Part shown: positions 1 to 64,000 of the stretch, one piece after another
Layout of the letters: each line of letters opens with the position of its first letter
How positions within the stretch are numbered: the stretch's first letter is position 1
Assembly (NCBI RefSeq): GCF_964355755.1
Contig: NC_092677.1
Span: 1,324,101 to 1,388,100, forward strand
From: Antedon mediterranea
Lineage: Eukaryota > Animalia > Echinodermata
Direction of reading: 5' to 3'
Length of the DNA stretch: 64,000 nucleotides
Made by a program: the position numbers and the translations under genes
The notes under the pieces: generated by a model
Seen by the model: the letters and a program-made list of their open reading frames with translations, nothing else
The model's database searches: none
Told to the model about the DNA's origin: nothing

Positions 1-39
1 TTTCGATAATAATGCTTGTTTATTTGTTTGTTTTTTTTT

Positions 40-885
40 AAACATTGACGATTACTTCTATATCCTAAGTCAACAATAAGAAGTACGTTGCACTTTAAAT
101 TGTAAATTTCCGGGTTTGGTGTCCACATAGACTAGCATGGAAATGTTTGTTTTGCTGCGAAACGATACCGAATGTTTCTTGATTTTGTTTCCTTAAAACC
201 AATCAATGTCATTATCGGTTTTTGTTTTAATAGTAATAGCGAAAATTAGTAATAGAAGCCAACAAGCTGAAGAGAAAATATACATGTGTGTTCCTTGGAT
301 CTGTACTTATACGCTCTTCATATTTATCACTTGTATTTTATTATAAAAGGTTCAACTTCGACGGGTCTTGTTGTTGGAATGACGTTTGTTGATGTGCTCA
401 TTGGATTCATTATCTGTTTGCTTGTTGATTTTATCATCAGCAAATTATAGAAGACAAATCCACAGGTAAAGCATAATTCTGATTCAGAAAATAGAACCAT
501 AAAATAAGAGTAAAATGCTCAATAATTAGTAAACTACCGCGGTACACCGCATAAGTAATGAAATGTATTAACAATAAAAAGTGCTTTTTGATGTTTTATG
601 TTTTTTCTACATCGAAAAACGACAACCAATCAGGAGTAAGGATGCCATACTTCAACTTTCATTACTCACTTTCACTTGTCATCATCATTATCAATGTCAC
701 CAATAGGTTTACAAGATTGTATTTCTTTTCGTTTATGTTCATGCAATAAACTGCTCTATTTTTTTTAAACAGGCGTTATTATGACTTATACCAGAGAGAC
801 AGATCAAGAAACAAACCACACATACCAATATTTACAGAAGAAAGATCAAGCTGTATATGTAAATGCAGAGAATGACAACAGATAA
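40..885 (+). pseudogene. 3' remnant (stalk, TM, 33-nt exon, Tyr-motif tail) of a cluster Ig-receptor gene whose 5' part lies before the window
   Basis: TM exon 350-465 is homologous to those of the intact copies (GLVVGMTFVDVLIGFIICLLVDFIISKL*) but has an in-frame TAG at 448-450. The stalk and 33-nt exon acceptors are mutated, and the tail exon at ~770-885 (ETNHTYQYLQKK..AVYVN) is degenerate. Confidence 0.8.
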
Positions 886-1933
886 ATGATACAGTTAATA
901 TATAGAATAATACAATTTTTAGGCCGATTATAAACATATTGCAGTGGCTTACTGTATTTTTTGCAGATAAATATTGTGAAAAATAAAAAAACACTTCATC
1001 ATTATTAAGGTTTCTTATGTTGATGGACGTTTCTATATATATGTTTTAGCTGATATGTTTGAAAGTTGCCTTACTCGAATTAACAGATAACATTTATATA
1101 ACGAGTTCTTATAGATCAGACGTAATTCCTAATATAAACCCGAGTTAGCCAGTATTTCATGTACGCGTCGCGGGTTAATGCGGGAAACGCGAATGTTACT
1201 TATGATGTCATGATATAATATCATATTTGTATAAAAATGATCAGGGTCCATCACTTCAACCACGTTTTATTATTTATTGGCCAACATTCGGTATGTTTAT
1301 TTATATTCTGACATAATGGCGGGAAATATTAATACATCCTGATATCACTAACAATCTTGCGAGTATTGAATGATACCACTAGGAGATTTGTTTTCTTGGT
1401 CCTCATCCTTGATTTTATCCAGCACCAGTTTTTTACCCAGCAATTAAACGTTTGCAATAAGGTAATGGTTTTGTGTTATGCTTTCATTAAATAAACTGAT
1501 TTTTTTATGTGGGTATAGTGGCTAGTTCCTTGTATTTTATCATATCCGTATGTTTCAAATTGACATATTGCAATGGATTAAAATATAAGACCAAGGTGAG
1601 GCTTAATTATTTACCCGCCGAGTAAATTGGCTTTATTTAGTAATTGCTAACTTTAGTGAGTAGGTACAGTATCTGGTCTGATGTAAAAACACACTAAAGA
1701 ATGTTATTGTAGCTTTTATTGTTCGATAAAACTAATAAAAATAACATACAGTGGATGTATTCTGTCTTACAAACCATATTAGGATTGAACTTGTGACTTG
1801 TCTGTGCAGTTGAGCGCGTTCTAACAAACACATTGTATATGGATCTACTTTAACAATAAGCCTAACTAGTTACTATATTGAAAGGGATAGGTGTAAGAAA
1901 TTGACGGATGACAACTAGGCATCCTGTTAGGAA

Positions 1934-4900
1934 ATGTTTCCAGAAAATAAAGATATCTGTTTGTTTAGCATCCTCCTTCAAGGTAAGTACACAGTGACCA
2001 ACTGTACTACGACAGCACAACACCCTTAGTTAGCTGTAGCCACTATTCTTTGCCAGATTAATAAATCTTACGACTGTTTGATAACACACTTGGTTAGTTT
2101 TAGCCACTTGATGCTAGAATTGGCAGGACTACTAACTAGGTTTAGATTTTTTATGGAAGGTCCATAGTCGACAATTTCACTATTTTTTTCAAAATCTATA
2201 AATACCTGCCTGAGCATATTCGGCGACACGAATTATTGTAATAAATATAACTTTTTTCTTCTCGTTTCAATATGGTTATGTCCGACTTTCGCTATAAAAT
2301 TTATCTTTTAGAATTGTCTCTTTTGCTCTCCTAAGTTTCCTGAATTTTATACAAGCTTTCTTCTCTGTAGAAGATGAACGGTTTTTAAAGAGGATGCATT
2401 TTTGAATAATAATAATAATAATAGGCCTACTGATGTGTATTTTTTTTATTTAGTTTTATTCTGCATTTGTTATGGAGTGTCTGTAAATATCAACAACTTA
2501 GATGCTGTACATGAAGGCTCTGACACAAGAATGACATGTACATATACAAGAGACAGTAGTACTAGTTCAAGTGATCCTATTGTGACATGGAATAACATCA
2601 TAGACGGGGAAGCAGATAGAATATCAGCAACTCAGAGTGGATCTACAATCATAGAACCTTCGTACCAAGAGAGATTTGGCGTTGATAGAGATGATGATAA
2701 AATTCTTGTGATTACTAACACTTTGCGAATTGACAGTGGCACATATCAATGTGAAGTTGTTATATTTGATGACCCACCTGTTGATGATGGTACTGTGACA
2801 TTAAATGTGGTATGTACGTATACGGTTAAATTCAAATATTTGTATACAGATACAGACGGTAGTCATAGTATATTTTTTAGTTGTTTATAATATAGTTTTA
2901 AAATAATTCAATTTCATAGTACTGTATTTATTTTTGGAATATAAAAATATTGTTTAGGCCTATATTACACAAACCAGAAATGGTGTTGGTAGTCTATGAG
3001 TGCCGCTTACCTGGATAAACACGACATAAGCCCTTTTCCACGAAGTGCGAAACAATTACGAAAAGAAGAATTTAGCGGTAGCTCACCTCCATGATAAATG
3101 GGACAGTCCGCTATAGCGCCCTCTAGTGGGACCACTCCCACGTAATACCGTCATCATTTCCCAAGACCTCTTGTCTGAGGGGACGGCGGGCGGGCGTTTA
3201 TCCAGGTAAGCGGCACTCATAGACTACCAACACCATTTCTGGTTTGTGTAGTCTATATCGTGCCTGCTTACCTGGATAAACACGACATAAGCCAGTGTAG
3301 CACCGGACTAGATATCTAGTCGGCGGTGGGAGACAAGTAACAAAATTTTACCAGTACATACCTATAGACGAGGCTTCAGTACTGCTGTCGCCACTGGAGC
3401 TAGGTTAGCGGACACATCCGAAAGATAGTAAGAGGTGAATGTAGACTGTGTTCGCCACCATGCCGCTTCCATAATGTCAGCTACAGGGACACCCGCGAAC
3501 AACGCCCACGAAGTGGCAACCGCGCGCAATTGATGCATGTGTGCCGGCGGCGGTGTGTCCGATGACGTGTAAGCGTTTTGAATTGTAGATACGACCCACC
3601 TTGCTATGGTCGATTTAGCTGCGGCGCGGTGTGGCGGAACAGAGGTGACAAACAGGTGAGACACTCCGTCTCTAATTGTCTTTGTGCGGTGGATATACCA
3701 CTTGAGGGCCCTCACTGGGCACCAAAGTTTGTCTCCGTCAACCGCCGAGTAAGATGTGATGGTGGGGACGAACACAGCCGGCGGCGAATATTTCAACGTC
3801 TGAGTTTTTGCTAGGAAATCTTTCCTAAACACTAGCCTCACGCCGCCTCGCTCGAACCTCACATGCCCTGGTTCTAAGGTAAGAGCGTGCACCTCGCCTC
3901 GGCGTCTGCACGATGACAATGCGAGCAGGAACGCCGTCTTCAGCGAGAGATTGTAAAGAGAAGCCTTACTCATAGGCTCAAATGGCGGGCGTGTAAGAGC
4001 GGCTAGAACGACGTTGACATCCCATCGAGGAATCAAGACCTTGACTGGAGGTCGTTGTCTGAACATCCCCCGTATCAGCTGAGTGATAACGGAGGATGAC
4101 GAAATCGTAGAACCGTCTTTCAGTGTTGGTGTCACCGCCCCAATGGCGGACCTATAGCCTGAAATGGTGCGGACCTGAAGACCTGACTCAAATAGGTAAT
4201 GCAGGAAGGCGCATACTTGACCAAGGGTAACCAACCCTGGCGTTATTTGTTGGCGCCTGCACCATGTAAAGAAATGCTTTAATCGGCTATTGTAGACGGT
4301 AAGAGTAGATTCCCGACGAGATTTCGCCGCGAGGGCGGCAGGGCCATCTGGAATGCCTGAGTCTCGGAGCTGATCCCTGACAATGGCCATACAGTCAGGC
4401 GCAGGGATTGTAGGTTCTGTAGTGAGAACACAGCTCGGCCCTGCGTCAGCAGATCCTCTCGAACTGGAAGACGCAGGGGATGATCGTAGAGCAGGTCGAG
4501 AAGCAGTGGATACCATGCTTGTCGAGCCCAGCCCGGGGCGATCAGAAGGACCCGGCAAGGATGGCGCTGAATGTGCGTCAGAACAGTTGGTATTAGTGAG
4601 ATCGGTGGAAACGCATAAGCCCATAGTCCGTCCCACGGTATGGATAGGGCATCCACCGCCCACGCACGTGCATCCCGAAACCTTGTGCAGAAGGTCGGGA
4701 GCTGTGTGTTGTCTGACGTCGCAAACAGATCTATATGAGGCCGCCCGAAGTGGTCGAAAATCAGTGTGGCAATGCTGGGTAGAAGGCGCCATTCCGTGGG
4801 ACAAAGTGTTTGTCGGGACAGAGCGTCCGCCACAATGTTGAGGCTGCCCGCAATGTGGGCAGCCGAGAGTTTGATGTTGTTGCCTATGCACCACATCATC

Positions 4901-7900
4901 AGTCTCCAGAGGTGGAAGCATAACGTCGGTGACCTCGTGCCTCCCTGACGATTTATATATGCTACCACTGTTGTGTTGTCGGAATGGATAAGGACGTGAC
5001 GACCGGCCACGTGAGGTCGAAGGGCCTTCAAGGTCCTGACGACTGCCCAGAGTTCTAGGAGGTTGATGTGGGAGCGCGCCTCCTCGACCGTCCAAAGGCC
5101 GGAGGCGCGGAGTGCCCTGGAGCAACCGCCCCAGCCTGTCTCGGATGCGTCTGTCTCTATACGGACGTCCGGCAAAGATTTTTGAATCGGCATTCCCACA
5201 GTCAACCTGCCTTCTACCAGCCACCATTCGAGATGCGTCTGAATGAATGCATTCGACGGAACCACTTTGTGTAGGGAGTCTATGTGCGGTCGGTAATGAG
5301 CCAGCAGATGCAGCTGTAAAGGTCTCATACGTAGCCGGCAATACGGAACCAAGGCAACGAAGCTGGCCAGACAACCCAGTGCTCTGAGCCATTCGTAAGC
5401 CGTCGGAGCACGAGCAGATATTAGATTGCGTACTGCACTCATTGCAGACGCGATGCGTTGTTGGGATGGACACGCCAAGCCCGTCACGAGATTTATCTGT
5501 GCTCCGAGGTATAACGGGAGCTGTGTCGGCACCAGGCACGACTTCTCCCGATTGACAATGAAACCTGCCTGTTCCGTTACGAGAAGGACATATTGTAGAC
5601 TGCTCATCAGCCTGTCCCTGGACTGGGCCACGACCAACCAATCGTCGAGATACATGAATACTCTTATTCCATGTTTGTGGAAGAACGACGCCAGCGTTCT
5701 GACTATGCGTGTAAACACGCGAGGAGCCGTCGATAGGCCGAACGGCAAAGCGACGAATTGGTACAATTGGTCGAGGATTCTGAAACGTAGCCAACGTCGA
5801 TCTGCCTCTGCGATAGGAACGTGAAAGTACGCATCTTTCAGGTCTATCGAGGCTGCCCAGTCTCCTCGTCTTAGCCCCAGAAGGATGGATGAGACTGTCT
5901 CCATCCGAAACCTTTGGGGCCGAATAAACCGCTTGTTTAGACTCCTCAGATTTAAAATAGGTCGCCAGTCGCCTGTCTTCTTTTCTGTGAGGAAGACGGT
6001 CGACTCGTGTCCCGAGACGGCGCATCGTTCGTCGACTGGTTCTACTGCTCCCTTTTGGAGTAGAGAATTGAGGCCGTCCAGAAGCGCACATCTCTTTAGA
6101 GGCTCTGGCGGAATTCTTGTCGACCGAGCGCCCCCGCTCACCGGGGGGCTCGTAAATTCGATGCTGTAGCCGTTTTTTATGGTGGCGAGAATCCACCTGT
6201 CCTCCGACAGGGTCTCCCACACTCGGGCGAACCGTCCTAGGCGACCCCCCACCTGCCCGTCGATGTTGGGGACGGGCGTACCGATCGCGTCACCGGCGAC
6301 GCGCGAACGCACCCGGACGCCTGCCGCTCTTATGGCTGGCGTCATATCTTCCGGGCCTGCCTCGTGCAGGTCGGGGATATCTGTTGATGTCATGTGGGGT
6401 GCGAACGCGGGAAGAAGTAGAAGCCTGCGTATCAGGACGCGCCGGTGTCGGTACTGGCGGTTGCGTTGGCGGTACTGGAGCCGGAAAAGGGGGAGGCGGT
6501 CTGGATGGTCCCGAACGTCCACGGCTAGCCCGACGTTTCTGCGGGAATCTCGATCGAGTTTCACGACGTGCCTCCCGCTCACGCGCCCACTTATCTTCCT
6601 TCTGGGAGAAACTCCCGAAGAAGAGATCCTTAGCGCCGAAAGATTCCGATGTAGTGAATCTACGATATTGCGCTGGCGCGATATCTGTCCCCTGGAGGAC
6701 GTTGACCCGGCGAGCAGCGGCCGACGTAACGGAAATAAATGCTTGCTGATCAGCGATAAGACCAGTTATTTGCTGCAGCAAAGTGATGACCTCGTCATCG
6801 CGCTCTCTAGGGTGTTCCGGGTCCGCCAGGAACGACAAGAGATAACCAGAAATAGACGTCACGCGTACTGTCTCGCGGGCGGCTCTATCAACTGCGAGAA
6901 GCGTCTCTTCTGTCTTAGCAGCCTTCGGAGCCAAGTAGTTGGTCTTGCCAGCCTCTACGCCCTGGTCCTCTCGGACGCGGTCTTTGGCTGCATCAGGCAC
7001 TCCCGGTGCAATGATGTACTTATCAAATTGCGCTGACGGCACCGGAAACGCCGACGAGAGAATGTACGGTGCGGCTCTACGTGTCGTTGTTGAGTCGCGC
7101 GCAAACATGTCTAAGCGGTCGATCAGTTCTTGGTCGAGAGGCACCACCGGACAGGTAGTGCTTTTCCTAAGAGGCGTACGCACGCCGAAAGTAGAAAACC
7201 GCTTAGTTGAAGGCGTAGGCTTAGGCTCGCGGAGCGAGTAGTCGATTCCAAGATAGGCCAGTACCGCCGGAAGAACTCTGTTCACGAGCGCCTGTAAACC
7301 CTCCTCACCGGGCCCCCTAAGCGACGCGGCTCTCTCCTCATCCGAGAGCGTGACCATAGTGCGATCAGACAAATAGTCGTCTTCCATCGAAGCACCCTCA
7401 GAAAAGGGCGGTAGTGGTGTCTGAGGAGGGGGCACCGGATAATACGGAATCGGAGGACGCTGGGCTGGGGCTACCGTAGGCTCGTCCCTTGGTAAAGCCC
7501 TTACCGCCGCCGCAATGGCATGCAACAACGCCGGAGACAACTCATTAGGGTCCGGGGCTGCAGAGGCCGCAGCGGGAACAGGCGCGGCGCCGAGAAAAAC
7601 CTCCTTCGCAAGTGGAACGGAAGCCACAGGCTCTTCCTCGCGTTGCACGACATCGTGCGTAGCTACCACTGGAGCCGCCACAGGCGCGGACTCCTCCGGA
7701 ACACCGACCTCAACAGTGCGTTCCACGGGCCGCGGAAGCGACGCAAACTTGGCTGGCGTCCAGCGAACGCAAACGTCACACGGGTTATCCTGATTGCACG
7801 TACGGCACTTAATACATCGCATGTGGCGATCCCATTTCACCGTCGTCCGCGGGCCCCTACACTGGACACACTCTTGCTTAGGCATGATGGTGCAAAACAC

Positions 7901-10900
7901 CTGTCTAACAGACACACAATCAACTACCTAACAACAGTCTCTTAACCTAGCGCCTGACTGATTCTGCTGTATAGCGTTGCCTACACTCGGCCGGTGACCC
8001 CGGTGAACTCTAAAGCTATTTCTGACTCGCTTGCTAGGCGAGTCAACGGATTGCAACGTATCAAATTCTCAAAATAACAATAAGAAACGATATTTCTGCC
8101 TTGTTTAAACAACAACGGCAACGTATTCCAACGTATCTAAATAATGTAAAGTTAAACTTAGCCTCGGCTAGCTAGACTATTCTAGTCTGTAGAATTCCTT
8201 GAAACTCGTCTTCTCTTCGAAAAACTTCGTGTCTGTCAACTACGACGATACGAAAAGAAATGATGACGGTATTACGTGGGAGTGGTTCCACTAGAGGGCG
8301 CTATAGCGGACTGTCCCATTTATCATGGAGGTGAGCTACCGCTAAATTCTTCTTTTCGTAATTGTTTCGCACTTCGTGGAAAAGGGCTTATGTCGTGTTT
8401 ATCCAGGTAAGCAGGCACGATATAGACTAACTAGATCGGTACCCAATATATTGCTTTGTTTAATTTCAGTGTCAAATAACTGTTCCAATCACGCTTGTTC
8501 TAATGGAGGTGTTTGTACACCGTCTTCTAGTTCTATGTGTAACAGGGTAACAGGTATGCTTATACCCAAATACTTGAATGATTTATCTGCTGAATCTGAC
8601 TTGAATCTGAGAAACCTTGTGGGACCCATTAAAGTAAAAGCTGGAATGATAAGTGACCATGCTATAAATAGATGAGTCACCTCATCCAAGTGGCGGGAAA
8701 ATGGTCATGAATATTTAGTGTATAATGTTTCAGTATGGGTCAGTTCATAAATGGACAAGGGATTTTGTTAATTGATTTGCATTTTTAATAGTTTCTTTTT
8801 TTGTATAACCGAACTTTAAATTGATAATTACATGTGTATGACTCGAGTTACAATACAATCGTTCTGTAAACTACGAAATAACGTTATGGTAAATGTATGT
8901 ACCATCGGTTAAAAATTGTCATAGTACCCAACTGGGAATGGATGACACTTACTAGTGCCTAGCCCAAAGTGAAGGTTTTCATCTCCTTCCGACTGGTTAC
9001 TAGGTAAGCATCTATATTTTTATCTCTCTTAATTTTAGAATTGTTTTACTATAGTTAATATAGTTGATTAGTTATTTGATGTTATACTATAGTTAATATA
9101 GTTGATTAGTTAATCGATTGTTATACTAGACACAACGCAATAGTAGCCTATACTGTCGTTAATGATACGATCACTGATGTTATCTTAAATAGTAACACTG
9201 TTTTTGTTCTATCTCCTTCCGACTGGTTACTAGCTTCAATAAAAGAATTTAACTTTTCCAAACCAAGAACTGTCTCTGTGGATGATTTTATTGTGTTTGT
9301 GCCAGTGCTGCAGCTCCTGAAAATACTACGCGATAAAGCTACGACGCTAGTAGTCTGAACCTGTTACATATGGGATACACATGTTCCTGTCCACAGTGTT
9401 TCTTTGGACAATTGTGTGAAACTCGTGAGTTTTCACTACCGGGAAAGTACTGTAGATAACAAGCCAAATTATACATTGAGCCTTTTCAATAATAAAGAAA
9501 GTATATAAAACTAGATTTTAAGTCGTCGCTTGAGTCATACGTTAGAATACAAATTAAAATGTTTTACTGGAACATTATGTGAAAATACAAATTTAATTCA
9601 TGTACTTTACAGTATAAAATCATTTTTTTAACTCGAATAAATGTATTTGTTATCATCAGCGTCAAATGGTTGCTCCAACAACCTTTGTCAGAATGGAGCT
9701 GCTTGTAACACTGTTTCTGGTTCCTGTTCAGCATACACATGTACCTGTTCATCATGTTTTACTGGAACATTCTGTGAGACTCGTAAGTTATGTTTGTCTG
9801 CTTGCTTTTATCACAGTTCAAATACAAATTTAATCATGTACATTGCAGTATAAAATCATTTTTTGTAACTCGAATACATTTATTTATTATTAACAGCGTT
9901 AAATGCTTGCTCCAATAACGCATGTCAGAATGGAGGTACATGTAACGCCGTTGCTGGTTCCTGTACAGCATACACGTGTACCTGTTCATCATGTTTTACT
10001 GGATTATTCTGTGAAACTTGTAAGTTATGTTTGTCTGCTTGCTTTTATCACAGTTCAAATACAAATTTAATCATGTACATTGCAGTATAAAATCATTTTT
10101 TTTAATATTATGTGAAACTGGTAAGTTCTATGTTTTTTCTGCTTTTCTTTATCAGAATTCAAATATGTATTTTACAGTCTATACTTTTCTGAAAACTGTA
10201 ATTTTCTCTTTTGTATAATATTCACTATCAGCGTCTGATGCTTCGACGCAAGTTCTATGTTTGTTTGCTTGTCAGCCCGTGACGACTGAATCTGCCCTAT
10301 AATTTTCCAGTATTTAATGTAACTAGAATGCATTCATTTTTTATTATCAGGAAATGCTTGCACTGGCAACATTTGTCAGAATGGAGCTAGTTGTGCCCAG
10401 GTTTCTGGTTCCTGTACAGCATACACATGTACCTGTCCAACATGTTATACTGGATCATTCTGTGAGACTTGTAAGTTCTATGTTTTTCTGTTTGTTTTTA
10501 TTTACAATTCAAATACAAATTTAATTCATGTATTTTACAGTATAAAGCATGTTTGTTACTCAAATACATTTATTTATTATTATAAGTATTGAATGCATGC
10601 TCCAACAATGCTTGTCAGAATGGAGCTGCTTGTGTTCAGGTTTCTGGTTTCTGTACAGCATACACATGTACCTGTCCATCATGTTTTACTGGAACATTCT
10701 GTGAAACTCGTAAATTATGTTTGTCTGCTTGCTTTTATCACAGTTCAAATACAAATTTAATCATGTACTTTGCAGTATAAAATCATTTTTTTAACTCGAA
10801 TAAATGTATTTATTATTATCAGCGTCAAATGCTTGCTCCAAAAACGTATGTCAGAATGGAGGTGTATGTACCATTGTTGCTGGTTCTTGTACTTCTTACA

Positions 10901-12567
10901 CGTGTACCTGTCCATCATGTTTTACTGGACCATTCTGTGAAACTGGTAAGTTCTATGTTTTTTCTGCTTTTCTTTATCAGAATTCAAATATGTATTTTAC
11001 AGTCTATAGTTTTCTGACACTGTAATTTTCTCTTTTGTATAATATAATTGCAGATCTTTCTACCTTGATCTCATCCCACATGCCACAATATGCTGACGAC
11101 ACTGTTCTCTATAGAGTAATCAAATCCCCAGTTGATTGTGACTTTTTACAGGCTGACCTCAACTCTATCAATAAATGGGGTGAAACAAATCGTATGTCCC
11201 TCAATCTTGGTAAATGTAAAGTCATGGAAATAACCCGCTCAAAAAACCACAACTCTTTCCAATATTTTATCCTTAATAATCAAATCGAAACAGTGTCCCA
11301 CTATAAATACCTTGGAGTTACTTTAACGTCGGATTTAAAATGGAACCAGCATATATCCCAATCTGTTATTAAATGTAACCGACTTGTGGGTTTTATTAAA
11401 CGTTGTGTTAAGACCAATGACCACCTTGTTCTTTTAAAACTTTTCACAACTATAGTAAGGCCAATCGTTGAATATGCAGCTCCCGTGTGGTTACCACATC
11501 AACAATGCACCATCAACCAAATCGAATCTATCCAAAGACGTTTCACTAGATCATGTTTTCCAGGCTATTTCCAAACTATATATTCCCTACGTCCATCTTA
11601 CGAAGCCCGACTTACCTTCCTCAAACTACCCCGGTTGACCATAGACTTAAATTTCTTCATGTTAAATTTGTTATTAAGTGTCTCTACGTAGATTTTCTGG
11701 TTGATGGTGCATTGTTGCCCACACCAGTTTCTCGTAAAAATTATAAACTAGTTTTTAGGCATAAGGGTTCTCGTACCAATACATTTTACCGCTCTGTTTT
11801 TATTTCCTTTCCAAGGTTGTTGGATACCCTCCCTATTGAAGTGACTAATTTGTGCCTTTTTGGTTCCTCTAAGTTTTTCCCTGCCTTTTTTAATGCATTT
11901 TGCTGTTAACTTGTTTTTGTCTGCACCAGAGGGAGAGTCGTCGCATAGTGACTTCTCACTTTTCTACAATCCGCCAGACTGGTGTTAGTTTTCTTGTCTG
12001 TATTTTTATTGTTTTATATGTTTTATATGTCTTCTGAAAAAATAAATGAATTGAATTGAATTGAATTGTATAATATTCACTATCAGCGTCTGATGCTTCG
12101 ACGCAAGTTCAATATTTGTCTGCTTGTCAGCCCGTGCCGAATCTGCCCTATAATTTTTCAGTATAAATGTAACTAGAATGCATTCATTTTGTATTATCAG
12201 GAAATGCTTGCACTGGCAACATTTGTCAGAATGGAGCTAGTTGTGTCCAGGTTTCTGGTTCCTGTACAGCATACATCTGTACCTGTCCATCATGTTTTAC
12301 TGGAACATTCTGTGAAACTTGTAAGTTCTATGTTTGTCTGTTTGCTTTTATCAGAGTTCAAATACAAATTTAATTCATGTACATTGCAGTATAAAATCAT
12401 TTTTTTAACTCGAATAAATGTATTTATTATCATCAGCGTCAAATGCTTGCTCCAACAATTTTTGTCAGAATGGAGCTGTATGTGTCCAGTTTTCTGGTTC
12501 CTGTACAGCATACACATGTACCTGTTCATCATGTTTTACTGGAATATTCTGTGAAACTGGTAATTGA
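1934..12567 (+). CDS. Spliced gene: signal peptide + IgV domain + 8 tandem EGF-like exons, probably secreted; first EGF exon disrupted by a solo LTR
   Basis: All internal junctions are phase 1 with GT-AG. Leader 1934-1982 (MFPENKDICLFSILLQ) joins IgV 2454-2813 (VLFCICYG|VSVN..MTC..W..DSGTYQC..GTVTLNV). EGF exons: 8470-9424 (split), 9660-9782, 9897-10019, 10351-10470, 10587-10709, 10823-10945, 12201-12320, 12437-12559, with read-through to TGA at 12565-12567. Removing the DIRS element leaves a ~190-nt intron between IgV and EGF1. No TM exon found. Confidence 0.7.
3362..6220 (-). CDS. DIRS tyrosine recombinase ORF (recombinase domain in ~3362-4390; long N-terminal part overlaps RT in another frame)
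   Basis: C-terminal integrase fold: SSCRRRGEVHAL, CPVRAL, HQLRAVATSW, WRTQSTFTSYY. Confidence 0.9.
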   Translation of the reverse strand: MGDPVGGQVDSRHHKKRLQHRIYEPPGERGRSVDKNSARASKEMCASGRPQFSTPKGSSRTSRRTMRRLGTRVDRLPHRKEDRRLATYFKSEESKQAVYSAPKVSDGDSLIHPSGAKTRRLGSLDRPERCVLSRSYRRGRSTLATFQNPRPIVPIRRFAVRPIDGSSRVYTHSQNAGVVLPQTWNKSIHVSRRLVGRGPVQGQADEQSTICPSRNGTGRFHCQSGEVVPGADTAPVIPRSTDKSRDGLGVSIPTTHRVCNECSTQSNICSCSDGLRMAQSTGLSGQLRCLGSVLPATYETFTAASAGSLPTAHRLPTQSGSVECIHSDASRMVAGRRQVDCGNADSKIFAGRPYRDRRIRDRLGRLLQGTPRLRPLDGRGGALPHQPPRTLGSRQDLEGPSTSRGRSSRPYPFRQHNSGSIYKSSGRHEVTDVMLPPLETDDVVHRQQHQTLGCPHCGQPQHCGGRSVPTNTLSHGMAPSTQHCHTDFRPLRAASYRSVCDVRQHTAPDLLHKVSGCTCVGGGCPIHTVGRTMGLCVSTDLTNTNCSDAHSAPSLPGPSDRPGLGSTSMVSTASRPALRSSPASSSSRGSADAGPSCVLTTEPTIPAPDCMAIVRDQLRDSGIPDGPAALAAKSRRESTLTVYNSRLKHFFTWCRRQQITPGLVTLGQVCAFLHYLFESGLQVRTISGYRSAIGAVTPTLKDGSTISSSSVITQLIRGMFRQRPPVKVLIPRWDVNVVLAALTRPPFEPMSKASLYNLSLKTAFLLALSSCRRRGEVHALTLEPGHVRFERGGVRLVFRKDFLAKTQTLKYSPPAVFVPTITSYSAVDGDKLWCPVRALKWYIHRTKTIRDGVSHLFVTSVPPHRAAAKSTIARWVVSTIQNAYTSSDTPPPAHMHQLRAVATSWALFAGVPVADIMEAAWWRTQSTFTSYYLSDVSANLAPVATAVLKPRL
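4279..6582 (-). CDS. DIRS reverse transcriptase / RNase H / DAM-like methyltransferase
   Basis: RT motifs DLKDAYFH, LPFGL and YLDDWL; RNase H motifs TDAS..GWG, HINLLEL, SDNTT and NIVADALSR; MTase-like IDLFAT..YAFPP. The true start is uncertain. Confidence 0.93.
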   Translation of the reverse strand: MSGRHVVKLDRDSRRNVGLAVDVRDHPDRLPLFRLQYRQRNRQYRHRRVLIRRLLLLPAFAPHMTSTDIPDLHEAGPEDMTPAIRAAGVRVRSRVAGDAIGTPVPNIDGQVGGRLGRFARVWETLSEDRWILATIKNGYSIEFTSPPVSGGARSTRIPPEPLKRCALLDGLNSLLQKGAVEPVDERCAVSGHESTVFLTEKKTGDWRPILNLRSLNKRFIRPQRFRMETVSSILLGLRRGDWAASIDLKDAYFHVPIAEADRRWLRFRILDQLYQFVALPFGLSTAPRVFTRIVRTLASFFHKHGIRVFMYLDDWLVVAQSRDRLMSSLQYVLLVTEQAGFIVNREKSCLVPTQLPLYLGAQINLVTGLACPSQQRIASAMSAVRNLISARAPTAYEWLRALGCLASFVALVPYCRLRMRPLQLHLLAHYRPHIDSLHKVVPSNAFIQTHLEWWLVEGRLTVGMPIQKSLPDVRIETDASETGWGGCSRALRASGLWTVEEARSHINLLELWAVVRTLKALRPHVAGRHVLIHSDNTTVVAYINRQGGTRSPTLCFHLWRLMMWCIGNNIKLSAAHIAGSLNIVADALSRQTLCPTEWRLLPSIATLIFDHFGRPHIDLFATSDNTQLPTFCTRFRDARAWAVDALSIPWDGLWAYAFPPISLIPTVLTHIQRHPCRVLLIAPGWARQAWYPLLLDLLYDHPLRLPVREDLLTQGRAVFSLQNLQSLRLTVWPLSGISSETQAFQMALPPSRRNLVGNLLLPSTIAD
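6290..7915 (-). CDS. DIRS ORF1 gag-like protein with N-terminal Cys/His zinc-finger cluster
   Basis: 541-aa ORF; CVQC..HMRCIKC..CNQDNPCDVC motif and Pro/Arg-rich C-terminus; first ORF of the element. Confidence 0.85.
   Translation of the reverse strand: MSVRQVFCTIMPKQECVQCRGPRTTVKWDRHMRCIKCRTCNQDNPCDVCVRWTPAKFASLPRPVERTVEVGVPEESAPVAAPVVATHDVVQREEEPVASVPLAKEVFLGAAPVPAAASAAPDPNELSPALLHAIAAAVRALPRDEPTVAPAQRPPIPYYPVPPPQTPLPPFSEGASMEDDYLSDRTMVTLSDEERAASLRGPGEEGLQALVNRVLPAVLAYLGIDYSLREPKPTPSTKRFSTFGVRTPLRKSTTCPVVPLDQELIDRLDMFARDSTTTRRAAPYILSSAFPVPSAQFDKYIIAPGVPDAAKDRVREDQGVEAGKTNYLAPKAAKTEETLLAVDRAARETVRVTSISGYLLSFLADPEHPRERDDEVITLLQQITGLIADQQAFISVTSAAARRVNVLQGTDIAPAQYRRFTTSESFGAKDLFFGSFSQKEDKWAREREARRETRSRFPQKRRASRGRSGPSRPPPPFPAPVPPTQPPVPTPARPDTQASTSSRVRTPHDINRYPRPARGRPGRYDASHKSGRRPGAFARRR
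8538..9368. mobile_element. Solo LTR-like insertion inside EGF exon 1
   Basis: Begins TGTAACAGG and ends CCTGTTACA (TG..CA, inverted ends). 4-bp TSD TATG at 8534-8537 and 9369-9372; AATAAA near 9240. Excision restores the in-frame EGF sequence (..PSSSSMGYTCSCPQCFFGQLCET). Confidence 0.85.
9570..12560 (+). repeat. Tandem exon+intron duplication array (~235-bp units) carrying the EGF exons
   Basis: Intron sequence (ttcaaatacaaatttaat..cagtataaaatcatttt) repeats with each exon; a higher-order block at ~10220-10560 recurs at ~12075-12420. Confidence 0.9.
11046..12065 (+). mobile_element. 5'-truncated non-LTR retrotransposon (CR1/L2-group-like RT C-terminus)
   Basis: QYADDTVLY..YKYLGV..RPIVEYAAPVW..IESIQRRFTR; frameshift near 11640; AATAAA plus (TTGAA)n tail; TSD TTGTATAATAT at 11035-11045 and 12066-12076. 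An empty-site paralog is visible at ~10205-10235. Confidence 0.92.
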
Positions 12568-12787
12568 CCAATCGATTGGTGTTTGGGTATTTTATTTAAT
12601 TTCAGCTATCAGCAAATAAGTTTGCCTAAAGGTAACCATCACAAGTTTGAAAATTACAAACACGATGAAGAAAGCTATGTATAGTATAAAGTTTAACTCA
12701 GATTGTTAATAGAGAAGACTGAATTGTGTATAAATGGTACTCTGAACTGGAGATGATGTATCTGTTTCTAACTTTAAATATTATGCA

Positions 12788-12947
12788 GGTGTTCTCCCCA
12801 TGGTTAAACGTGTTCTCTCCATGGTTAAACGTGTTGTCTCCGTGGTTAAACGTGTTCTCTCCATGATTAAACGTCTTCTCTTCATTGTTAAACGTGTTCT
12901 CTCCATGATTAAACGTGTTCTCTCCATTTTTAAACGTGTTCTCTCCC
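12788..12947. repeat. 21-bp minisatellite (GTGTTCTCTCCATGGTTAAAC)n, ~7.5 copies
   Basis: Direct tandem units; explains the spurious ORFs 12698..12958 and 12800..13054. Confidence 0.9.
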
Positions 12948-14124
12948 AATCCGACCACTCTCTTTATAAAGAATACATTATTTCATCTCAGCCCCAACCC
13001 CTCCAACAACAAACAAAAATCAAACTATTTGTTTTAAATATTTGTCGTGTTTAATCTGAGACACACGCCCGTTGCCACATACGTTGGGAATCCTATTTGC
13101 ATAACAACACACGGCATACCAAGCCGTCTCGTACAACTTCGGTGACATATTAATTATCTTCTAAACACGTAACGAATTACTAATTCTCCCATCTAAAAGT
13201 ATACGTCAACCTAGTAAGTTAGTCGTACTAAATGACAAGTATTTTGTCCCTCAATCTATTGCCACTTATAATAAACATTTCTCACGATAATTTGCATACT
13301 CTTGGAAAGAACACCTGGATCATAATAGGAAATATTAAATGATATAGTGTTTATTGTATAATATAGTGAATCAACAGAGATTTTCTGATTTTTATTTGTA
13401 TAATAAATTATTATACCAATAAAAGATGAATGAACGACGTTGTAATGAACAAGGAACGCGCTAAGCACATATGAAATGTAATATTTGGGTTGAGGGAAAA
13501 TTAATATTAATTTATCGTATTATTGGATAAAATTCTAAAGCCGCACCGTAGTCTGTGACAATAATCAAACATAAAAAAAACCGTTGTATTCAATATAAAA
13601 TAGGTGTAAACAAAATCTGTGAACTTATTATAATGTTATACGTGCTCACTTTCATACTGATTCTGTATTCCAGCAATCGAGTATAGCAATAAACAAAAAT
13701 GTGTTGCAGTGGCGTCGTCAAGGACTGGGGGCCGTCGGGTGCCAACAACCCCCACGTAAATCTAATGTCACTTCTATCATAATTTAGCCTAGACAGTCAT
13801 TTTATTAGACCTACTGAGGGAACATTCAGTCTGATTTCCTCCTCTACTTTTCTACAATATGCTTGCTTGCGATGTCGTATCTGTTCTAATTCAGGAAGGA
13901 GAGGGGGTCCAATCCTAGCTAAACATATTAAAAATCTATTTTCGGATTACTCATCTTACTCAATTAATCATTAATATTCCCAAGTAATTCGAATATTAAA
14001 TCAAAGCCTAAAATCCAGAAAAAAAAACCACTTTGTTATTTCATTATTTAGCTAATTACCGCAAATTTCACTCCAAACACAGAAAACCAGTTGATCTGCT
14101 TTATTATAATAAAATCACCGGAAT

Positions 14125-14398
14125 TTAAAGGACAACTTGACCGAGGACGATATTTTAACAACGTATTAGGAATGTACATATGATTTCAGAACAATCGCGA
14201 GATTACTAGAAATTTTCACGATTTGCCAGACTTTGCTAAAAAACTCATGACGTAAATTTTGCGATACACCTGTGACGTCACAGCAATTTACGGAGACGGC
14301 TGTACGGCGAGCGCGTGTGGCGATATCCATTATCTCGCAATGGTTTAGAAATCATATGTACATCCCTAATACGTTTTTAAAATATGGTCCTCGGTCAA
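14125..14398. mobile_element. MITE-like foldback element
   Basis: Long imperfect inverted repeats TTGACCGAGGAC..ATGTACATATGATTTC / GAAATCATATGTACAT..GTCCTCGGTCAA. The left end TTAAAGG resembles TTAA-targeting elements; the right end appears clipped. Confidence 0.7.
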
Positions 14399-15057
14399 TT
14401 TAATTAATTGATTGTGTATATATTTCGACATAACGGCATTAACAATACCAGTATATTGAGGTTTAGATTTGCGACGACCGAAATACGTCATGTTAATTCA
14501 TTCACTGTGCAAAAACTTCCTGATTTTATCAGTATGCGATCAACAGTTATGTTTGTGTGTTGTTTTGAAGTCGAGTCGATGAATATTAATAATGTTTATT
14601 GTATTAGTCTGTTGAGTAAACGCGACGACCCAGATAGACAAAATACTTTGGACTTCTCTCAGAGTGATTTGTTTTCTTGGGCTTATCTAACCACAGTACA
14701 TTTACAGCCACCTAACTCATGCAGTAAGGTAATTGACGGTTTCTATAATAAAGACCGATTGTATAGGCTAGGTTTACCAAGGAAATAACTCTTCCCTGGT
14801 TTACCATTTTCGTTATTATTATATTACAACATAATCGTATTTGTATGTTTCAAATTAATATACAGCGATGAAAGATCAAAGAATTATAAGACCTATTCAT
14901 GTTGAGGCTTAGTTATTATATCCGGGCGCATTATGCTGCATTCAGTTATTGAACGTTGGTGATAGGTAACTAACTTAAACCAGAATCTATAAAAACACAT
15001 TATAATTAGTCTGGTGAGAAAACACACTTACGAATATTATGTTGGTTTTTATTGTTA

Positions 15058-15202
15058 AGCTCTGTTTACACTTTCAAACTTTATATGTCAAAAAAATGTG
15101 ATATGCCCATATGAACATGATGATGTCATATCACTACCATATTTGTTGGGCATATCACCATCATATTTGTCAAACTAGTTTGATAGTGTTGTAGACAGAG
15201 CT
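15058..15202. mobile_element. PIF/Harbinger-type MITE
   Basis: TIRs AGCTCTGT(T/C)TACAC.. / ..GTAGACAGAGCT, flanked by TTA on both sides. Confidence 0.75.
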
Positions 15203-15636
15203 TTAGATAACATGAAAAACCAGTGTATGTCACAGGTACAAAGTAATTTGTGTTGTATGTTGCCGTTTAGACGTGGGGAGTATAATACGTGTTCATTATT
15301 AATTTATTTGTTATTCCAATTTATAGGGTGTGTATTTTCAATATCCTGCTATTACAGTATGTTTACATATAATACATGTGTGTTTCATCCTTATTAACGG
15401 TACGTTTAATCATGAAGCTACAGTATGCAATTGTTCAATGATTTATGTAGAATAAATTTTCGAAATACAGGTATATTTCTTGATCGTAAAGTAAGAGCTT
15501 ATTAAAATGTGCACAATAAATGAATTAAATAATTAAACATTGATTAATAATTTTCTCCTAGTTTTATTTAGCACATGTACTTGTGTAATATTGACAGCTT
15601 GGGAGATGTTTTAATTATTTTATTGGCCAACATTCG

Positions 15637-16188
15637 GCATCTGATGTGGTGCTTTTGTAGAGTTAGGGAAAGGTAGGCAGGCAATAGTAATACAGCATCT
15701 CATGTGGTGCTTTTGTAGAGTTAGGGAAAGGTAGGCAGGCAATAGTAATACAGCATCTGATGTGGTGCTTTTGTAGAGTTAGGGAAAGGTAGGCAGGCAA
15801 TAGTAATACAGCATCTGATGTGGTGCTTTTGTAGAGTTAGGGAAAGGTAGGCAGGCAATAGTAATACAGCATCTCATGTGGTGCTTTTGTAGAGTTAGGG
15901 AAAGGTAGGCAGGCAATAGTAATACAGCATCTGATGTGGTGCTTTTGTAGAGTTAGGGAAAGGTAGGCAGGCAATAGTAATACAGCATCTCATGTGGTGC
16001 TTTTGTAGAGTTAGGGAAAGGTAGGCAGGCAATAGTAATACAGCATCTGATGTGGTGCTTTTGTAGAGTTAGGGAAAGGTAGGCAGGCAATAGTAATACA
16101 GCATCTCATGTGGTGCTTTTGTAGAGTTAGGGAAAGGTAGGCAGGCAATGGTAATACAGCATCTCATGTGGTGCTTTTGTAGAGTTAG
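15637..16188. repeat. 58-bp minisatellite, ~9.5 near-identical copies
   Basis: Unit GCATCT(G/C)ATGTGGTGCTTTTGTAGAGTTAGGGAAAGGTAGGCAGGCAATAGTAATACA starts at 15637, 15695, 15753, etc.; no spacers. Confidence 0.97.
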
Positions 16189-17022
16189 ATTATGGTCTAT
16201 GGTATACTACTGTAGGCAATACATATGATGATGTTTTATTACTAAATTTCCCTTTGATCGGGCCATACTATGATATAATTATTTCTATAAATAATGTATC
16301 ATAGTTTATTTACAGTACAAAACAGAAACAGTTGAATAGAAAGTTGATTCATAGCAATTAACATGAACTAAAGGAGTTACATATTATATTGCTGGATTCT
16401 TGATAAGAGCTTAGTTCAGAAAACATCTTCCCATTTTATAGTACATTCTATACACCCTGGGTTACCACGGGCAGTTGGGTTGAAACCCTAAGATCAATCC
16501 TGCTTACAGGCCTGATTTAACTGAAGCAATATACGTTAGTAATCTATTCTATAATCTAATCTAAGAAAACCAGCAAAGAAATTATAATAATATTCACATG
16601 AATTAGTTCATATAATAATTATATATCAATGTAATTTAATTTTAAAGAACAAAATAAATTTAATAACATAATAATTTAAAACCGAGCTTCATAACCCACT
16701 ATACATTTATATTATTATTTGCACATACTCTTTCGAAACTATTTCAATCATAATAATTTGTTTGTTTAATTAAAAAAAAGATCTTTTAAAAAAAATCTTA
16801 AAAAATGTAAATTTTGCAAATCTCTATGGCTTTCAAATTATTTATAAAAGTTTTTGACAATACAAATGTTTCTTACACATCTCTTGTTGTATTTAATCTT
16901 TAAAAGCTAACGATTACTGTATAAAAATAAATTTCATATTTAAAAAAATCATCAGTTGTTATCCAGAAGATTTAAATATAACACAAATAAATATGAAAAT
17001 AGAAATGGATAATAATACTCAC

Positions 17023-20000
17023 TTATTGAAACAAGCTATTTTCTTATCTGTACATGAAAAAAAAACACATAATAATAATAATAATAATAATAACAATAAT
17101 AATAATAATAATAACAAATAGTGATTAAAGACGCTGTGGACTTACATAATCCTACCTGTATGGTATAAATCAATCTAACATGAAAACCACAATATTCCCT
17201 GCAAGAAACTTTTCAACAATTGTTGTTATACTAGAGAGGTTTCGCAATCTTACGAATACGATAACGAATACGGATACGTCACGCACACGTATTCGTTTTC
17301 GTAAGCCATAAAAAAATCTGTTTCGCATGGCAACGAAATATTGAGGCGCGTCCAAAATATGACTGCGGTAGATTTGAGCGAGGCCGCAGGTACGTGTTGC
17401 TTGGTGCTTGCTACTTTAGTAAATTACTTTCAATAAATCTATAATTATATTATAATCATGAATCATTCCTGATTCAAATGCAAAATGTGCAAAATAGATC
17501 AAAAACTATACTCGTTTTGTAGTTTTGAATATGACTGGTGATATTCGTCAACACGAATACGCTTTACGAATATGAAATGGGGATCAGCTCAAAAGTTTCA
17601 CAAATGTATGACGTATCCGTATCGTATTCGTAAGGTTGCGAAACCTCCCTATTATCAAATTTGTTGCTGCCTTTTTTCAAATGTTTGTTTTTATATATCT
17701 TTGGCAATAATACGAATCCAGTATTGTTTGATTTTAAGATAATTCAAATAAAAATAATATTGGAGTTTAATGATCTACAGTACCAAACAGTGTGCAGTTG
17801 TATAGGTTCTTAAACATGCACAACAATTATATTAACTTTATTTGATTAAATAGAAATACAGTTCTCCATCCAAATCTAGAATAATCTATGATTTATTTTA
17901 TAAAATTAAGTTAGTAGTATTAGTAATGTTGTAAGATACTATTTCTGTCATATAAAAGTTTTATTTTGGATATTTTATATTCATTAATTCAAGTATTGTA
18001 GTGATCTACTAGTATCTACTTACACTGACAAACAAAAATTCCGATAAAAACCAACACCACTGATACTGCAGACACAACCCCACCTATAAAAAGGTATCAT
18101 TACATAAAAAAATACAATATATTTTCTAAAATAAAAGTCACTCAGCAATGATGTTGAAACAAAATGTTTAAAGTAACAGCTTTCTAAATCAAGAAAATAT
18201 ATAACATGTCAATATGGATAAAAGTACTACAGCTTGACTTAGCTGGCCCTCCCACCTTTCTCCTAACGTCCAAACAATTTGATAATTATTAAAACTTTTG
18301 CAGCACTGGATAATCTTCTAACATAGCACCTCGGTTAAGTTTACTTACCAATACCGAAAGTTTTTGTTAATTATTATTTTTCCACACATAAACAAAATAA
18401 AAAAGATAATTATATCTATCAAATATTAGTAATAACAAATGTGAAAGGAGATCAAAATAAATATGTAAAGATTAGCCTTGACCACTTGAGCAATTGTGGA
18501 CATGACAAATAAAGTAAATTTAAAGAAGAAACCAAACAATATGAATAGTAGCGGGTCAATTTTAAAGTTCATAGTAATTGTGGCTAAGATTTAACTGCTT
18601 CTGGATTTGTCAAAGGATCTCATACCATTTCAACTAAGAAAATTTAAAATAAATAATAATAAATAATTCATTAATAAATTCATAGGTGTGATTACTTGGT
18701 TTTAAAAATATTTTGGGCAATGAGTAAAAGACATTCATAGTTTTGGATCATAAGCATTTTTAAATATCTTTCAATTGAAATATTTATGTTTTGGAGTTTT
18801 CCTAAAAAGACTCACCTATTAAACCACCATTTACACCATCATTGGGATCAGTAGGATCAAAAGCTGTAAGTAATACAAAAAAAAATATTTTAAATAATAA
18901 ACAAACTTAGCAGCAATTATAAACATGAAAATTAAATTCTACAGTATATTAAAACCAGGTAACAAACTGTTTAAGTTTGACATTACTGTACAGTACGTAC
19001 ATTCACAAGTTTGTTTACACATTATACTTATTTCCAAGATGGACTGAGCAAAATGAGGCCAAGTATTTTTTTGCAACCTAGAAGGGTTTTAAACTTTTAA
19101 AAATTTTGCAGCTAATACTAAACATTACAAGCATACAATATAAAAAATATAATGTGTTTGAAGCATTTATATATGTAGTATAGTGTTACATAATATAGAA
19201 TATGTTTATTAGGTAAAAATAAACAGTATATTATAATTATTGAATATAGAATTGTATGACTAATATTTTTCAAACCTTTTTATTTAGTACATTACTTTCA
19301 AGTTTTGTCATTGAATGACAAAAGCTATAATAAAAATGGTGATAATAGCATTGATTGTTGTTAGCATAGCTTCTGTATCTAATGTACAGTGTATTATTAC
19401 AGTATTATTTATAGGGTTAGTGACTTTTACAGTATGTTTTTTATTTGAAATTGTTGTTAATGTTAATAACCATGGAGGAAAAGTTAGTTTAGCAATTGGA
19501 TTAACAATTATTTGATGAAATTTTCTTGAGTAAGTACTCAAATTAACTAATTAGATGACCATAATATATTACAGCCATAGCTTTTCAATAATTTTTATAA
19601 TTTTGTCAATATGAACTTTTAAGATAATCCCTGACAGCAATCAATTCCTAGACTTCAATGATAATCAACATTTTAAAATGGCCGGGAATTTCCCTTTTCT
19701 AAAAATTATACAGGAAGGATCTTGCTGTGGTAACACTAGCTTAAACCAATATAATTAAGTAAATTAACAATATAAAATAATACTAATTTCTACAAATCAA
19801 CATAACAAATTAAAAATAATAATTGATCACACAATTTCCAATAGAAATGAATACAGACAAATTGTACAAAAAGAATACAAGTGGCAACATTTTTAATAAT
19901 GTTTAAATTAAAATTAGACATTATGTTAGCAATACAATAAATGTGTATAAGCTGACAAATTTAGTTGGGTATGGTATGATGGACATCCATAGTTTTTAAG

Positions 20001-23000
20001 ATACTGTATACAAATGACTTAATTATTATCTGAATTAAAATTGAAATACATTCTCACTCATTTCACAATACAAAAATGAATGTATAATGACAACAATTTA
20101 ATGAAAAAATATAAATTGATATTTAAATTAACTTGTATACTGTGTCTACAGTATACTATCACAATAAAACCACCACAAATCCCAAAATGCCAAGATATTT
20201 TGTTTCATTTTTTAGCAACATACATGGGATCATAACACAATTCTGGCTTTGGAACAGGGGAGTTAACTGTATAATAGAAAAACAGGTTAGAAAGTGAGCC
20301 CTGATTTTTACACCATAGAAATCATATTGAAATTTACAACACCAGTATTTTGAATAAAAAGCAAGTAAAATGAATAAAGAGATGTACCTGTACAAAAACA
20401 ATTCATGTCAATGAATTTGAATTTATATAAATTATGCTGTATGAAATAGAATACAGAGTGATATCAACTGATTGGAAACTACTATATCACAAAGTGTAAT
20501 CTAAATCTAAAATAGGCCTACTAAATTATTACTATTGAATACTAAATAAACTAGTGCTGAACTAAAGCTGAATTCAAACTTGTTGTGAAATAGTGAAAAC
20601 TACAGTATATTAAATGAATATATAATAAATGGCGAAGGAAAATTAGGTGTAATTTGGGCTAATTACAACCAGTGTCTGAAGGTACTGTAGCTACTGTAAT
20701 CAGATTGGTTAAAAGTAGCTATACCTTTTTCTAAGCTAGCGAAAATATCATCATTAGTTTAAAATTAGAAAATGAAGCAATGGTAAATTAAGTTGAAAGT
20801 GGGAATTTGGGCCATCATAATAAAATATATATTCTAGTTCTTTTATTTACAAAAATACATATAAATATACAGATTCATAAAATTGGCCATAGCAATGTAA
20901 TTTGAAAAAAATTAAAATAAAGAATTTATACATCAAACAATACCATTTTGAACAACAATTTATGCAAAACATATAGAATAGCTCTTTAACATGAACATTT
21001 TAAGTGAAATTGCATGGGATTTGTATGAGAGAAAATGTATACAATTTGTTGCAAGCATCATTTATAACAGCAAATTATCTAAGGGACGGTGCCAAATTGG
21101 GAAGTTGACGAGTGGCCTCCCTCAAGGGCTATTACTGTATGGCGCCGCCCCTGTTATTAAAGAACATACCTAAAGTGGTAGACAATGTCATTGCAGTTAC
21201 TACACTCTCGGTTAGTGTTATATCCTCTGTGATACAAATTAAATATTAATCCATTTAAATTTGATATAATTCATTAAACACAATAATAATTTATAAAACC
21301 AACATACTGTATAGGGAATTACAGTATGTTTGGTCAAAAATCAAGTACCAGTACCAACTAAACCAAAGTAAATGTAAAATGTATGCTAGCCTTGTGTTTA
21401 ATATGAAAGCAAAACCTTCTACTAAGCTTCTAATGAAAACGGTGTACATAAATCTAAGATATAAAATATTAAGTCCAGAATTGCACAAAGATAATAACAC
21501 AAACTTGTACCACAAATGACTCAACATTATCCATAATACTTGTCCATAGCATACAATAGAATCTATTGAACACAAGTGTTGGTACAGAGGTTAATTGTCA
21601 AAGCTTTATTACTAGCTATATGGTAGAAATCCGGCTATGGTATACACTCACTATTCATCAATAACTAATGACTGAGAATTAAAGGTTCAGAATATTTTTA
21701 AAGTTGATTTGGAGTGTGTAGGGAGCTAACAGAAGATTAATATAAACAAATTACAAGCTACAGTAAGTAATACTACAGTATTTCAACTTGAGGATATAAA
21801 TGTTATCATGTTAAATTGTTGGGTACTGTAATTAACAGGAACTGTTCACACATTATTTTTAACGGGACTTAAAAATATCAAATAAAAAGTATGCATGGTA
21901 TTATTTTACCATTTCGGTTTGGGGTGGTGGAGAAATTAAAACATTTTTAACATTTTAACTTTCAATTGAAAAAAATGGAATACAACTGGTGCACAATTAA
22001 CCAAAACATTAATTTCTATTTTTCAATGGTTTTGCTATGGTTAATAATTTAACCCATGTCATCATAGTTCAATAATATATAATTAGTATATAATTATAAA
22101 TTAGTGTTCAATAATTAAGTTCTAAATCAGCGGAGAAGGTTCCCAAGATAATGTACTGTACAAATGTACAAAGAAAGTGAGTAATATAAGCATGATAGCA
22201 TATTAAAATACAGGAGCAGGGGGTGCAAGGGGTAGGCAGCAATGTTAAGGAGGTATATGTAGTCGATTGGGTGTCTGTATGTTTTCAATATTTTTATTTT
22301 TTCACACTCATGTTGTGAGCTAAATCCCCTATCTGCCCCTGTATTCAATTATGCGTGGTACTAGTACTACTATACTTGAATGTGCCATTTATACTATACA
22401 AAAATAGCCAATTACACATTACTACTTACTTGGTGTTGACATTTGTTCTGTAGTAGGGGCTGAAAACCAAATTTATTATTACTTTTATATTAGTTCTCAT
22501 AACTTGTCTACTGTAGAATTTAGAATAGAATTTGTAAGTAAAGGCAGTACTAGCATATGAATACAAATATACATGCATACAGGCCCGTATGCAACATTTA
22601 TAATGGGGGGGTGCGAGCGAAGCGAGCAACAATGGCCGCGGCAAAATTTGCGTTATTTGACGTTCTAAAGATTGATTTAAGACTCTTTGTTGTGGCTTGG
22701 GCTAGTTGAACGATGGACACCAGAACTTAACGCTTTCATGATGTTTAAAGGCCAACTCAGACAGCTTCCTTCCGGCGCCGTATTCGATAGTGTCTGTATT
22801 TCCAGACACGTCTTTACCACCGACGGTTAAGTTGTCTGTATTTCCAGCAAATTTTCGCGTACATGAAGCGCTAATTTTAGCTATTGCTTGTCGTCACATG
22901 ATCGACTGCGCATGTTTTACATCGAGTTTGTAGTCAGTTCAGATTCCGTAATTTAATTACCGGTATTTTTTCATTTTATATTAACATATTTTTGTTTGTA

Positions 23001-26000
23001 TACCATTGATAATGTAAATTTTGTATATATATAATGATATTGTCTTTAGTTAAACAAGACAAGAAAAAATACCAACCGAGGAAATAGTGGACCTTTTGGG
23101 ACTTGGGAGGTGCGTCTGCACCCAACGCACCCCCCCTGGCCTGGCATAAAATATACTGCCATGCTTTCTATTTTGTTTTATTTTTGCAAAACCCCTCCCT
23201 CCCTTTACCACTTTATTTAATAATATTTATTCAGCAATTTTCATTGCAAATCAAGATCAACATCACAATCAATTGAATTTCTAACAAAATTAAAATCAGC
23301 GTGTCAATAACACTGATTTATATATATATATCCCAATTTTGACAGCAACACACTTAAAATAAATTGGTTCATTTTTTTTAAAACAGAACTAATTTCTTTA
23401 AATCTCTTAAAAAATTATTTGACCTCTATCATTATAAAAATTTTTGTGTAAAAATCACAATATGATTTCAATGGTTTCAAAATACATCTCACAATAAATA
23501 TATTACTTTTTTTCGACCACAGAGAAATGATAAGAAAAAAATAAAAAACAAAAGTAGCTAGAAATAAAAGTTTTAAATACTTAATAACACTCAATAATAA
23601 TTTGAAACAAAAATAATGATCAGAGCCCTTCATTTAAAAGGACACTGACACTTTTCCTGAGAGCAAAAAACAAAATTGAGGAAAGATATTGAATTATTTC
23701 CTCTTATTTATTTAAATGAAGGTTTGAATAATATATCCATGTTAAAGCTACAGGTACAAAATAAATTTTACTTACAACCTACTGAGAGTTCGAGAGGATT
23801 ACTATGTTTTCCTTCTTCTCCACTGTAAGCAGCATTCTCTGCTACACAACGATAACTTCCTGCATCCATTTGATCAACTTTATTAATAATTAATATTGAA
23901 TCAGAAGATGGATATTTTTCTCCATCAGAATCATCAATTTCAACATCATTTTGTGTCCATCTGACAGTAATTGATGTTGGTTTACCGATAAGATTAGTAC
24001 ATGTGAATTTTGCGGTGTCATTTATCATGACAGATAATGTGTCCGACTTCAAAACGGGGGTGTCCAGATCTGTAATATAGTAACATAATATTAAATAGTT
24101 AGCTTTCGCATCAAGACGGTAAGCGAAAGGGGATGGTAAACAAATGGTAATTCATACAAATATTAATCAGCACATGTGTATAAAAGCCCAGTATACTACC
24201 GTATATTTCGGTGTATAAGTCGCACTTTTGACACGCAAATTTGACCTCTAAATTAAGGGTGCGTCTTATACACCGAACATAAATGCCTCACCACACAGAT
24301 TGTACATATCGTCACCTCGTTGGCTAGGCCTGAGTAGGCTAGCGTAGGCCTAGCTTCAGTGTACTACAGTAACATAACGGCAACCTGCTTCTGCCTAGTT
24401 TTCAAGGCATTTTAGCGTGATGTTATACTAAATATGATGAAAAGATTTGTTCATTATGGAGCTGTTTTAGGCGCTCCGATAAAATTTCATTTGTAAACGT
24501 TTTGTTTGTTTTATCTTTATACTGGGTGACCTCTTCAGTCAAAGACTGATCTCCCAGAGGGCCCAGTTGGTGATCAGTGGCTGTGATGTACTAGTACACC
24601 GGGGTAACCCCCTACTCGTCTCGAAAGATGTACTAGGTTCTTTAAAGTGCACACGAGCAAGTTGTGTACACTGGACCTACGGTTTATAGTCCTTATCCGA
24701 GAAGACTCGTTCTACCACCAGAACCATGGAGTGAGTGAGCCTCGAACCCCTGCCGATGTTATGGCTACGTGATTACGGTTCCACTGTCTTAACCGCTCGG
24801 CCACTCACTCACTTAAACGTTTACGATTGGAATAGGCCTAGTATTTATTTATAGTTATACGCACGATCGCCGACCGCCGTACCCCCAGCGCAAGCCCTTC
24901 TTGGCGGCGGCCACATGGTGTACGGTATTCGACTAGTATATTCTCCCTCTCGAAATGATCGAGCGAGGCTAGCCCACACACGTGCGTGTTACACACAGTC
25001 ATGCACTCGATGTTGCGGGTGCAAAACTCATGAATAACAAGTTAGAAAGAACTTGTTGAGAAAAAACCTAAATAAAGGACGCCGTTGTAGATATAACAAA
25101 ATATATTATTACAATAATATTGATTACAATTTAAAAAAACATTGTTTTGATGAAATATAATGTGCGTCTTATACATCAACGATATAAAAAATACCGATAT
25201 TTTACTCTCAGTTAGGGGGTGCGTCTTATACACAGGTGCGACTTATACACCGAAATATACGGTATGTTTATTTGACAAATTAGATGTTGAAGGCGTTTCT
25301 CTCAAATTTGAACTTCATTCTAACACGTTGCCCTTGGATAGAAGAATATCTAGTTGGTGTGAAGAAATAAATGGTATTGTACTCTTTACAATAATTATCA
25401 AGAGCAAACTGTACCTCATTTATGTTTTCATCATGTACTGCTCTCTCTAACACAAGGGTAGAAGAGTTAAACAAACTGAAACATACATTTCATAATAATA
25501 TCTGGAGTGATTTTTCAAACACATCAATTGTAATGTTATGTTTTAGGGTCATCAACTATTTCCCTACTCAAGGAAGTAGAACTGATTTTTTATTGAAATT
25601 GAAATTGAAATTGAAATATATATTTATACTGGGTAACCTCTTCAGTCAAAGACTGGTCTCCCAGAGGGCCCAGTTGGTGATCAGTGGCTTTTGTAAACTT
25701 ACACTAAGAGGGCTTTGAAAATACGAGCCGAAATTAAACATTTCCAATCTATAGTTTAAATCTGTATTACTGAGTAAATGCTCTCATGTATTCTGTATGA
25801 TATACTTGTTTACTTTAATTGTACATCTGAAGTATAATTTTAGATTTTTATTGTTAGTACTGTTTTACTTATTGTATTGTTAATATTTTCGGGGTAATGT
25901 TTCCACTTTTACAATGTATGTGTATATTTTTATAGATTTATTTTAATGTTGTTGTTTTGTTTACACAAAGCACCTATTATCATAGAGTGCCACCGATAAA

Positions 26001-27170
26001 AAGGTGCAAGTTCAAATAAATATTATTATTATCGCGACTGTATTTGGTCCATTTAACATTTGGTCTGATAGACAGAGCAACAACAAAAAATGGCTAGTCT
26101 TCATCCTCACAAGCCTTTTTAAAAGTTCTGATTAGGTTCAACCTTTTGAACTGCTAGCCTGGCAATAGCAGAACTTCTCAAACATCCACCATGACAACGT
26201 GTCAGGAAATAAGCGTCATGCTCAGTTTATTACCGTTCCCTTCGTTTACTGTCCTGATTCGAAAACTCCCCATAATATCTTAAATTCAACAGATGGCTGA
26301 CTAACTGTATCTTTGACTTTTTTTAAATAATAGTGATTATTTTAACTACAGATATGGACACATTTATTCATACTTACATTGAACAGTAAGATTTCCATTG
26401 TTTTTACCAGATAAAGTAGCTAAATCAACAATTCTACATAGATAGTATCCATCATCAGACAACACTGTGTTTGCAATGGTGAGAGTAGTTACACCAGTTT
26501 GTGTGGTGTCAGCTGTATATCTACCATTTTGATTTGTATTTGCAGTATTAACAAGGATATCTAACTGATCTCCATCTGAATTACTATTGTACCATTGAGC
26601 AGCATTAAATGTTGAACCACTGAGTGTATAACTACAGGTGATAACAGCATCTTCACCTATTTTAACATTAGCATCTTGTACATTGACAACAGGTTCAGTT
26701 TGACCATTTATAACTATATACACAAAAAAATAAATGTACATAAAAAAAATCCATTGCTCCTGTACAAACAATAAAAAATAAACTTACTGTATGCTTTCAA
26801 ACTGTAATCACGAGTATGCCTTACTTTTTAAATTTAAGAGGCGAACAATTTATTGCACACCAAGTACATGGACCTGTTGGCAGTGTAATACTTCCATGTT
26901 TGCTATCCATGTTTTTTCTTTTTTAAATTGGCATACATACATATTTGGTTACAGTAATATACAATAATGTTGTGCATTTAATATATTATAACTTTGTGCA
27001 TTATAAATACATTGTTTTGATCAGTTATAAAACAACAAAAAATGTGTTTTATATCGATTATTATTTAGAAGTATAGTTAGCATTTATAGGAAGCATTTAT
27101 TAATACAAAATTTACCATGGAAAGTAGCAACAGCAAACAAATTAATGAGTACACAATTTCTTGTAATCAT
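17023..27170 (-). CDS. Spliced type I membrane Ig receptor (leader-IgV-Ig2-S/T stalk-TM-short tail), inverted relative to the cluster, with a unique membrane/cytoplasmic module
   Basis: Phase-1 GT-AG exons: leader 27170-27116 (MITRNCVLINLFAVATFH), IgV 26713-26378, Ig2 24069-23779, stalk 22459-22430 (PTTEQMSTP) and 21226-21170 (DITLTESVVTAMTLSTTL), 18863-18816 (FDPTDPNDGVNGGLI), TM 18083-18024 (GGVVSAVSVVLVFIGIFVCQ), 17047-17023 (YKKIACFN). The final exon is not securely identified, and the small exons are less certain than the Ig exons. Confidence 0.72.
17232..17651. mobile_element. MITE with ~32-bp TIRs
   Basis: TAGAGAGGTTTCGCAATCTTACGAATACGATA / TATCGTATTCGTAAGGTTGCGAAACCTCCCTA. Confidence 0.8.
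22580..23143. mobile_element. Probable non-autonomous DNA transposon (CAGG..CCTG ends)
   Basis: GC-rich ends CAGGCCCGTATGC..GGGGGGGTGCG and CGCACCCCCCCTGGCCTG; TSD not clear. Confidence 0.45.
24199..25262. mobile_element. Non-autonomous Tc1/mariner(pogo)-type DNA transposon
   Basis: Perfect TIRs CCGTATATTTCGGTGTATAAGTCGCAC with TA flanks; internal GGGTGCGTCTTATACAC repeats; no transposase ORF. Confidence 0.9.
24503..24813 (-). mobile_element. tRNA-derived SINE with Deu/Nin-like central domain, nested in the mariner element
   Basis: Minus strand has an A box (TGGCCGAGCGGTTAAG) and a B box (GGTTCGAGGC). Core GGATAAGGACTATAAACCGTAGGTCC..TAAAGAACC..GAGTAGGGGGTTACCCCGGTGT; TSD TAAACGTTT at 24494 and 24814. 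A second 3' fragment lies at ~25590-25690. Confidence 0.82.
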
Positions 27171-27509
27171 CTTGCATCAACCTACTAAAAGTAAAATTTT
27201 GATTAATGACTATAAATAAAATATGAATGTATTTATTATTTTTATCAATTGTTCACACAATATTCATCAATACAATAAAATAGAATACTAAATTGATAAA
27301 ATAGACTCTATTTTATCAAAACCTTGAATCTCCACAAAACATTGTATATAGGATGACGTTTTTTGGTAAGTGTACAATGATTTGGAAAAATGCCACAGAT
27401 TCGAGTAAATCGGTATGATGGTGAATAAAAAAAAAAAAATTGTCCGAGAATCAAACTTGATCAAACCAACAAAATCACGAGATTCAGGGCCGCCACACCA
27501 CACTAATAT

Positions 27510-27925
27510 GCCAACCAATCAGTTGATCAAATTCGTGTTAAACTTTGTATACGAGTTTAGCTTAGGTTTGTGATAAGGTAAAGAATTCCATGTTTTTATG
27601 ATACGTAGCTCTAATAAACGTATTAAACCAAGATTTATACAGCTTAAAAGGATGACCCCTGTGTAAATGGCCAGCAACATTTTGGAAAGTGAAAAAAATA
27701 AGAAACAAACATTTTCGAGACCATGAACAATCTTTTTCAAGATTCAATAATGTCACCTCTACTACGTCTAGCTTCGAGTGACAATAGACCCAACCTAGAA
27801 AGCCGTTCCTGTGCAGAAAGATTTTTGAATCCTGGTACTACTACTAACTTTGTTTTTGGACCTTCTCAAGTTTAATAATATCCTTCTTCAAATGCAGAGA
27901 CCGCTGTGCATATATTAAAACTAAA
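27510..27925 (-). mobile_element. Degraded CR1-like LINE 3' fragment
   Basis: Broken frames encode SLHLKKDIIKLEKVQK, RGHPFKLYK and IKTWNSLP, typical of LINE RT C-termini. Confidence 0.65.
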
Positions 27926-28561
27926 TTTTAAGAAAAACTGAAGCCATAAGAATAAAAACAAAACACACAGATAATTAATTTTGATAATGAAATATAATTT
28001 ATAAATCACTTTCCTACATTCAAGTTAATAATAATACAGACTTTAAATAACTCTAAAAAAAGTATAGACATCCCTACAACTGATTTATTAGTTAGAGGCT
28101 AGGCATATAGTATGCCTACGTACTAGACTATCTACATAGGCCTAGTGCTCGTACTAGCTTTAGAGGCTAGGCCTAATAGGCCCCTAGTAGGCCTACTTAG
28201 TACTAGAGTAGGCTAAGTGTTAGTCTTGGGATAACCTAGGCCTAGGTAGGCCTAGGGCCTAGCTAGGCCTACATAGTAGGCTAGATTAGATAGACGAAAG
28301 GTTTGAAGTAGGCGATGTTTACGTACGGATTTACGATATGAAAATGTCTCGATAAGAGAAAAAGGCATATAAGACCAAACCACCAAAAATTACAAAAATA
28401 ACGTGATGACTAAAATGCTGCCCTAATGATGTGTGTATGATCGATAAAAGACCAAACCCATTTTGTATGGCGCGCCTACAGAGAAAAAATATCATTAACT
28501 ATAAAATAATAAATATTGACATGATGACACTCAACATCAAGATATTTGACATGATACAGAT

Positions 28562-29470
28562 GGCGCTAGTTCCGTTTCGCACCTGTCGTTTATTTCGACT
28601 CAAAATTGGTTGAGTAACTTTATCGTGAGTACCACACCTTAGAATTAGGCCTCAAAAATACTTTTACGAAGGAGATCACACAAAAAGTAAAAAATAATCC
28701 TTTAAATTGATGAATTTACAGACGTGTTTCTCGCACATCGGTTCGTGAATTTTGCATACTCCATGTTCAATGTTGTTGTTTATATGGAGTGCCAAAAGAG
28801 CAATCATAATAGAGGGCTAAAAGCTCAGTAAATTGCGTATACTTAATGCATTTATTGGTGAAAATTACGTTCAATTTTATCATATTTTGTCAATGTCAAT
28901 GCAACAAAAATAATACTGTTGATACTGTACATGGTTTTTGCAGGGCAGGAACTTTTAGGAATGAAATTCGACAAATTCATCATCATATTACATGTACTGT
29001 AGGGGTATACCTGATCTAAATAATATTCCTCTTAGTCTTAGTCTTACTCTTAGGCCTAGTGTTGCTATTTGAAAACAGCAAATTATTAGCAGTAAAATGT
29101 TACAGCATTTTTATTGACAAAATAATTATATTAAAATTAAACGTACGTGTATTTCAATAATAAATGCATCAAAAGAAGACGCATTCCACTGAGTTTTTAA
29201 CCATCTATTGTTGTTGCTCTTCTGGCGCTCCATAGAAACGAAAATATTGAACTTCGAGTAGGCCTATGCTAAATTCGCGAACGGTATGCGAGAAACATGT
29301 CTGTAAAATCATCAATTTAAAGGGTTTATTTGTTACTTTTTATGTGATTCTTCTTCATAAAAGTACTTATGAGGCCCAATTTTAAGGTGTGGTATTCACA
29401 ATAAGTTGCTTAACAATTTGGAGTCAAAAGGAAGTCGAAATAAAAACAGGTGCAAAACGGAACTAGCGCC
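28562..29470. mobile_element. Non-autonomous DNA transposon with long (~185 bp) imperfect TIRs and 8-bp TSD
   Basis: GGCGCTAGTTCCGTTT.. / ..AAACGGAACTAGCGCC; TSD ATACAGAT at 28554-28561 and 29471-29478. Confidence 0.85.
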
Positions 29471-29497
29471 ATACAGATTACTAAAAATTTACAATAA

Positions 29498-30814
29498 CTA
29501 GATGGTACGCTCGCTTCGCTCGCGTACCATCTAGTTCGTGCCCACAGATGGTTCTCGAATACATAGTAATTTCAGCGTAAAAAAACTGGCGATTTCAAAT
29601 GTACGTACGGCAGGACTATAAAACATTGTCTTTTACAGAAACAAATAAATAGACACAATGATTTATGTAGTCAACCAAAATTAGCACCTAGAAACTTGTC
29701 ACAAATGAGTCCAAATTTGTTATTTGGACTCATTTAAACAAACCCAATTTTGTATCTATTAGAGTTTAGGGTTTTGTATCTAACATTAGAGTTGAGCGTT
29801 GGGGATGAGGATAGATACAAAGAGGAACAATTTTTTAATATATTCTTTATATTAAATGGTTCTTTAATATATTTCTTTATTATCCACTCTCAGTAACGAA
29901 ATATTTTTTTATAGGCCTATAAATAATATACCACTAAATAGAGTAAAACATTTCCGATTTAATACCTTATTAAAACTGTCACTGTCTTATGGTCGATTGA
30001 AATAGTAAAGTACATTTAAAGACCACTAATACGTTTATATTTTTGTAATTATTAATTAATACAAACGTTGAGAAACAACTGACAGTAATAAAGTATTATA
30101 TTATTATGTGTTTAATCTAAAAGTAGGGGCTACCCACACTCACAGTGATAAAGTTTATTAGTATATTTGTTTATATTATATTTAACAGTACCAACACACT
30201 TTTGATTCAAATGGCGATCAAAAGTGGTTAATACCTATTTGCAGTATTGTATAGCATTACAATACTATTTCTGTTTATTCTCCAAGGGTCTATAAATTTA
30301 CCTACTTGTGTTAAACCATGGAGGTATGCAAGTATGGTTAAACCAAATAATTTGGAATGTTCCATTCATCGCAAATCAATACATTTGTATAAACGTATAT
30401 TAAATCTATCAAAATAGTATTTTTTAAAGAAAATCGGCCTGTCTTCAACATTATGATACTCTACTCGAGCTGTTCAACCGGTTTTCAGCTATTAAAAGCA
30501 ATTATCGTAGGAGGAGATAGGAAAATGCGAAGTATCCTCGTATTATTGTGTACAGGTATTTTTCATGAGGACATCCATTAGACAGTGTATACCACGATCG
30601 GAAAACACCCCTATTTGGGGCAAATGGTTGAACCTAAATTCGTTTTAATCGTCAATAACTAATTATCTAACTAAATTTAATTAGTAAACAGGGTTACATC
30701 AGGTGGTTAAAATCAGTACCGAGATTATAACCAACTTTATATACCATCGAGTACACATTCTAGAAATAACGCGCGATTTACCGAATTTTGCCCTTACGTA
30801 AATTTATATATAGA
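29498..30814 (-). mobile_element. Non-autonomous Helitron-like element, copy 1 (complete)
   Basis: On the minus strand it starts A|TCTATATATAAATTTACG and ends in hairpin CTAGATGGTACGC..GCGTACCATCTAG|T, i.e. 5' TC, 3' CTAG, AT target and no TSD. Confidence 0.75.
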
Positions 30815-32612
30815 TATAAAGAAGCAATACCAAATATGGTAGGCCTAAATAGAAAAATAATGTAACTAACGATATTATTTTTTAAGACTTCAGCTCATCT
30901 CCCTCCACGGCCATTCTTGCGAACTGAAACTAATGCACGGTACTACAAACTACATATTCGCAATAATGATGGTTAAATTGTTACAGTGACAATCATTTGA
31001 CAGGGCCTTCTAAATCATCTAGTACGAACTCGAATTTTACGGTATTTTAAATAAGATTCAGAATAAGATTCACTATCTCTCTGGTATAAGATCTGAATCT
31101 GAAATTGGCTTTGAATATATGTGTTTACCAAGACCCCTTTTACCTTTATCAATTGCATCCATCTTCTGAAAAATCAAACGTCAGAATGTTCCAAATATTC
31201 TTTTTTTATTTGTCGCCCTCTTTTCAATTTATATTAACTATCAGTATAGTCAAAGATCGATCTTTGCTATACTGTATAGTTCAATCTTTTGCCATCGATT
31301 CATTTTAATTAATTTAATACAGTTGACTGTAGTATATGCACGCGCACATATATATATAATCACGATGATTAACCTATTTGATTAACAAAATAATTAACGA
31401 AAGTTTATTGTGCTTATTGATATAATGTTAACGTTAAAATAAGAAAGGAGGAGTGTAGTATATGCACGCGCACATATATATATGCGTACTGCGCATATGG
31501 TCTGACGAGGTTAGCCTACAAAACGTTCTATACTATTGTTCATGACTACTAGTTGGTTTCATTAAATACGTTCATTATTATACTCATCTCAACGTACTTA
31601 TTAATTTGTCTACGACGATACACGACATTGACATTATCCTCCAAACAGTGTTTACAGATTGTTTACTTTCTTGTTATGTAAAACTACTTGCTATAGGCCT
31701 ACTATATTGTGAACGATACATATAGGGATAGTGGGAATTAATCCAAACAATTGGACATGTACATAGTTACCACGAATAGTACTGTGTCACAAAGGAAGTA
31801 AAAACAAATGTAAATGAAACCGGATTCAGAAGACACAAGAACCACCACACCAGTCATATTATGTACTATAGAGTGTCAAGAGTGATATAATTTTGGATTT
31901 TCAGGTTGTTAGGCGCGGCGTGACCTTAACAGAAGGAATGGCGATATGTGTGTGTGCACTAATTTTCCTGATTTTCCAAATTAAAGTGAATGTAAGTAAT
32001 CATTTTTAATATAATTTTAATAACAATAAAATTTATTATGTTTAAATTAATATTACAAGTATATATAGAAGATAAGTGTGGCTTTAATTTGTTTGAATCG
32101 AAATTTAGAGTTTATGTTACCGAAACATTTAGCTTGTTGCAATTAAAGGGTAATCCGACCTGTTGTGTATAATATCACCGTGATAATATAATATTTTTTT
32201 AAAGTAAAATTTGTATTAGAATATCAAATTAATTTAGTACTGTACATTACTTGCGTTTTTTTATTGGTGAAAAAATAAGTCCCACAGGTTTAATCGGTGC
32301 ATGTTTTCAACGTTTATTAATTATTATTGTCTTTAACACTAAATAATATTTAATATACAAAAGTAATTTAATAACTAGAATTTAATTCGTCACTTTGACG
32401 AATTATAGGTGATGATCATTGTTATCCTTTTACTGAAATTAATTTTTTTTAAACATGCACGTACGTTAACATAGGATAAAAAAATGTTGATGTATACCAT
32501 CCTATTATATGCTTATAGTGCTGAGTTCTGCCTATTATATGCCATATACAATATGTACAGTATTAGGTGAAATTACGGGACACACATGTTCTAATTTTTT
32601 GGTATGATGGAA

Positions 32613-34039
32613 TCTATATATAAATTTACGTAAGGGCAAAATTCGGTAAATCGCGCCTTACTTCTAGAATTTTTACTCGATGGTATATAAAGTTGGTTCG
32701 TACTTTCGGTACTGATTTTAACCGCCTGATGTAACCCTGTTTACTAATTAAATTAAGTTAGATAATTAGTTATTGACGATTAAAACGAATTTAGGTTCAA
32801 CGATTTGCCCCAAATAGGGGTGTTTTCCGATCGTGGTATACACTGTCTAATGGATGTCCATCTTGAAAAATACCCGCCACAAAAATACGAGGAGGCTTCG
32901 CATTTTCCTATCTCCTCCTACGATAATTGTTTTTAATAGCTGAAAACTGGTTGAACAGCTAGAGTACAGCATCATAATGTTGAAGACAGGCCGATTTTCT
33001 TTAAAAAATACTATTTTGATAGATTTAATATACAATTATACAAATGTATTGATTTGCGATGAATGGAACATTCCAATCTCTGTTTCACAAGTGTCTATTC
33101 TCTCAGGCGTCGTAAAGGCAAGTACAGTACTGTATACTCGAAATTCGATCCATTTTTGTTTTCAATCTGTGCTGCAGAGGTTGGATATTATTTTTTTTAA
33201 ACGGATAAAGAGCTAGCGTTTTCACTCGCCGTATATTATGTACAAGTCTTTATTATTGCAGTTAAACCACCCACATCATCACCTTTCCCTCACTGGCATG
33301 AGTAGCGTTGTAAAACCAGTAGAGAATAGGCCTACGGTACATCACATGCCCTAAACGCAGAACAACTTTGGTGGGTAGGGTAGGAACCAACTTAAGTATG
33401 AATTGGCTCTAAGAAACAATTGAAAACCATTAGGCCTACTAATTAATTGAGTTAGATAATTTAATATTTATTGACGATTAAATCGAATTTATGATTTTCC
33501 CCGAATAGAGGTGGTTTTCACAAATTGTTTTACATTATATTATAAACATATACACGTCGTAGTGATGTATCGTTACATGTGCTGTACTATTTCAATCGAC
33601 TAGGACGGTGATAGTTTCAACAAGTATTACATCGCAATGTTTTATTGTGTTTAGTGGTATATTATTTGTAAAACATGAAAGCAATTAATATTTCGTTACT
33701 AAATGGATAAAGAATATATTTTAACATTGTTCCTCTTTGCACCCATCCTCTTCCCCATCCCTCAACCCTAATGTTACATACAAAACACAAATTAAGTTTG
33801 TTTAAATTTGACTTAAACAATTGGTCTTATTTTGTTACAAGTTTCTCTTTCGGAAGTAATAGGGTGCTAATTTTAGTTGAGTACATAAATCACAGTGTCT
33901 ATTTATTCGTTCCTGTAAACGACACACGGTATTATTGTCCTGCGGTACGTACATTTGAAATCGCCAGTTTTTTAACGCCGAAATTATTATGTATTCGAGA
34001 ACCATCTGTGGGCACGACCTAGATGGTACGCGAGCGAAG
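32613..34039 (+). mobile_element. Helitron-like element, copy 2 (3' hairpin truncated)
   Basis: Shares the first ~460 bp and last ~450 bp with copy 1 in inverted orientation; the middle differs. Confidence 0.75.
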
Positions 34040-35268
34040 ATGACAAACTCAAAGATGACAATTTCGAAAGAAAATGAATTGAGCAAATAAATATAAGAAT
34101 TGGAAGAGAATCTGGCACGTAGAAGCGCTGTGCATAACTTTGACGAAAAAGATGAACAACTACTTCTTAACTTCATCTGGCCATATGTTAACGTCACAAC
34201 ATCCGATAGGCTTGATTTTTATATGAATTCATATCTATATTTCATCAGCTTTCATAATAGATTATAATCATCAAGGTAACCTTCAATTCTGAAGAGCTGT
34301 AAGGTATTCAAATTTACGGCAAAGGTGAAATTACACGACCTACGTAATTCAAGTTTTTACGCATGATGACGTCATCAAAATGAAAATGGTGTCAACTCAT
34401 GATAAAGATAATTAATTAAGCAAGCACATACTGAAATTTGTGTGAAATTCGAGCACACATAACCGAGATGCGCTCTGTTGAATGTGATAACCTACACAAA
34501 AAGATAAAAAGTGTAAAATGTGTACATGATATGAATTCATATTTACAACTCAATGGCTTCCCGAATAAGTTAAACAAATTGGGGGTCATCTTCCATTCTG
34601 AAGAATTATTTTCATTTTAAAAAGGCCTATTTTTCACAATTTTCAGAACTTTTGAGAAATTAATGTGCGCATTTTGTCATTTTTAACGTGCTCGTATAGC
34701 GTTATTTTAAGTCGGAATGGACTCAAAATCAGTGAATGTACTAAGAATTGTGAGTAGAATGTGATATGTACATCAAATTTTATTTTTACGTTTTTTAGGA
34801 ATCGCTTGCGCAGTAATTTTTTGAAACACGCAAAAGGCCTAATTCTTGCTCTAAATTGATCAAAACTTAATTTTGAGCTTTATAAATTTTAAATGCGCGA
34901 TTTCACGCGCATGACCCTACGTTCGCGTGCGTTTTTTTTTTTTTTGCTAATATTTTTACTCTTGACCTGAAGTTTACGTGTAGTGAATTTCATTATTATG
35001 TGATAATTAATTATGGAGATATGATTGATAATGTGATTTCACAAAATGGCGTATAAATGACGTCACGGATGAGTGATCACGCTGAAATGCTTATTAGGAC
35101 TAAGTTACAGTCCAATTGAAAGAAATTGTGAAATTTTGGTAATCATTGACATTTAACTTTTTGAGATATTTGTTACACAAAAAGTGTACAGAAAGAAGAA
35201 AAAGAAAAATAATAAAGATTTTATACAATAACAATAAGTGATCATTTTATTCTAAATGATCACCTAAT
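34040..35268. mobile_element. Unclassified interspersed repeat, possibly Helentron/HINE-like
   Basis: CpG-richer block ending in an AAG-rich tract and a small GTGATCATTT..AAATGATCAC hairpin; it truncates Helitron copy 2. Confidence 0.4.
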
Positions 35269-38248
35269 TAGTTATATTCTAGGTATCAGTTTTTATTGTT
35301 TTCATATTCCGTTATGATAATTACTTTATTCCTATATACCATTTACTATTATGTACTAATTTGATTTTAGTTACTTTTTGTTTTTGTTCAGGCACTTTCA
35401 ACACAAGCTTTTGCTTTCCATAAATTGTGCCTCCTTCATAATACTGTATTGTTTTATTCATTTTAAAGATGAGAAGAAAAAAAATTGTATTGTTTTAACT
35501 ACCTTACTTCTCGTTATTATGAATTTTGTATTGTATTATTTATATTTTGTATATTATGAAGGAAATAAATGAAATATGTTGATATCAATTTTGCGGTTAG
35601 GCCTATAGTAGTTCTGAAAAGAAGTGGAGTTTCTCGACGATGAGTGTGATTCGACTGTCCTCAGGGTGAGAATGTAGGCAGGGTCCGGGGTAATGGGGAA
35701 TATAGTTGCCTTATTATAACCAACTACTTTTTTATTTATATTTGTTTTAAATTATACAAACTACACTAGCTGAAGATTCGTTATAGGTTGTTTTTTAAAT
35801 ATAAATTTATATAAATTAAATATAAGCCATGTTGTTATTGAAGGCGTATTTCACGAATTGTATTTATTGATTGTTTAATTCTTGTTTTCATTATACATTG
35901 CTTTACCCATTCATTTGTGTGTATATAGTTGTTACAAAAGGTCAAAATCCTGTTGTCAATGTGCAAGATGCTAACGTTAAATTAGGTGAAGATGCTGTTA
36001 TCATCTGTGATTACACACTTGATCCTACCAGAACTTTTCAGGGTGTTCAATTGTTCAATAGTAATTCAGATGGAGATAAGTTGGAAAAACGTCTTATTAA
36101 TACTTTACAGTCAAATAGAAATGGTAGATATACAGCTGACACCACACAGACTGGTGTAACTACTCTCACCATTGCAAACACAGTGTTGTCTGATGATGGA
36201 TACTATCTATGTAACATTTTTGATTCACTTCTTATCAGTGGTAGTCAACATGGAAATCTTACTGTTCAATGTAAGTATTAAAATGTGTCTCAATATCTAT
36301 ATTTAAAATATACTTTAAATAGTGCTGTATAATCATTACTAAAACGTATCTGTATATGTTGAATAAAGATCATTCATTACAGATCTAGAAAACCCTGTTT
36401 TGGAATCAGATGCATTATCTGTCAAGATAAATGAAACGGCAACATTTACATGTACTAACCTTATCGGTAAACGAACACCAATTATTGTCAGATGGAAAAA
36501 AAATGGTAATGCACTTGATGATTCTGATGCAGAAAAGTATCCATCTTCTGATGCAACATTAATTATTAATAAAGTGGATGAAATGGATGAAGGAAGTTAC
36601 CAGTGTGTAGCAGAGAATGCTGCCTATAGTGGAGATGATGGAAAACCGAGTATTCCTCTTATACTCTCAGTAGGTTGGTTGCAATAAAGTTGTTAAACTA
36701 AAGATACAATATCATATTTTATTGAGATCATAGCTATAATTATTATATGGCACCCAAGGGTCTATCATAATTAGACGGATTATTTCAACAATTATGTATT
36801 ATGCGGTAATGGAAATAAAGCACAGCTACACAGTTTAATTATAAAAGGCCTTTTTATAATATAGAACAAGACAATATATACAACCAATAGATGCACTGAC
36901 TATGTTTAAATAACATAGTCATATTATACTTCCTATTTCTTTAGCATTGCCAACACCTTCTTCTACATCCAGTAGGTCAACTACACGTACATTTCGTTTG
37001 TTTGCATTGCACTAATAGTTTTCCATTTTTAGGCCCTATAATTTTGTGAATAAAAAATATGACCTGTGTATATTTGTTATGTCACAATCACATGGTAACT
37101 CTGATCCTCCTTGTAAATCGTTCGTACACAGAAATTCCAAAAAGTGAGGGCATATGTAATTCAACTGGTCTTGTTGTTGGACGTTTGTTGGTGTGCTAAT
37201 TGGATTCATTACCTGTTTGCTTGTGGTTTTTATCATCAGCAAAATCGCAGGTAAAGTATAATTCAGAAAGTAGAACCAAAAGAGTAAAATAGTTGAAGGT
37301 TTGGTGAAATACCGTCACAAGTAATGGCAAATGTATTATCATTCAATTTACTTTTGATGTTTTATTTTTAAAGGCACCGACATCAAATAATGACAACCAA
37401 TCAGGAGTAACAATGCTATACTTCAACTTTAATTATTGGCTTTCACTTTGATCATTATCATCATTGTCACCAATACACAATAAATTGTGATTTATCTTAA
37501 TTTATTAATGATTCATTGTAATTCATTTAGCTGCAGAGGAGTATATTACGTGTACTGGAGAGGCAGATAAAGAAACAAACCACACGTACGAAGATTTACG
37601 CTGAAGAAAGACGATAACCAAGCTGTATATGTAAATGTTAAAGCAAAGAGGAACAAACAATAATACATGTTCACTATAAAGTTAGTAATACATTATAATT
37701 ACAATGGTTTAAAACAATCACACTGATTTTAGTAAGTATGGAAATATAGAGCAACATGTGATGTAAAGATGAAAACCATAAGACATAATTGAACAATTTA
37801 AAAAAATAGAAAAATGTAAAAACGATACATTCAATTTTATTTCTAGTTTGATTTTTTAGAATTAAAATATATATTATATTACATATGTATGTATTAGACA
37901 GACATATAAGGTATAAGGAGAGCATAAGAAGGAAAATAAACTAGCCAAATTCTAATTTTGTATATGATGACATAAGTTTGTAAAGCATGTGAAAAACAAT
38001 TGATTGAAAAAGAACATATTAAAATCTAGGGCGAAATGGAGTAAGCATAAGCGCAATGCGCTCTATTAAATAAAATTACTATAGTACTAAAGCGAAAAAC
38101 AATTTTTAAATTCGAGTGGCCATACTGTGACGTCAAAACATCCGAAAGAGAAGCTATATGTTTTACATGAGTTGATATTTAAAATTCATCGGTTTCTATA
38201 ATACAATTTAATAAATGGGGTAGCCAGCCATCCTGAGGAGCTATAACC

Positions 38249-41200
38249 AATTCAATTCAATTCAATTCAATTCATCGACATTTTTATTCCATAATCAAAA
38301 TAAAAACATATACAAATACAATACAAATAATAAGATAATGGAATGGGATACAAAATAAGCACAAGTGCTTTAAGCATGTAACCCTAACAAAAAGATCAAA
38401 CAATTAGTACAAACAAAAAGAACAAACCAAAATAACATAATGTGATTTACTTAACTTAAATATTTCTATTGTTATAATATTGCTTTAATCTCTGTTTAAA
38501 CAAACTTAAAGTGGGAGATTGTTTTATATAGTCTGTTAAATTGTTCCAAATATGTGTTCCTTGGTAGGAAATACATTGCTGTCCGACTTTGGTGCGTTTT
38601 AGTTGTGGACAGTAGTTTGACCTGTTTCTAGTTGAGTAATTATGGAATGAGGCAGATGTACTAAATAAGTTATTAAATGATTCAGGTAATAGATTATGTT
38701 TATATTGATACATAAATATAGCAGTGTGTTTCGTATAAAGGTCAAAAATATTTAATGTATGGGTTGAAATAAAAAGTGGATGAGAAGGATGCATAAAATG
38801 AACATGACAAATATTTCTAAGTGCTTTTTTCTGGAGAATATGTATACGGTTTAAGTTTGTAGCAGAAGTAGCACCCCATACTGTGATAGCATACGTTATT
38901 CTAGGTAATATAAGTGCATTGTATACCGTTAACAAGATTTTACATGATAACATAGACTTCACTTTGTTTAAGACACCAATTATTCTAGAAATACTGTTTG
39001 CTACCTCATTTACATGAAAATTAAACGATAAAGTTTCATCCAGAAATAAGCCTAGAAATTTAACTTCAGTAGCTTTTACTATACATTCATTTCCCATCCT
39101 CAATTCTAGTGAGGTAGTGTCAGCTGACTTATTTCTAGCCTTAAATATAACATATTTTGATTTGTTTACATTTAGCGTTAATTTGTTAGCAATAAACCAG
39201 TCCGAAAGTATAGATAACTCCTGGTTCATTGTATCAAAAGCTTGAGTAATATCATTGTGACTATAAAACACATTTGTGTCATCTGCATACATAATCATGT
39301 CTACATGGTTACATGCTAGACTAATATCATTAATGAATATAAGAAATAATAATGGACCCAATATGGATCCCTGAGGAACTCCAGTGTTTACTGTCATTTT
39401 ACTAGATGCAGTATTAACAATAAATGTGTATTGTAGTCTTTTTTTAAGATAGTTTGAGAACCAGTTTAGCGGAACTCCTCTTATACCATAAAATCTTAAC
39501 TTATCTAATAATATATCATGATCGATTGTATCAAACGCTTTTGATAAATCAAGGAAAACTCCTAGTGTGAACTCTTTATTCTCAATAGCGTTTGTGATTT
39601 TTTCAATCGATTGTATTAAAGCATGACTAGTTGAATGGTGTTGTCTAAATCCATACTGTGTTTTACTCAGTACGTTATATTTTGAGAGGTAACAAATCGT
39701 TTGATCATACACAATCCTCTCAAATATTTTGGAAAAAAAGGGTAAAATGGAAATAGGCCGATAATTATTTATATCGGAGATGTCACCATTCTTAAATACC
39801 GGGATAACTTTAGCAATGTTTATATCAGCCGGGACACAGCCCGATGATAATGACGTATTAATAATATGCAATAAAGGTTTTAAAATAAACGGGGAAGCAG
39901 ATTTTATGAGTTGGGCACTTATACCATCATGGCCAGGAGAAGTATTCTTTGTGTTTTTAATATAGTGGTTAAGTTCATGTTCAGTAACAGGCTTAAAAAA
40001 CATTGAAGAGGTAAAATTTCCCTTTAAGAAAGTTCTGTGGGTGATTTCTTCATTTTGACATTCATGCCTAAATTTATTATTTAGTTTTTCTCCAATATTA
40101 ATAAAAAAAGAGTTGAATGCATCAGCTTTCTCATCATTATCAGAGAAAGTCTCAGTACCCAATTTTATTTTTGTAGGCAAATTGGTAGTCTTTTTCCTAC
40201 CCATTATATCATTTAGGATTGTCCACGTTTTTTTAATATCTTGTTTATTTCGTTCAAACTGGACCATATAATATTCTTTTTTCCGATTTCTAATAGTAGT
40301 GGTTAACTTGTTTATAAAATGTATGTACGTACTTTTATTAGTAGTGGTGTTATTTTGTTTGTACTTTTTATATAATTTATGTTTTTGAGAGATAGCTCTG
40401 GCAATTTCAGCTGTGATCCAAGGAGATTTTAACTTGTTCGCCTTATTTCTAATTCGTTTTAAAGGGAAACAATTATCAATTGTTTTATTTAAAGTGTTTG
40501 TAAAATTTTGATAAGCAACATTCGCATTATTTGAGAATAGCACATCATTCCACTGATTACTTTGTAATTCTTGCAAAAAATACTCCGTTTGTTGAGGAGA
40601 GTATTTTCGTTTATATACAAATCGAGGATATTGCTTATTATGTTTTTCCAAAGTATCTACACAGAATATTGGGAAGTGATCAGAAATATCAGTAATAAGT
40701 ATTCCACTTTTAAGGGACGTAGTAAAAGAATCGATGTTGCAATAAATGTTATCAATTATTGAAGCACAATTATCGGATATTCTAGTAGGACTTTTTATGA
40801 TTGGCTGAAATGACTGAGAAAATATTGTGTCTAAGTGTGATTGGATAGTGTTGTCGGTAGATTGTTGGAGTAAGTTTATGTTATAGTCTCCCACAAGGTA
40901 AGCTTTCTTTTTTTCTAGATTAATCATTTGCATTACACATGTTAATTCATCATCAAACTTTTGCAAGGAACGTGAGGGTGGTCTATAAACTATACCACAA
41001 ATAACATTATTTCCTGATTCTAACTCAATCTCAATAAAAATAGTCTCTGCTTCAGTCATACAAGATGACAGATCATTTCTAATAATATATGTTAGTTTGT
41101 TGGTAACATAGAACGCTACCCCACCACCTCTCTTATCTTTCCTATCATTGTGAATCAAACTGTAGCCTGGTAACTGGTATAGATTAATATTATCTTTTTC

Positions 41201-41345
41201 GGTTAACCAGGTTTCACTGAAGGCAATGACGGAGAAGGCATGTACGAGTGAGTCTAAATAGTTTGAGATTAAGTCAAACTTATTAACAACACTACGACAG
41301 TTTAGTCCAAATATAGAAAAGTTTGATGATAAATTAGAATGTTCA
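38249..41345 (-). mobile_element. LINE (CR1/L2-group-like) with intact ORF2, 5'-truncated, no ORF1
   Basis: AATAAA plus (GAATT)n tail at 38249-38290 on the minus strand; ORF2 has endonuclease and RT. It is inserted into another repeat (~38020-38248 and ~41345-41830). Confidence 0.92.
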
Positions 41346-41422
41346 ATTAAATATATGTATATTTTTGCACAAATCTGCATCGAATTATTTATTTTTAGCA
41401 TACGATTATTAAAGTTTAACAT
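38456..41422 (-). CDS. LINE ORF2: apurinic endonuclease + reverse transcriptase
   Basis: EN motifs NCRS, FSETWL, GGGVAFY, VYRPP, GDYNINLL and SDHFPI; RT motifs NYRPISIL, FLDLSKAFDTI, GVPQGSILGP and YADDT. The first ~25 aa probably derive from flanking DNA. Confidence 0.93.
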   Translation of the reverse strand: MLNFNNRMLKINNSMQICAKIYIYLIEHSNLSSNFSIFGLNCRSVVNKFDLISNYLDSLVHAFSVIAFSETWLTEKDNINLYQLPGYSLIHNDRKDKRGGGVAFYVTNKLTYIIRNDLSSCMTEAETIFIEIELESGNNVICGIVYRPPSRSLQKFDDELTCVMQMINLEKKKAYLVGDYNINLLQQSTDNTIQSHLDTIFSQSFQPIIKSPTRISDNCASIIDNIYCNIDSFTTSLKSGILITDISDHFPIFCVDTLEKHNKQYPRFVYKRKYSPQQTEYFLQELQSNQWNDVLFSNNANVAYQNFTNTLNKTIDNCFPLKRIRNKANKLKSPWITAEIARAISQKHKLYKKYKQNNTTTNKSTYIHFINKLTTTIRNRKKEYYMVQFERNKQDIKKTWTILNDIMGRKKTTNLPTKIKLGTETFSDNDEKADAFNSFFINIGEKLNNKFRHECQNEEITHRTFLKGNFTSSMFFKPVTEHELNHYIKNTKNTSPGHDGISAQLIKSASPFILKPLLHIINTSLSSGCVPADINIAKVIPVFKNGDISDINNYRPISILPFFSKIFERIVYDQTICYLSKYNVLSKTQYGFRQHHSTSHALIQSIEKITNAIENKEFTLGVFLDLSKAFDTIDHDILLDKLRFYGIRGVPLNWFSNYLKKRLQYTFIVNTASSKMTVNTGVPQGSILGPLLFLIFINDISLACNHVDMIMYADDTNVFYSHNDITQAFDTMNQELSILSDWFIANKLTLNVNKSKYVIFKARNKSADTTSLELRMGNECIVKATEVKFLGLFLDETLSFNFHVNEVANSISRIIGVLNKVKSMLSCKILLTVYNALILPRITYAITVWGATSATNLNRIHILQKKALRNICHVHFMHPSHPLFISTHTLNIFDLYTKHTAIFMYQYKHNLLPESFNNLFSTSASFHNYSTRNRSNYCPQLKRTKVGQQCISYQGTHIWNNLTDYIKQSPTLSLFKQRLKQYYNNRNI

Positions 41423-41837
41423 GCACGTGTGTTGTTAATTTGCAATCAAAGTTCATCAAAATGAATGAAATCTACTACAAAAGCTATGAAAAACAAAAAT
41501 CAACAAGTGCGTGCGCAAAACGCAAACAATTTAGGAAATTTTGAAATGCTCAAAATGACCTGAAATGTACGTGTACTCGCTTATTTTTTTGCGTAGCACA
41601 TCATTTTATCATGTAAAAAGTTGATCCATATATAAAATACACTTTCGTAAAATTTCAGTGAAAGATACATTTTTGTTGAGCAACCATAACATTTCATAAA
41701 ATCACTTGTAACAGCGCGACCGTAAAGGTCATATAAAAAAGTTCAGTTAGAGGTCAATCTTTTGACAACATTATACGATGTTATGTTAACAAGAATTAGA
41801 GATACACGTGCAACAAAATTCTGTGAAAGAAATAAGA

Positions 41838-42232
41838 ACTAGACATGAACTCGTCACTTTGACGAGTTAGTTATCCGCACGACAAACGTCACATACGCTA
41901 GAAAATGCAACAGAAAAAAGATTACGCCATTATGACCTGAAGAAAATAATAATATGTTGTTGGTGCTAAATTCTGTTCAGTTTGTGCACTATATAATATA
42001 TAGAGTATACACAGTATTTGATACTTTATACATACTACATACAGTGTAGCATAGGTGAAATTACAAGACCCACTTTTTATTCATATTGTTAACATGATGA
42101 CGTCATTAATATGAAACATGAAGATAACAGTTTCGGAAGAAAATTGTTTTAGAAACAAGAAATTAAATATTGAAGAAATTCTAAAACGTTGAATCGAGAT
42201 ACGTGCTCTTTTAACAAGTGCGGATAACCAAT
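41838..42232 (-). mobile_element. Small Helentron/HINE-like element
   Basis: CTAG end with hairpin AACTCGTCA-CTT-TGACGAGTT and subterminal inverted repeat GTTATCCGCAC / GTGCGGATAAC. A related end occurs at ~32373-32405. Confidence 0.5.
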
Positions 42233-43187
42233 AAAATAGATATATTATTATTATTTAATAGAATATCATTACAATGGTTTGAAACTACAATCACATACCT
42301 CTTGTTGATTTTATAATAGAAATAAAGAGAATTCATAACCTAGAGAAAGTGTTTTGTTTCTCTTGATTTAACTCTTTAACGCGTAAATTAATAACAAGGA
42401 AATGTGAATGCTGCAATTTGTATCAACATTAACTAAACAAAATATACACAAGTACTTATAGTGACATTGTATATACCAATGGAATATAACAACATGTGAT
42501 GTAAAGATGAAAACAATAGGCATACTTGAAAAATTGTATTTCTTGTTTTGATTTGTTGGAATTAAAACTTGCTTGTATTTACACCAACTTTGATTCGTTA
42601 CTTTGAATTCAATGTTTGAATGCATTATTAGTACATTGACATATAATTATTCCAGCATAAGAAGGAAAATAAACTAGACAGTCAATAATTTTAACACCTA
42701 TTTTAATTTAATTTGCCTTCAAGATGTTGCTTGCTGCCATGGTTTTTCAAAGAATTGAATAATGTTCAAATTGATCTTTAAACGGAAAAAATTAATTCTA
42801 GGGACAAATTGGACCGGGTTTGGGTGCAACTGAGGTTCATTTCTGTTTTTAAGGTAGACATTTTAGAAATACCAGTTTGAGTTTGCACTGTTTGAACGCA
42901 TTGTATAAATAACGCCTAACACCAAGTGTTTAAATAATGGTAACTAATTGAAAAGATTAATTTGATCATCATGATTTGGACGAAAGTACATTACACTATA
43001 ATTATGAAGGAAGTAAAAATAATATATTTCAACAATGAACGCCAATTCATCTCAATCATAACAACGATAGGAACAACAACAACAACATTATACAATACCG
43101 TAGAGTGTGGAAGAGTGCGAGACAATAAAAGTGAAATAGTCACCACCTAATAAAGCGGAAAAGATTTCCATATTCTATAGAACTGCG

Positions 43188-45505
43188 ATGAAAGCAAATG
43201 TACAAGTGCGATAGTGCTGTTGTTGTTGTAAATACAAATATTTAAAAAAGATTCACAAAAGGCCGCAATCGTAAATCGGTATTTTTTCGGATTTTTTATT
43301 TTAGTTGCAGATAGAAGTGGTCAAACACAGTGACAGTGGATGCTGCAACAGCCAATGTAGCAATGATGTGTACTCCTACATTTCTGACAGGAGATTCATT
43401 GCTTACTGGCTTAGTCGACAGGTGATGATAGTGGTCAACAAGAATTAGGAAGTCCTCTTGTGATTTCTACAACCAACCAATGGTCGATACAGCTTGTTCA
43501 ATAATAATCTGATAAATAATTAATGTTGAAAGAGATAATGCAGGCAACTATTGTTGCGCTGTTAATACTAATTTAGGAAATGATGGTGAAACCTTTGCAG
43601 CACTCACTGCCAATTGTGAGTAGTAGATGATGCATTTTATACAGAATTAACCCTTATTGACTTTCAAAGTGAGATGATGCTTAAAAATATAAAATATAAA
43701 ATCAAATGCCTATTAATTATCTGGTTGGGGTGCACTGTGAGTAAAAAATACAAATTAAGTTCAGGACAAAGTACAAAAAGAGCAAATGTGGCTGTCATAA
43801 AATATCATAAAAATACAGCTAGTTATGTGTCATACATTTAAGGATATAATTACATTTAGGTCTAATATTTGAACAATATTTTAAAATTGTTAAATGTAAA
43901 CTTTCCATACACAGATCTTGATGAACCAGTTTTTAACCTAATGTCTGTCAACGATGAAACCGCAACATTTAAATGTACTGAACCGGATGGATTGCCAACA
44001 CCAATTACCACCACATGGATCAAAGATGACGTCAGACTTGAGATACTGTCGGTCGTCGTCTTCGTGCAAGGGTGCGTAACTAACGGCTTTGTTGACTGTG
44101 TATGATTTCACGCTTTAGATAGCGAACATTTGATTATATTCGTCGTCTCCTAACCGTCGTGTTTCGTAAAGTCCAAATTAACAATTAATGACGTTGATGA
44201 TGCAGATGAAGGAGTTTATCAGTGTAGAGCAGATAATGCTACTTACAGTGGAACAGATGTGAAACTTAATACTGCTACACTGTCAATAAGTTGGTAGGAA
44301 AATAAACTTTCTATAACTGTTAATAACCAATTACCTGTCGTAATATGGTCCTTTATGGCTAATATTCCTATTATGCTATGTAGTAATTAATTTAAAGCAC
44401 AGCAGCCACACAACGAAAACTGGAAGTTGGGGTAAAATGTTTGGGAAAAAGAATGGGAAATGAATTCTCAACTTTTGCATTGATGGGAAACAATAAGGAT
44501 TTTTATTTAGTTTATTTTAGTAATATAAGAGGCTTTTGTAATGAATGCATGACGTGTTTTACTAATATTGCTTGTTCTTTTCTATTTCTTTATCATTGAC
44601 GACAACATCTTTTATTTCCAGTAAGTCAACTACACGTAGGTTCTGTTTGTTTGCATTGTATTTATTGTAAATTTCCGGGTGTTTGCATTTGCATAAAGCA
44701 AATAAAGGATAGGAATGCCCTCATCCCCAGGATCTGTATTAATGCTTAAAAGGGCTACCTTTTTGTATATATTTTTCAACACTACATTATTGTGTATTAA
44801 AACACATGGCATTGAACATTTTGTTTTTGTGGTCCTATTTATTGTTTAGTTGTATTTCTTTCCCGGATTTTGCGAAAAGCAAATAAATGATAGTGAATCT
44901 GGGGTGGGTGCTCAAAAGATCTGCATGAGTGCTTAAAAAGTAAAATATGACCTTTGTATGTTTGTCAACATTTTACATTATTGTAAAACACATGGAGACA
45001 CTGATCCTTCTCTCTTAAGCGTGGTTCCCACTAGCGACGTCACACAAGGACGTAACGCAACGCAAGTGAATTGACCAATCACAAGCGATGGCTTATTCGC
45101 TTGTGATTGCTAACTGTCTATAACTTCGCTTGTCATTGGTTAAAACACTTGCGTTGCGTTTACGTCCTTGCGTTATGTTCTTGTGGGAACCAAACTTTAA
45201 CGAGTGCGGGCGTATGCATTCAACTGGTCTTGTTGGAATGACGTTTGTTTGTGTGCTCATTTGATTCATTATTTGTTTCTTGTGGGCTTTATTATCAGCA
45301 AAAGTAATAATAAATAAAAAATAAAAAAGTCAAAGGTAAAGAATATTCTGAATCATAAAGTAGAATTACAAAAAAGGAGTAAAATTCTCAAAGGTTACAT
45401 GAACTACGGTACACTGCACAAGTAATGAAATGGATTAACATTAAGTTCTTGTTGATGTTTTATTTTAAAGGTATCTACATCAAAAAACAACAACAAATTA
45501 GGGGT
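43188..45505 (+). pseudogene. Degenerate Ig-receptor copy (type-B IgV)
   Basis: Frameshifted IgV at ~43305-43615 (..DAATANVAMMC..ERDNAGNYCCAV..ALTAN). Ig2 43915-44290 has a ~130-bp foreign replacement at ~44046-44177. The stalk acceptor is lost, the TM exon (~45215-45335) is broken by a MITE and mutations, and the tail exon is missing. Confidence 0.85.
45018..45196. mobile_element. PIF/Harbinger-type MITE
   Basis: TIRs AGCGTGGTTCCCAC / GTGGGAACCAAACT with internal foldback; TTA TSD. Confidence 0.8.
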
Positions 45506-45549
45506 AAGGATGCCATACAACTTTCAATACCAATTTTCACTCGTCATTA

Positions 45550-45972
45550 TCTATATATAAATTATTTTACGTAAGGGAAAAATTCGGTAAATCGCCCGTA
45601 CTTCTAGAATTTCTACTCGATGGTATATAAAGTTGGTTCGTACTTTCGGTACTGATTTAGCCACCTGATTTAACCCTGCTTATAAATTAAATTGAGTTAG
45701 ATAATTAGTTATTGACAATTAAAAAGAATTTAGGTTCAACGATTTGCCCCAAATAGGGGTGTTTTCCGTGGTATACATTGTCTAATGGATGTCCATCTTG
45801 AAAAATACCCGCACACAATAATACTATCTCCTTCTACGATAATTGATCAGCTCGAGTACAGCATCATAATGTTGAAGAAAGGCCGAATTTCTTAAAAAAA
45901 TACTATTTGGATATATTTAATATATACGTTTATACAAATGTATTAATTTGCGATGAATGGAACATTCCAATC
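45550..45972 (+). mobile_element. Helitron-like element, copy 3 (5' part only)
   Basis: Same 5' block (TCTATATATAAA..CGTAAGGG..GAATGGAACATTCCAA); it sits where the tail exon of the preceding pseudogene should be. Confidence 0.75.
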
Positions 45973-46212
45973 CGTTTGAAGCTTTAAATTCCTCGGTAAA
46001 TAGAGGGCGCATTATTTCGTAAGAAGACAGCACTTTACAAATATTGGAAATATGCTTGTTCACAAAAAGTAATCTAAACATTGGGCCTCCGTACAGTATC
46101 ATGGAGGAAGTAAACACAAATGTAAATCAATTCGCATTCAGAACCATCAGTGTCCTGAGAGACAAGAGTGAAAGTATCATTTTGGATTTTCAGATTGTTA
46201 GGCGTGACCAGC

Positions 46213-48212
46213 ATGTCCTTCTTAACAGAAGTAATGGCGATATGTGAATGTGCACTAATTTTCCTGATTTTCCAAAGCGACTGTAAGTAGAAACTTAATT
46301 GTCATATATGTTATTAGTAGGGTCCTACTATTATTTCAACATAGACTATAAGACTGAAATGGCAATGGACGGTGACGTAGTAACCAATTTTTATTTATTG
46401 TATTGTTTGTATTAATTGATTGGTTTCATTAAATATATTACCACGCATTCATTTTCTGTGTATATAGTTATAAATGGTCAAAATCCGGTTGTCAATGTAC
46501 AAGATGCTAACGTTATATTAGGTAAGGATGCTGTTATCACCTGTAGTTATACACTCAGTGGTTCAAGAACATTTAATGCTGCTCAGTGGTACAATAGTAA
46601 TTCAGATGGAGATCAGTTAGACATCCTTGTTAATACTGCAGATACAAATCCAAATGGTAGATGTACAGTTAATATCACAACAACAACTCCTCAAAGTGGT
46701 ATAGCTACTCTCACCATTGCAAACACAGTGTTGTCTGATGATGGATACTATCAATGTAGAATTATTGATTCATCTACTTTCTCTGGTGAAAACAACGGAA
46801 ACCTTATTGTTCAATGTAAGTATTAATAAATCCACGAATGATATACTGTATATTTAAGTCATTTAAAAAATAAATTTTGTAAAAAAGGCAACCATCATTT
46901 TAATACTTGGTTTTGTCATTTCAGATCTGGAAACCCCCGTTTTGAAGTCGGACACATTATCTGTGAAAATAAATGAAACCGCAACATTTACATGTACTCA
47001 ACTTATCGGTGAACCAACACAAATTACTGTCAGATGGACACAAGAGAATATTGCACTTGATGTTTCTGATACAGACAAATATCCGTCTTCTGATGCAATA
47101 TTAATTATTAATAAAGTTGATGAAATGGATGAAGGAAGTTACCAGTGTAGAGCAGAGAATGCTGCTTACAGTGGAGATGAAGGAAAACCGAGTAATCCTC
47201 TCGAACTCTCAGTAGGTTGGTTGCAATAAAGTTTTTATAACTAATGATATAATAATATCATGTTTTATTGAGATCATAGGTATATTCTATGGAACCAAAG
47301 AGTCTATCAAAATGAGACGGAATATTCCAACAATTATGTATTATGCGGTAATGGACATAAAGCACAGCTACACAGTTTAATTATAAAAGGCCTTTTTATA
47401 ATATAGAATAAGACAATATATTAAACCAATAGATGCACTGACTATGTTTAAATAACATAATCATATTATATACTTCCTATTTCTTTAGCATTTACGACAA
47501 CTTCTTCTACATCCAGTATGTCAACTACACGTACGTTTCGTTTGTTTGCATTGCACTAATAGTTTTTCATTGTTTGGCCCTATAATAATAAATATGACCT
47601 TTGTATATTTGTTATGTCACAATCAAAATGGTAACTCTGATTCTCCTGTAAATCCTTCGTACACAGAAGTTCCAAAGAGTGAGGGCGCGTGCAATTCAAC
47701 AGGTCTTGTTGTTGGAATGACGTTTGTTGGTGTGCTCATTGGATTCATTATCTGTTTGATTGTGGTTTTCATCATCAGCAAAATAAGGAAGACAAAATCA
47801 CAGGTAAAAGTATAATTCAGAAGGTAGAACAAAAAAGTAAAATAGTCGAAGGTTAAGTGAAATACCGTCATACGTAATGGCAAACGTATTATCATTCAAT
47901 TTACTTGTTGATGTTTTATTTCAAAGGCACCGACATCAAATAATGACAACCAATCAGGGGTAAGGAGACTAAACTTCAACCTTAATTATTCGCTTTCACT
48001 TTGATCATTACCATCATTGTCACCAATACACAATAAAGGTTTGCATGATTGTAATTCATCTTACTTTACTGTTGTATTTTTTTTAGCAACAGGCGTATAT
48101 GACTTACACTGGAGAGACAGATAAAGAAACAAACCACACATACCAAGATTTACAGAAGAAAGAAGATAATCAAGCTGTGTATGTAAATGTTAAAGCAAAG
48201 GACAACAAATAA
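46213..48212 (+). CDS. Intact spliced IgV-Ig2-TM receptor with Tyr-motif tail (V type A, Ig2 type A)
   Basis: Exons 46213-46282 (MSFLTEVMAICECALIFLIFQSD), 46468-46815, 46925-47215, 47489-47515, 47667-47803, 47927-47959, 48087-48212. All GT-AG, phases 1,1,1,1,0,0, open to TAA. Confidence 0.85.
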
Positions 48213-49103
48213 TATATATAAAAGAAATACATTATTATTATTATTCTTATTATTAATGAAACACCATTGGTTTAAAACTACAATCACATACATCTTGTTG
48301 ATTTTATTATAGAAATAAAGAGAAATCATAACCTAGAGAAAGTGTTTTCTTTCTCTTGATTTAACTCTGTAACGCCTACAAATTAATAACAAGGAAATGT
48401 TAATGCTGCAATTTGTATCATCATTAAAAAAAACCTCTATGTATCTATAGCAACATGTGAACCATAGACATAACCCTCTATGTATCTATAGCAACATGTG
48501 AACCATAGACATAACCCTCTATGGATCGTATGGTACAACTTTTTTTTTCTATCCGTGGGCCTAGGCGAAGGTCTAAATCACTTGGATCTAACAATGGGTT
48601 CTGTAATAAAAAGTGTTACTTTGCTTTTATATGAGTTCCTTGTTTATCAGTATGAGTCCAACTCCAAATAAATGTTCAAATATTGTCAAATAATAACAAC
48701 AATTAAGAGATATGTTTCAAATACAATCTATAATCAAAGAGTAAATTCATTCGTTAAACAACAAAATGCCGTGACATGAGATGCAAAAGAGAAATAATTT
48801 TTTAAATCAGTAGCCTATAATAACAGTTGACGGCCGTTTAATTAGTATATTAGTACCGTAGCCTTTAGGCCTAGTAATGGACCCCATCGTCACCAACAAC
48901 GGTACCAAAATGCCATTTTCTTGTTCAAAGAATCATCGTTACTTTTGATGCAGGACACATCAAGTTTGTGCTGATTTCACAATAGCAATTTTTGAGAAAT
49001 TAAAGTTTAGACCAAAGATACTTTAGCGTCATGAAGTGGCGCCACTCTACGTGGCGCGTTGCGTTACCGGTATACGATCTTTGGTTTTAGACTGGGTGTG
49101 GCC

Positions 49104-49655
49104 GGGTCTTGTTGTTGGAATGACGTTTGTTGGTGTGCTCATTGGATTCATTCTTTGTTTGCTTGTGGGTTTTATCATCAGCAAAATAAGGAAGTCACAT
49201 GCACAGGTAAAGTATAATTCTGAAAGTAGGACCAAAAGCAAAAATGACCAAAGGTTTAATGAAATACCGCACACTTACATTAAACATTAAATATGATGTT
49301 TTATTTTGAAGGTACCTACATCGAAAAACACCAACCAATCAGGGGTAAGGATGTTACTTCAACTTTAAGTATTCACTTTACTCATGATGATCATCATCAT
49401 CAATTATTATTACTATTGTCACCAATATACCAATTTTACCAGGTTTACACGATTTTCATTCTTCTTTTTCCATGCACTAAACTTCTGTATTATTTTTAGC
49501 AGCAGGCGTATATGACTTATACTGGGGAGACAGATAAAGAAACAAACCACACATACCAAGATTTACAGAAGAAAGACGATAATCAAGCTGTATATATAAA
49601 TGTTAAAGCCAAAAAGGACAAAAAATTATATACATGTTTAAAATAAAAATAAAAT
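49104..49655 (+). pseudogene. Orphan TM + 33-nt + tail module without ectodomain
   Basis: The TM exon begins abruptly at GGTCTTGTTGTTGG, fused to unrelated repeat DNA. The downstream exons are open, with the stop mutated to TTA (short extension). A leader-like remnant and the first ~30 nt of a V exon follow at ~50400-50552. Confidence 0.8.
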
Positions 49656-52600
49656 AAATATATTATTATATTAATATTATTATTATTATTAATATTATTA
49701 TTATTAATGGAATATCATTACTATGGTTTGATTAATTAAATTAATTTAATTAAAACTTGCATGTATTAGACCAACTTTGATTCGTTACTTTAAATTTAAT
49801 GTTTGAATGCATAGTACATTGACAAATAATGACAATACCAGCAGGAAAAAAAACTAGACAATCAATGATTTTAACACCAATACACATGTAATTTGTATAT
49901 TTTATATTGTTATAGAGTTCTTTAATTTAATTTGCATTCGAGATGTGCTTTGGTTGCTTGCTGCCATTTTTTAAAGAGTTAAGTAAGCTTAAATTTATTT
50001 TGAAACGGACAAACTAAATTCTAGGGACAAATTGGACCGAGGTTTTAAAGTTAGGTGCGATTGAGGTTCATTTCTGTTTTTAAGGAAAATATTCAAGAAA
50101 TACCACAGTTTGAGTTTGCACTGTTCTAACGCACTGTATAAATAAGGCCTAACACAATGTCTTTAAATAATGGTTACTAATTAAAAAGATTAATTTGATA
50201 ATCTTGATTTGGACGGAAGTACATTACACTATAATTATGAAGGAAGTAAAACTAATATATCACAAGTGTGAATGGCAATTTCATCACAATAATAACAATG
50301 ACAGGAACAATCAATACTTCAGTATACAATACAGTAGAGTGTGAGACAATAATAGTGAAATAGTCATCACCTAATAAAGCGGAAAAGATTTCTATAATTT
50401 ACAGATTTGTAAATGGAGGCGAAAAGCAAATATGCGATGATTGTAAGTACAAATATTAAAAATATTTTTTTACAAAATGTCGCAATCGTAAATCGTTATT
50501 TATTTTTTCATTTAATTTCAGATACAAGTGCACAAACAACAGTGACAGTTGACAACAAATAATACATTATTCAAGATAAATTAATAAAGTATTAATTATT
50601 GTTAATGGAAGTTTTTACTTATAAGTTTTACCTATAGTGAAACTGACAGAAGCACGGTATATCGCAACATGTGATATAAAGAAGAAAACCATCAAACAAA
50701 ATGTAGCCAACAGTTTATTCAAATGAATAAGTTGTTCGTTATTTTGTAATTGTAGAATTAATTTGCTATAGTATACCAACTTTGACTCATTACTTTGAAT
50801 GTAATGTTTTAATGCATAAGTACAACACCAATACGCTTGTTCTTTTATATTATTATTATTATTCTTAATTTTATTTCGCTTATGAGATGTGCATTGGTTG
50901 CTTTTTGCCATTTTCCATCCGCGTAAGTTAAAATTGATTTAACATACTCGCGCTTATATATTTCTGAGTTTGATTTGAGTTTGCACTGATTGACTCTGAG
51001 GTTGTATGTATATTACGATTATTAATTTTACCATCTCAGATCTTGTAAACCTAGTTCCAAATCAATTGTCTTATGTTATTTCTTGGTTTATTGATATTAC
51101 ATACGGTACTCCTATTACCCTTCAACAGTCATGTGTGTAGGCTATCAATAATTTTAAACCAATTTTAATAAACACAAATCAATTTATGATATAATTATTA
51201 TGATTTCGATTTTGAAGGAATTTTGAATGACATTCAATGTGAACGAATTTTGAATGTGACCGTTTTATATGAGTAGAGCCTCTTAATTTTTGTATTTTGA
51301 ATTTTTTTTTTGAAACCAAGTATCGTAAGCTACTTTATAAGAATGTAAACAAAATATGGTTTAGGGGTGTAGTGGTAATAACCTATTTTCCTTGAAGCAT
51401 AACAATGAGTACTGTTCTGACTCGTTTTAAGACAGATAACTGCTCAACTTCCATTTTCGCATTTATTAGGACAACGTATCAAATTTCAAGCGGTAAAAAA
51501 GATAGTGCTCTTCTAACTTTTTAAACACTGCATGCAAAGTCAATACTAATCATGACAACCGCTCGTTGCCAGAGTATTACAACTTTCTTTCCAATTTATA
51601 AAACACATAATCACAGGCATCACAAGTACGGTAAATCTAATCTGGTGACCGGGATAGCATTCAATTATACCTGTGCGCGAGTTTGGTTGCAATAATATTT
51701 AATTTTTGTTTTTAAATTTTAGTGTTACGAGTATACTGTAATTTGATCATCTTAATGATTCAATAAATTTGACATGAACTGAAGTACAGTACACTATGAG
51801 GAAGTAAAAATAATATATCAAGAAGTAGCAAAATCAGTCCATACTCATAATATAACAGGAACAATCAATAAGTACGTAGTATACAATACGATAATTAGAG
51901 TGTGGTAGAGTGCGAGACAATAATAGCGAAACAGATCTGCACCTTATGCAGCGGAATTTAAAGATTTCCTTTTCATACAAATTCGCACCCATACATTTTT
52001 TTGCAGTAAGAAACAATCGCAGGTAGTTAATTTCTCTGGACATTCACCGGCAAAAAGTAAGTTGTTGCAAGATGTTTTATTAAATTATTTTCAATTGTTT
52101 TACTGAATGTTTGGATAGTTTAGATAATTCGTGATAAACGAACAATAATCCTAGTACGTTATAGCATGATCTGGAGGAAGTAAACATTGTTATATCAAAA
52201 TGTACATGGCTTGACAATTTACATTTCTGACACTGTATAAGAAGAATGAATATTTTACGTGAGGTAATTTCCCGACTGTAAAATCAGCGATGGGTATGAT
52301 GATCAACTTTCCTCATTCACATTCTTTTAGAAAGATATAACTGGTAAAGAAAGCCTGTCTAGTGTGGTAATGATAGAGGTCCGAACATGAATATAACTTT
52401 AGAAGTCACGATGCTTAATTGTTATGACCCTATATAACCAAATTATGATGGGTTGAACAATTGTATTCTTATTGACATAAGAAAAACTATTATCTCTAAA
52501 CAGCAACATGAATGAACTGCGGAGAGCAGAAACATGAACACTAGTTGATCATACCCAGTATCATGATGTCGCTGTTGTATGGTAATGAAAATAGATACAG

Positions 52601-52708
52601 TACCGAAAATCGGCTGACTTATCTCAGGAGTCGGAGTAGTCATGGTTTGTAATTTACAAGTCTGTAATCCTGCTGGCTCTGACGCGATTCATTTTCTTTA
52701 CAGATTTA

Positions 52709-55475
52709 ATGGAGGGGATATATGGTGTAATAATAATTCTAATGTTTCAACTATGTTCTTGTAAGTAAGAAATTAGAAAACAAATAAATAAATAATTAAA
52801 ACAAATAATTTAAAAATAATAATAATAAAAATACAAAACTTTCTCGAAACACATAAATAAGTAATTAAAACAAATAATGTTAAAAGTGTGATGTAGAATG
52901 TTAATTTTAGTTAAAATGCTCAGCAGATGTGTCTGTGATTGAATAGAAATGTTATACTTGAAATGTGAAAAAGAAGGTAGGTAATCGAATTTCGCTGACA
53001 TTTTTAAACAAAAAATGTCAGCGAAATTCGATTACCTACCTATAGATTTTTTTCTATGTCAAAATATATAAATTCATATCATGTATTCTATTTCAGTTTT
53101 AAATGGTCAAACTGAACCTATAGTCAATGTACAAGATGCTAACTTTAAAGTAGGTGAAAATGCTGTTATCATCTGTGATTACACACTCGGTGGTGGTACA
53201 AGAACACTCCAGGCTGCTCAATGGTACAATAGCACATCAACAGGAGATCAGTTAAACCTTCTTGTTAATAGTGCTCTAACAAAGCCAAATGGTAGATATG
53301 CAGTTGATACCACACAAACTGGTGTGGTTACTCTCATTATTGCAAACACAGTGTTGTCGGATGATGGATACTATATATGTAGAATTGTTGATTCACCTGA
53401 CGTTGAAACTGGTGAAAATGTTGGAAAGCTTACTGTTCAATGTAAGTATGAATGTTTACATCATTTAACAATGAATAAATATTTTATATTAAAAATAAGT
53501 GTGATTGTGAACAGAATGGTGGTCTTTTAATGTTTACCAGTGGCTTACCAATAATCAATTAATATTTTATTTCTCAGAATAAATTGCACATAAAACTAAC
53601 AACAAATATCTAAATATCTACCAAGAAAAAAATAATAATAGGAAGGGTAAGACTATCAAACAATATCGTTGGTCAAAGAGAGAAGCTATCGCTATTGAGA
53701 GTACATTATATTCAATTAATATACTAATTAAACTAGAGTATTGAACAATTTGAGAAAGTATTCATAAAAAAAGATAAATAGGGAACGCCATATAAACAAA
53801 CATCATGCCGGTACTACACTAATTGAGATACAACAATAGTCTGATGCGTTTTGATAGTTGATTTCTGGAATATACAATGCATCTTTTTAGTTTATACACT
53901 TCGACATGGTGAATGTAAGACTGTTTATTTTGCCTTTACAGATCTTGAAGAACCAGTTCTAAATCCAACAGAATTGTCTGTCAACGCAACAGAAACTGTG
54001 ACATTTACATGTTCTAACCTTATTGGTGTACCAACAATTACCGTCACATGGATCAAAGATGGCAATGAACTTGGTGTTTTTGATACAGACAAGTATCCGT
54101 CTTCTGATGCAACATTAACGATTAATGACGTTGATGAAGAAGATGAAGGAGATTATCAGTGTAGAGCAGAGAATGCTGCTTATAGTGGAACAGATGGTAA
54201 ACTTAGTAATACTGCCACACTGTCAATAGGTTGGTGGGAATAAACATTTTGATAAATAATATATTTTATTGGCATTATAGTATAAGTATGTTCTGCATGT
54301 CAAAATTATAAATGGAATATTCATATATATTATGTCATGCGGTAACAAAAATAAACCACAGCTATACAGCGAAATCTGAAAGTTTCAGTTTATTAAAGCC
54401 ATTTTTATAATATGAACGCATGACGTGTCTGACTATTGCTTGTTTGATTTATATTTCTTTAGCATTAACGACAACTTCTTCTATACCCAGTAAGTCAACT
54501 ACACGTAGGTTCTGTTTGTTTGCATTGTATTTATTGTAATTTCCGGGTTTTTCCATTTTCGTAAAGCAGGATAGGAATGGGAGGGGATATCCCCCGCCGA
54601 ATTCCAATGATCTGCATGAGTGCTTAAAAGGGAAAATAGTGATGACTTTTGTATAACATTTGTCAACACTACATTATTGTAAACATGTTTAAAAGACATG
54701 GAAACACTGATCCCTTTGTAGGCCTATGTATGGTTTAGTTGCATTGCCTTCCGGAATTTTGCGAAAAGCAAATAAAGGATAAGAAATCTGGGAGAGGGTG
54801 CAGACAGGATCTGCATGAGTGCTTAAAAAGTAAAATATGACCTTTGTATAAACATTTTTGAAATAACATGGAAACACTTATCCTTCAGTATTAATTGTTC
54901 AGTTTTAAGTACAGAAGCTCCAAAGAGTGAAAATGATTGTAATTCAACTGGTCTTGTTGTTGGAATGACGTTTGTTGGTGTGCTCATTGGATTCATTATC
55001 TGTTTGCTTGTGGGTTTTATCATCAGCAAAATAAGGAAGTCACATGCACAAGTAAAGTATAATTCAGAAAGTAGAACCAAAAGCAAAAGTGTAGACTTGA
55101 AATGACCAAAGGTTTAATGAAATACCGCACACTTAAGTAATGGAAACTATTTAAACATTAAATTTGATTTTAAAGGTACCTACATCGAAAAATACCAACC
55201 AATCAGGGGTAAGGATGTTACTTCAACTCTAATTATTCAATTTCCCTCATCATCATTATTATTATTTCTATTGTCACCAATATATCAATAAAGGTTTACA
55301 CGATAATTCTTTTTTTGCATGCACTAAACTGTTGTATTTTTTTTAGCAGCAGGCGTACATGACTTATACTGGAGAGACAGATAAAGAAACAAACCACACA
55401 TACCAAGATTTACAGAAGAAAGACGATAATCAAGCTGTATATGTAAATGTTAAAGCAAAAAAGGACAAAAAATAA
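52709..55475 (+). CDS. Intact spliced IgV-Ig2-TM receptor with Tyr-motif tail (chimeric: V type A, Ig2 type B)
   Basis: Exons 52709-52760 (MEGIYGVIIILMFQLCS), 53097-53441, 53942-54229, 54463-54489, 54903-55051, 55176-55208, 55347-55475; phase-compatible and open. Confidence 0.85.
52975..53041. repeat. Perfect 31-bp inverted repeat with 5-nt loop
   Basis: AGGTAGGTAATCGAATTTCGCTGACATTTTT-AAACA-AAAAATGTCAGCGAAATTCGATTACCTACCT. Confidence 0.95.
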
Positions 55476-56168
55476 TATACATGTTTAAAATAAAAATAAA
55501 ATAAATATATTATAATTATTAATGGAATATCATTACTATGGTTTGAAACTACAATCACATACCTATTGATGGTTATATTATAGAAATAAAGAGAAATCAT
55601 AACCTTGAGAAAGTGTATTCTTTCTCTTGATTTAACTCTTAACGCGTACAAATTTAATAAAAAGGAAATGTGATGCTGCAATTTGTTTTGCATTAACTAA
55701 ACAAAAAGTACTTAGCCCCAGAATTTATCATACGGTAAATAGGAATATTTGATGTAAAGATGAAAACCATACACATATACTTGAAACATGAAAAAAAAAA
55801 GATAACTAACACAACTTTGTTGAAAATGTTATTTCTTGTATGTTGGCAATAAAACGTGCTTGTATTAGACCAATTTATTCGTTACTTTGAATGTAATGTT
55901 TGACTGCATTATTGCATTGATAATGACCATTATACCAGCATAAGAAAGAAAATAAACTAGACAATTATTCTTTATTAAGAATAAGTCTTTTTGAGGAGTA
56001 GTGATAACAAAAAAGTTTAGACGGGAGAGCTTAACAACAGTGAACGTTCAGGGTGTATGTAATTGAATCAACTCGTATTAGGCCTACTTTCATATAATGT
56101 CACAGAACAAGGAAGGACAATTTCGATTTATATTCGATATTCGCTATACTAGTAATTCTGTCTTTGTG

Positions 56169-59145
56169 ATGATGACTTTTTGTTTGCTGCTATTTGTTCT
56201 TGTATTTGGTAAGTACCAGGCTTTAATGTTTTGTGGGTGCTACTATAAGTTAAGTCTTTGTCTATGTAGAGCATCTTGTGTATATGTTTGTATTATGTTC
56301 TAGTGCAGTATATGGAGAGCCATCTCGATAGTGCTTTGCACTCATGGCAATCCTCAGGGTGCTGCACGGCTGTGTTGTCATGTATTGTTGTGCCTGAAAA
56401 TTGAATAAAATAAAAATAAAAAATAAAATTAACATTTGATTTTCAATTTTTTTTATAAAACCATATACATGTAGGCCTATAGTACCTTTCCGTCATTGTT
56501 TGAGATACAAATAATCATCATGCATGTTATTTTCGAATTTATAGAGGTCGTTCTAACTTAGGTTAACAATTATAAAAGTAAACTATTAATTACAAAATTT
56601 TGAAATTTGCCGGACCACTGGTTTGGTTTGTGCGAGAGCCCAGAACGGAAAACACAATAGAAAGAATGCATTCACTAGAATGTTGATTGTTGTCGTATCT
56701 TTCTGATTTTAATACTTTGCAGCATAATGTTATCAATTAATCAAATTTATTCACCTCCCTTAGGAGAAACATATAAAAACTCTACAGCAAAATAAAACAC
56801 ATTAAAATAAAGATTCACATGAATCAATAGATTAAAATGGTTTTAACGAGTTAAATAAAGTGTCAAAACCATTGTGAAATAGGGCAGACTTGTTATATTT
56901 CAAAATCAAGTTAAGTAACTTATTTAGTTTCAGATGCAAGTGCACAAACACAAGTGACAGTGAATGCTGGTACAGCAAAAGTTGATGAAGCTGCAACAAT
57001 GATGTGTACTTATACACTTGTACCAAATGATGCATTACTGCAACTGTCTTGGACAAAAGCTGATGAGAATGGTCAACCAGTAGGGAATGCTCTCGTCACT
57101 TCTACAGGTCAACCAAACAATGGTCGATACAGTTTTTCCAACGATAATCTTATAATAACTGATGTTGAAAGAGGTGATGCAGTCAACTATCGTTGTGCTG
57201 TTAGCACCGTTAATGTAAATCCTGGTGATGACTTTGCTAATCTCACAGTCTATTGTGAGTATATGTTTTGGAGCAAAAAAATTTTTTTTTTAAATTTATA
57301 TAAATATGTTTATTTCTGGTACTGTACAGTACATGTCAGTTAGTACAGTAATTTTAATTTCATCTTTGAATCAGAAGTTTCACAATCAGAAAAACAAATG
57401 AAACCAATAATTTGGATAAAAAGTAAAAGATATATCATCATCTATTGTGATATTCAATTTATTTCGGTGGTATGATGGTAATTAACTTTCCAATTGATGT
57501 GTTTGCCTTTTAGAGTATAATGTAATCATAATGGTATCATTTACAAATTTAATCTAAAAAATGTATATATAATATGATATTAAAGTGAAAATTATAATGC
57601 AGGGATGTTATTTACATCAGAACCAAACGAATATTCAATATCCTATGTATGTATTATATTGTCAAAGAAGAGTACTAAACATTAACAATTACTGTATTAC
57701 AATTGGTAGGCATGTCAATTGTGTAATTTTAAACAAATGAGTATCCAAGAACTGTACAGTATAATTTTGCCATTTCAGATCTTGAAGTACCAGATTTGAA
57801 ACCAGTAGAATTGCGTGCCACATTAAATGAAACAGCAACATTTATATGTTCTGAACTTGAAGGTTTACCAACACCAATTACCATCACATGGATCAAAGAT
57901 GGCAATCCACTTGGTGTTCCTAATACAGACAAGTATCCAACTTCTGATGCAACATTAACGATTAATGACGTTGATGAGAGAGATGAGGGAGCTTATCAGT
58001 GTAGAGCAGAGAATGCTGCTTACATTGGAGAGGAGGGAAAACTTAGTAATACTGCCACACTGTCAATAGGTTGGTGGGAATAAACATTTTAATAAATAAT
58101 GTATTTTATTAGCATCATTGTATAAGTCATTTCTGCATGTCATAATTATAAATGGAATATTCATATTACAGTATATTATGTTATGTGGTAACAAAAATAA
58201 AGCACAGGTAAACAGCGAAAACTGAAAGTTTTAGTTTATTAGTCATTTTTATAAAATGAATGCATGACGTGTCAGAGTATTGCTTGTTTGCTTTCTATTT
58301 CTTTAGCATCGACGACAACTTCTTCTATACCCAGTAAGTCAACTACACGTAGGTTTTGTTTGTTTGCATTGCATTGTAAATTTCCGGGATTTTGCATTTG
58401 CAAAAAAAAAAGGATAGCAATTGAAAGGAATATCCCTGCCCCATCCCCATGATCTGTATCATGCCTTAAAAGGGAACATAATGTCAACACTACATTATTG
58501 TAAACATGTTTAAAACACGGCATGGTAACACGATCCTTCTGTATTATTTGTTCAGTTTTAAGTACAGAAGTTCCAAAGAGAGAGAATGATTGTAATTCAA
58601 CTGGTCTTGTTGGAATGACGTTTGTTGGTGTGCTCATTGGATTCATTCTCTGTTTGCTTGTGGTTTTTATCATCAGCAAAATAAGGAAGTCAAATTCACA
58701 GGTAAAGTATAATTCAGAAAGTAGAACCAAAAGCAAAAGTGTAGACTTGAAATGACCAAAGGTTTAATGAAATACCGCACACTTAAGTAATGGAAACTAT
58801 TTTAACATTAAATATGATATTTTATTTTGAAGGTACCGACATCGAAAAACACCAACCAATCAGGGGTAAGGATGTTACTTCAACTTTAAGTATTCAATTT
58901 CACTCGTCGTCGTCATCACCATCATTATTATCACTATTGCCATCAATATATCAATAAAGGTTTACACGATTTTCATTCTTTTTTTTGCATGCACTAAACT
59001 TTTGTATTTTTTTTAGCTGCAGGCGTATATGACTTATACTGGGGAGACAGATAAAGATACAAGCCACACATACCAAGATTTACAGAAGAAAGAAGATAAT
59101 CAAGCTTTATATGTAAATGTTAAAGCAAAAAAGGACAAACAATAA
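56169..59145 (+). CDS. Intact spliced IgV-Ig2-TM receptor with Tyr-motif tail (V type B, Ig2 type B)
   Basis: Exons 56169-56208 (MMTFCLLLFVLVF), 56928-57254, 57779-58069, 58307-58333, 58556-58701, 58833-58865, 59017-59145; phase-compatible and open. Confidence 0.85.
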
Positions 59146-60016
59146 TATACATGTTTAAAATAAAATGAAAGAAATACATCAGTATTATTATTCTTATTAT
59201 TAATGGAATATCATTGGTTTGAAACTACAATCACATACCTCTTGTTGATTATATTATAGAAATAAAGAGAAATCATAACCTTGAGAAAGTGTATTCTTTC
59301 TCTTGATTTAACTCTTAACGCGTACAAATTAATAACAAGAAATGTGAATGCTGTAATTTGTATCATCATTAACTAAACAAAATATACACAAGTACCTATA
59401 GTGACATAAAATATACCAATATTATATAGAAACATGTTATATAGGCCTAAAGATGAAAACCACAAACATACTTGAAAAATGTAAAAAAAAGATATGTAAC
59501 TAACAACGATACATTTATTAAAATGTTATTTTCTATTTTTGATTTTTTTGAATTAAAACTTGCTTGTATTAGACCAACTTTGATTCGTTACTTTGATTTT
59601 AATGTTTGAATGCATTAGTACATTGACATAATGACATACTAGAATAGACAAGACAATCAATTCTTTTAACACGCGTGTAATAGTATTATTGTTATATAGC
59701 ATTCTTTAATTTAATTCGCCTCGAGATGTGCTTTGGTTGCTTGCTGCCATATTTTTTCAAAGAGTTTAGTAATGATCAAATTGATTTTTAAACGTACAAA
59801 CTAAATTCTAGGGACAAATTGGACGGAAGTTTTAAAGTTATGTGTGATTCAGGTTCATTTCTTTTTTAGGGAAGACATTAAGAAATACCTATAAAAATAA
59901 TAAATAGTAGTTTGAACTACTTACTGTATAAATACAATTTTTAAAAGGCTAGGTGTTTTATGATTTTATTTTAAATAATTGATACTATTAAAAAAGAATA
60001 ATTGTATCATCTTGAT

Positions 60017-60059
60017 TTGGACGGAAGTACAGTGCACTATAATTATGAAGGAAGTAAAA
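60017..60059 (+). promoter_or_regulatory. Putative conserved upstream block with tandem GGAAGT (Ets-type) cores
   Basis: TTGGACGGAAGTACA..CACTATAATTATGAAGGAAGTAAAA recurs upstream of gene units at ~42976, ~50209 and ~51778; related GGAAGTAAA blocks at ~31794, ~46106 and ~52175. Function is inferred only. Confidence 0.4.
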
Positions 60060-60585
60060 CTAATATATCACAAGTATGAATGGCAATCCAGAATCATAAC
60101 GACGACAGGAACAATCAATACTTCAGTATACAATACCGTAGAGTATGGTAGAGTGCAAGACAATAATAGTGAAATAGTCACCACCTAATAAAGCGGAACA
60201 GATTTCCATATTTTACAGATTTGTCATGGAGGCGAAAAGTAAAAATGCGATGATTGTAAGTACAAATATTTAAAATATTTTTTCACACAATGACGCAATC
60301 GTAAATCGTTAGTAGCTATTTTTAAAAATGAAAAAAGGGAAATCTAACCATGCCAAAAAAAAACCAAACCGCAGTAAGGGGATACGCCTTCGTCGCTAAC
60401 CAGGGATCGGTCTAATTGAACCCCGGTCAGTACCAGTTGTGTCTAGGTCATCCCGGACTCAGGCGCTTCCTGCCCTACAAAAATAGATCTAAAAGAATCT
60501 AGGTGGCATGGAAAAGGAGAAAAAAAGTAGATTAAAATATACTAGTAAAGTTGCATTTCCTTCTTGTAACTAGATTGCTGTAAAG

Positions 60586-63184
60586 ATGAAGAGTGTTTCC
60601 TTCTTGTTATTGTTTATTCTATATTTACGACGTAAGTACAATTCACCAAACTAACCCTATAATTAAGTATTCTCTAAGAGTTAATCAACTTCTTTGTTGA
60701 TTTGAACAGTTATTAACTAAATATATTTTGCTTGTAAATTAAATATATCTCTATTTATGGTAGGTTTATGGCACACCAGGATGGACATACATAGTTATGT
60801 CCGTCCTAGCGTGCCATATAGGTTCAAACGCTAGATATAGGTTAGCTAAATACTGCATGAGGCCTGTGACATCATGACATACTCATGTTGCTTTACTGTC
60901 GCTGTGCTACTAATTGTGCAAATAGTTATATATACATATATATATATATACATTTTCAGTATTTTTTGTTTGTATTGTTTGCATTTCCTATAATTTTGTT
61001 TCCAGAAATGACTAAAAAACCTTTCTTGACATCAACACAATGTTTAATAAATGGTAGTAGACATACAGCACATGTTTATAGCAAGCTATCTTTAAAAATG
61101 AGTAACAAGCTTTATCTTTTATAACACCAAATCAACGTAGGCCTACCCTAAACTCCAAAAACTTGCAATAAAAGTGCACAATATGCAGTATCTATAATAA
61201 TTACTGTACAGTTATTGTTTAGTTTTAGGTACACATGCACAAACTACGTCTGTGACAGCGGGTGGTGATGCAGTTAAAGTTGGTGAGGTTGCGACGATGA
61301 CGTGTAGTTACACACTTCCAAATGGAGAAGTGTTGGATCGACTGGTTTGGTTCAGAGCTGATGCTGATGGTACTCCAGTATTAGGCGACCCTCTCGTGTC
61401 TATAGTTGAAACAAGCAATGGTCGTTACAGCTTATCTAATGACAAGGATCTTATGATAAGAACTGTTGAAGTAAATGATGCAGGCAACTATCTGTGTAGA
61501 ATTGTAACACAAAATGTTCAAACTGCTGAAGACTATGATGAACTTATAGTTCAATGTGAGTTTGTCATTCCTTTGTTGTTCTTTTTCTAGTGAAAGTTAA
61601 ATACATAAACTCTGTTGGACAATCTTCAAATTACAATAAATAATTATAATCTAAAATTATCAAAATGTAAATAAAGCTGACGTGTTTATGGTATTACATT
61701 TAATAGTCAAAGTTTCTTTCCACTGCAGATCTTGACACACCCGTTGTGACTCCAGCCCAATTGTCTGTCAATATTGGTGAAACAGCACTGTTTTCTACTG
61801 TACATGTTGGATTCCCAACACCAATTACCATCACATGGATCAAAGATGGCAAAGAACTTGATGTTTCTGATATAGAAAAGTATCCGTCTTCGGATGCAAC
61901 ATTAACGATTAAGAATGTAAATGAGATAGATGCAGGGAGTTATAAGTGTATAGCAGAGAATGCTGTTTACATGGGAGAAGAAGGAAAACGTAGTAATACT
62001 GCCACACTGTCAATAGGTTGGTTGAAAAATAAACTTTTTAACTGTTGATACAAACATATCATATTTTTGAATATTTTCTGTAAGGACCAAACTGCCTGTC
62101 ATAATTAATTGGTTAATATTGCTATTATGTTATGTGGTAATAAAAATGAAGCACAGCTACACAACAAAAACTGCTTGAAGTTGGGGAAAATGTTTGGAAG
62201 AAAGAAAGGGAAATGTTTTAATACTGAACTTTTGCAAACGATAAGGTTTCTTATTTAGTTTTTTTTTTTTAGTTATAGAAGGCTTTATGTGATATGACGT
62301 GTTTTAATAATATTACAATATTTCTCTATTTCTTTAGCACTGACGACAACTTCTTTTATATCCAGTAAGTCAACTACATGAAGGTTCTGTTTGTTTGCAT
62401 TGTATTTTAAATTTCCGGGATTTTGCATTTGCGAAAAGAAAAAAAAAAGATAAAAATGGAAAGGATATCCCCCGCTCCACCCCAGGATCTGTATGAGTGC
62501 TTAAAAGGAAAATAAGTATGACCTTTGTATATTTGTCAACACTATATTATTGTAAAAAATTAAATTAAAACACATTGTAACACTATATCCTTCTGTATTA
62601 TTTGTTCAGTTTTAAGTACAGAAGTTCCAAAGAAAGAGAATGATTGTAATTCAACTGGTCTTGTTGTTGGAATGGCGTTTGTTGGTGTGCTTATTGGATT
62701 CATTATCTGTTTGCTTGTGGGTTTTATCATCAGCAAAATAAGGAAGTCACATGTACAGGTAAAGTATAATTCAGAAAGTAGAACCAGAAGCAAAAGTTTA
62801 GACTTAAAAATAATGACCAAAGGTTTAATATACCGCATACTTAAGTAATGGAAACTATTTTAACATTAAATATGATATTTTATTTTAAAGGTACCTACAT
62901 CGAAAAACACCAACCAATCAGGGGTAAGGATGTTACTTTAATTTAATTATTCAATTTCACTCGTCGTCCTCACTATTGTTACCAATATATCAATAAAGGT
63001 TTACACGATTTTCATTCTTCTTTTTGCATGCACTAAACTGTTGTATTTTGTTTAGCAGCAGGAGTATATGACTTATACTGGAGAGACAGATAAAGAAACC
63101 AACCACACATACCAAGATTTACAGAAGAAAGACGATAATCAAGCTGTATATGTAAATGTTAAAGCAAAAAAGGACAACAAATAA
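60586..63184 (+). CDS. Intact spliced IgV-Ig2-TM receptor with Tyr-motif tail (V type B; Ig2 lacks first Cys)
   Basis: Exons 60586-60631 (MKSVSFLLLFILYLR; possible in-frame upstream exon MEAKSKNAMI at ~60226-60255), 61223-61555, 61729-62016, 62338-62364, 62610-62758, 62891-62923, 63056-63184. Confidence 0.85.
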
Positions 63185-63189
63185 TATAC

Positions 63190-64000
63190 ATGTTTAAAAT
63201 AAAAATAAAATAAATATATTATTATAATTAATAGAATCATTGCAATGCTTTGAAACTACAATCACATACCTCTTGTTAATTTTATTATAGAAATAAAGAG
63301 AAATTAACTTTGAGAAAGTGTTTTCTCTATCTTAATTTAAAATTTAATAACAAAGAAATGTGAATGCTGCAATGTGTATCATCATTAACTAAACAAAGTG
63401 TACACAAGTACGTATAGTGACATCTACACCAATGGTATAATATAGCAAAATGTGAAGTAAATATCAAATTTGTAATGTAATGTAAAGATGAAAACCATAA
63501 ACATATAACTTGCAAAATATGAAAATAAGATATGTAACTAACAACGATACATTTATTAAAATTGAATTTCTTGTTTTTAGTTGTTGGAATTAAAACTTGC
63601 TTGTACTAGACCAACTTTGATGATCCGTTAATGTTTGAATGCATTAGTACATTGATATAGAAATGAAAATAAACTATACAATCAATGATTTTAACACCAA
63701 TACACGTAGCGTTATTTAAATTTAATTCACCTTCTAGATGTGTATTGGTTGAGTGCTACCATATATTTACAGAAAATTGAGTAATGTTCAAATTGATTTT
63801 GAAACGGAAAAATTAAACTCTATGGACAAATTGGACCGGGCCTTAAAGTTGGGTGCGATGCTGGTTCATTTCTGTTTTTAAAGAAAACATTTAAGAAATA
63901 CCACAGTTTGAGTTTGCGCGGTTGAACGCACTGTATAAATAAGGCCTAAAACCATGTGTTTAAATAATTGTTATTAATTAAAAAGATAAAGTACCATCTT
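63190..64000 (+). repeat. Intergenic part of the gene-sized tandem duplication unit, suggesting the cluster continues past the window
   Basis: Homologous to ~42250-42960, ~49700-50195 and ~59150-59900, each of which precedes another gene copy or remnant. Confidence 0.8.

Follow-up and report, generated by a model that had tools for sequence, protein, structure and literature searches.

What is the product of an immunoglobulin (Ig) gene that lies inverted beside a tandem series of its relatives, resembles them in its Ig exons and departs from them downstream? We addressed this question in a 64,000-nucleotide stretch of the Antedon mediterranea genome (the window), where seven minus-strand exons between 27170 and 17019 translate, letter for letter, into the RefSeq A. 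mediterranea proteins XP_071959074/076 (283 aa) and XP_071959077 (273 aa). This window gene is a real gene with three RefSeq transcripts, and its predicted product is a type I membrane protein with a V-set Ig domain, an I-set Ig domain and a ten-residue cytoplasmic tail. The transmembrane (TM) and tail type of the plus-strand relatives is denoted A-type, and the TM module of the window gene B-type. The features of the window are as follows:

27116..27170, minus strand: exon 1, signal peptide (MITRNCVLINLFAVATFH; RefSeq-matching translation)
26378..26713, minus strand: exon 2, V-set Ig domain (translation, Pfam)
23776..24069, minus strand: exon 3, second Ig domain (I-set/Ig_3; translation, Pfam)
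22430..22459, minus strand: exon 4, optional 30-nt stalk exon, present in XP_071959074/076 and skipped in XP_071959077
21170..21226, minus strand: unconfirmed candidate 57-nt S/T-rich stalk exon, keeping the frame open
18816..18863, minus strand: exon 5, end of the stalk and first part of the TM (FDPTDPNDGVNGGLI), B-type module (RefSeq-matching translation)
18024..18083, minus strand: exon 6, TM core without a charged residue (RefSeq-matching translation)
17019..17047, minus strand: exon 7, the terminal exon, coding portion only (YKKIACFNK), with the stop codon at 17021-17019
15119..17018, minus strand: putative 3′ UTR, from contigs of sequencing run X4 and AATAAA sites
31926..37650, plus strand: head-to-head A-type neighbour; the start codons of the two genes are separated by about 4.8 kb (direct reading)
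46213..48212, plus strand: closest Ig partner, A-type, with an intact ORF of 348 aa in 7 exons that ends YQDL-x9-YVNV (ORF, alignment)
52648..63182, plus strand: three more tandem A-type units with IgV at 53.1, 56.9 and 61.2 kb; an A-type TM exon and a YQDL/YVNV exon follow in each

Locus layout and exon chain

The window gene on the minus strand and the A-type units on the plus strand are clustered in opposite orientation, as the first-pass annotation had it when it described an inverted family member whose IgV and Ig2 exons resemble those of the 46.2 kb gene. All five YQDL matches in the six frames of the window lie on the plus strand and the minus-strand YVNV matches (n = 3) are all unrelated text, in line with its statement that the minus strand holds no YQDL/YVNV exon. 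The head-to-head neighbour has open Ig exons, a 4-nt deletion in its TM exon and an in-frame stop in its last exon. Broken family copies were observed in the 36 kb, 43 kb and 49 kb units of the cluster. All 13 A. mediterranea clusters list a chromosome-sized record of the same length (28,587,047). The same exons and proteins are already in RefSeq as automatic models named CEACAM1-like, Robo1-like and JAM-B-like, names taken from best hits, which vary among the isoforms of a single gene and are silent on shared TM modules, motifs and pairing.

The exon 1 leader is, by eye, closer to that of XP_071958664 than to that of the 46.2 kb gene. The TM is split across exons 5 and 6 (GLIG/GVVSAVSVVLVFIGIFVCQ; 18863-18816 and 18083-18024) and the tail begins Y/KKIACFN at 17047, both as first described. 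The stalk before GLIGG, previously called longer, comprises 13 or 23 aa compared to 27 aa in the A-type neighbour XP_071957513; it would be longer only if the 57-nt candidate were used, which is absent from both annotated isoforms and is overlain by an RNA-like contig (depth 8.9) that is unspliced. The first-pass annotation had also left a further last exon to be found. The last micro-exon is instead the terminal exon, reading through an apparent GTGAGT donor to a stop codon that overlaps this donor-like site at 17022, which we infer to be a vestigial donor. Candidate last exons at 16917, 16560 and 14007 were rejected because 17019 is where the annotated proteins end and K-stop is not produced by any good acceptor, and a candidate exon at 20266-20224 has the wrong exit phase. 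The annotated proteins are missing no exon and have no signalling tail: QYKKIACFNK contains no tyrosine motif and the TM no charged residue, so this gene is not the opposite-sign receptor that had been suggested.

X4 contigs cover the putative 3′ UTR without substitutions at 16159-16584 and 15119-15399, themselves showing neither strand nor end, and AATAAA occurs at 16310, 16240, 15624, 15568 and 15308. A convergent EGF-repeat gene was observed at 8.4-12.6 kb. High-depth, strandless X4 contigs at 12600-14011 were not accepted as 3′ UTR of the window gene, being more likely from the EGF-repeat gene or from another copy of that gene.

Run X4 resembles RNA in containing a GT-AG joint (24069-26378) that three other runs lack; this joint may come from paralogs rather than the window locus. 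An exact-match X4 contig covers the Ig2 exon at 23832-24054 (depth 64), and another contig, found in X4 and not in X1, X2 or X5, joins an Ig2 exon to the B-type TM exon. At 98% identity X4 yielded no joints and left the TM exon bins uncovered, a blank and not evidence of silence. Because neither a joint nor TM exon cover survives at 98% identity, the Ig2-to-TM joint is probably that of the ITIM/ITSM paralog described below. TM splicing at the window locus rests on RefSeq models, which can mis-join tandem genes (XP_071958726 starts with a piece of an upstream TM exon).

A membrane module shared with an ITIM/ITSM paralog

The TM of the window gene, at first taken to be unrelated, is common to another family member, the RefSeq gene XP_071958242-4 (35/43 aa; 0/2000 shuffles reach the score). 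The 22-aa core (GLIGG...IFVC) is identical in the two genes and the flanks differ. A protein search for other users of this module, made with query residues 222-283, matched two proteins among 18 candidates, the window gene itself and XP_071958243. We found no B-type module outside A. mediterranea, and no third B-type gene, among 168 proteins scored, including eight shorter ones among the best 150 of a profile search of 1.84 billion representatives, these best 150 being mostly giant Ig proteins.

The paralog, known here from protein sequences alone, has a tail with two ITIMs and one ITSM (VTYAQV, LTYVEV, TTYSSV), and three such tyrosine motifs arise by chance in 13 of 100000 shuffles. The ITIM/ITSM mark of an inhibitory member is thus present in the B-type paralog and absent from the window gene. 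The paralog also has an optional 12-aa stalk piece parallel to exon 4 and an annotated short isoform (XP_071958244). Outside the TM it shares 28/102 aa of IgV and 45/97 aa of Ig2 with the window gene. The IgV of XP_071958242 instead matches that of A-type XP_071959085 at 100/103 aa (Ig2 77/97; leader different), and XP_071959085 carries the neighbours' YQDL-x9-YVNV tail. Such a near-identical V domain on two tails is a hallmark of paired receptors.

All four full A tails contain YxxL-x8/9-YxxV (reached by 95-250 of 20000 shuffles), and three of the four contain YxN. None of the four fits the strict ITAM consensus, the second motif being YxxV, and because of this "activating" is a guess for the A tail. 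No charged TM residue was found in the 12 crinoid TM segments scanned. The spacing YxxL-x9-YxNV is kept in a relative whose TM and tail match at 32/86 aligned residues. A- and B-type TM segments are weakly similar (28/2000 shuffles reach the score) and differ in exon layout, and we treat them as distinct modules with a possible remote kinship. ESM Atlas searches with both tails returned matches that were all under 0.9 and serve as leads only.

Ig exons and tails with conflicting relationships

Between the window gene and the 46.2 kb gene the IgV exons agree at 305/333 nt and 86/107 aa (80%; BLAST E 3e-135), and the Ig2 exons, with one codon more in the window gene than in A-type genes, at 257/291 nt and 74/96 aa (77%; E 4e-108); across the nearest A-type genes IgV identity is 86-87/107 aa (80-81%). 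The close resemblance reported earlier stands, and "same ectodomain" overstated it. Because IgV identity is 80%, it is doubtful that the window gene has the ligand specificity of the 46.2 kb gene. The V-exon differences between these two are concentrated in codons 57-74 and 90-108, likely placing them in binding loops, and both canonical V cysteines are invariant in seven of seven aligned proteins.

Sequence similarity to the A-type genes, including the 46 kb gene, stops 4 nt beyond the Ig2 donor. Although the Ig2 dS between the 46 kb gene and the window gene is 0.092, the following 300 bases of intron show no similarity in this pair (score 21; shuffles reach up to 35), while two A genes with a dS of 0.259 still match at 272/294 positions of the same flank. 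Only this flank tests for exon-limited exchange, because the V-to-Ig2 intron cannot be aligned even between A genes, and a single chimeric recombination accounts for it equally as well as gene conversion. A mosaic test of the IgV against the 46.5 and 35.9 kb genes found a 64-nt identical tract of marginal significance (p = 0.051). Separate phylogenies of the two Ig exons reject the two TM-sharing B genes as a clade in both IgV (AU test, p = 0.0205, 18 rows) and Ig2 (p = 2.9e-6, 17 rows); these trees used LG+G4 without a mixture model and omitted P0005, the same gene as the 53 kb unit of the window, from both. The Ig and tail relationships conflict in the sequences compared and, together with the stop of similarity at the Ig2 donor, argue that Ig exons were exchanged between two tail types, apparently as in CEACAM or Siglec pairs. 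The earlier idea of a paired receptor or shuffled cassette is supported, more strongly than the letters of the window alone allowed, by the ITIM/ITSM relative that shares the TM module and by the discordant Ig and tail histories; its unrelated donor gene does not hold, the TM donor belonging to the same Ig family.

The explanation that we lean towards, with some confidence, is that A-type Ig exons were joined to a B-type membrane module with a ten-residue tail, so that the window gene would be a tail-less member of the inhibitory type, likely a non-signalling decoy or damper in a predicted paired-receptor family. A B-type scaffold would have acquired its A-type Ig exons either through gene conversion confined to exons or in a single chimeric recombination event, perhaps aided by the inverted orientation. 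The ITIM exons would have been lost, and the position of the stop codon over the former donor points to a one-base shift. If vertebrate pathways are a guide, SHP/SHIP phosphatases would be recruited by B-type ITIM/ITSM tails, and Syk-like or Grb2 SH2 proteins by A-type YxxL-x9-YxNV tails. The tail-less product may itself bind the ligand recognised by its A-type relatives, or form pairs with these relatives, without signalling, like XP_071958244.

The absent signalling exons also fit a young chimeric duplicate that is drifting and has no decoy role, within a wider family that may still be one of paired receptors. This is unlikely in our judgement. The stop codon on the donor-like site, the many broken copies in the cluster and an Ig2 dN that exceeds dS relative to the 46 kb gene (0.139 > 0.092, few sites) are what drift would leave, but seven exons remain open with canonical splice sites despite 20-23% aa divergence from the nearest Ig relatives, the TM core, unlike its flanks, equals that of the paralog, exon 4 has its parallel in the paralog's optional stalk piece, and the gene has its three RefSeq transcripts and an IgV dN/dS of 0.59. 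We give very little weight to the reverse possibility, a full inhibitory receptor with unannotated ITIM exons, in which AA/GTGAGT at 17022 is spliced to diverged downstream exons. The GTGAGT is a strong donor at the point where the paralog continues into its tail, but tblastn with the paralog detected nothing resembling a tail exon across the window, though the TM exon is nearly unchanged; a motif scan of the minus strand below 17.1 kb found no ITIM exon, an absence shared with the drifting-duplicate account. Both annotated isoforms, moreover, stop at exon 7, and the convergent EGF-repeat gene occupies 8.4-12.6 kb.

The family might alternatively serve adhesion or recognition among nerves, epithelia, gametes or self/non-self tissue rather than face pathogens, with the window gene as a short-tailed adhesion ligand and the tyrosine motifs in adhesion signalling; we hold this improbable, a shade more so than drift. 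Among solved structures the family is matched best, at generic Ig level, by Robo, titin, contactins and Dpr-interacting proteins, and ITAM/ITIM tails occur in allorecognition in Hydractinia Alr and Botryllus FcoR, as far as the passages compared describe them. The near-identical IgV on two tails and the rapid gene turnover on one chromosome-sized record would, judging from vertebrate examples, fit ligand-driven pairing better. Proteins of the JAM/CTX/CAR family have a V + C2 ectodomain and a C-terminal PDZ-binding motif. Membership in it was rejected on the C-termini (CFNK in the window gene, SIKR in the ITIM paralog), and no JAM or CAR chain is among the best 60 of 121 PDB matches.

Comparison with known paired receptors

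Paired receptors kept alike by gene conversion are a vertebrate answer to pathogens that exploit inhibitory receptors. CEACAM N domains typically lack the canonical cysteines that form the disulfide, while the crinoid IgV retains both. We found no sign of CEACAM orthology in the PDB search, where CEACAM chains match at the level of generic Ig domains (E 6e-8) and rank below Robo and titin. In their accessible parts, accounts of CEACAM1/CEACAM3 and Xenopus ceacam describe clustered IgV-led type I receptors in opposite transcriptional orientation, ITIM/ITSM tails facing ITAM-like tails with YxNx sites, V domains near-identical across tail types, and similarity confined to exons (PMC5112662, PMC2832619), much as in the crinoid family with its putative activating tails and possible exon-limited exchange; the layout of the Xenopus pairs in particular is matched (PMC5112662). 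Unlike these, the window gene has neither tail type, and signalling by the crinoid proteins is predicted. SIGLEC11/SIGLEC16, in the portion of the source consulted, are likewise head-to-head and separated by a few kb, their V-set and next Ig exons being similar and their TM and tail different; the converted tract there is a region of ~3 kb, whereas similarity stops at the exon in the crinoid, and Siglec-16 signals via an ITAM adaptor, in contrast to the 12 crinoid TM segments without a charged residue (PMC5701461).

Hydractinia Alr (bioRxiv 10.1101/2022.03.04.482883) and Botryllus FcoR (PMC12582321) are, in the sections compared, also clustered, lineage-specific invertebrate Ig receptors with ITAM-like/ITIM tails and short-tailed variants, and V domains that are near-identical yet sit on opposite tails are not among the features described there. 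The Alr proteins differ in an added FnIII-like fold and an allorecognition role, and the FcoRs in pairing with fester proteins, as these same passages have it. Pfam finds only Ig families in the window gene, its Ig2 leading into the 13-23 aa stalk with no Alr-like V-set/I-set/FnIII layout. Partial accounts describe ITAM/ITIM Ig receptors in a cnidarian, a tunicate (PMC12582321) and an oyster, and a literature search mostly covering sources outside subscription journals found no paper on such a receptor family in echinoderms.

We put at an even chance the broader proposal of a paired Ig system that evolved in crinoids independently of vertebrates. Its members would be inhibitory (ITIM/ITSM), activating (YxxL-x9-YxNV) or tail-less decoys, and pressure from pathogens or from self/non-self recognition would keep their V domains matched anew through gene conversion confined to exons, making the system an echinoderm equivalent of CEACAM1/CEACAM3 and Siglec-11/16. 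If so, the crinoid 97%-identical V pair on opposite tails would represent the same design arising in a non-chordate deuterostome. The named crinoid genes would allow a direct test of ITIM/ITAM balance in echinoderm cells, and the window gene would add a natural tail-less member to the family.

Structure and transcription of the minus-strand gene

The window consists of AT-rich animal DNA, and its minus-strand two-Ig-domain gene (the window gene) is a real, annotated gene. The RefSeq proteins XP_071959074/076 (283 aa) are the exact translation of its seven exons, and XP_071959077 (273 aa) that of the same chain minus the 30-nt exon; all introns are GT-AG.

Exons of the window gene, translating exactly to RefSeq protein
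27170-27116, minus strand, exon 1
26713-26378, minus strand, exon 2, IgV
24069-23776, minus strand, exon 3, Ig2
22459-22430, minus strand, exon 4, optional, 30 nt (in XP_071959074/076, absent from XP_071959077)
18863-18816, minus strand, exon 5, TM start
18083-18024, minus strand, exon 6, TM
17047-17019, minus strand, exon 7, terminal

The first-pass annotation correctly read a TM split over two exons and the start of the tail. The exon with that start is terminal in the RefSeq annotation, where a donor-like GTGAGT is read through into a stop to give the tail QYKKIACFNK (17047-17019). The longer stalk it described is not borne out by the RefSeq models: the annotated stalk is 13 or 23 aa, shorter than the 27 aa of the plus-strand A-type genes, and a 57-nt candidate exon that keeps the frame (21226-21170) is unannotated, the one contig shown across it being unspliced. 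The putative 3′ UTR contains about 9.5 copies of a 58-nt tandem unit (15637-16188).

Four sequencing runs, none of them recorded as RNA, were aligned to the window at 88% identity, and one of them, X4, again at 98%. At 88%, X4 alone of the four runs contained the exact joint of V to Ig2 (24069-26378), together with a joint, at depth 334, that links Ig2 at 23798 with the TM exon at 18087. At 98%, X4 yielded zero joints and left the TM exon bins uncovered; an exact 223-base contig within Ig2 reached depth 64, versus 9-13 for the intron pieces shown. Since the Ig2-side break of the Ig2-to-TM joint in X4 is the point where an ITIM-bearing paralog diverges, we read this joint as probably the paralog's transcript; the limited evidence for the window gene's own splicing is thus three RefSeq transcripts.

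A cluster of Ig genes with two membrane modules

The region is a cluster of V-set plus I-set Ig genes, in which the window gene faces away from the A-type units.

A-type units
~32-38, 43-45, 46-48, 53-55, 56-59 and 61-63 kb, plus strand, one TM exon, then a last exon with YQDL...YVNV

The minus-strand IgV exon as query returned 6 proteins of 1295 candidates, all from Antedon mediterranea, the best 100% identical. A profile search over 7989 scored candidates gave 18 matches. Thirteen were A. mediterranea clusters and four were generic Ig proteins; the remaining one was a fragment from Anneissia japonica. For all 13 clusters the listed contig is 28,587,047 bases long. The B-type TM module of the window gene is present in two of them and the full A tail in four; two more have an A-type TM but their models end early, one has another TM, and four lack a TM. 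None of the proteins returned by the searches matched the intact 46.2 kb ORF exactly. RefSeq proteins P0004, P0010 and P0016 are 91-99% identical to, and not the same as, the window's units at 46, 53 and 57 kb, which implies that additional recent copies of the cluster exist. In the 36 kb unit (37130-37650) the TM exon is frameshifted and the last exon has a stop, the 43 kb unit (43311-45330) is decayed, and A-type TM plus tail cassettes at 49100-49650 and 358-870 (the window start) have no Ig exons directly before them. In two relatives, P0050 and P0126, this type of V domain is combined with additional Ig domains and with EGF repeats; this V cassette is thus used in other architectures too.

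Mobile elements also occur here. A DIRS-like retrotransposon (2961-8429) is bounded by inverted 156-nt arms that are 99% complementary. It contains an ORF of 828 aa for RT/RNase H alongside overlapping open frames of 545 and 975 aa; the 975-aa frame resembles a tyrosine recombinase in its motifs but had no Pfam match. Upstream lies a divergent V-set exon (1930-2810, plus strand; Pfam V-set) and downstream tandem EGF-like exons (8450-14011, plus strand); the two may be parts of a single Ig-EGF gene that the element interrupts. X4 contigs of high depth at 12600-14011 could represent the 3′ UTR of this gene or of a paralog. An intact 992-aa LINE ORF (endonuclease plus RT; 38459-41434, minus strand) is inserted between A-type units.

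Each of the four full A tails carries YxxL, with YxxV following after 8 or 9 residues; none (0/4) fits the strict ITAM consensus, 3/4 contain YxN, and no TM examined has a charged residue. A more distant relative, which matches the Anneissia fragment at 74/96 in Ig2, has retained YEDL-x9-YINV even though TM and tail agree at only 32/86 aligned residues, suggesting selection on the tyrosines.

The first-pass annotation had raised other genes using the window gene's TM module, and a protein search with residues 222-283 found one: the two proteins returned of 18 candidates were the window gene itself and XP_071958243, one of three isoforms (XP_071958242-4) of the ITIM gene. The stalk-end, TM and juxtamembrane module is common to both genes at 35/43 aa, with an identical 22-aa core, and the optional stalk piece has a parallel in the paralog. 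The paralog's tail runs ~95 residues beyond the module with VTYAQV, LTYVEV and TTYSSV, two ITIMs and one ITSM by the definitions in PMC5112662; three such motifs arose in 13/100000 shuffles. Its third isoform ends just past the shared juxtamembrane exon. The A-type TM resembles the B-type module weakly (28/2000 shuffles reach the score), with a different exon layout.

Separate histories of Ig domains and tails

The ectodomain described as the same as that of the 46.2 kb gene is similar (305/333 and 257/291 nt in the Ig exons) and not identical (86/107 and 74/96 aa). Between the two B genes only 28/102 aa agree in IgV and 45/97 in Ig2, and each of them groups beside an A gene rather than the other B gene. 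Nearest to the window gene's IgV are XP_071957513 (87/107) and the 46.5 kb gene (86/107). The family's ITIM member has a partner 97% identical in V that bears the other tail (XP_071959085; IgV 100/103, but Ig2 77/97). Ig phylogenies and TM sharing, whose comparison the first-pass annotation had proposed, do conflict: AU tests reject the two B genes as a clade for IgV (p 0.0205) and Ig2 (p 2.9e-6). Judged from these sequences, Ig domains and tails have different histories.

Ig2 of the window gene and the 46 kb gene differs by dS 0.092, and the 300 intron bases that follow show no similarity (score 21, against a maximum of 35 in shuffles); between the A genes at 36 and 46 kb, 272/294 positions of that intron match despite an Ig2 dS of 0.259. 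Similarity between the window gene and A-type genes stops 4 nt beyond the A-type Ig2 donor, and the Ig2 exon is one residue longer in both B genes than in A genes. Two results do not fit a simple history of conversion: the V-to-Ig2 intron cannot be aligned even from one A gene to another, and a mosaic test within IgV gave p 0.051. The introns after Ig2 of two A-gene pairs (36674-36973 and 47216-47515; 54230-54529 and 58070-58369) are 92% identical, with Ig2 dS of 0.20-0.26, and A-type tail cassettes seem to have been homogenised separately from Ig exons. A 464-nt inverted repeat (94%; 30352-30815 and 32612-33076), a possible site of local inversion, lies on either side of the 36 kb gene's leader exon; a third copy lies upstream of the 46.2 kb gene.

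A paired-receptor-like reading and its alternatives

The window gene encodes a V-I-TM protein that lacks a tail and joins A-type Ig exons to a B-type membrane module. Either conversion limited to exons or a single chimeric recombination would have brought A-type Ig exons into the B scaffold, and the ITIM exons would have been lost. If vertebrate pairs are taken as the model, B tails would attract phosphatases and A tails would attract Syk-like or Grb2 proteins, and the product of the window gene would bind ligand without signalling. We lean towards this account as a whole. That the window gene is simply a drifting chimeric copy is unlikely, and we regard it as rather improbable that the family comprises non-immune adhesion or allorecognition molecules. 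Present but unannotated ITIM exons are very improbable, as no trace of them was found anywhere in the 64-kb window.

Xenopus ceacam pairs have ITIM and ITAM-like genes in opposite orientation, with conversion confined to the N exon (PMC5112662, PMC2832619); the crinoid genes may resemble these and CEACAM1/CEACAM3 in manner of working, and may be likened to the head-to-head pair SIGLEC11/16 (PMC5701461). Membership in the CEACAM or Siglec families was rejected because the 121 solved-structure matches, led by Robo, titin and contactins, are generic and Pfam found only Ig domains. Among invertebrates, ITAM/ITIM Ig receptors are described for Hydractinia (bioRxiv 10.1101/2022.03.04.482883), Botryllus (PMC12582321) and oyster (PMC11999971); no echinoderm case appeared among the listings and opening lines of abstracts searched, mostly outside subscription journals. 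The window gene probably belongs, as a member without a tail, to a crinoid Ig family that is paired-receptor-like, and this context is of more interest than its annotation labels.

Follow-up and report, generated by a model that had tools for sequence, protein, structure and literature searches.

In the 64,000-bp stretch of Antedon mediterranea contig NC_092677.1 analysed here (the window), four intact (C, F, G, H) and four broken (A, B, D, E) copies of a receptor gene lie in a tandem run. The preliminary description had proposed this count and a common plan, and self-BLAST and exon models uphold both, the tandem copies having exons in the order leader, V-set, I-set, stalk, transmembrane (TM), 33-nt and tail (Table 1). 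Spliced frames are open in C, F and G and, counted from V, in H, whose leader candidate matches paralog P0050. Two further family members in the window, genes M and Z, and the loss of the first I-domain cysteine in H were absent from that description.

Table 1. Coordinates of family members in the window (exons in transcript order; where unlabelled, in the order common to the tandem copies)
Feature	Strand	Span	Exons
Z, 3′ end of a tail-less member	+	350..885	TM exon 350-465; former tail exon from 773
M (self-BLAST and exon model; RefSeq P0003/P0007)	-	17020..27170	leader 27170-27116; V1 26713-26378; I 24069 to ~23776; small stalk exons; TM 18083-18024; last exon 17047-17020
A, pseudogene, V1 lineage (exon model)	+	31938..37660	leader 31938-31991; V 35929-36270; I 36383-36673; Ser/Thr 36945-36971; TM 37132-37250; 33-nt 37374-37406; tail from 37531
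B, decayed	+	43310..45503 (ends approximate)	
C, intact, 337 aa	+	46234..48212	46234-46282; 46468-46815 (V1); 46925-47215 (I); 47489-47515; TM 47667-47803; 47927-47959; tail 48087-48212
D, 5′-truncated	+	49105..49646	partial TM 49105-49206; 33-nt 49312-49344; tail 49500-49646
E, V2-type exon-start fragment, ~30 nt	+	50523..50555 (ends approximate)	
F, intact, 337 aa	+	52709..55475	52709-52760; 53097-53441 (V1); 53942-54229; 54463-54489; 54915-55051; 55176-55208; 55347-55475
G, intact, 325 aa	+	56169..59145	56169-56208; 56934-57254 (V2); 57779-58069; 58307-58333; 58568-58701; 58833-58865; 59017-59145
H, open frame, 314 aa from V plus leader candidate	+	60586..63184	leader candidate 60586-60631; V 61229-61555; I 61729-62016; 62338-62364; TM 62622-62758; 62891-62923; tail 63056-63184

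Copy A has an out-of-phase leader, a 4-nt deletion in TM and a frameshift in the tail. In copy B the V2-type exon is frameshifted, the I exon carries an insertion, the Ser/Thr exon lacks an AG acceptor and TM carries a stop; its 33-nt exon is present and its tail lost, with a 425-bp dispersed repeat at 45548-45972 in its place. Of copy D just the TM, 33-nt and tail exons remain, and copy E is preceded by a duplicated upstream block. LINE, DIRS and repeat insertions are common in the region.

V is encoded by a single exon of 321-348 nt in all six genes modelled, and the 33-nt exon was found in 6/6 copies modelled. Pfam V-set was detected in 5/5 plus-strand V exons, four above the curated cut-off and copy G below it (20.5 bits against 26), and I-set above cut-off in all five second exons, for which I-set/Ig_3 are the best-scoring profiles. 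Between the I and TM exons lies only a Ser/Thr stalk of 9-14 aa, and no Fn3-like membrane-proximal domain was found in the exon models. V domains of the crinoid family retain both canonical cysteines; Siglec V domains do not keep both. Domain 2 has two cysteines, or one in H, whose I domain lacks the first, as do those of paralogs P0009 and P0050; the I exon of H is identical to partial model P0075, and the V and I of copy F to RefSeq P0001, a model that ends before TM.

Identity gradient and exon exchange

Protein identity among C, F, G and H (six pairs) is 25-64% in V, 56-75% in I, 80-91% in the TM exon, 73-100% in the 33-nt exon and 81-95% in the tail, confirming the strong V divergence against a conserved 3′ part noted previously; V exons also diverge more than introns and tail. 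The near-identity claimed from TM to tail, introns included, holds for D, F, G and H (91-94% in DNA) but not for A and C compared with these four (80-85%). Per-exon analysis revealed the gradient in protein and in synonymous sites alike, V dS ranging from 0.29 to saturation and TM+tail dS from 0.07 to 0.26 among C, F, G and H. Because synonymous sites follow the same gradient, we credit it mostly to exon exchange: exchange or conversion appears to explain most of the difference between V and tail, and diversifying selection is not demonstrated. Of the lineage-specific, germline-diversified recognition system proposed earlier, the birth-and-death IgV family is upheld.

TM+tail dN/dS was ≤0.51 in 5/6 pairs and ectodomain dN/dS often near 1 (0.28-1.51, 30 comparisons), and pairwise NG86 dN/dS gave no convincing sign of positive selection. 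Pooled CDR pN/pS, for windows picked after alignment inspection, was 1.24, a value owed to pseudogene A and dropping to 0.72-1.23 when that copy is left out. With the loops then redefined by DSSP, distal loops of V1 domains vary more than proximal ones (0.52 vs 0.23, permutation p 0.002; 0.55 vs 0.27, p 0.004, minus the pseudogene and near-duplicates), a contrast that is inflated by the conserved EF motif.

Copy F is itself a mosaic, with a V1-type V on a G/H-type I-TM-tail: 70/81 informative sites in its V exon support CF|GH, while it clusters with G/H at 100% in both the I and the 3′ tree. An F/G/H clade is rejected by the V tree (p 0.002); monophyly of the V1 bearers is not rejected by the I tree (p 0.27), and with five taxa AU tests could not tell topologies apart for the I exon or the 3′ module, where the conflict with V lies in branch lengths.

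TM/tail classes with shared ectodomains

Twenty Antedon gene models belong to the family, all on a contig of one and the same length, and Anneissia has a separate expansion of its own. Trees cluster by species (3 label changes vs ~7 shuffled), as judged from quick LG+G4 trees that omit P0081 and P0017 and in which the species labels of P0069 and P0092 were assigned by resemblance only; V domains split into several deep lineages. The 'constant tail' of the preliminary description is valid within the tandem run but not for the wider family, which has three TM/tail classes with ectodomains shared across them.

Tandem-copy tails carry YxxY and YQDL-x9-YVNV, ITAM-like though not strict, and the tail exon of copy C contains three tyrosine motifs. 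Among the four window tails, strict ITAMs and strict ITIMs or ITSMs were each found in 0/4 and a loose ITAM in 4/4, the loose match ending in Val and appearing in 1% of shuffles. Two distant paralogs (P0005, P0085) and Anneissia P0062 keep the YxxL-x8/9-YxNV pattern, and Anneissia P0081 has a strict ITAM; because two Anneissia tails of the tandem class also fit the ITIM consensus, the signalling polarity of this class is uncertain.

The second class is represented by P0016, whose tail contains VTYAQV, LTYVEV and TTYSSV, that is, two ITIMs and one ITSM; at least three such motifs occurred in 15 of 100,000 shuffles (0.00015). P0016 is 97% identical to the tandem-type P0012 in V, 80% in I and 22% in the remainder, figures to be read with the proviso that its model was generated automatically by RefSeq and lies beyond the window, that such models can be chimeric and that it is the only full ITIM member. 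ESM Atlas matches to its TM and tail, scoring 0.82 or less, are leads only.

Linkage of a tandem-type ectodomain to this class is visible in the window DNA itself. Gene M, head-to-head with copy A and 4.8 kb from it, joins a C-like ectodomain to a TM of the P0016 class and a tail of ~10 aa. Its V and I exons are 82-88% identical in DNA to those of A and C, the M/C comparison of V alone giving 81% in protein and 87-92% in DNA, and self-BLAST homology to A/C is limited to these exons; a tblastn search of the window downstream of M turned up no ITIM exons like those of P0016. M and P0016 as one clade were rejected for V and I (AU p 7e-62 and 8e-83; 16 rows), each nesting among tandem-type genes in ectodomain trees. 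In the Z class the charged TM residue is Asp rather than Lys/Arg. The TM exon of copy Z, identical in TM to RefSeq P0166, has two Gly-to-Asp changes and a stop at 448-450, leaving the following tail exon untranslated, and a splice matching copy Z was seen in sequencing-run data.

Spliced TM/33-nt/tail joints are present in run X5, RNA-like although its RNA label is a guess, and in 0/3 DNA-like runs, which supports splicing of at least one family member in transcripts. Runs X1-X3 are one sample, in which paralogs confound sequence differences.

A paired-receptor-like reading and its alternatives

Shared-sensor, opposite-tail paired IgV receptors are a hallmark of vertebrate innate immunity; the invertebrate parallels, Alr and FcoR, are from colonial animals. 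Our literature search found no description of this crinoid receptor family. The data support a lineage-specific birth-and-death family of IgV receptors, which may have an immune or allorecognition role. The cluster encodes single-pass V-set + I-set receptors, and we consider it probable, with moderate confidence, that they form a paired-receptor-like family that would recognise foreign or altered cells; the analogy is closer than previously recognised, because three TM/tail classes share ectodomains. Distal V loops would bind a surface ligand, and on receptor clustering a Src-type kinase would phosphorylate tail tyrosines. Tandem-copy tails could then recruit Syk/Shark-type tandem-SH2 kinases or Grb2, leading to uptake or attack, and the P0016-class tail SHP-type phosphatases, damping the response to the same ligand; gene M and the Z class may be decoys or partner chains. 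Through unequal crossover and conversion at the V-I and I-stalk introns, sensors would be joined to new outputs time and again. More tentatively, this could be an independent crinoid paired immunoreceptor system, in which several old IgV lineages were exon-shuffled among chassis of three kinds (activating, inhibitory with ITIM/ITSM, and tail-less with an acidic TM) along a single chromosome; such a locus would resemble a leukocyte receptor complex and might contain echinoderm self/non-self receptors. A gene pair with 97%-identical V and opposite-looking tails makes the echinoderm self/non-self question directly testable, and would shed light on whether paired-receptor logic dates far back in deuterostomes or has been invented several times over.

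Set against the definition of paired receptors in the available parts of PMC2832619 and PMC5701461, very similar ligand-binding ectodomains occur in P0016/P0012 and M/C, an ITIM/ITSM member in P0016 (automatically modelled, beyond the window), and AU tests and the M-A/C homology indicate ectodomains kept alike by conversion or recombination. In mammalian CEACAM1/CEACAM3, as the consulted sections of PMC2832619 have it, an IgV is likewise shared by ITIM/ITSM and ITAM-like members with species-specific birth and death, and is kept similar through conversion and recombination. However, sequence matches to vertebrate CEACAM, SIRP, CD300 and NITR are at the generic Ig level, the close matches being crinoid; unlike CEACAM, crinoid V falls into several deep lineages, and 'CEACAM-like' in RefSeq is an automatic label. 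The head-to-head arrangement of M and A, similar over V and I exons only, is analogous to Siglec-11/Siglec-16, which excerpts of PMC5701461 place head-to-head ~9 kb apart with V and C2 exons converted; unlike Siglec-16, which signals through an adaptor, the putative activating class in crinoids ends in a tyrosine tail of its own, and the charge in the charged-TM class is Asp.

Among the alternatives, the best surviving, though unlikely, is a cell-adhesion or wiring code (JAM/CAR/nectin or Dpr/DIP-like), in which paralogs would mark cell types and bind one another in trans as nerves, arms or skeleton develop, tyrosine motifs serving trafficking or cytoskeletal signalling. The V+I+TM architecture fits it, as do the TM and short tail of gene M, which resemble adhesion molecules, and some adhesion molecules, PECAM-1 and PZR among them, likewise carry ITIMs. 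The closest predicted structures are JAM, CAR, IGSF11, A33 and nectin-4 (TM-scores 0.46-0.55; Atlas clusters), and Foldseek matched NCAM, LAR, MuSK and JAM-A. Crinoid copies share with the CTX family (JAM, CAR, A33, IGSF11) a two-domain V + C2-type ectodomain, TM and short tail. In CTX/JAM/CAR, however, V is spread over two exons, domain 2 has an extra disulfide and the C-terminus a PDZ-binding motif; the crinoid V occupies one exon, domain 2 lacks that disulfide and tails end basic/polar (e.g. KKDKK). Fast turnover (4/8 copies broken), species-clustered trees and ectodomain swaps across tail classes also argue against this code, such features being atypical of conserved wiring codes. Solved structures nearest to the family belong to generic Ig proteins (14-26% identity), and no characterised gene, adhesion genes included, proved to be a one-to-one orthologue; the best 150 representative matches were mostly long multi-Ig repeats scoring by repetition, and 22 short proteins among the representative matches were inspected, 10 of them named. 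Homodimer prediction for the copy C V domain (score 0.00) gave no verdict and carries no weight for or against this code.

Less probable still are allorecognition determinants like Hydractinia Alr1/Alr2 or Botryllus FcoR, whose polymorphic V domains would bind allele-specifically to tell self from conspecific non-self. As far as the accessible text of 10.1101/2022.03.04.482883 goes, Alr genes match the crinoid cluster in V-set + I-set + TM plan, ITAM/ITIM tails, pseudogenes and domain-1 shuffling, but have an Fn3-like domain that the crinoid copies lack, an average identity of ~24% and tails that diverge more than their ectodomains, the opposite of the tandem run; their allorecognition function is demonstrated, whereas one for the crinoid family is hypothetical. 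FcoR, in the portion of PMC12065747 at hand, is likewise an invertebrate deuterostome IgV receptor with ITIM or hemITAM/core tyrosine motifs, but its sushi domain, two C2 domains, length of 520-610 aa and paired fester gene were not seen in the crinoid cluster. Adult sea star coelomocytes show allorecognition, histocompatibility genes being treated as hypothetical in the part of PMC9763293 available; the passages on Alr, FcoR and sea star do not report allorecognition in crinoids.

Largely neutral churn, with a recombination-prone, transposon-rich region copying and reassorting one or two functional genes into mostly redundant, dying copies, fits the broken half of the run, the ectodomain dN/dS near 1, the frequent LINE, DIRS and repeat insertions and the near-identical duplicates of F and G elsewhere (P0006, P0010), but is the least probable explanation given four open frames with every splice site intact, tyrosine motifs and spacing retained in distant paralogs and a second genus, diversity concentrated in distal loops, and spliced transcripts (if the guessed label of X5 is right). 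As for RefSeq models of the paired-receptor-like family, P0010 is chimeric, P0001/P0006 end in FCLFALYLL and P0010/P0018 end after the TM exon; for these read-through ends, GPI anchoring or short isoforms were considered.

Gene anatomy and splicing of the tandem copies

Self-BLAST of the window revealed repeated blocks at 70-87% identity from 35.9 to 64 kb, and models built from splice signals gave the tandem copies A-H a common plan of leader, V, second Ig (I), 27-nt Ser/Thr, transmembrane (TM), 33-nt and tail exons, with an alternative in-frame donor that extends the Ser/Thr exon to 42 nt. Spliced frames are open in C, F, G and H and broken in A, B, D and E. Pfam identified domain 1 as V-set and domain 2 as I-set, and AlphaFold models backed a V-type fold (V region pLDDT ~90 in one, mean 86 in another), the structural matches of the model for lineage V1 being antibody V domains, Nav beta2, DIP/Dpr and SIRP-alpha at 14-26% identity. 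The anatomy given in the preliminary description was correct.

In the sequencing run X5, a single 168-base contig passes from the TM exon to the 33-nt exon at GT..AG and on to the tail exon; such joints were missing from all three DNA-like runs, in a comparison that covered 44500-57200 of the window and in which the RNA nature of X5 is a tool's guess. The contig shows at least one member of the family undergoing the predicted splicing, but does not tell which copy it is. Isoforms, which usually imply transcript support, are present for several RefSeq models. Read-through of the TM-exon donor at three places would leave out the tyrosine-motif exon and end in a brief open tail, a possible short isoform, and RefSeq models P0010 and P0018 terminate in the same way. 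In H, the first canonical cysteine of the I domain is missing, as it is from paralogs P0009/P0013/P0014 and P0050, which speaks for a disulfide-less form that has been retained, not for one copy in decay.

V-to-tail gradient and TM/tail classes

Protein identity is highest in the tail (81-95%), intermediate in I (56-75%) and lowest in V (25-64%), bearing out the variable-V, conserved-tail pattern first proposed, but synonymous distance is graded likewise (0.07-0.26 in TM+tail, 0.20-0.49 in I and from 0.29 to saturation in V), so that amino-acid selection cannot produce the gradient and the receptor parts have separate histories. F illustrates this best: in its V exon, 70 of 81 informative sites favour C, whereas the I exon and 3' module of the same copy fall with G and H (100% bootstrap). 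For groups chosen after the trees were seen, the V tree rejected an F/G/H clade (AU p 0.002), but the converse test, made on the I tree, did not reach significance (p 0.27).

Contrary to what had been supposed, the tail is not constant across the family, since three TM/tail classes are present. Class 1, that of the tandem copies, carries YMTY followed by YQDL-x9-YVNV, one residue short of an ITAM and containing a YxN Grb2-type site; no strict ITAM, ITIM or ITSM occurs in the four window tails. The pattern persists in P0005 and P0085, distant paralogs within Antedon, and also in another crinoid, Anneissia japonica, whose P0081 has a strict YEDL-x9-YEDL plus ITIM-consensus matches. The signalling polarity of class 1 is uncertain. 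Class 2 is represented by P0016, an automatic RefSeq model read as protein, with two ITIMs and one ITSM in its tail and a V domain 97% identical to that of tandem-class P0012, from which its TM differs. The minus-strand gene M, head-to-head with A, joins this TM class to a C-like V1 ectodomain, its likeness to A and C in self-BLAST being confined to the V and I exons; it ends after ~10 residues, and the window DNA behind it yielded no ITIM exons. Because a clade of M and P0016 ectodomains was rejected in both V and I domains, ectodomains have moved across classes at least once. Class 3 comprises copy Z and RefSeq models P0117, P0166 and P0167, in which a stop follows directly on a TM containing two aspartates; their similarity cannot count as independent support for a function, since they are near-copies of recent origin. 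The Z stop lies 15 nt ahead of the TM exon's donor and, by the vertebrate 50-nt rule for nonsense-mediated decay, the transcript would escape decay. The 33-nt exon of Z lacks an acceptor, in agreement with a further X5 joint that runs from TM straight to tail through letters expected of this class.

Family extent and candidate function

The receptor family is real and larger than first reported. An Antedon mediterranea RefSeq protein matches the V exon of F at 100% identity, and protein searches, a profile search and cluster look-ups yielded 20 named Antedon models after isoform merging, some partial. All 20 report the same longest contig (28,587,047 bases), a sign that they may share a chromosome, though not that they are adjacent. 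Their RefSeq labels, such as NCAM-like, CEACAM-like and JAM-like, were assigned automatically and disagree with one another. Close paralogs lie elsewhere for C (P0004), F (P0006), G (P0010/P0012) and H (P0009/P0050). Anneissia has 10 named models, and quick V and I trees (from which two rows had dropped out, and in which two others were labelled by resemblance) group by species, with three label changes against ~7 when shuffled and none of 500 shuffles as low. No close relative outside crinoids emerged from the searches, of which the word-based ones miss distant relatives. P0037 and P0069 have two V domains, and P0022 has no I domain. An Anneissia adhesion-GPCR model, P0118, starts with the same V-I module, which reflects either genuine capture of exons or fusion of two genes in the model.

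With anatomy, classes, exchange, motif conservation and some splicing established, we lean modestly towards a paired-receptor-like system in which V loops would bind ligand, class 1 tails would activate and class 2 tails would inhibit, M and Z might be decoys or partner chains, and the setting would be immune. Variation inside V1 is focused on the BC, C'-D and FG loops, as expected of a binding surface; dN/dS gave no clear signal above 1. The crinoid family has neither the Fn3 feature of Hydractinia Alr nor the CTX hallmarks, and is therefore placed in neither. The closest systems in presumed working are CEACAM1/CEACAM3 (PMC2832619) and Siglec-11/16 (PMC5701461) pairs; Alr has plan and shuffling in common with the family (10.1101/2022.03.04.482883), and Botryllus FcoR shares motif use (PMC12065747). 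An adhesion code is unlikely. A role as allorecognition determinant seems distinctly improbable; sea star allorecognition is treated in PMC9763293. Least probable is neutral churn.

The accessible portion of an invertebrate IgSF review mentions echinoderms once, in a phylum list (PMC11999971). Full-text literature searches, with most subscription journals outside their coverage, returned no description of this family and none of paired Ig receptors in echinoderms. V-domain TM genes bearing ITAM or ITIM are reportedly mentioned in the sea urchin genome papers of 2006 and in subsequent studies of amphioxus and lamprey, which may reduce the novelty of the crinoid family.

Other genes and repeats in the window

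The separate V+EGF gene (V-set exon, Pfam 8.8e-09) has seven of its eight EGF-like exons complete, with eight cysteines, and no TM exon was seen for it; the combination recurs in wider-family members P0011 and P0155. The element in its intron, judged DIRS-like from its ORF motifs, has gag-like, reverse transcriptase and tyrosine-recombinase-like ORFs and inverted ends. The LINE is apparently intact and recent. One copy of the dispersed repeat stands in place of copy B's tail.

Features located in the window
Feature	Position	Strand	Description
Copy Z	350-885	+	3' end of tail-less member
V+EGF gene	1934-12563	+	leader, divergent V-set exon, eight tandem EGF-like exons
V-set exon of V+EGF gene	~2470-2812	+	
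Presumed DIRS-like retrotransposon	2990-8429	-	in intron 3' of the V+EGF gene's V exon
58-bp tandem array	15637-16188		~98% identical
High-copy dispersed repeat	30352-30816, 32612-33078, 45548-45972		~450 bp, three copies
CR1/L2-type LINE	38456-41434	-	992-aa open endonuclease + reverse transcriptase frame, directly downstream of copy A
TM-donor read-through	55052-55105, 58702-58755, 62759-62848		
H I domain	61729-62016	+
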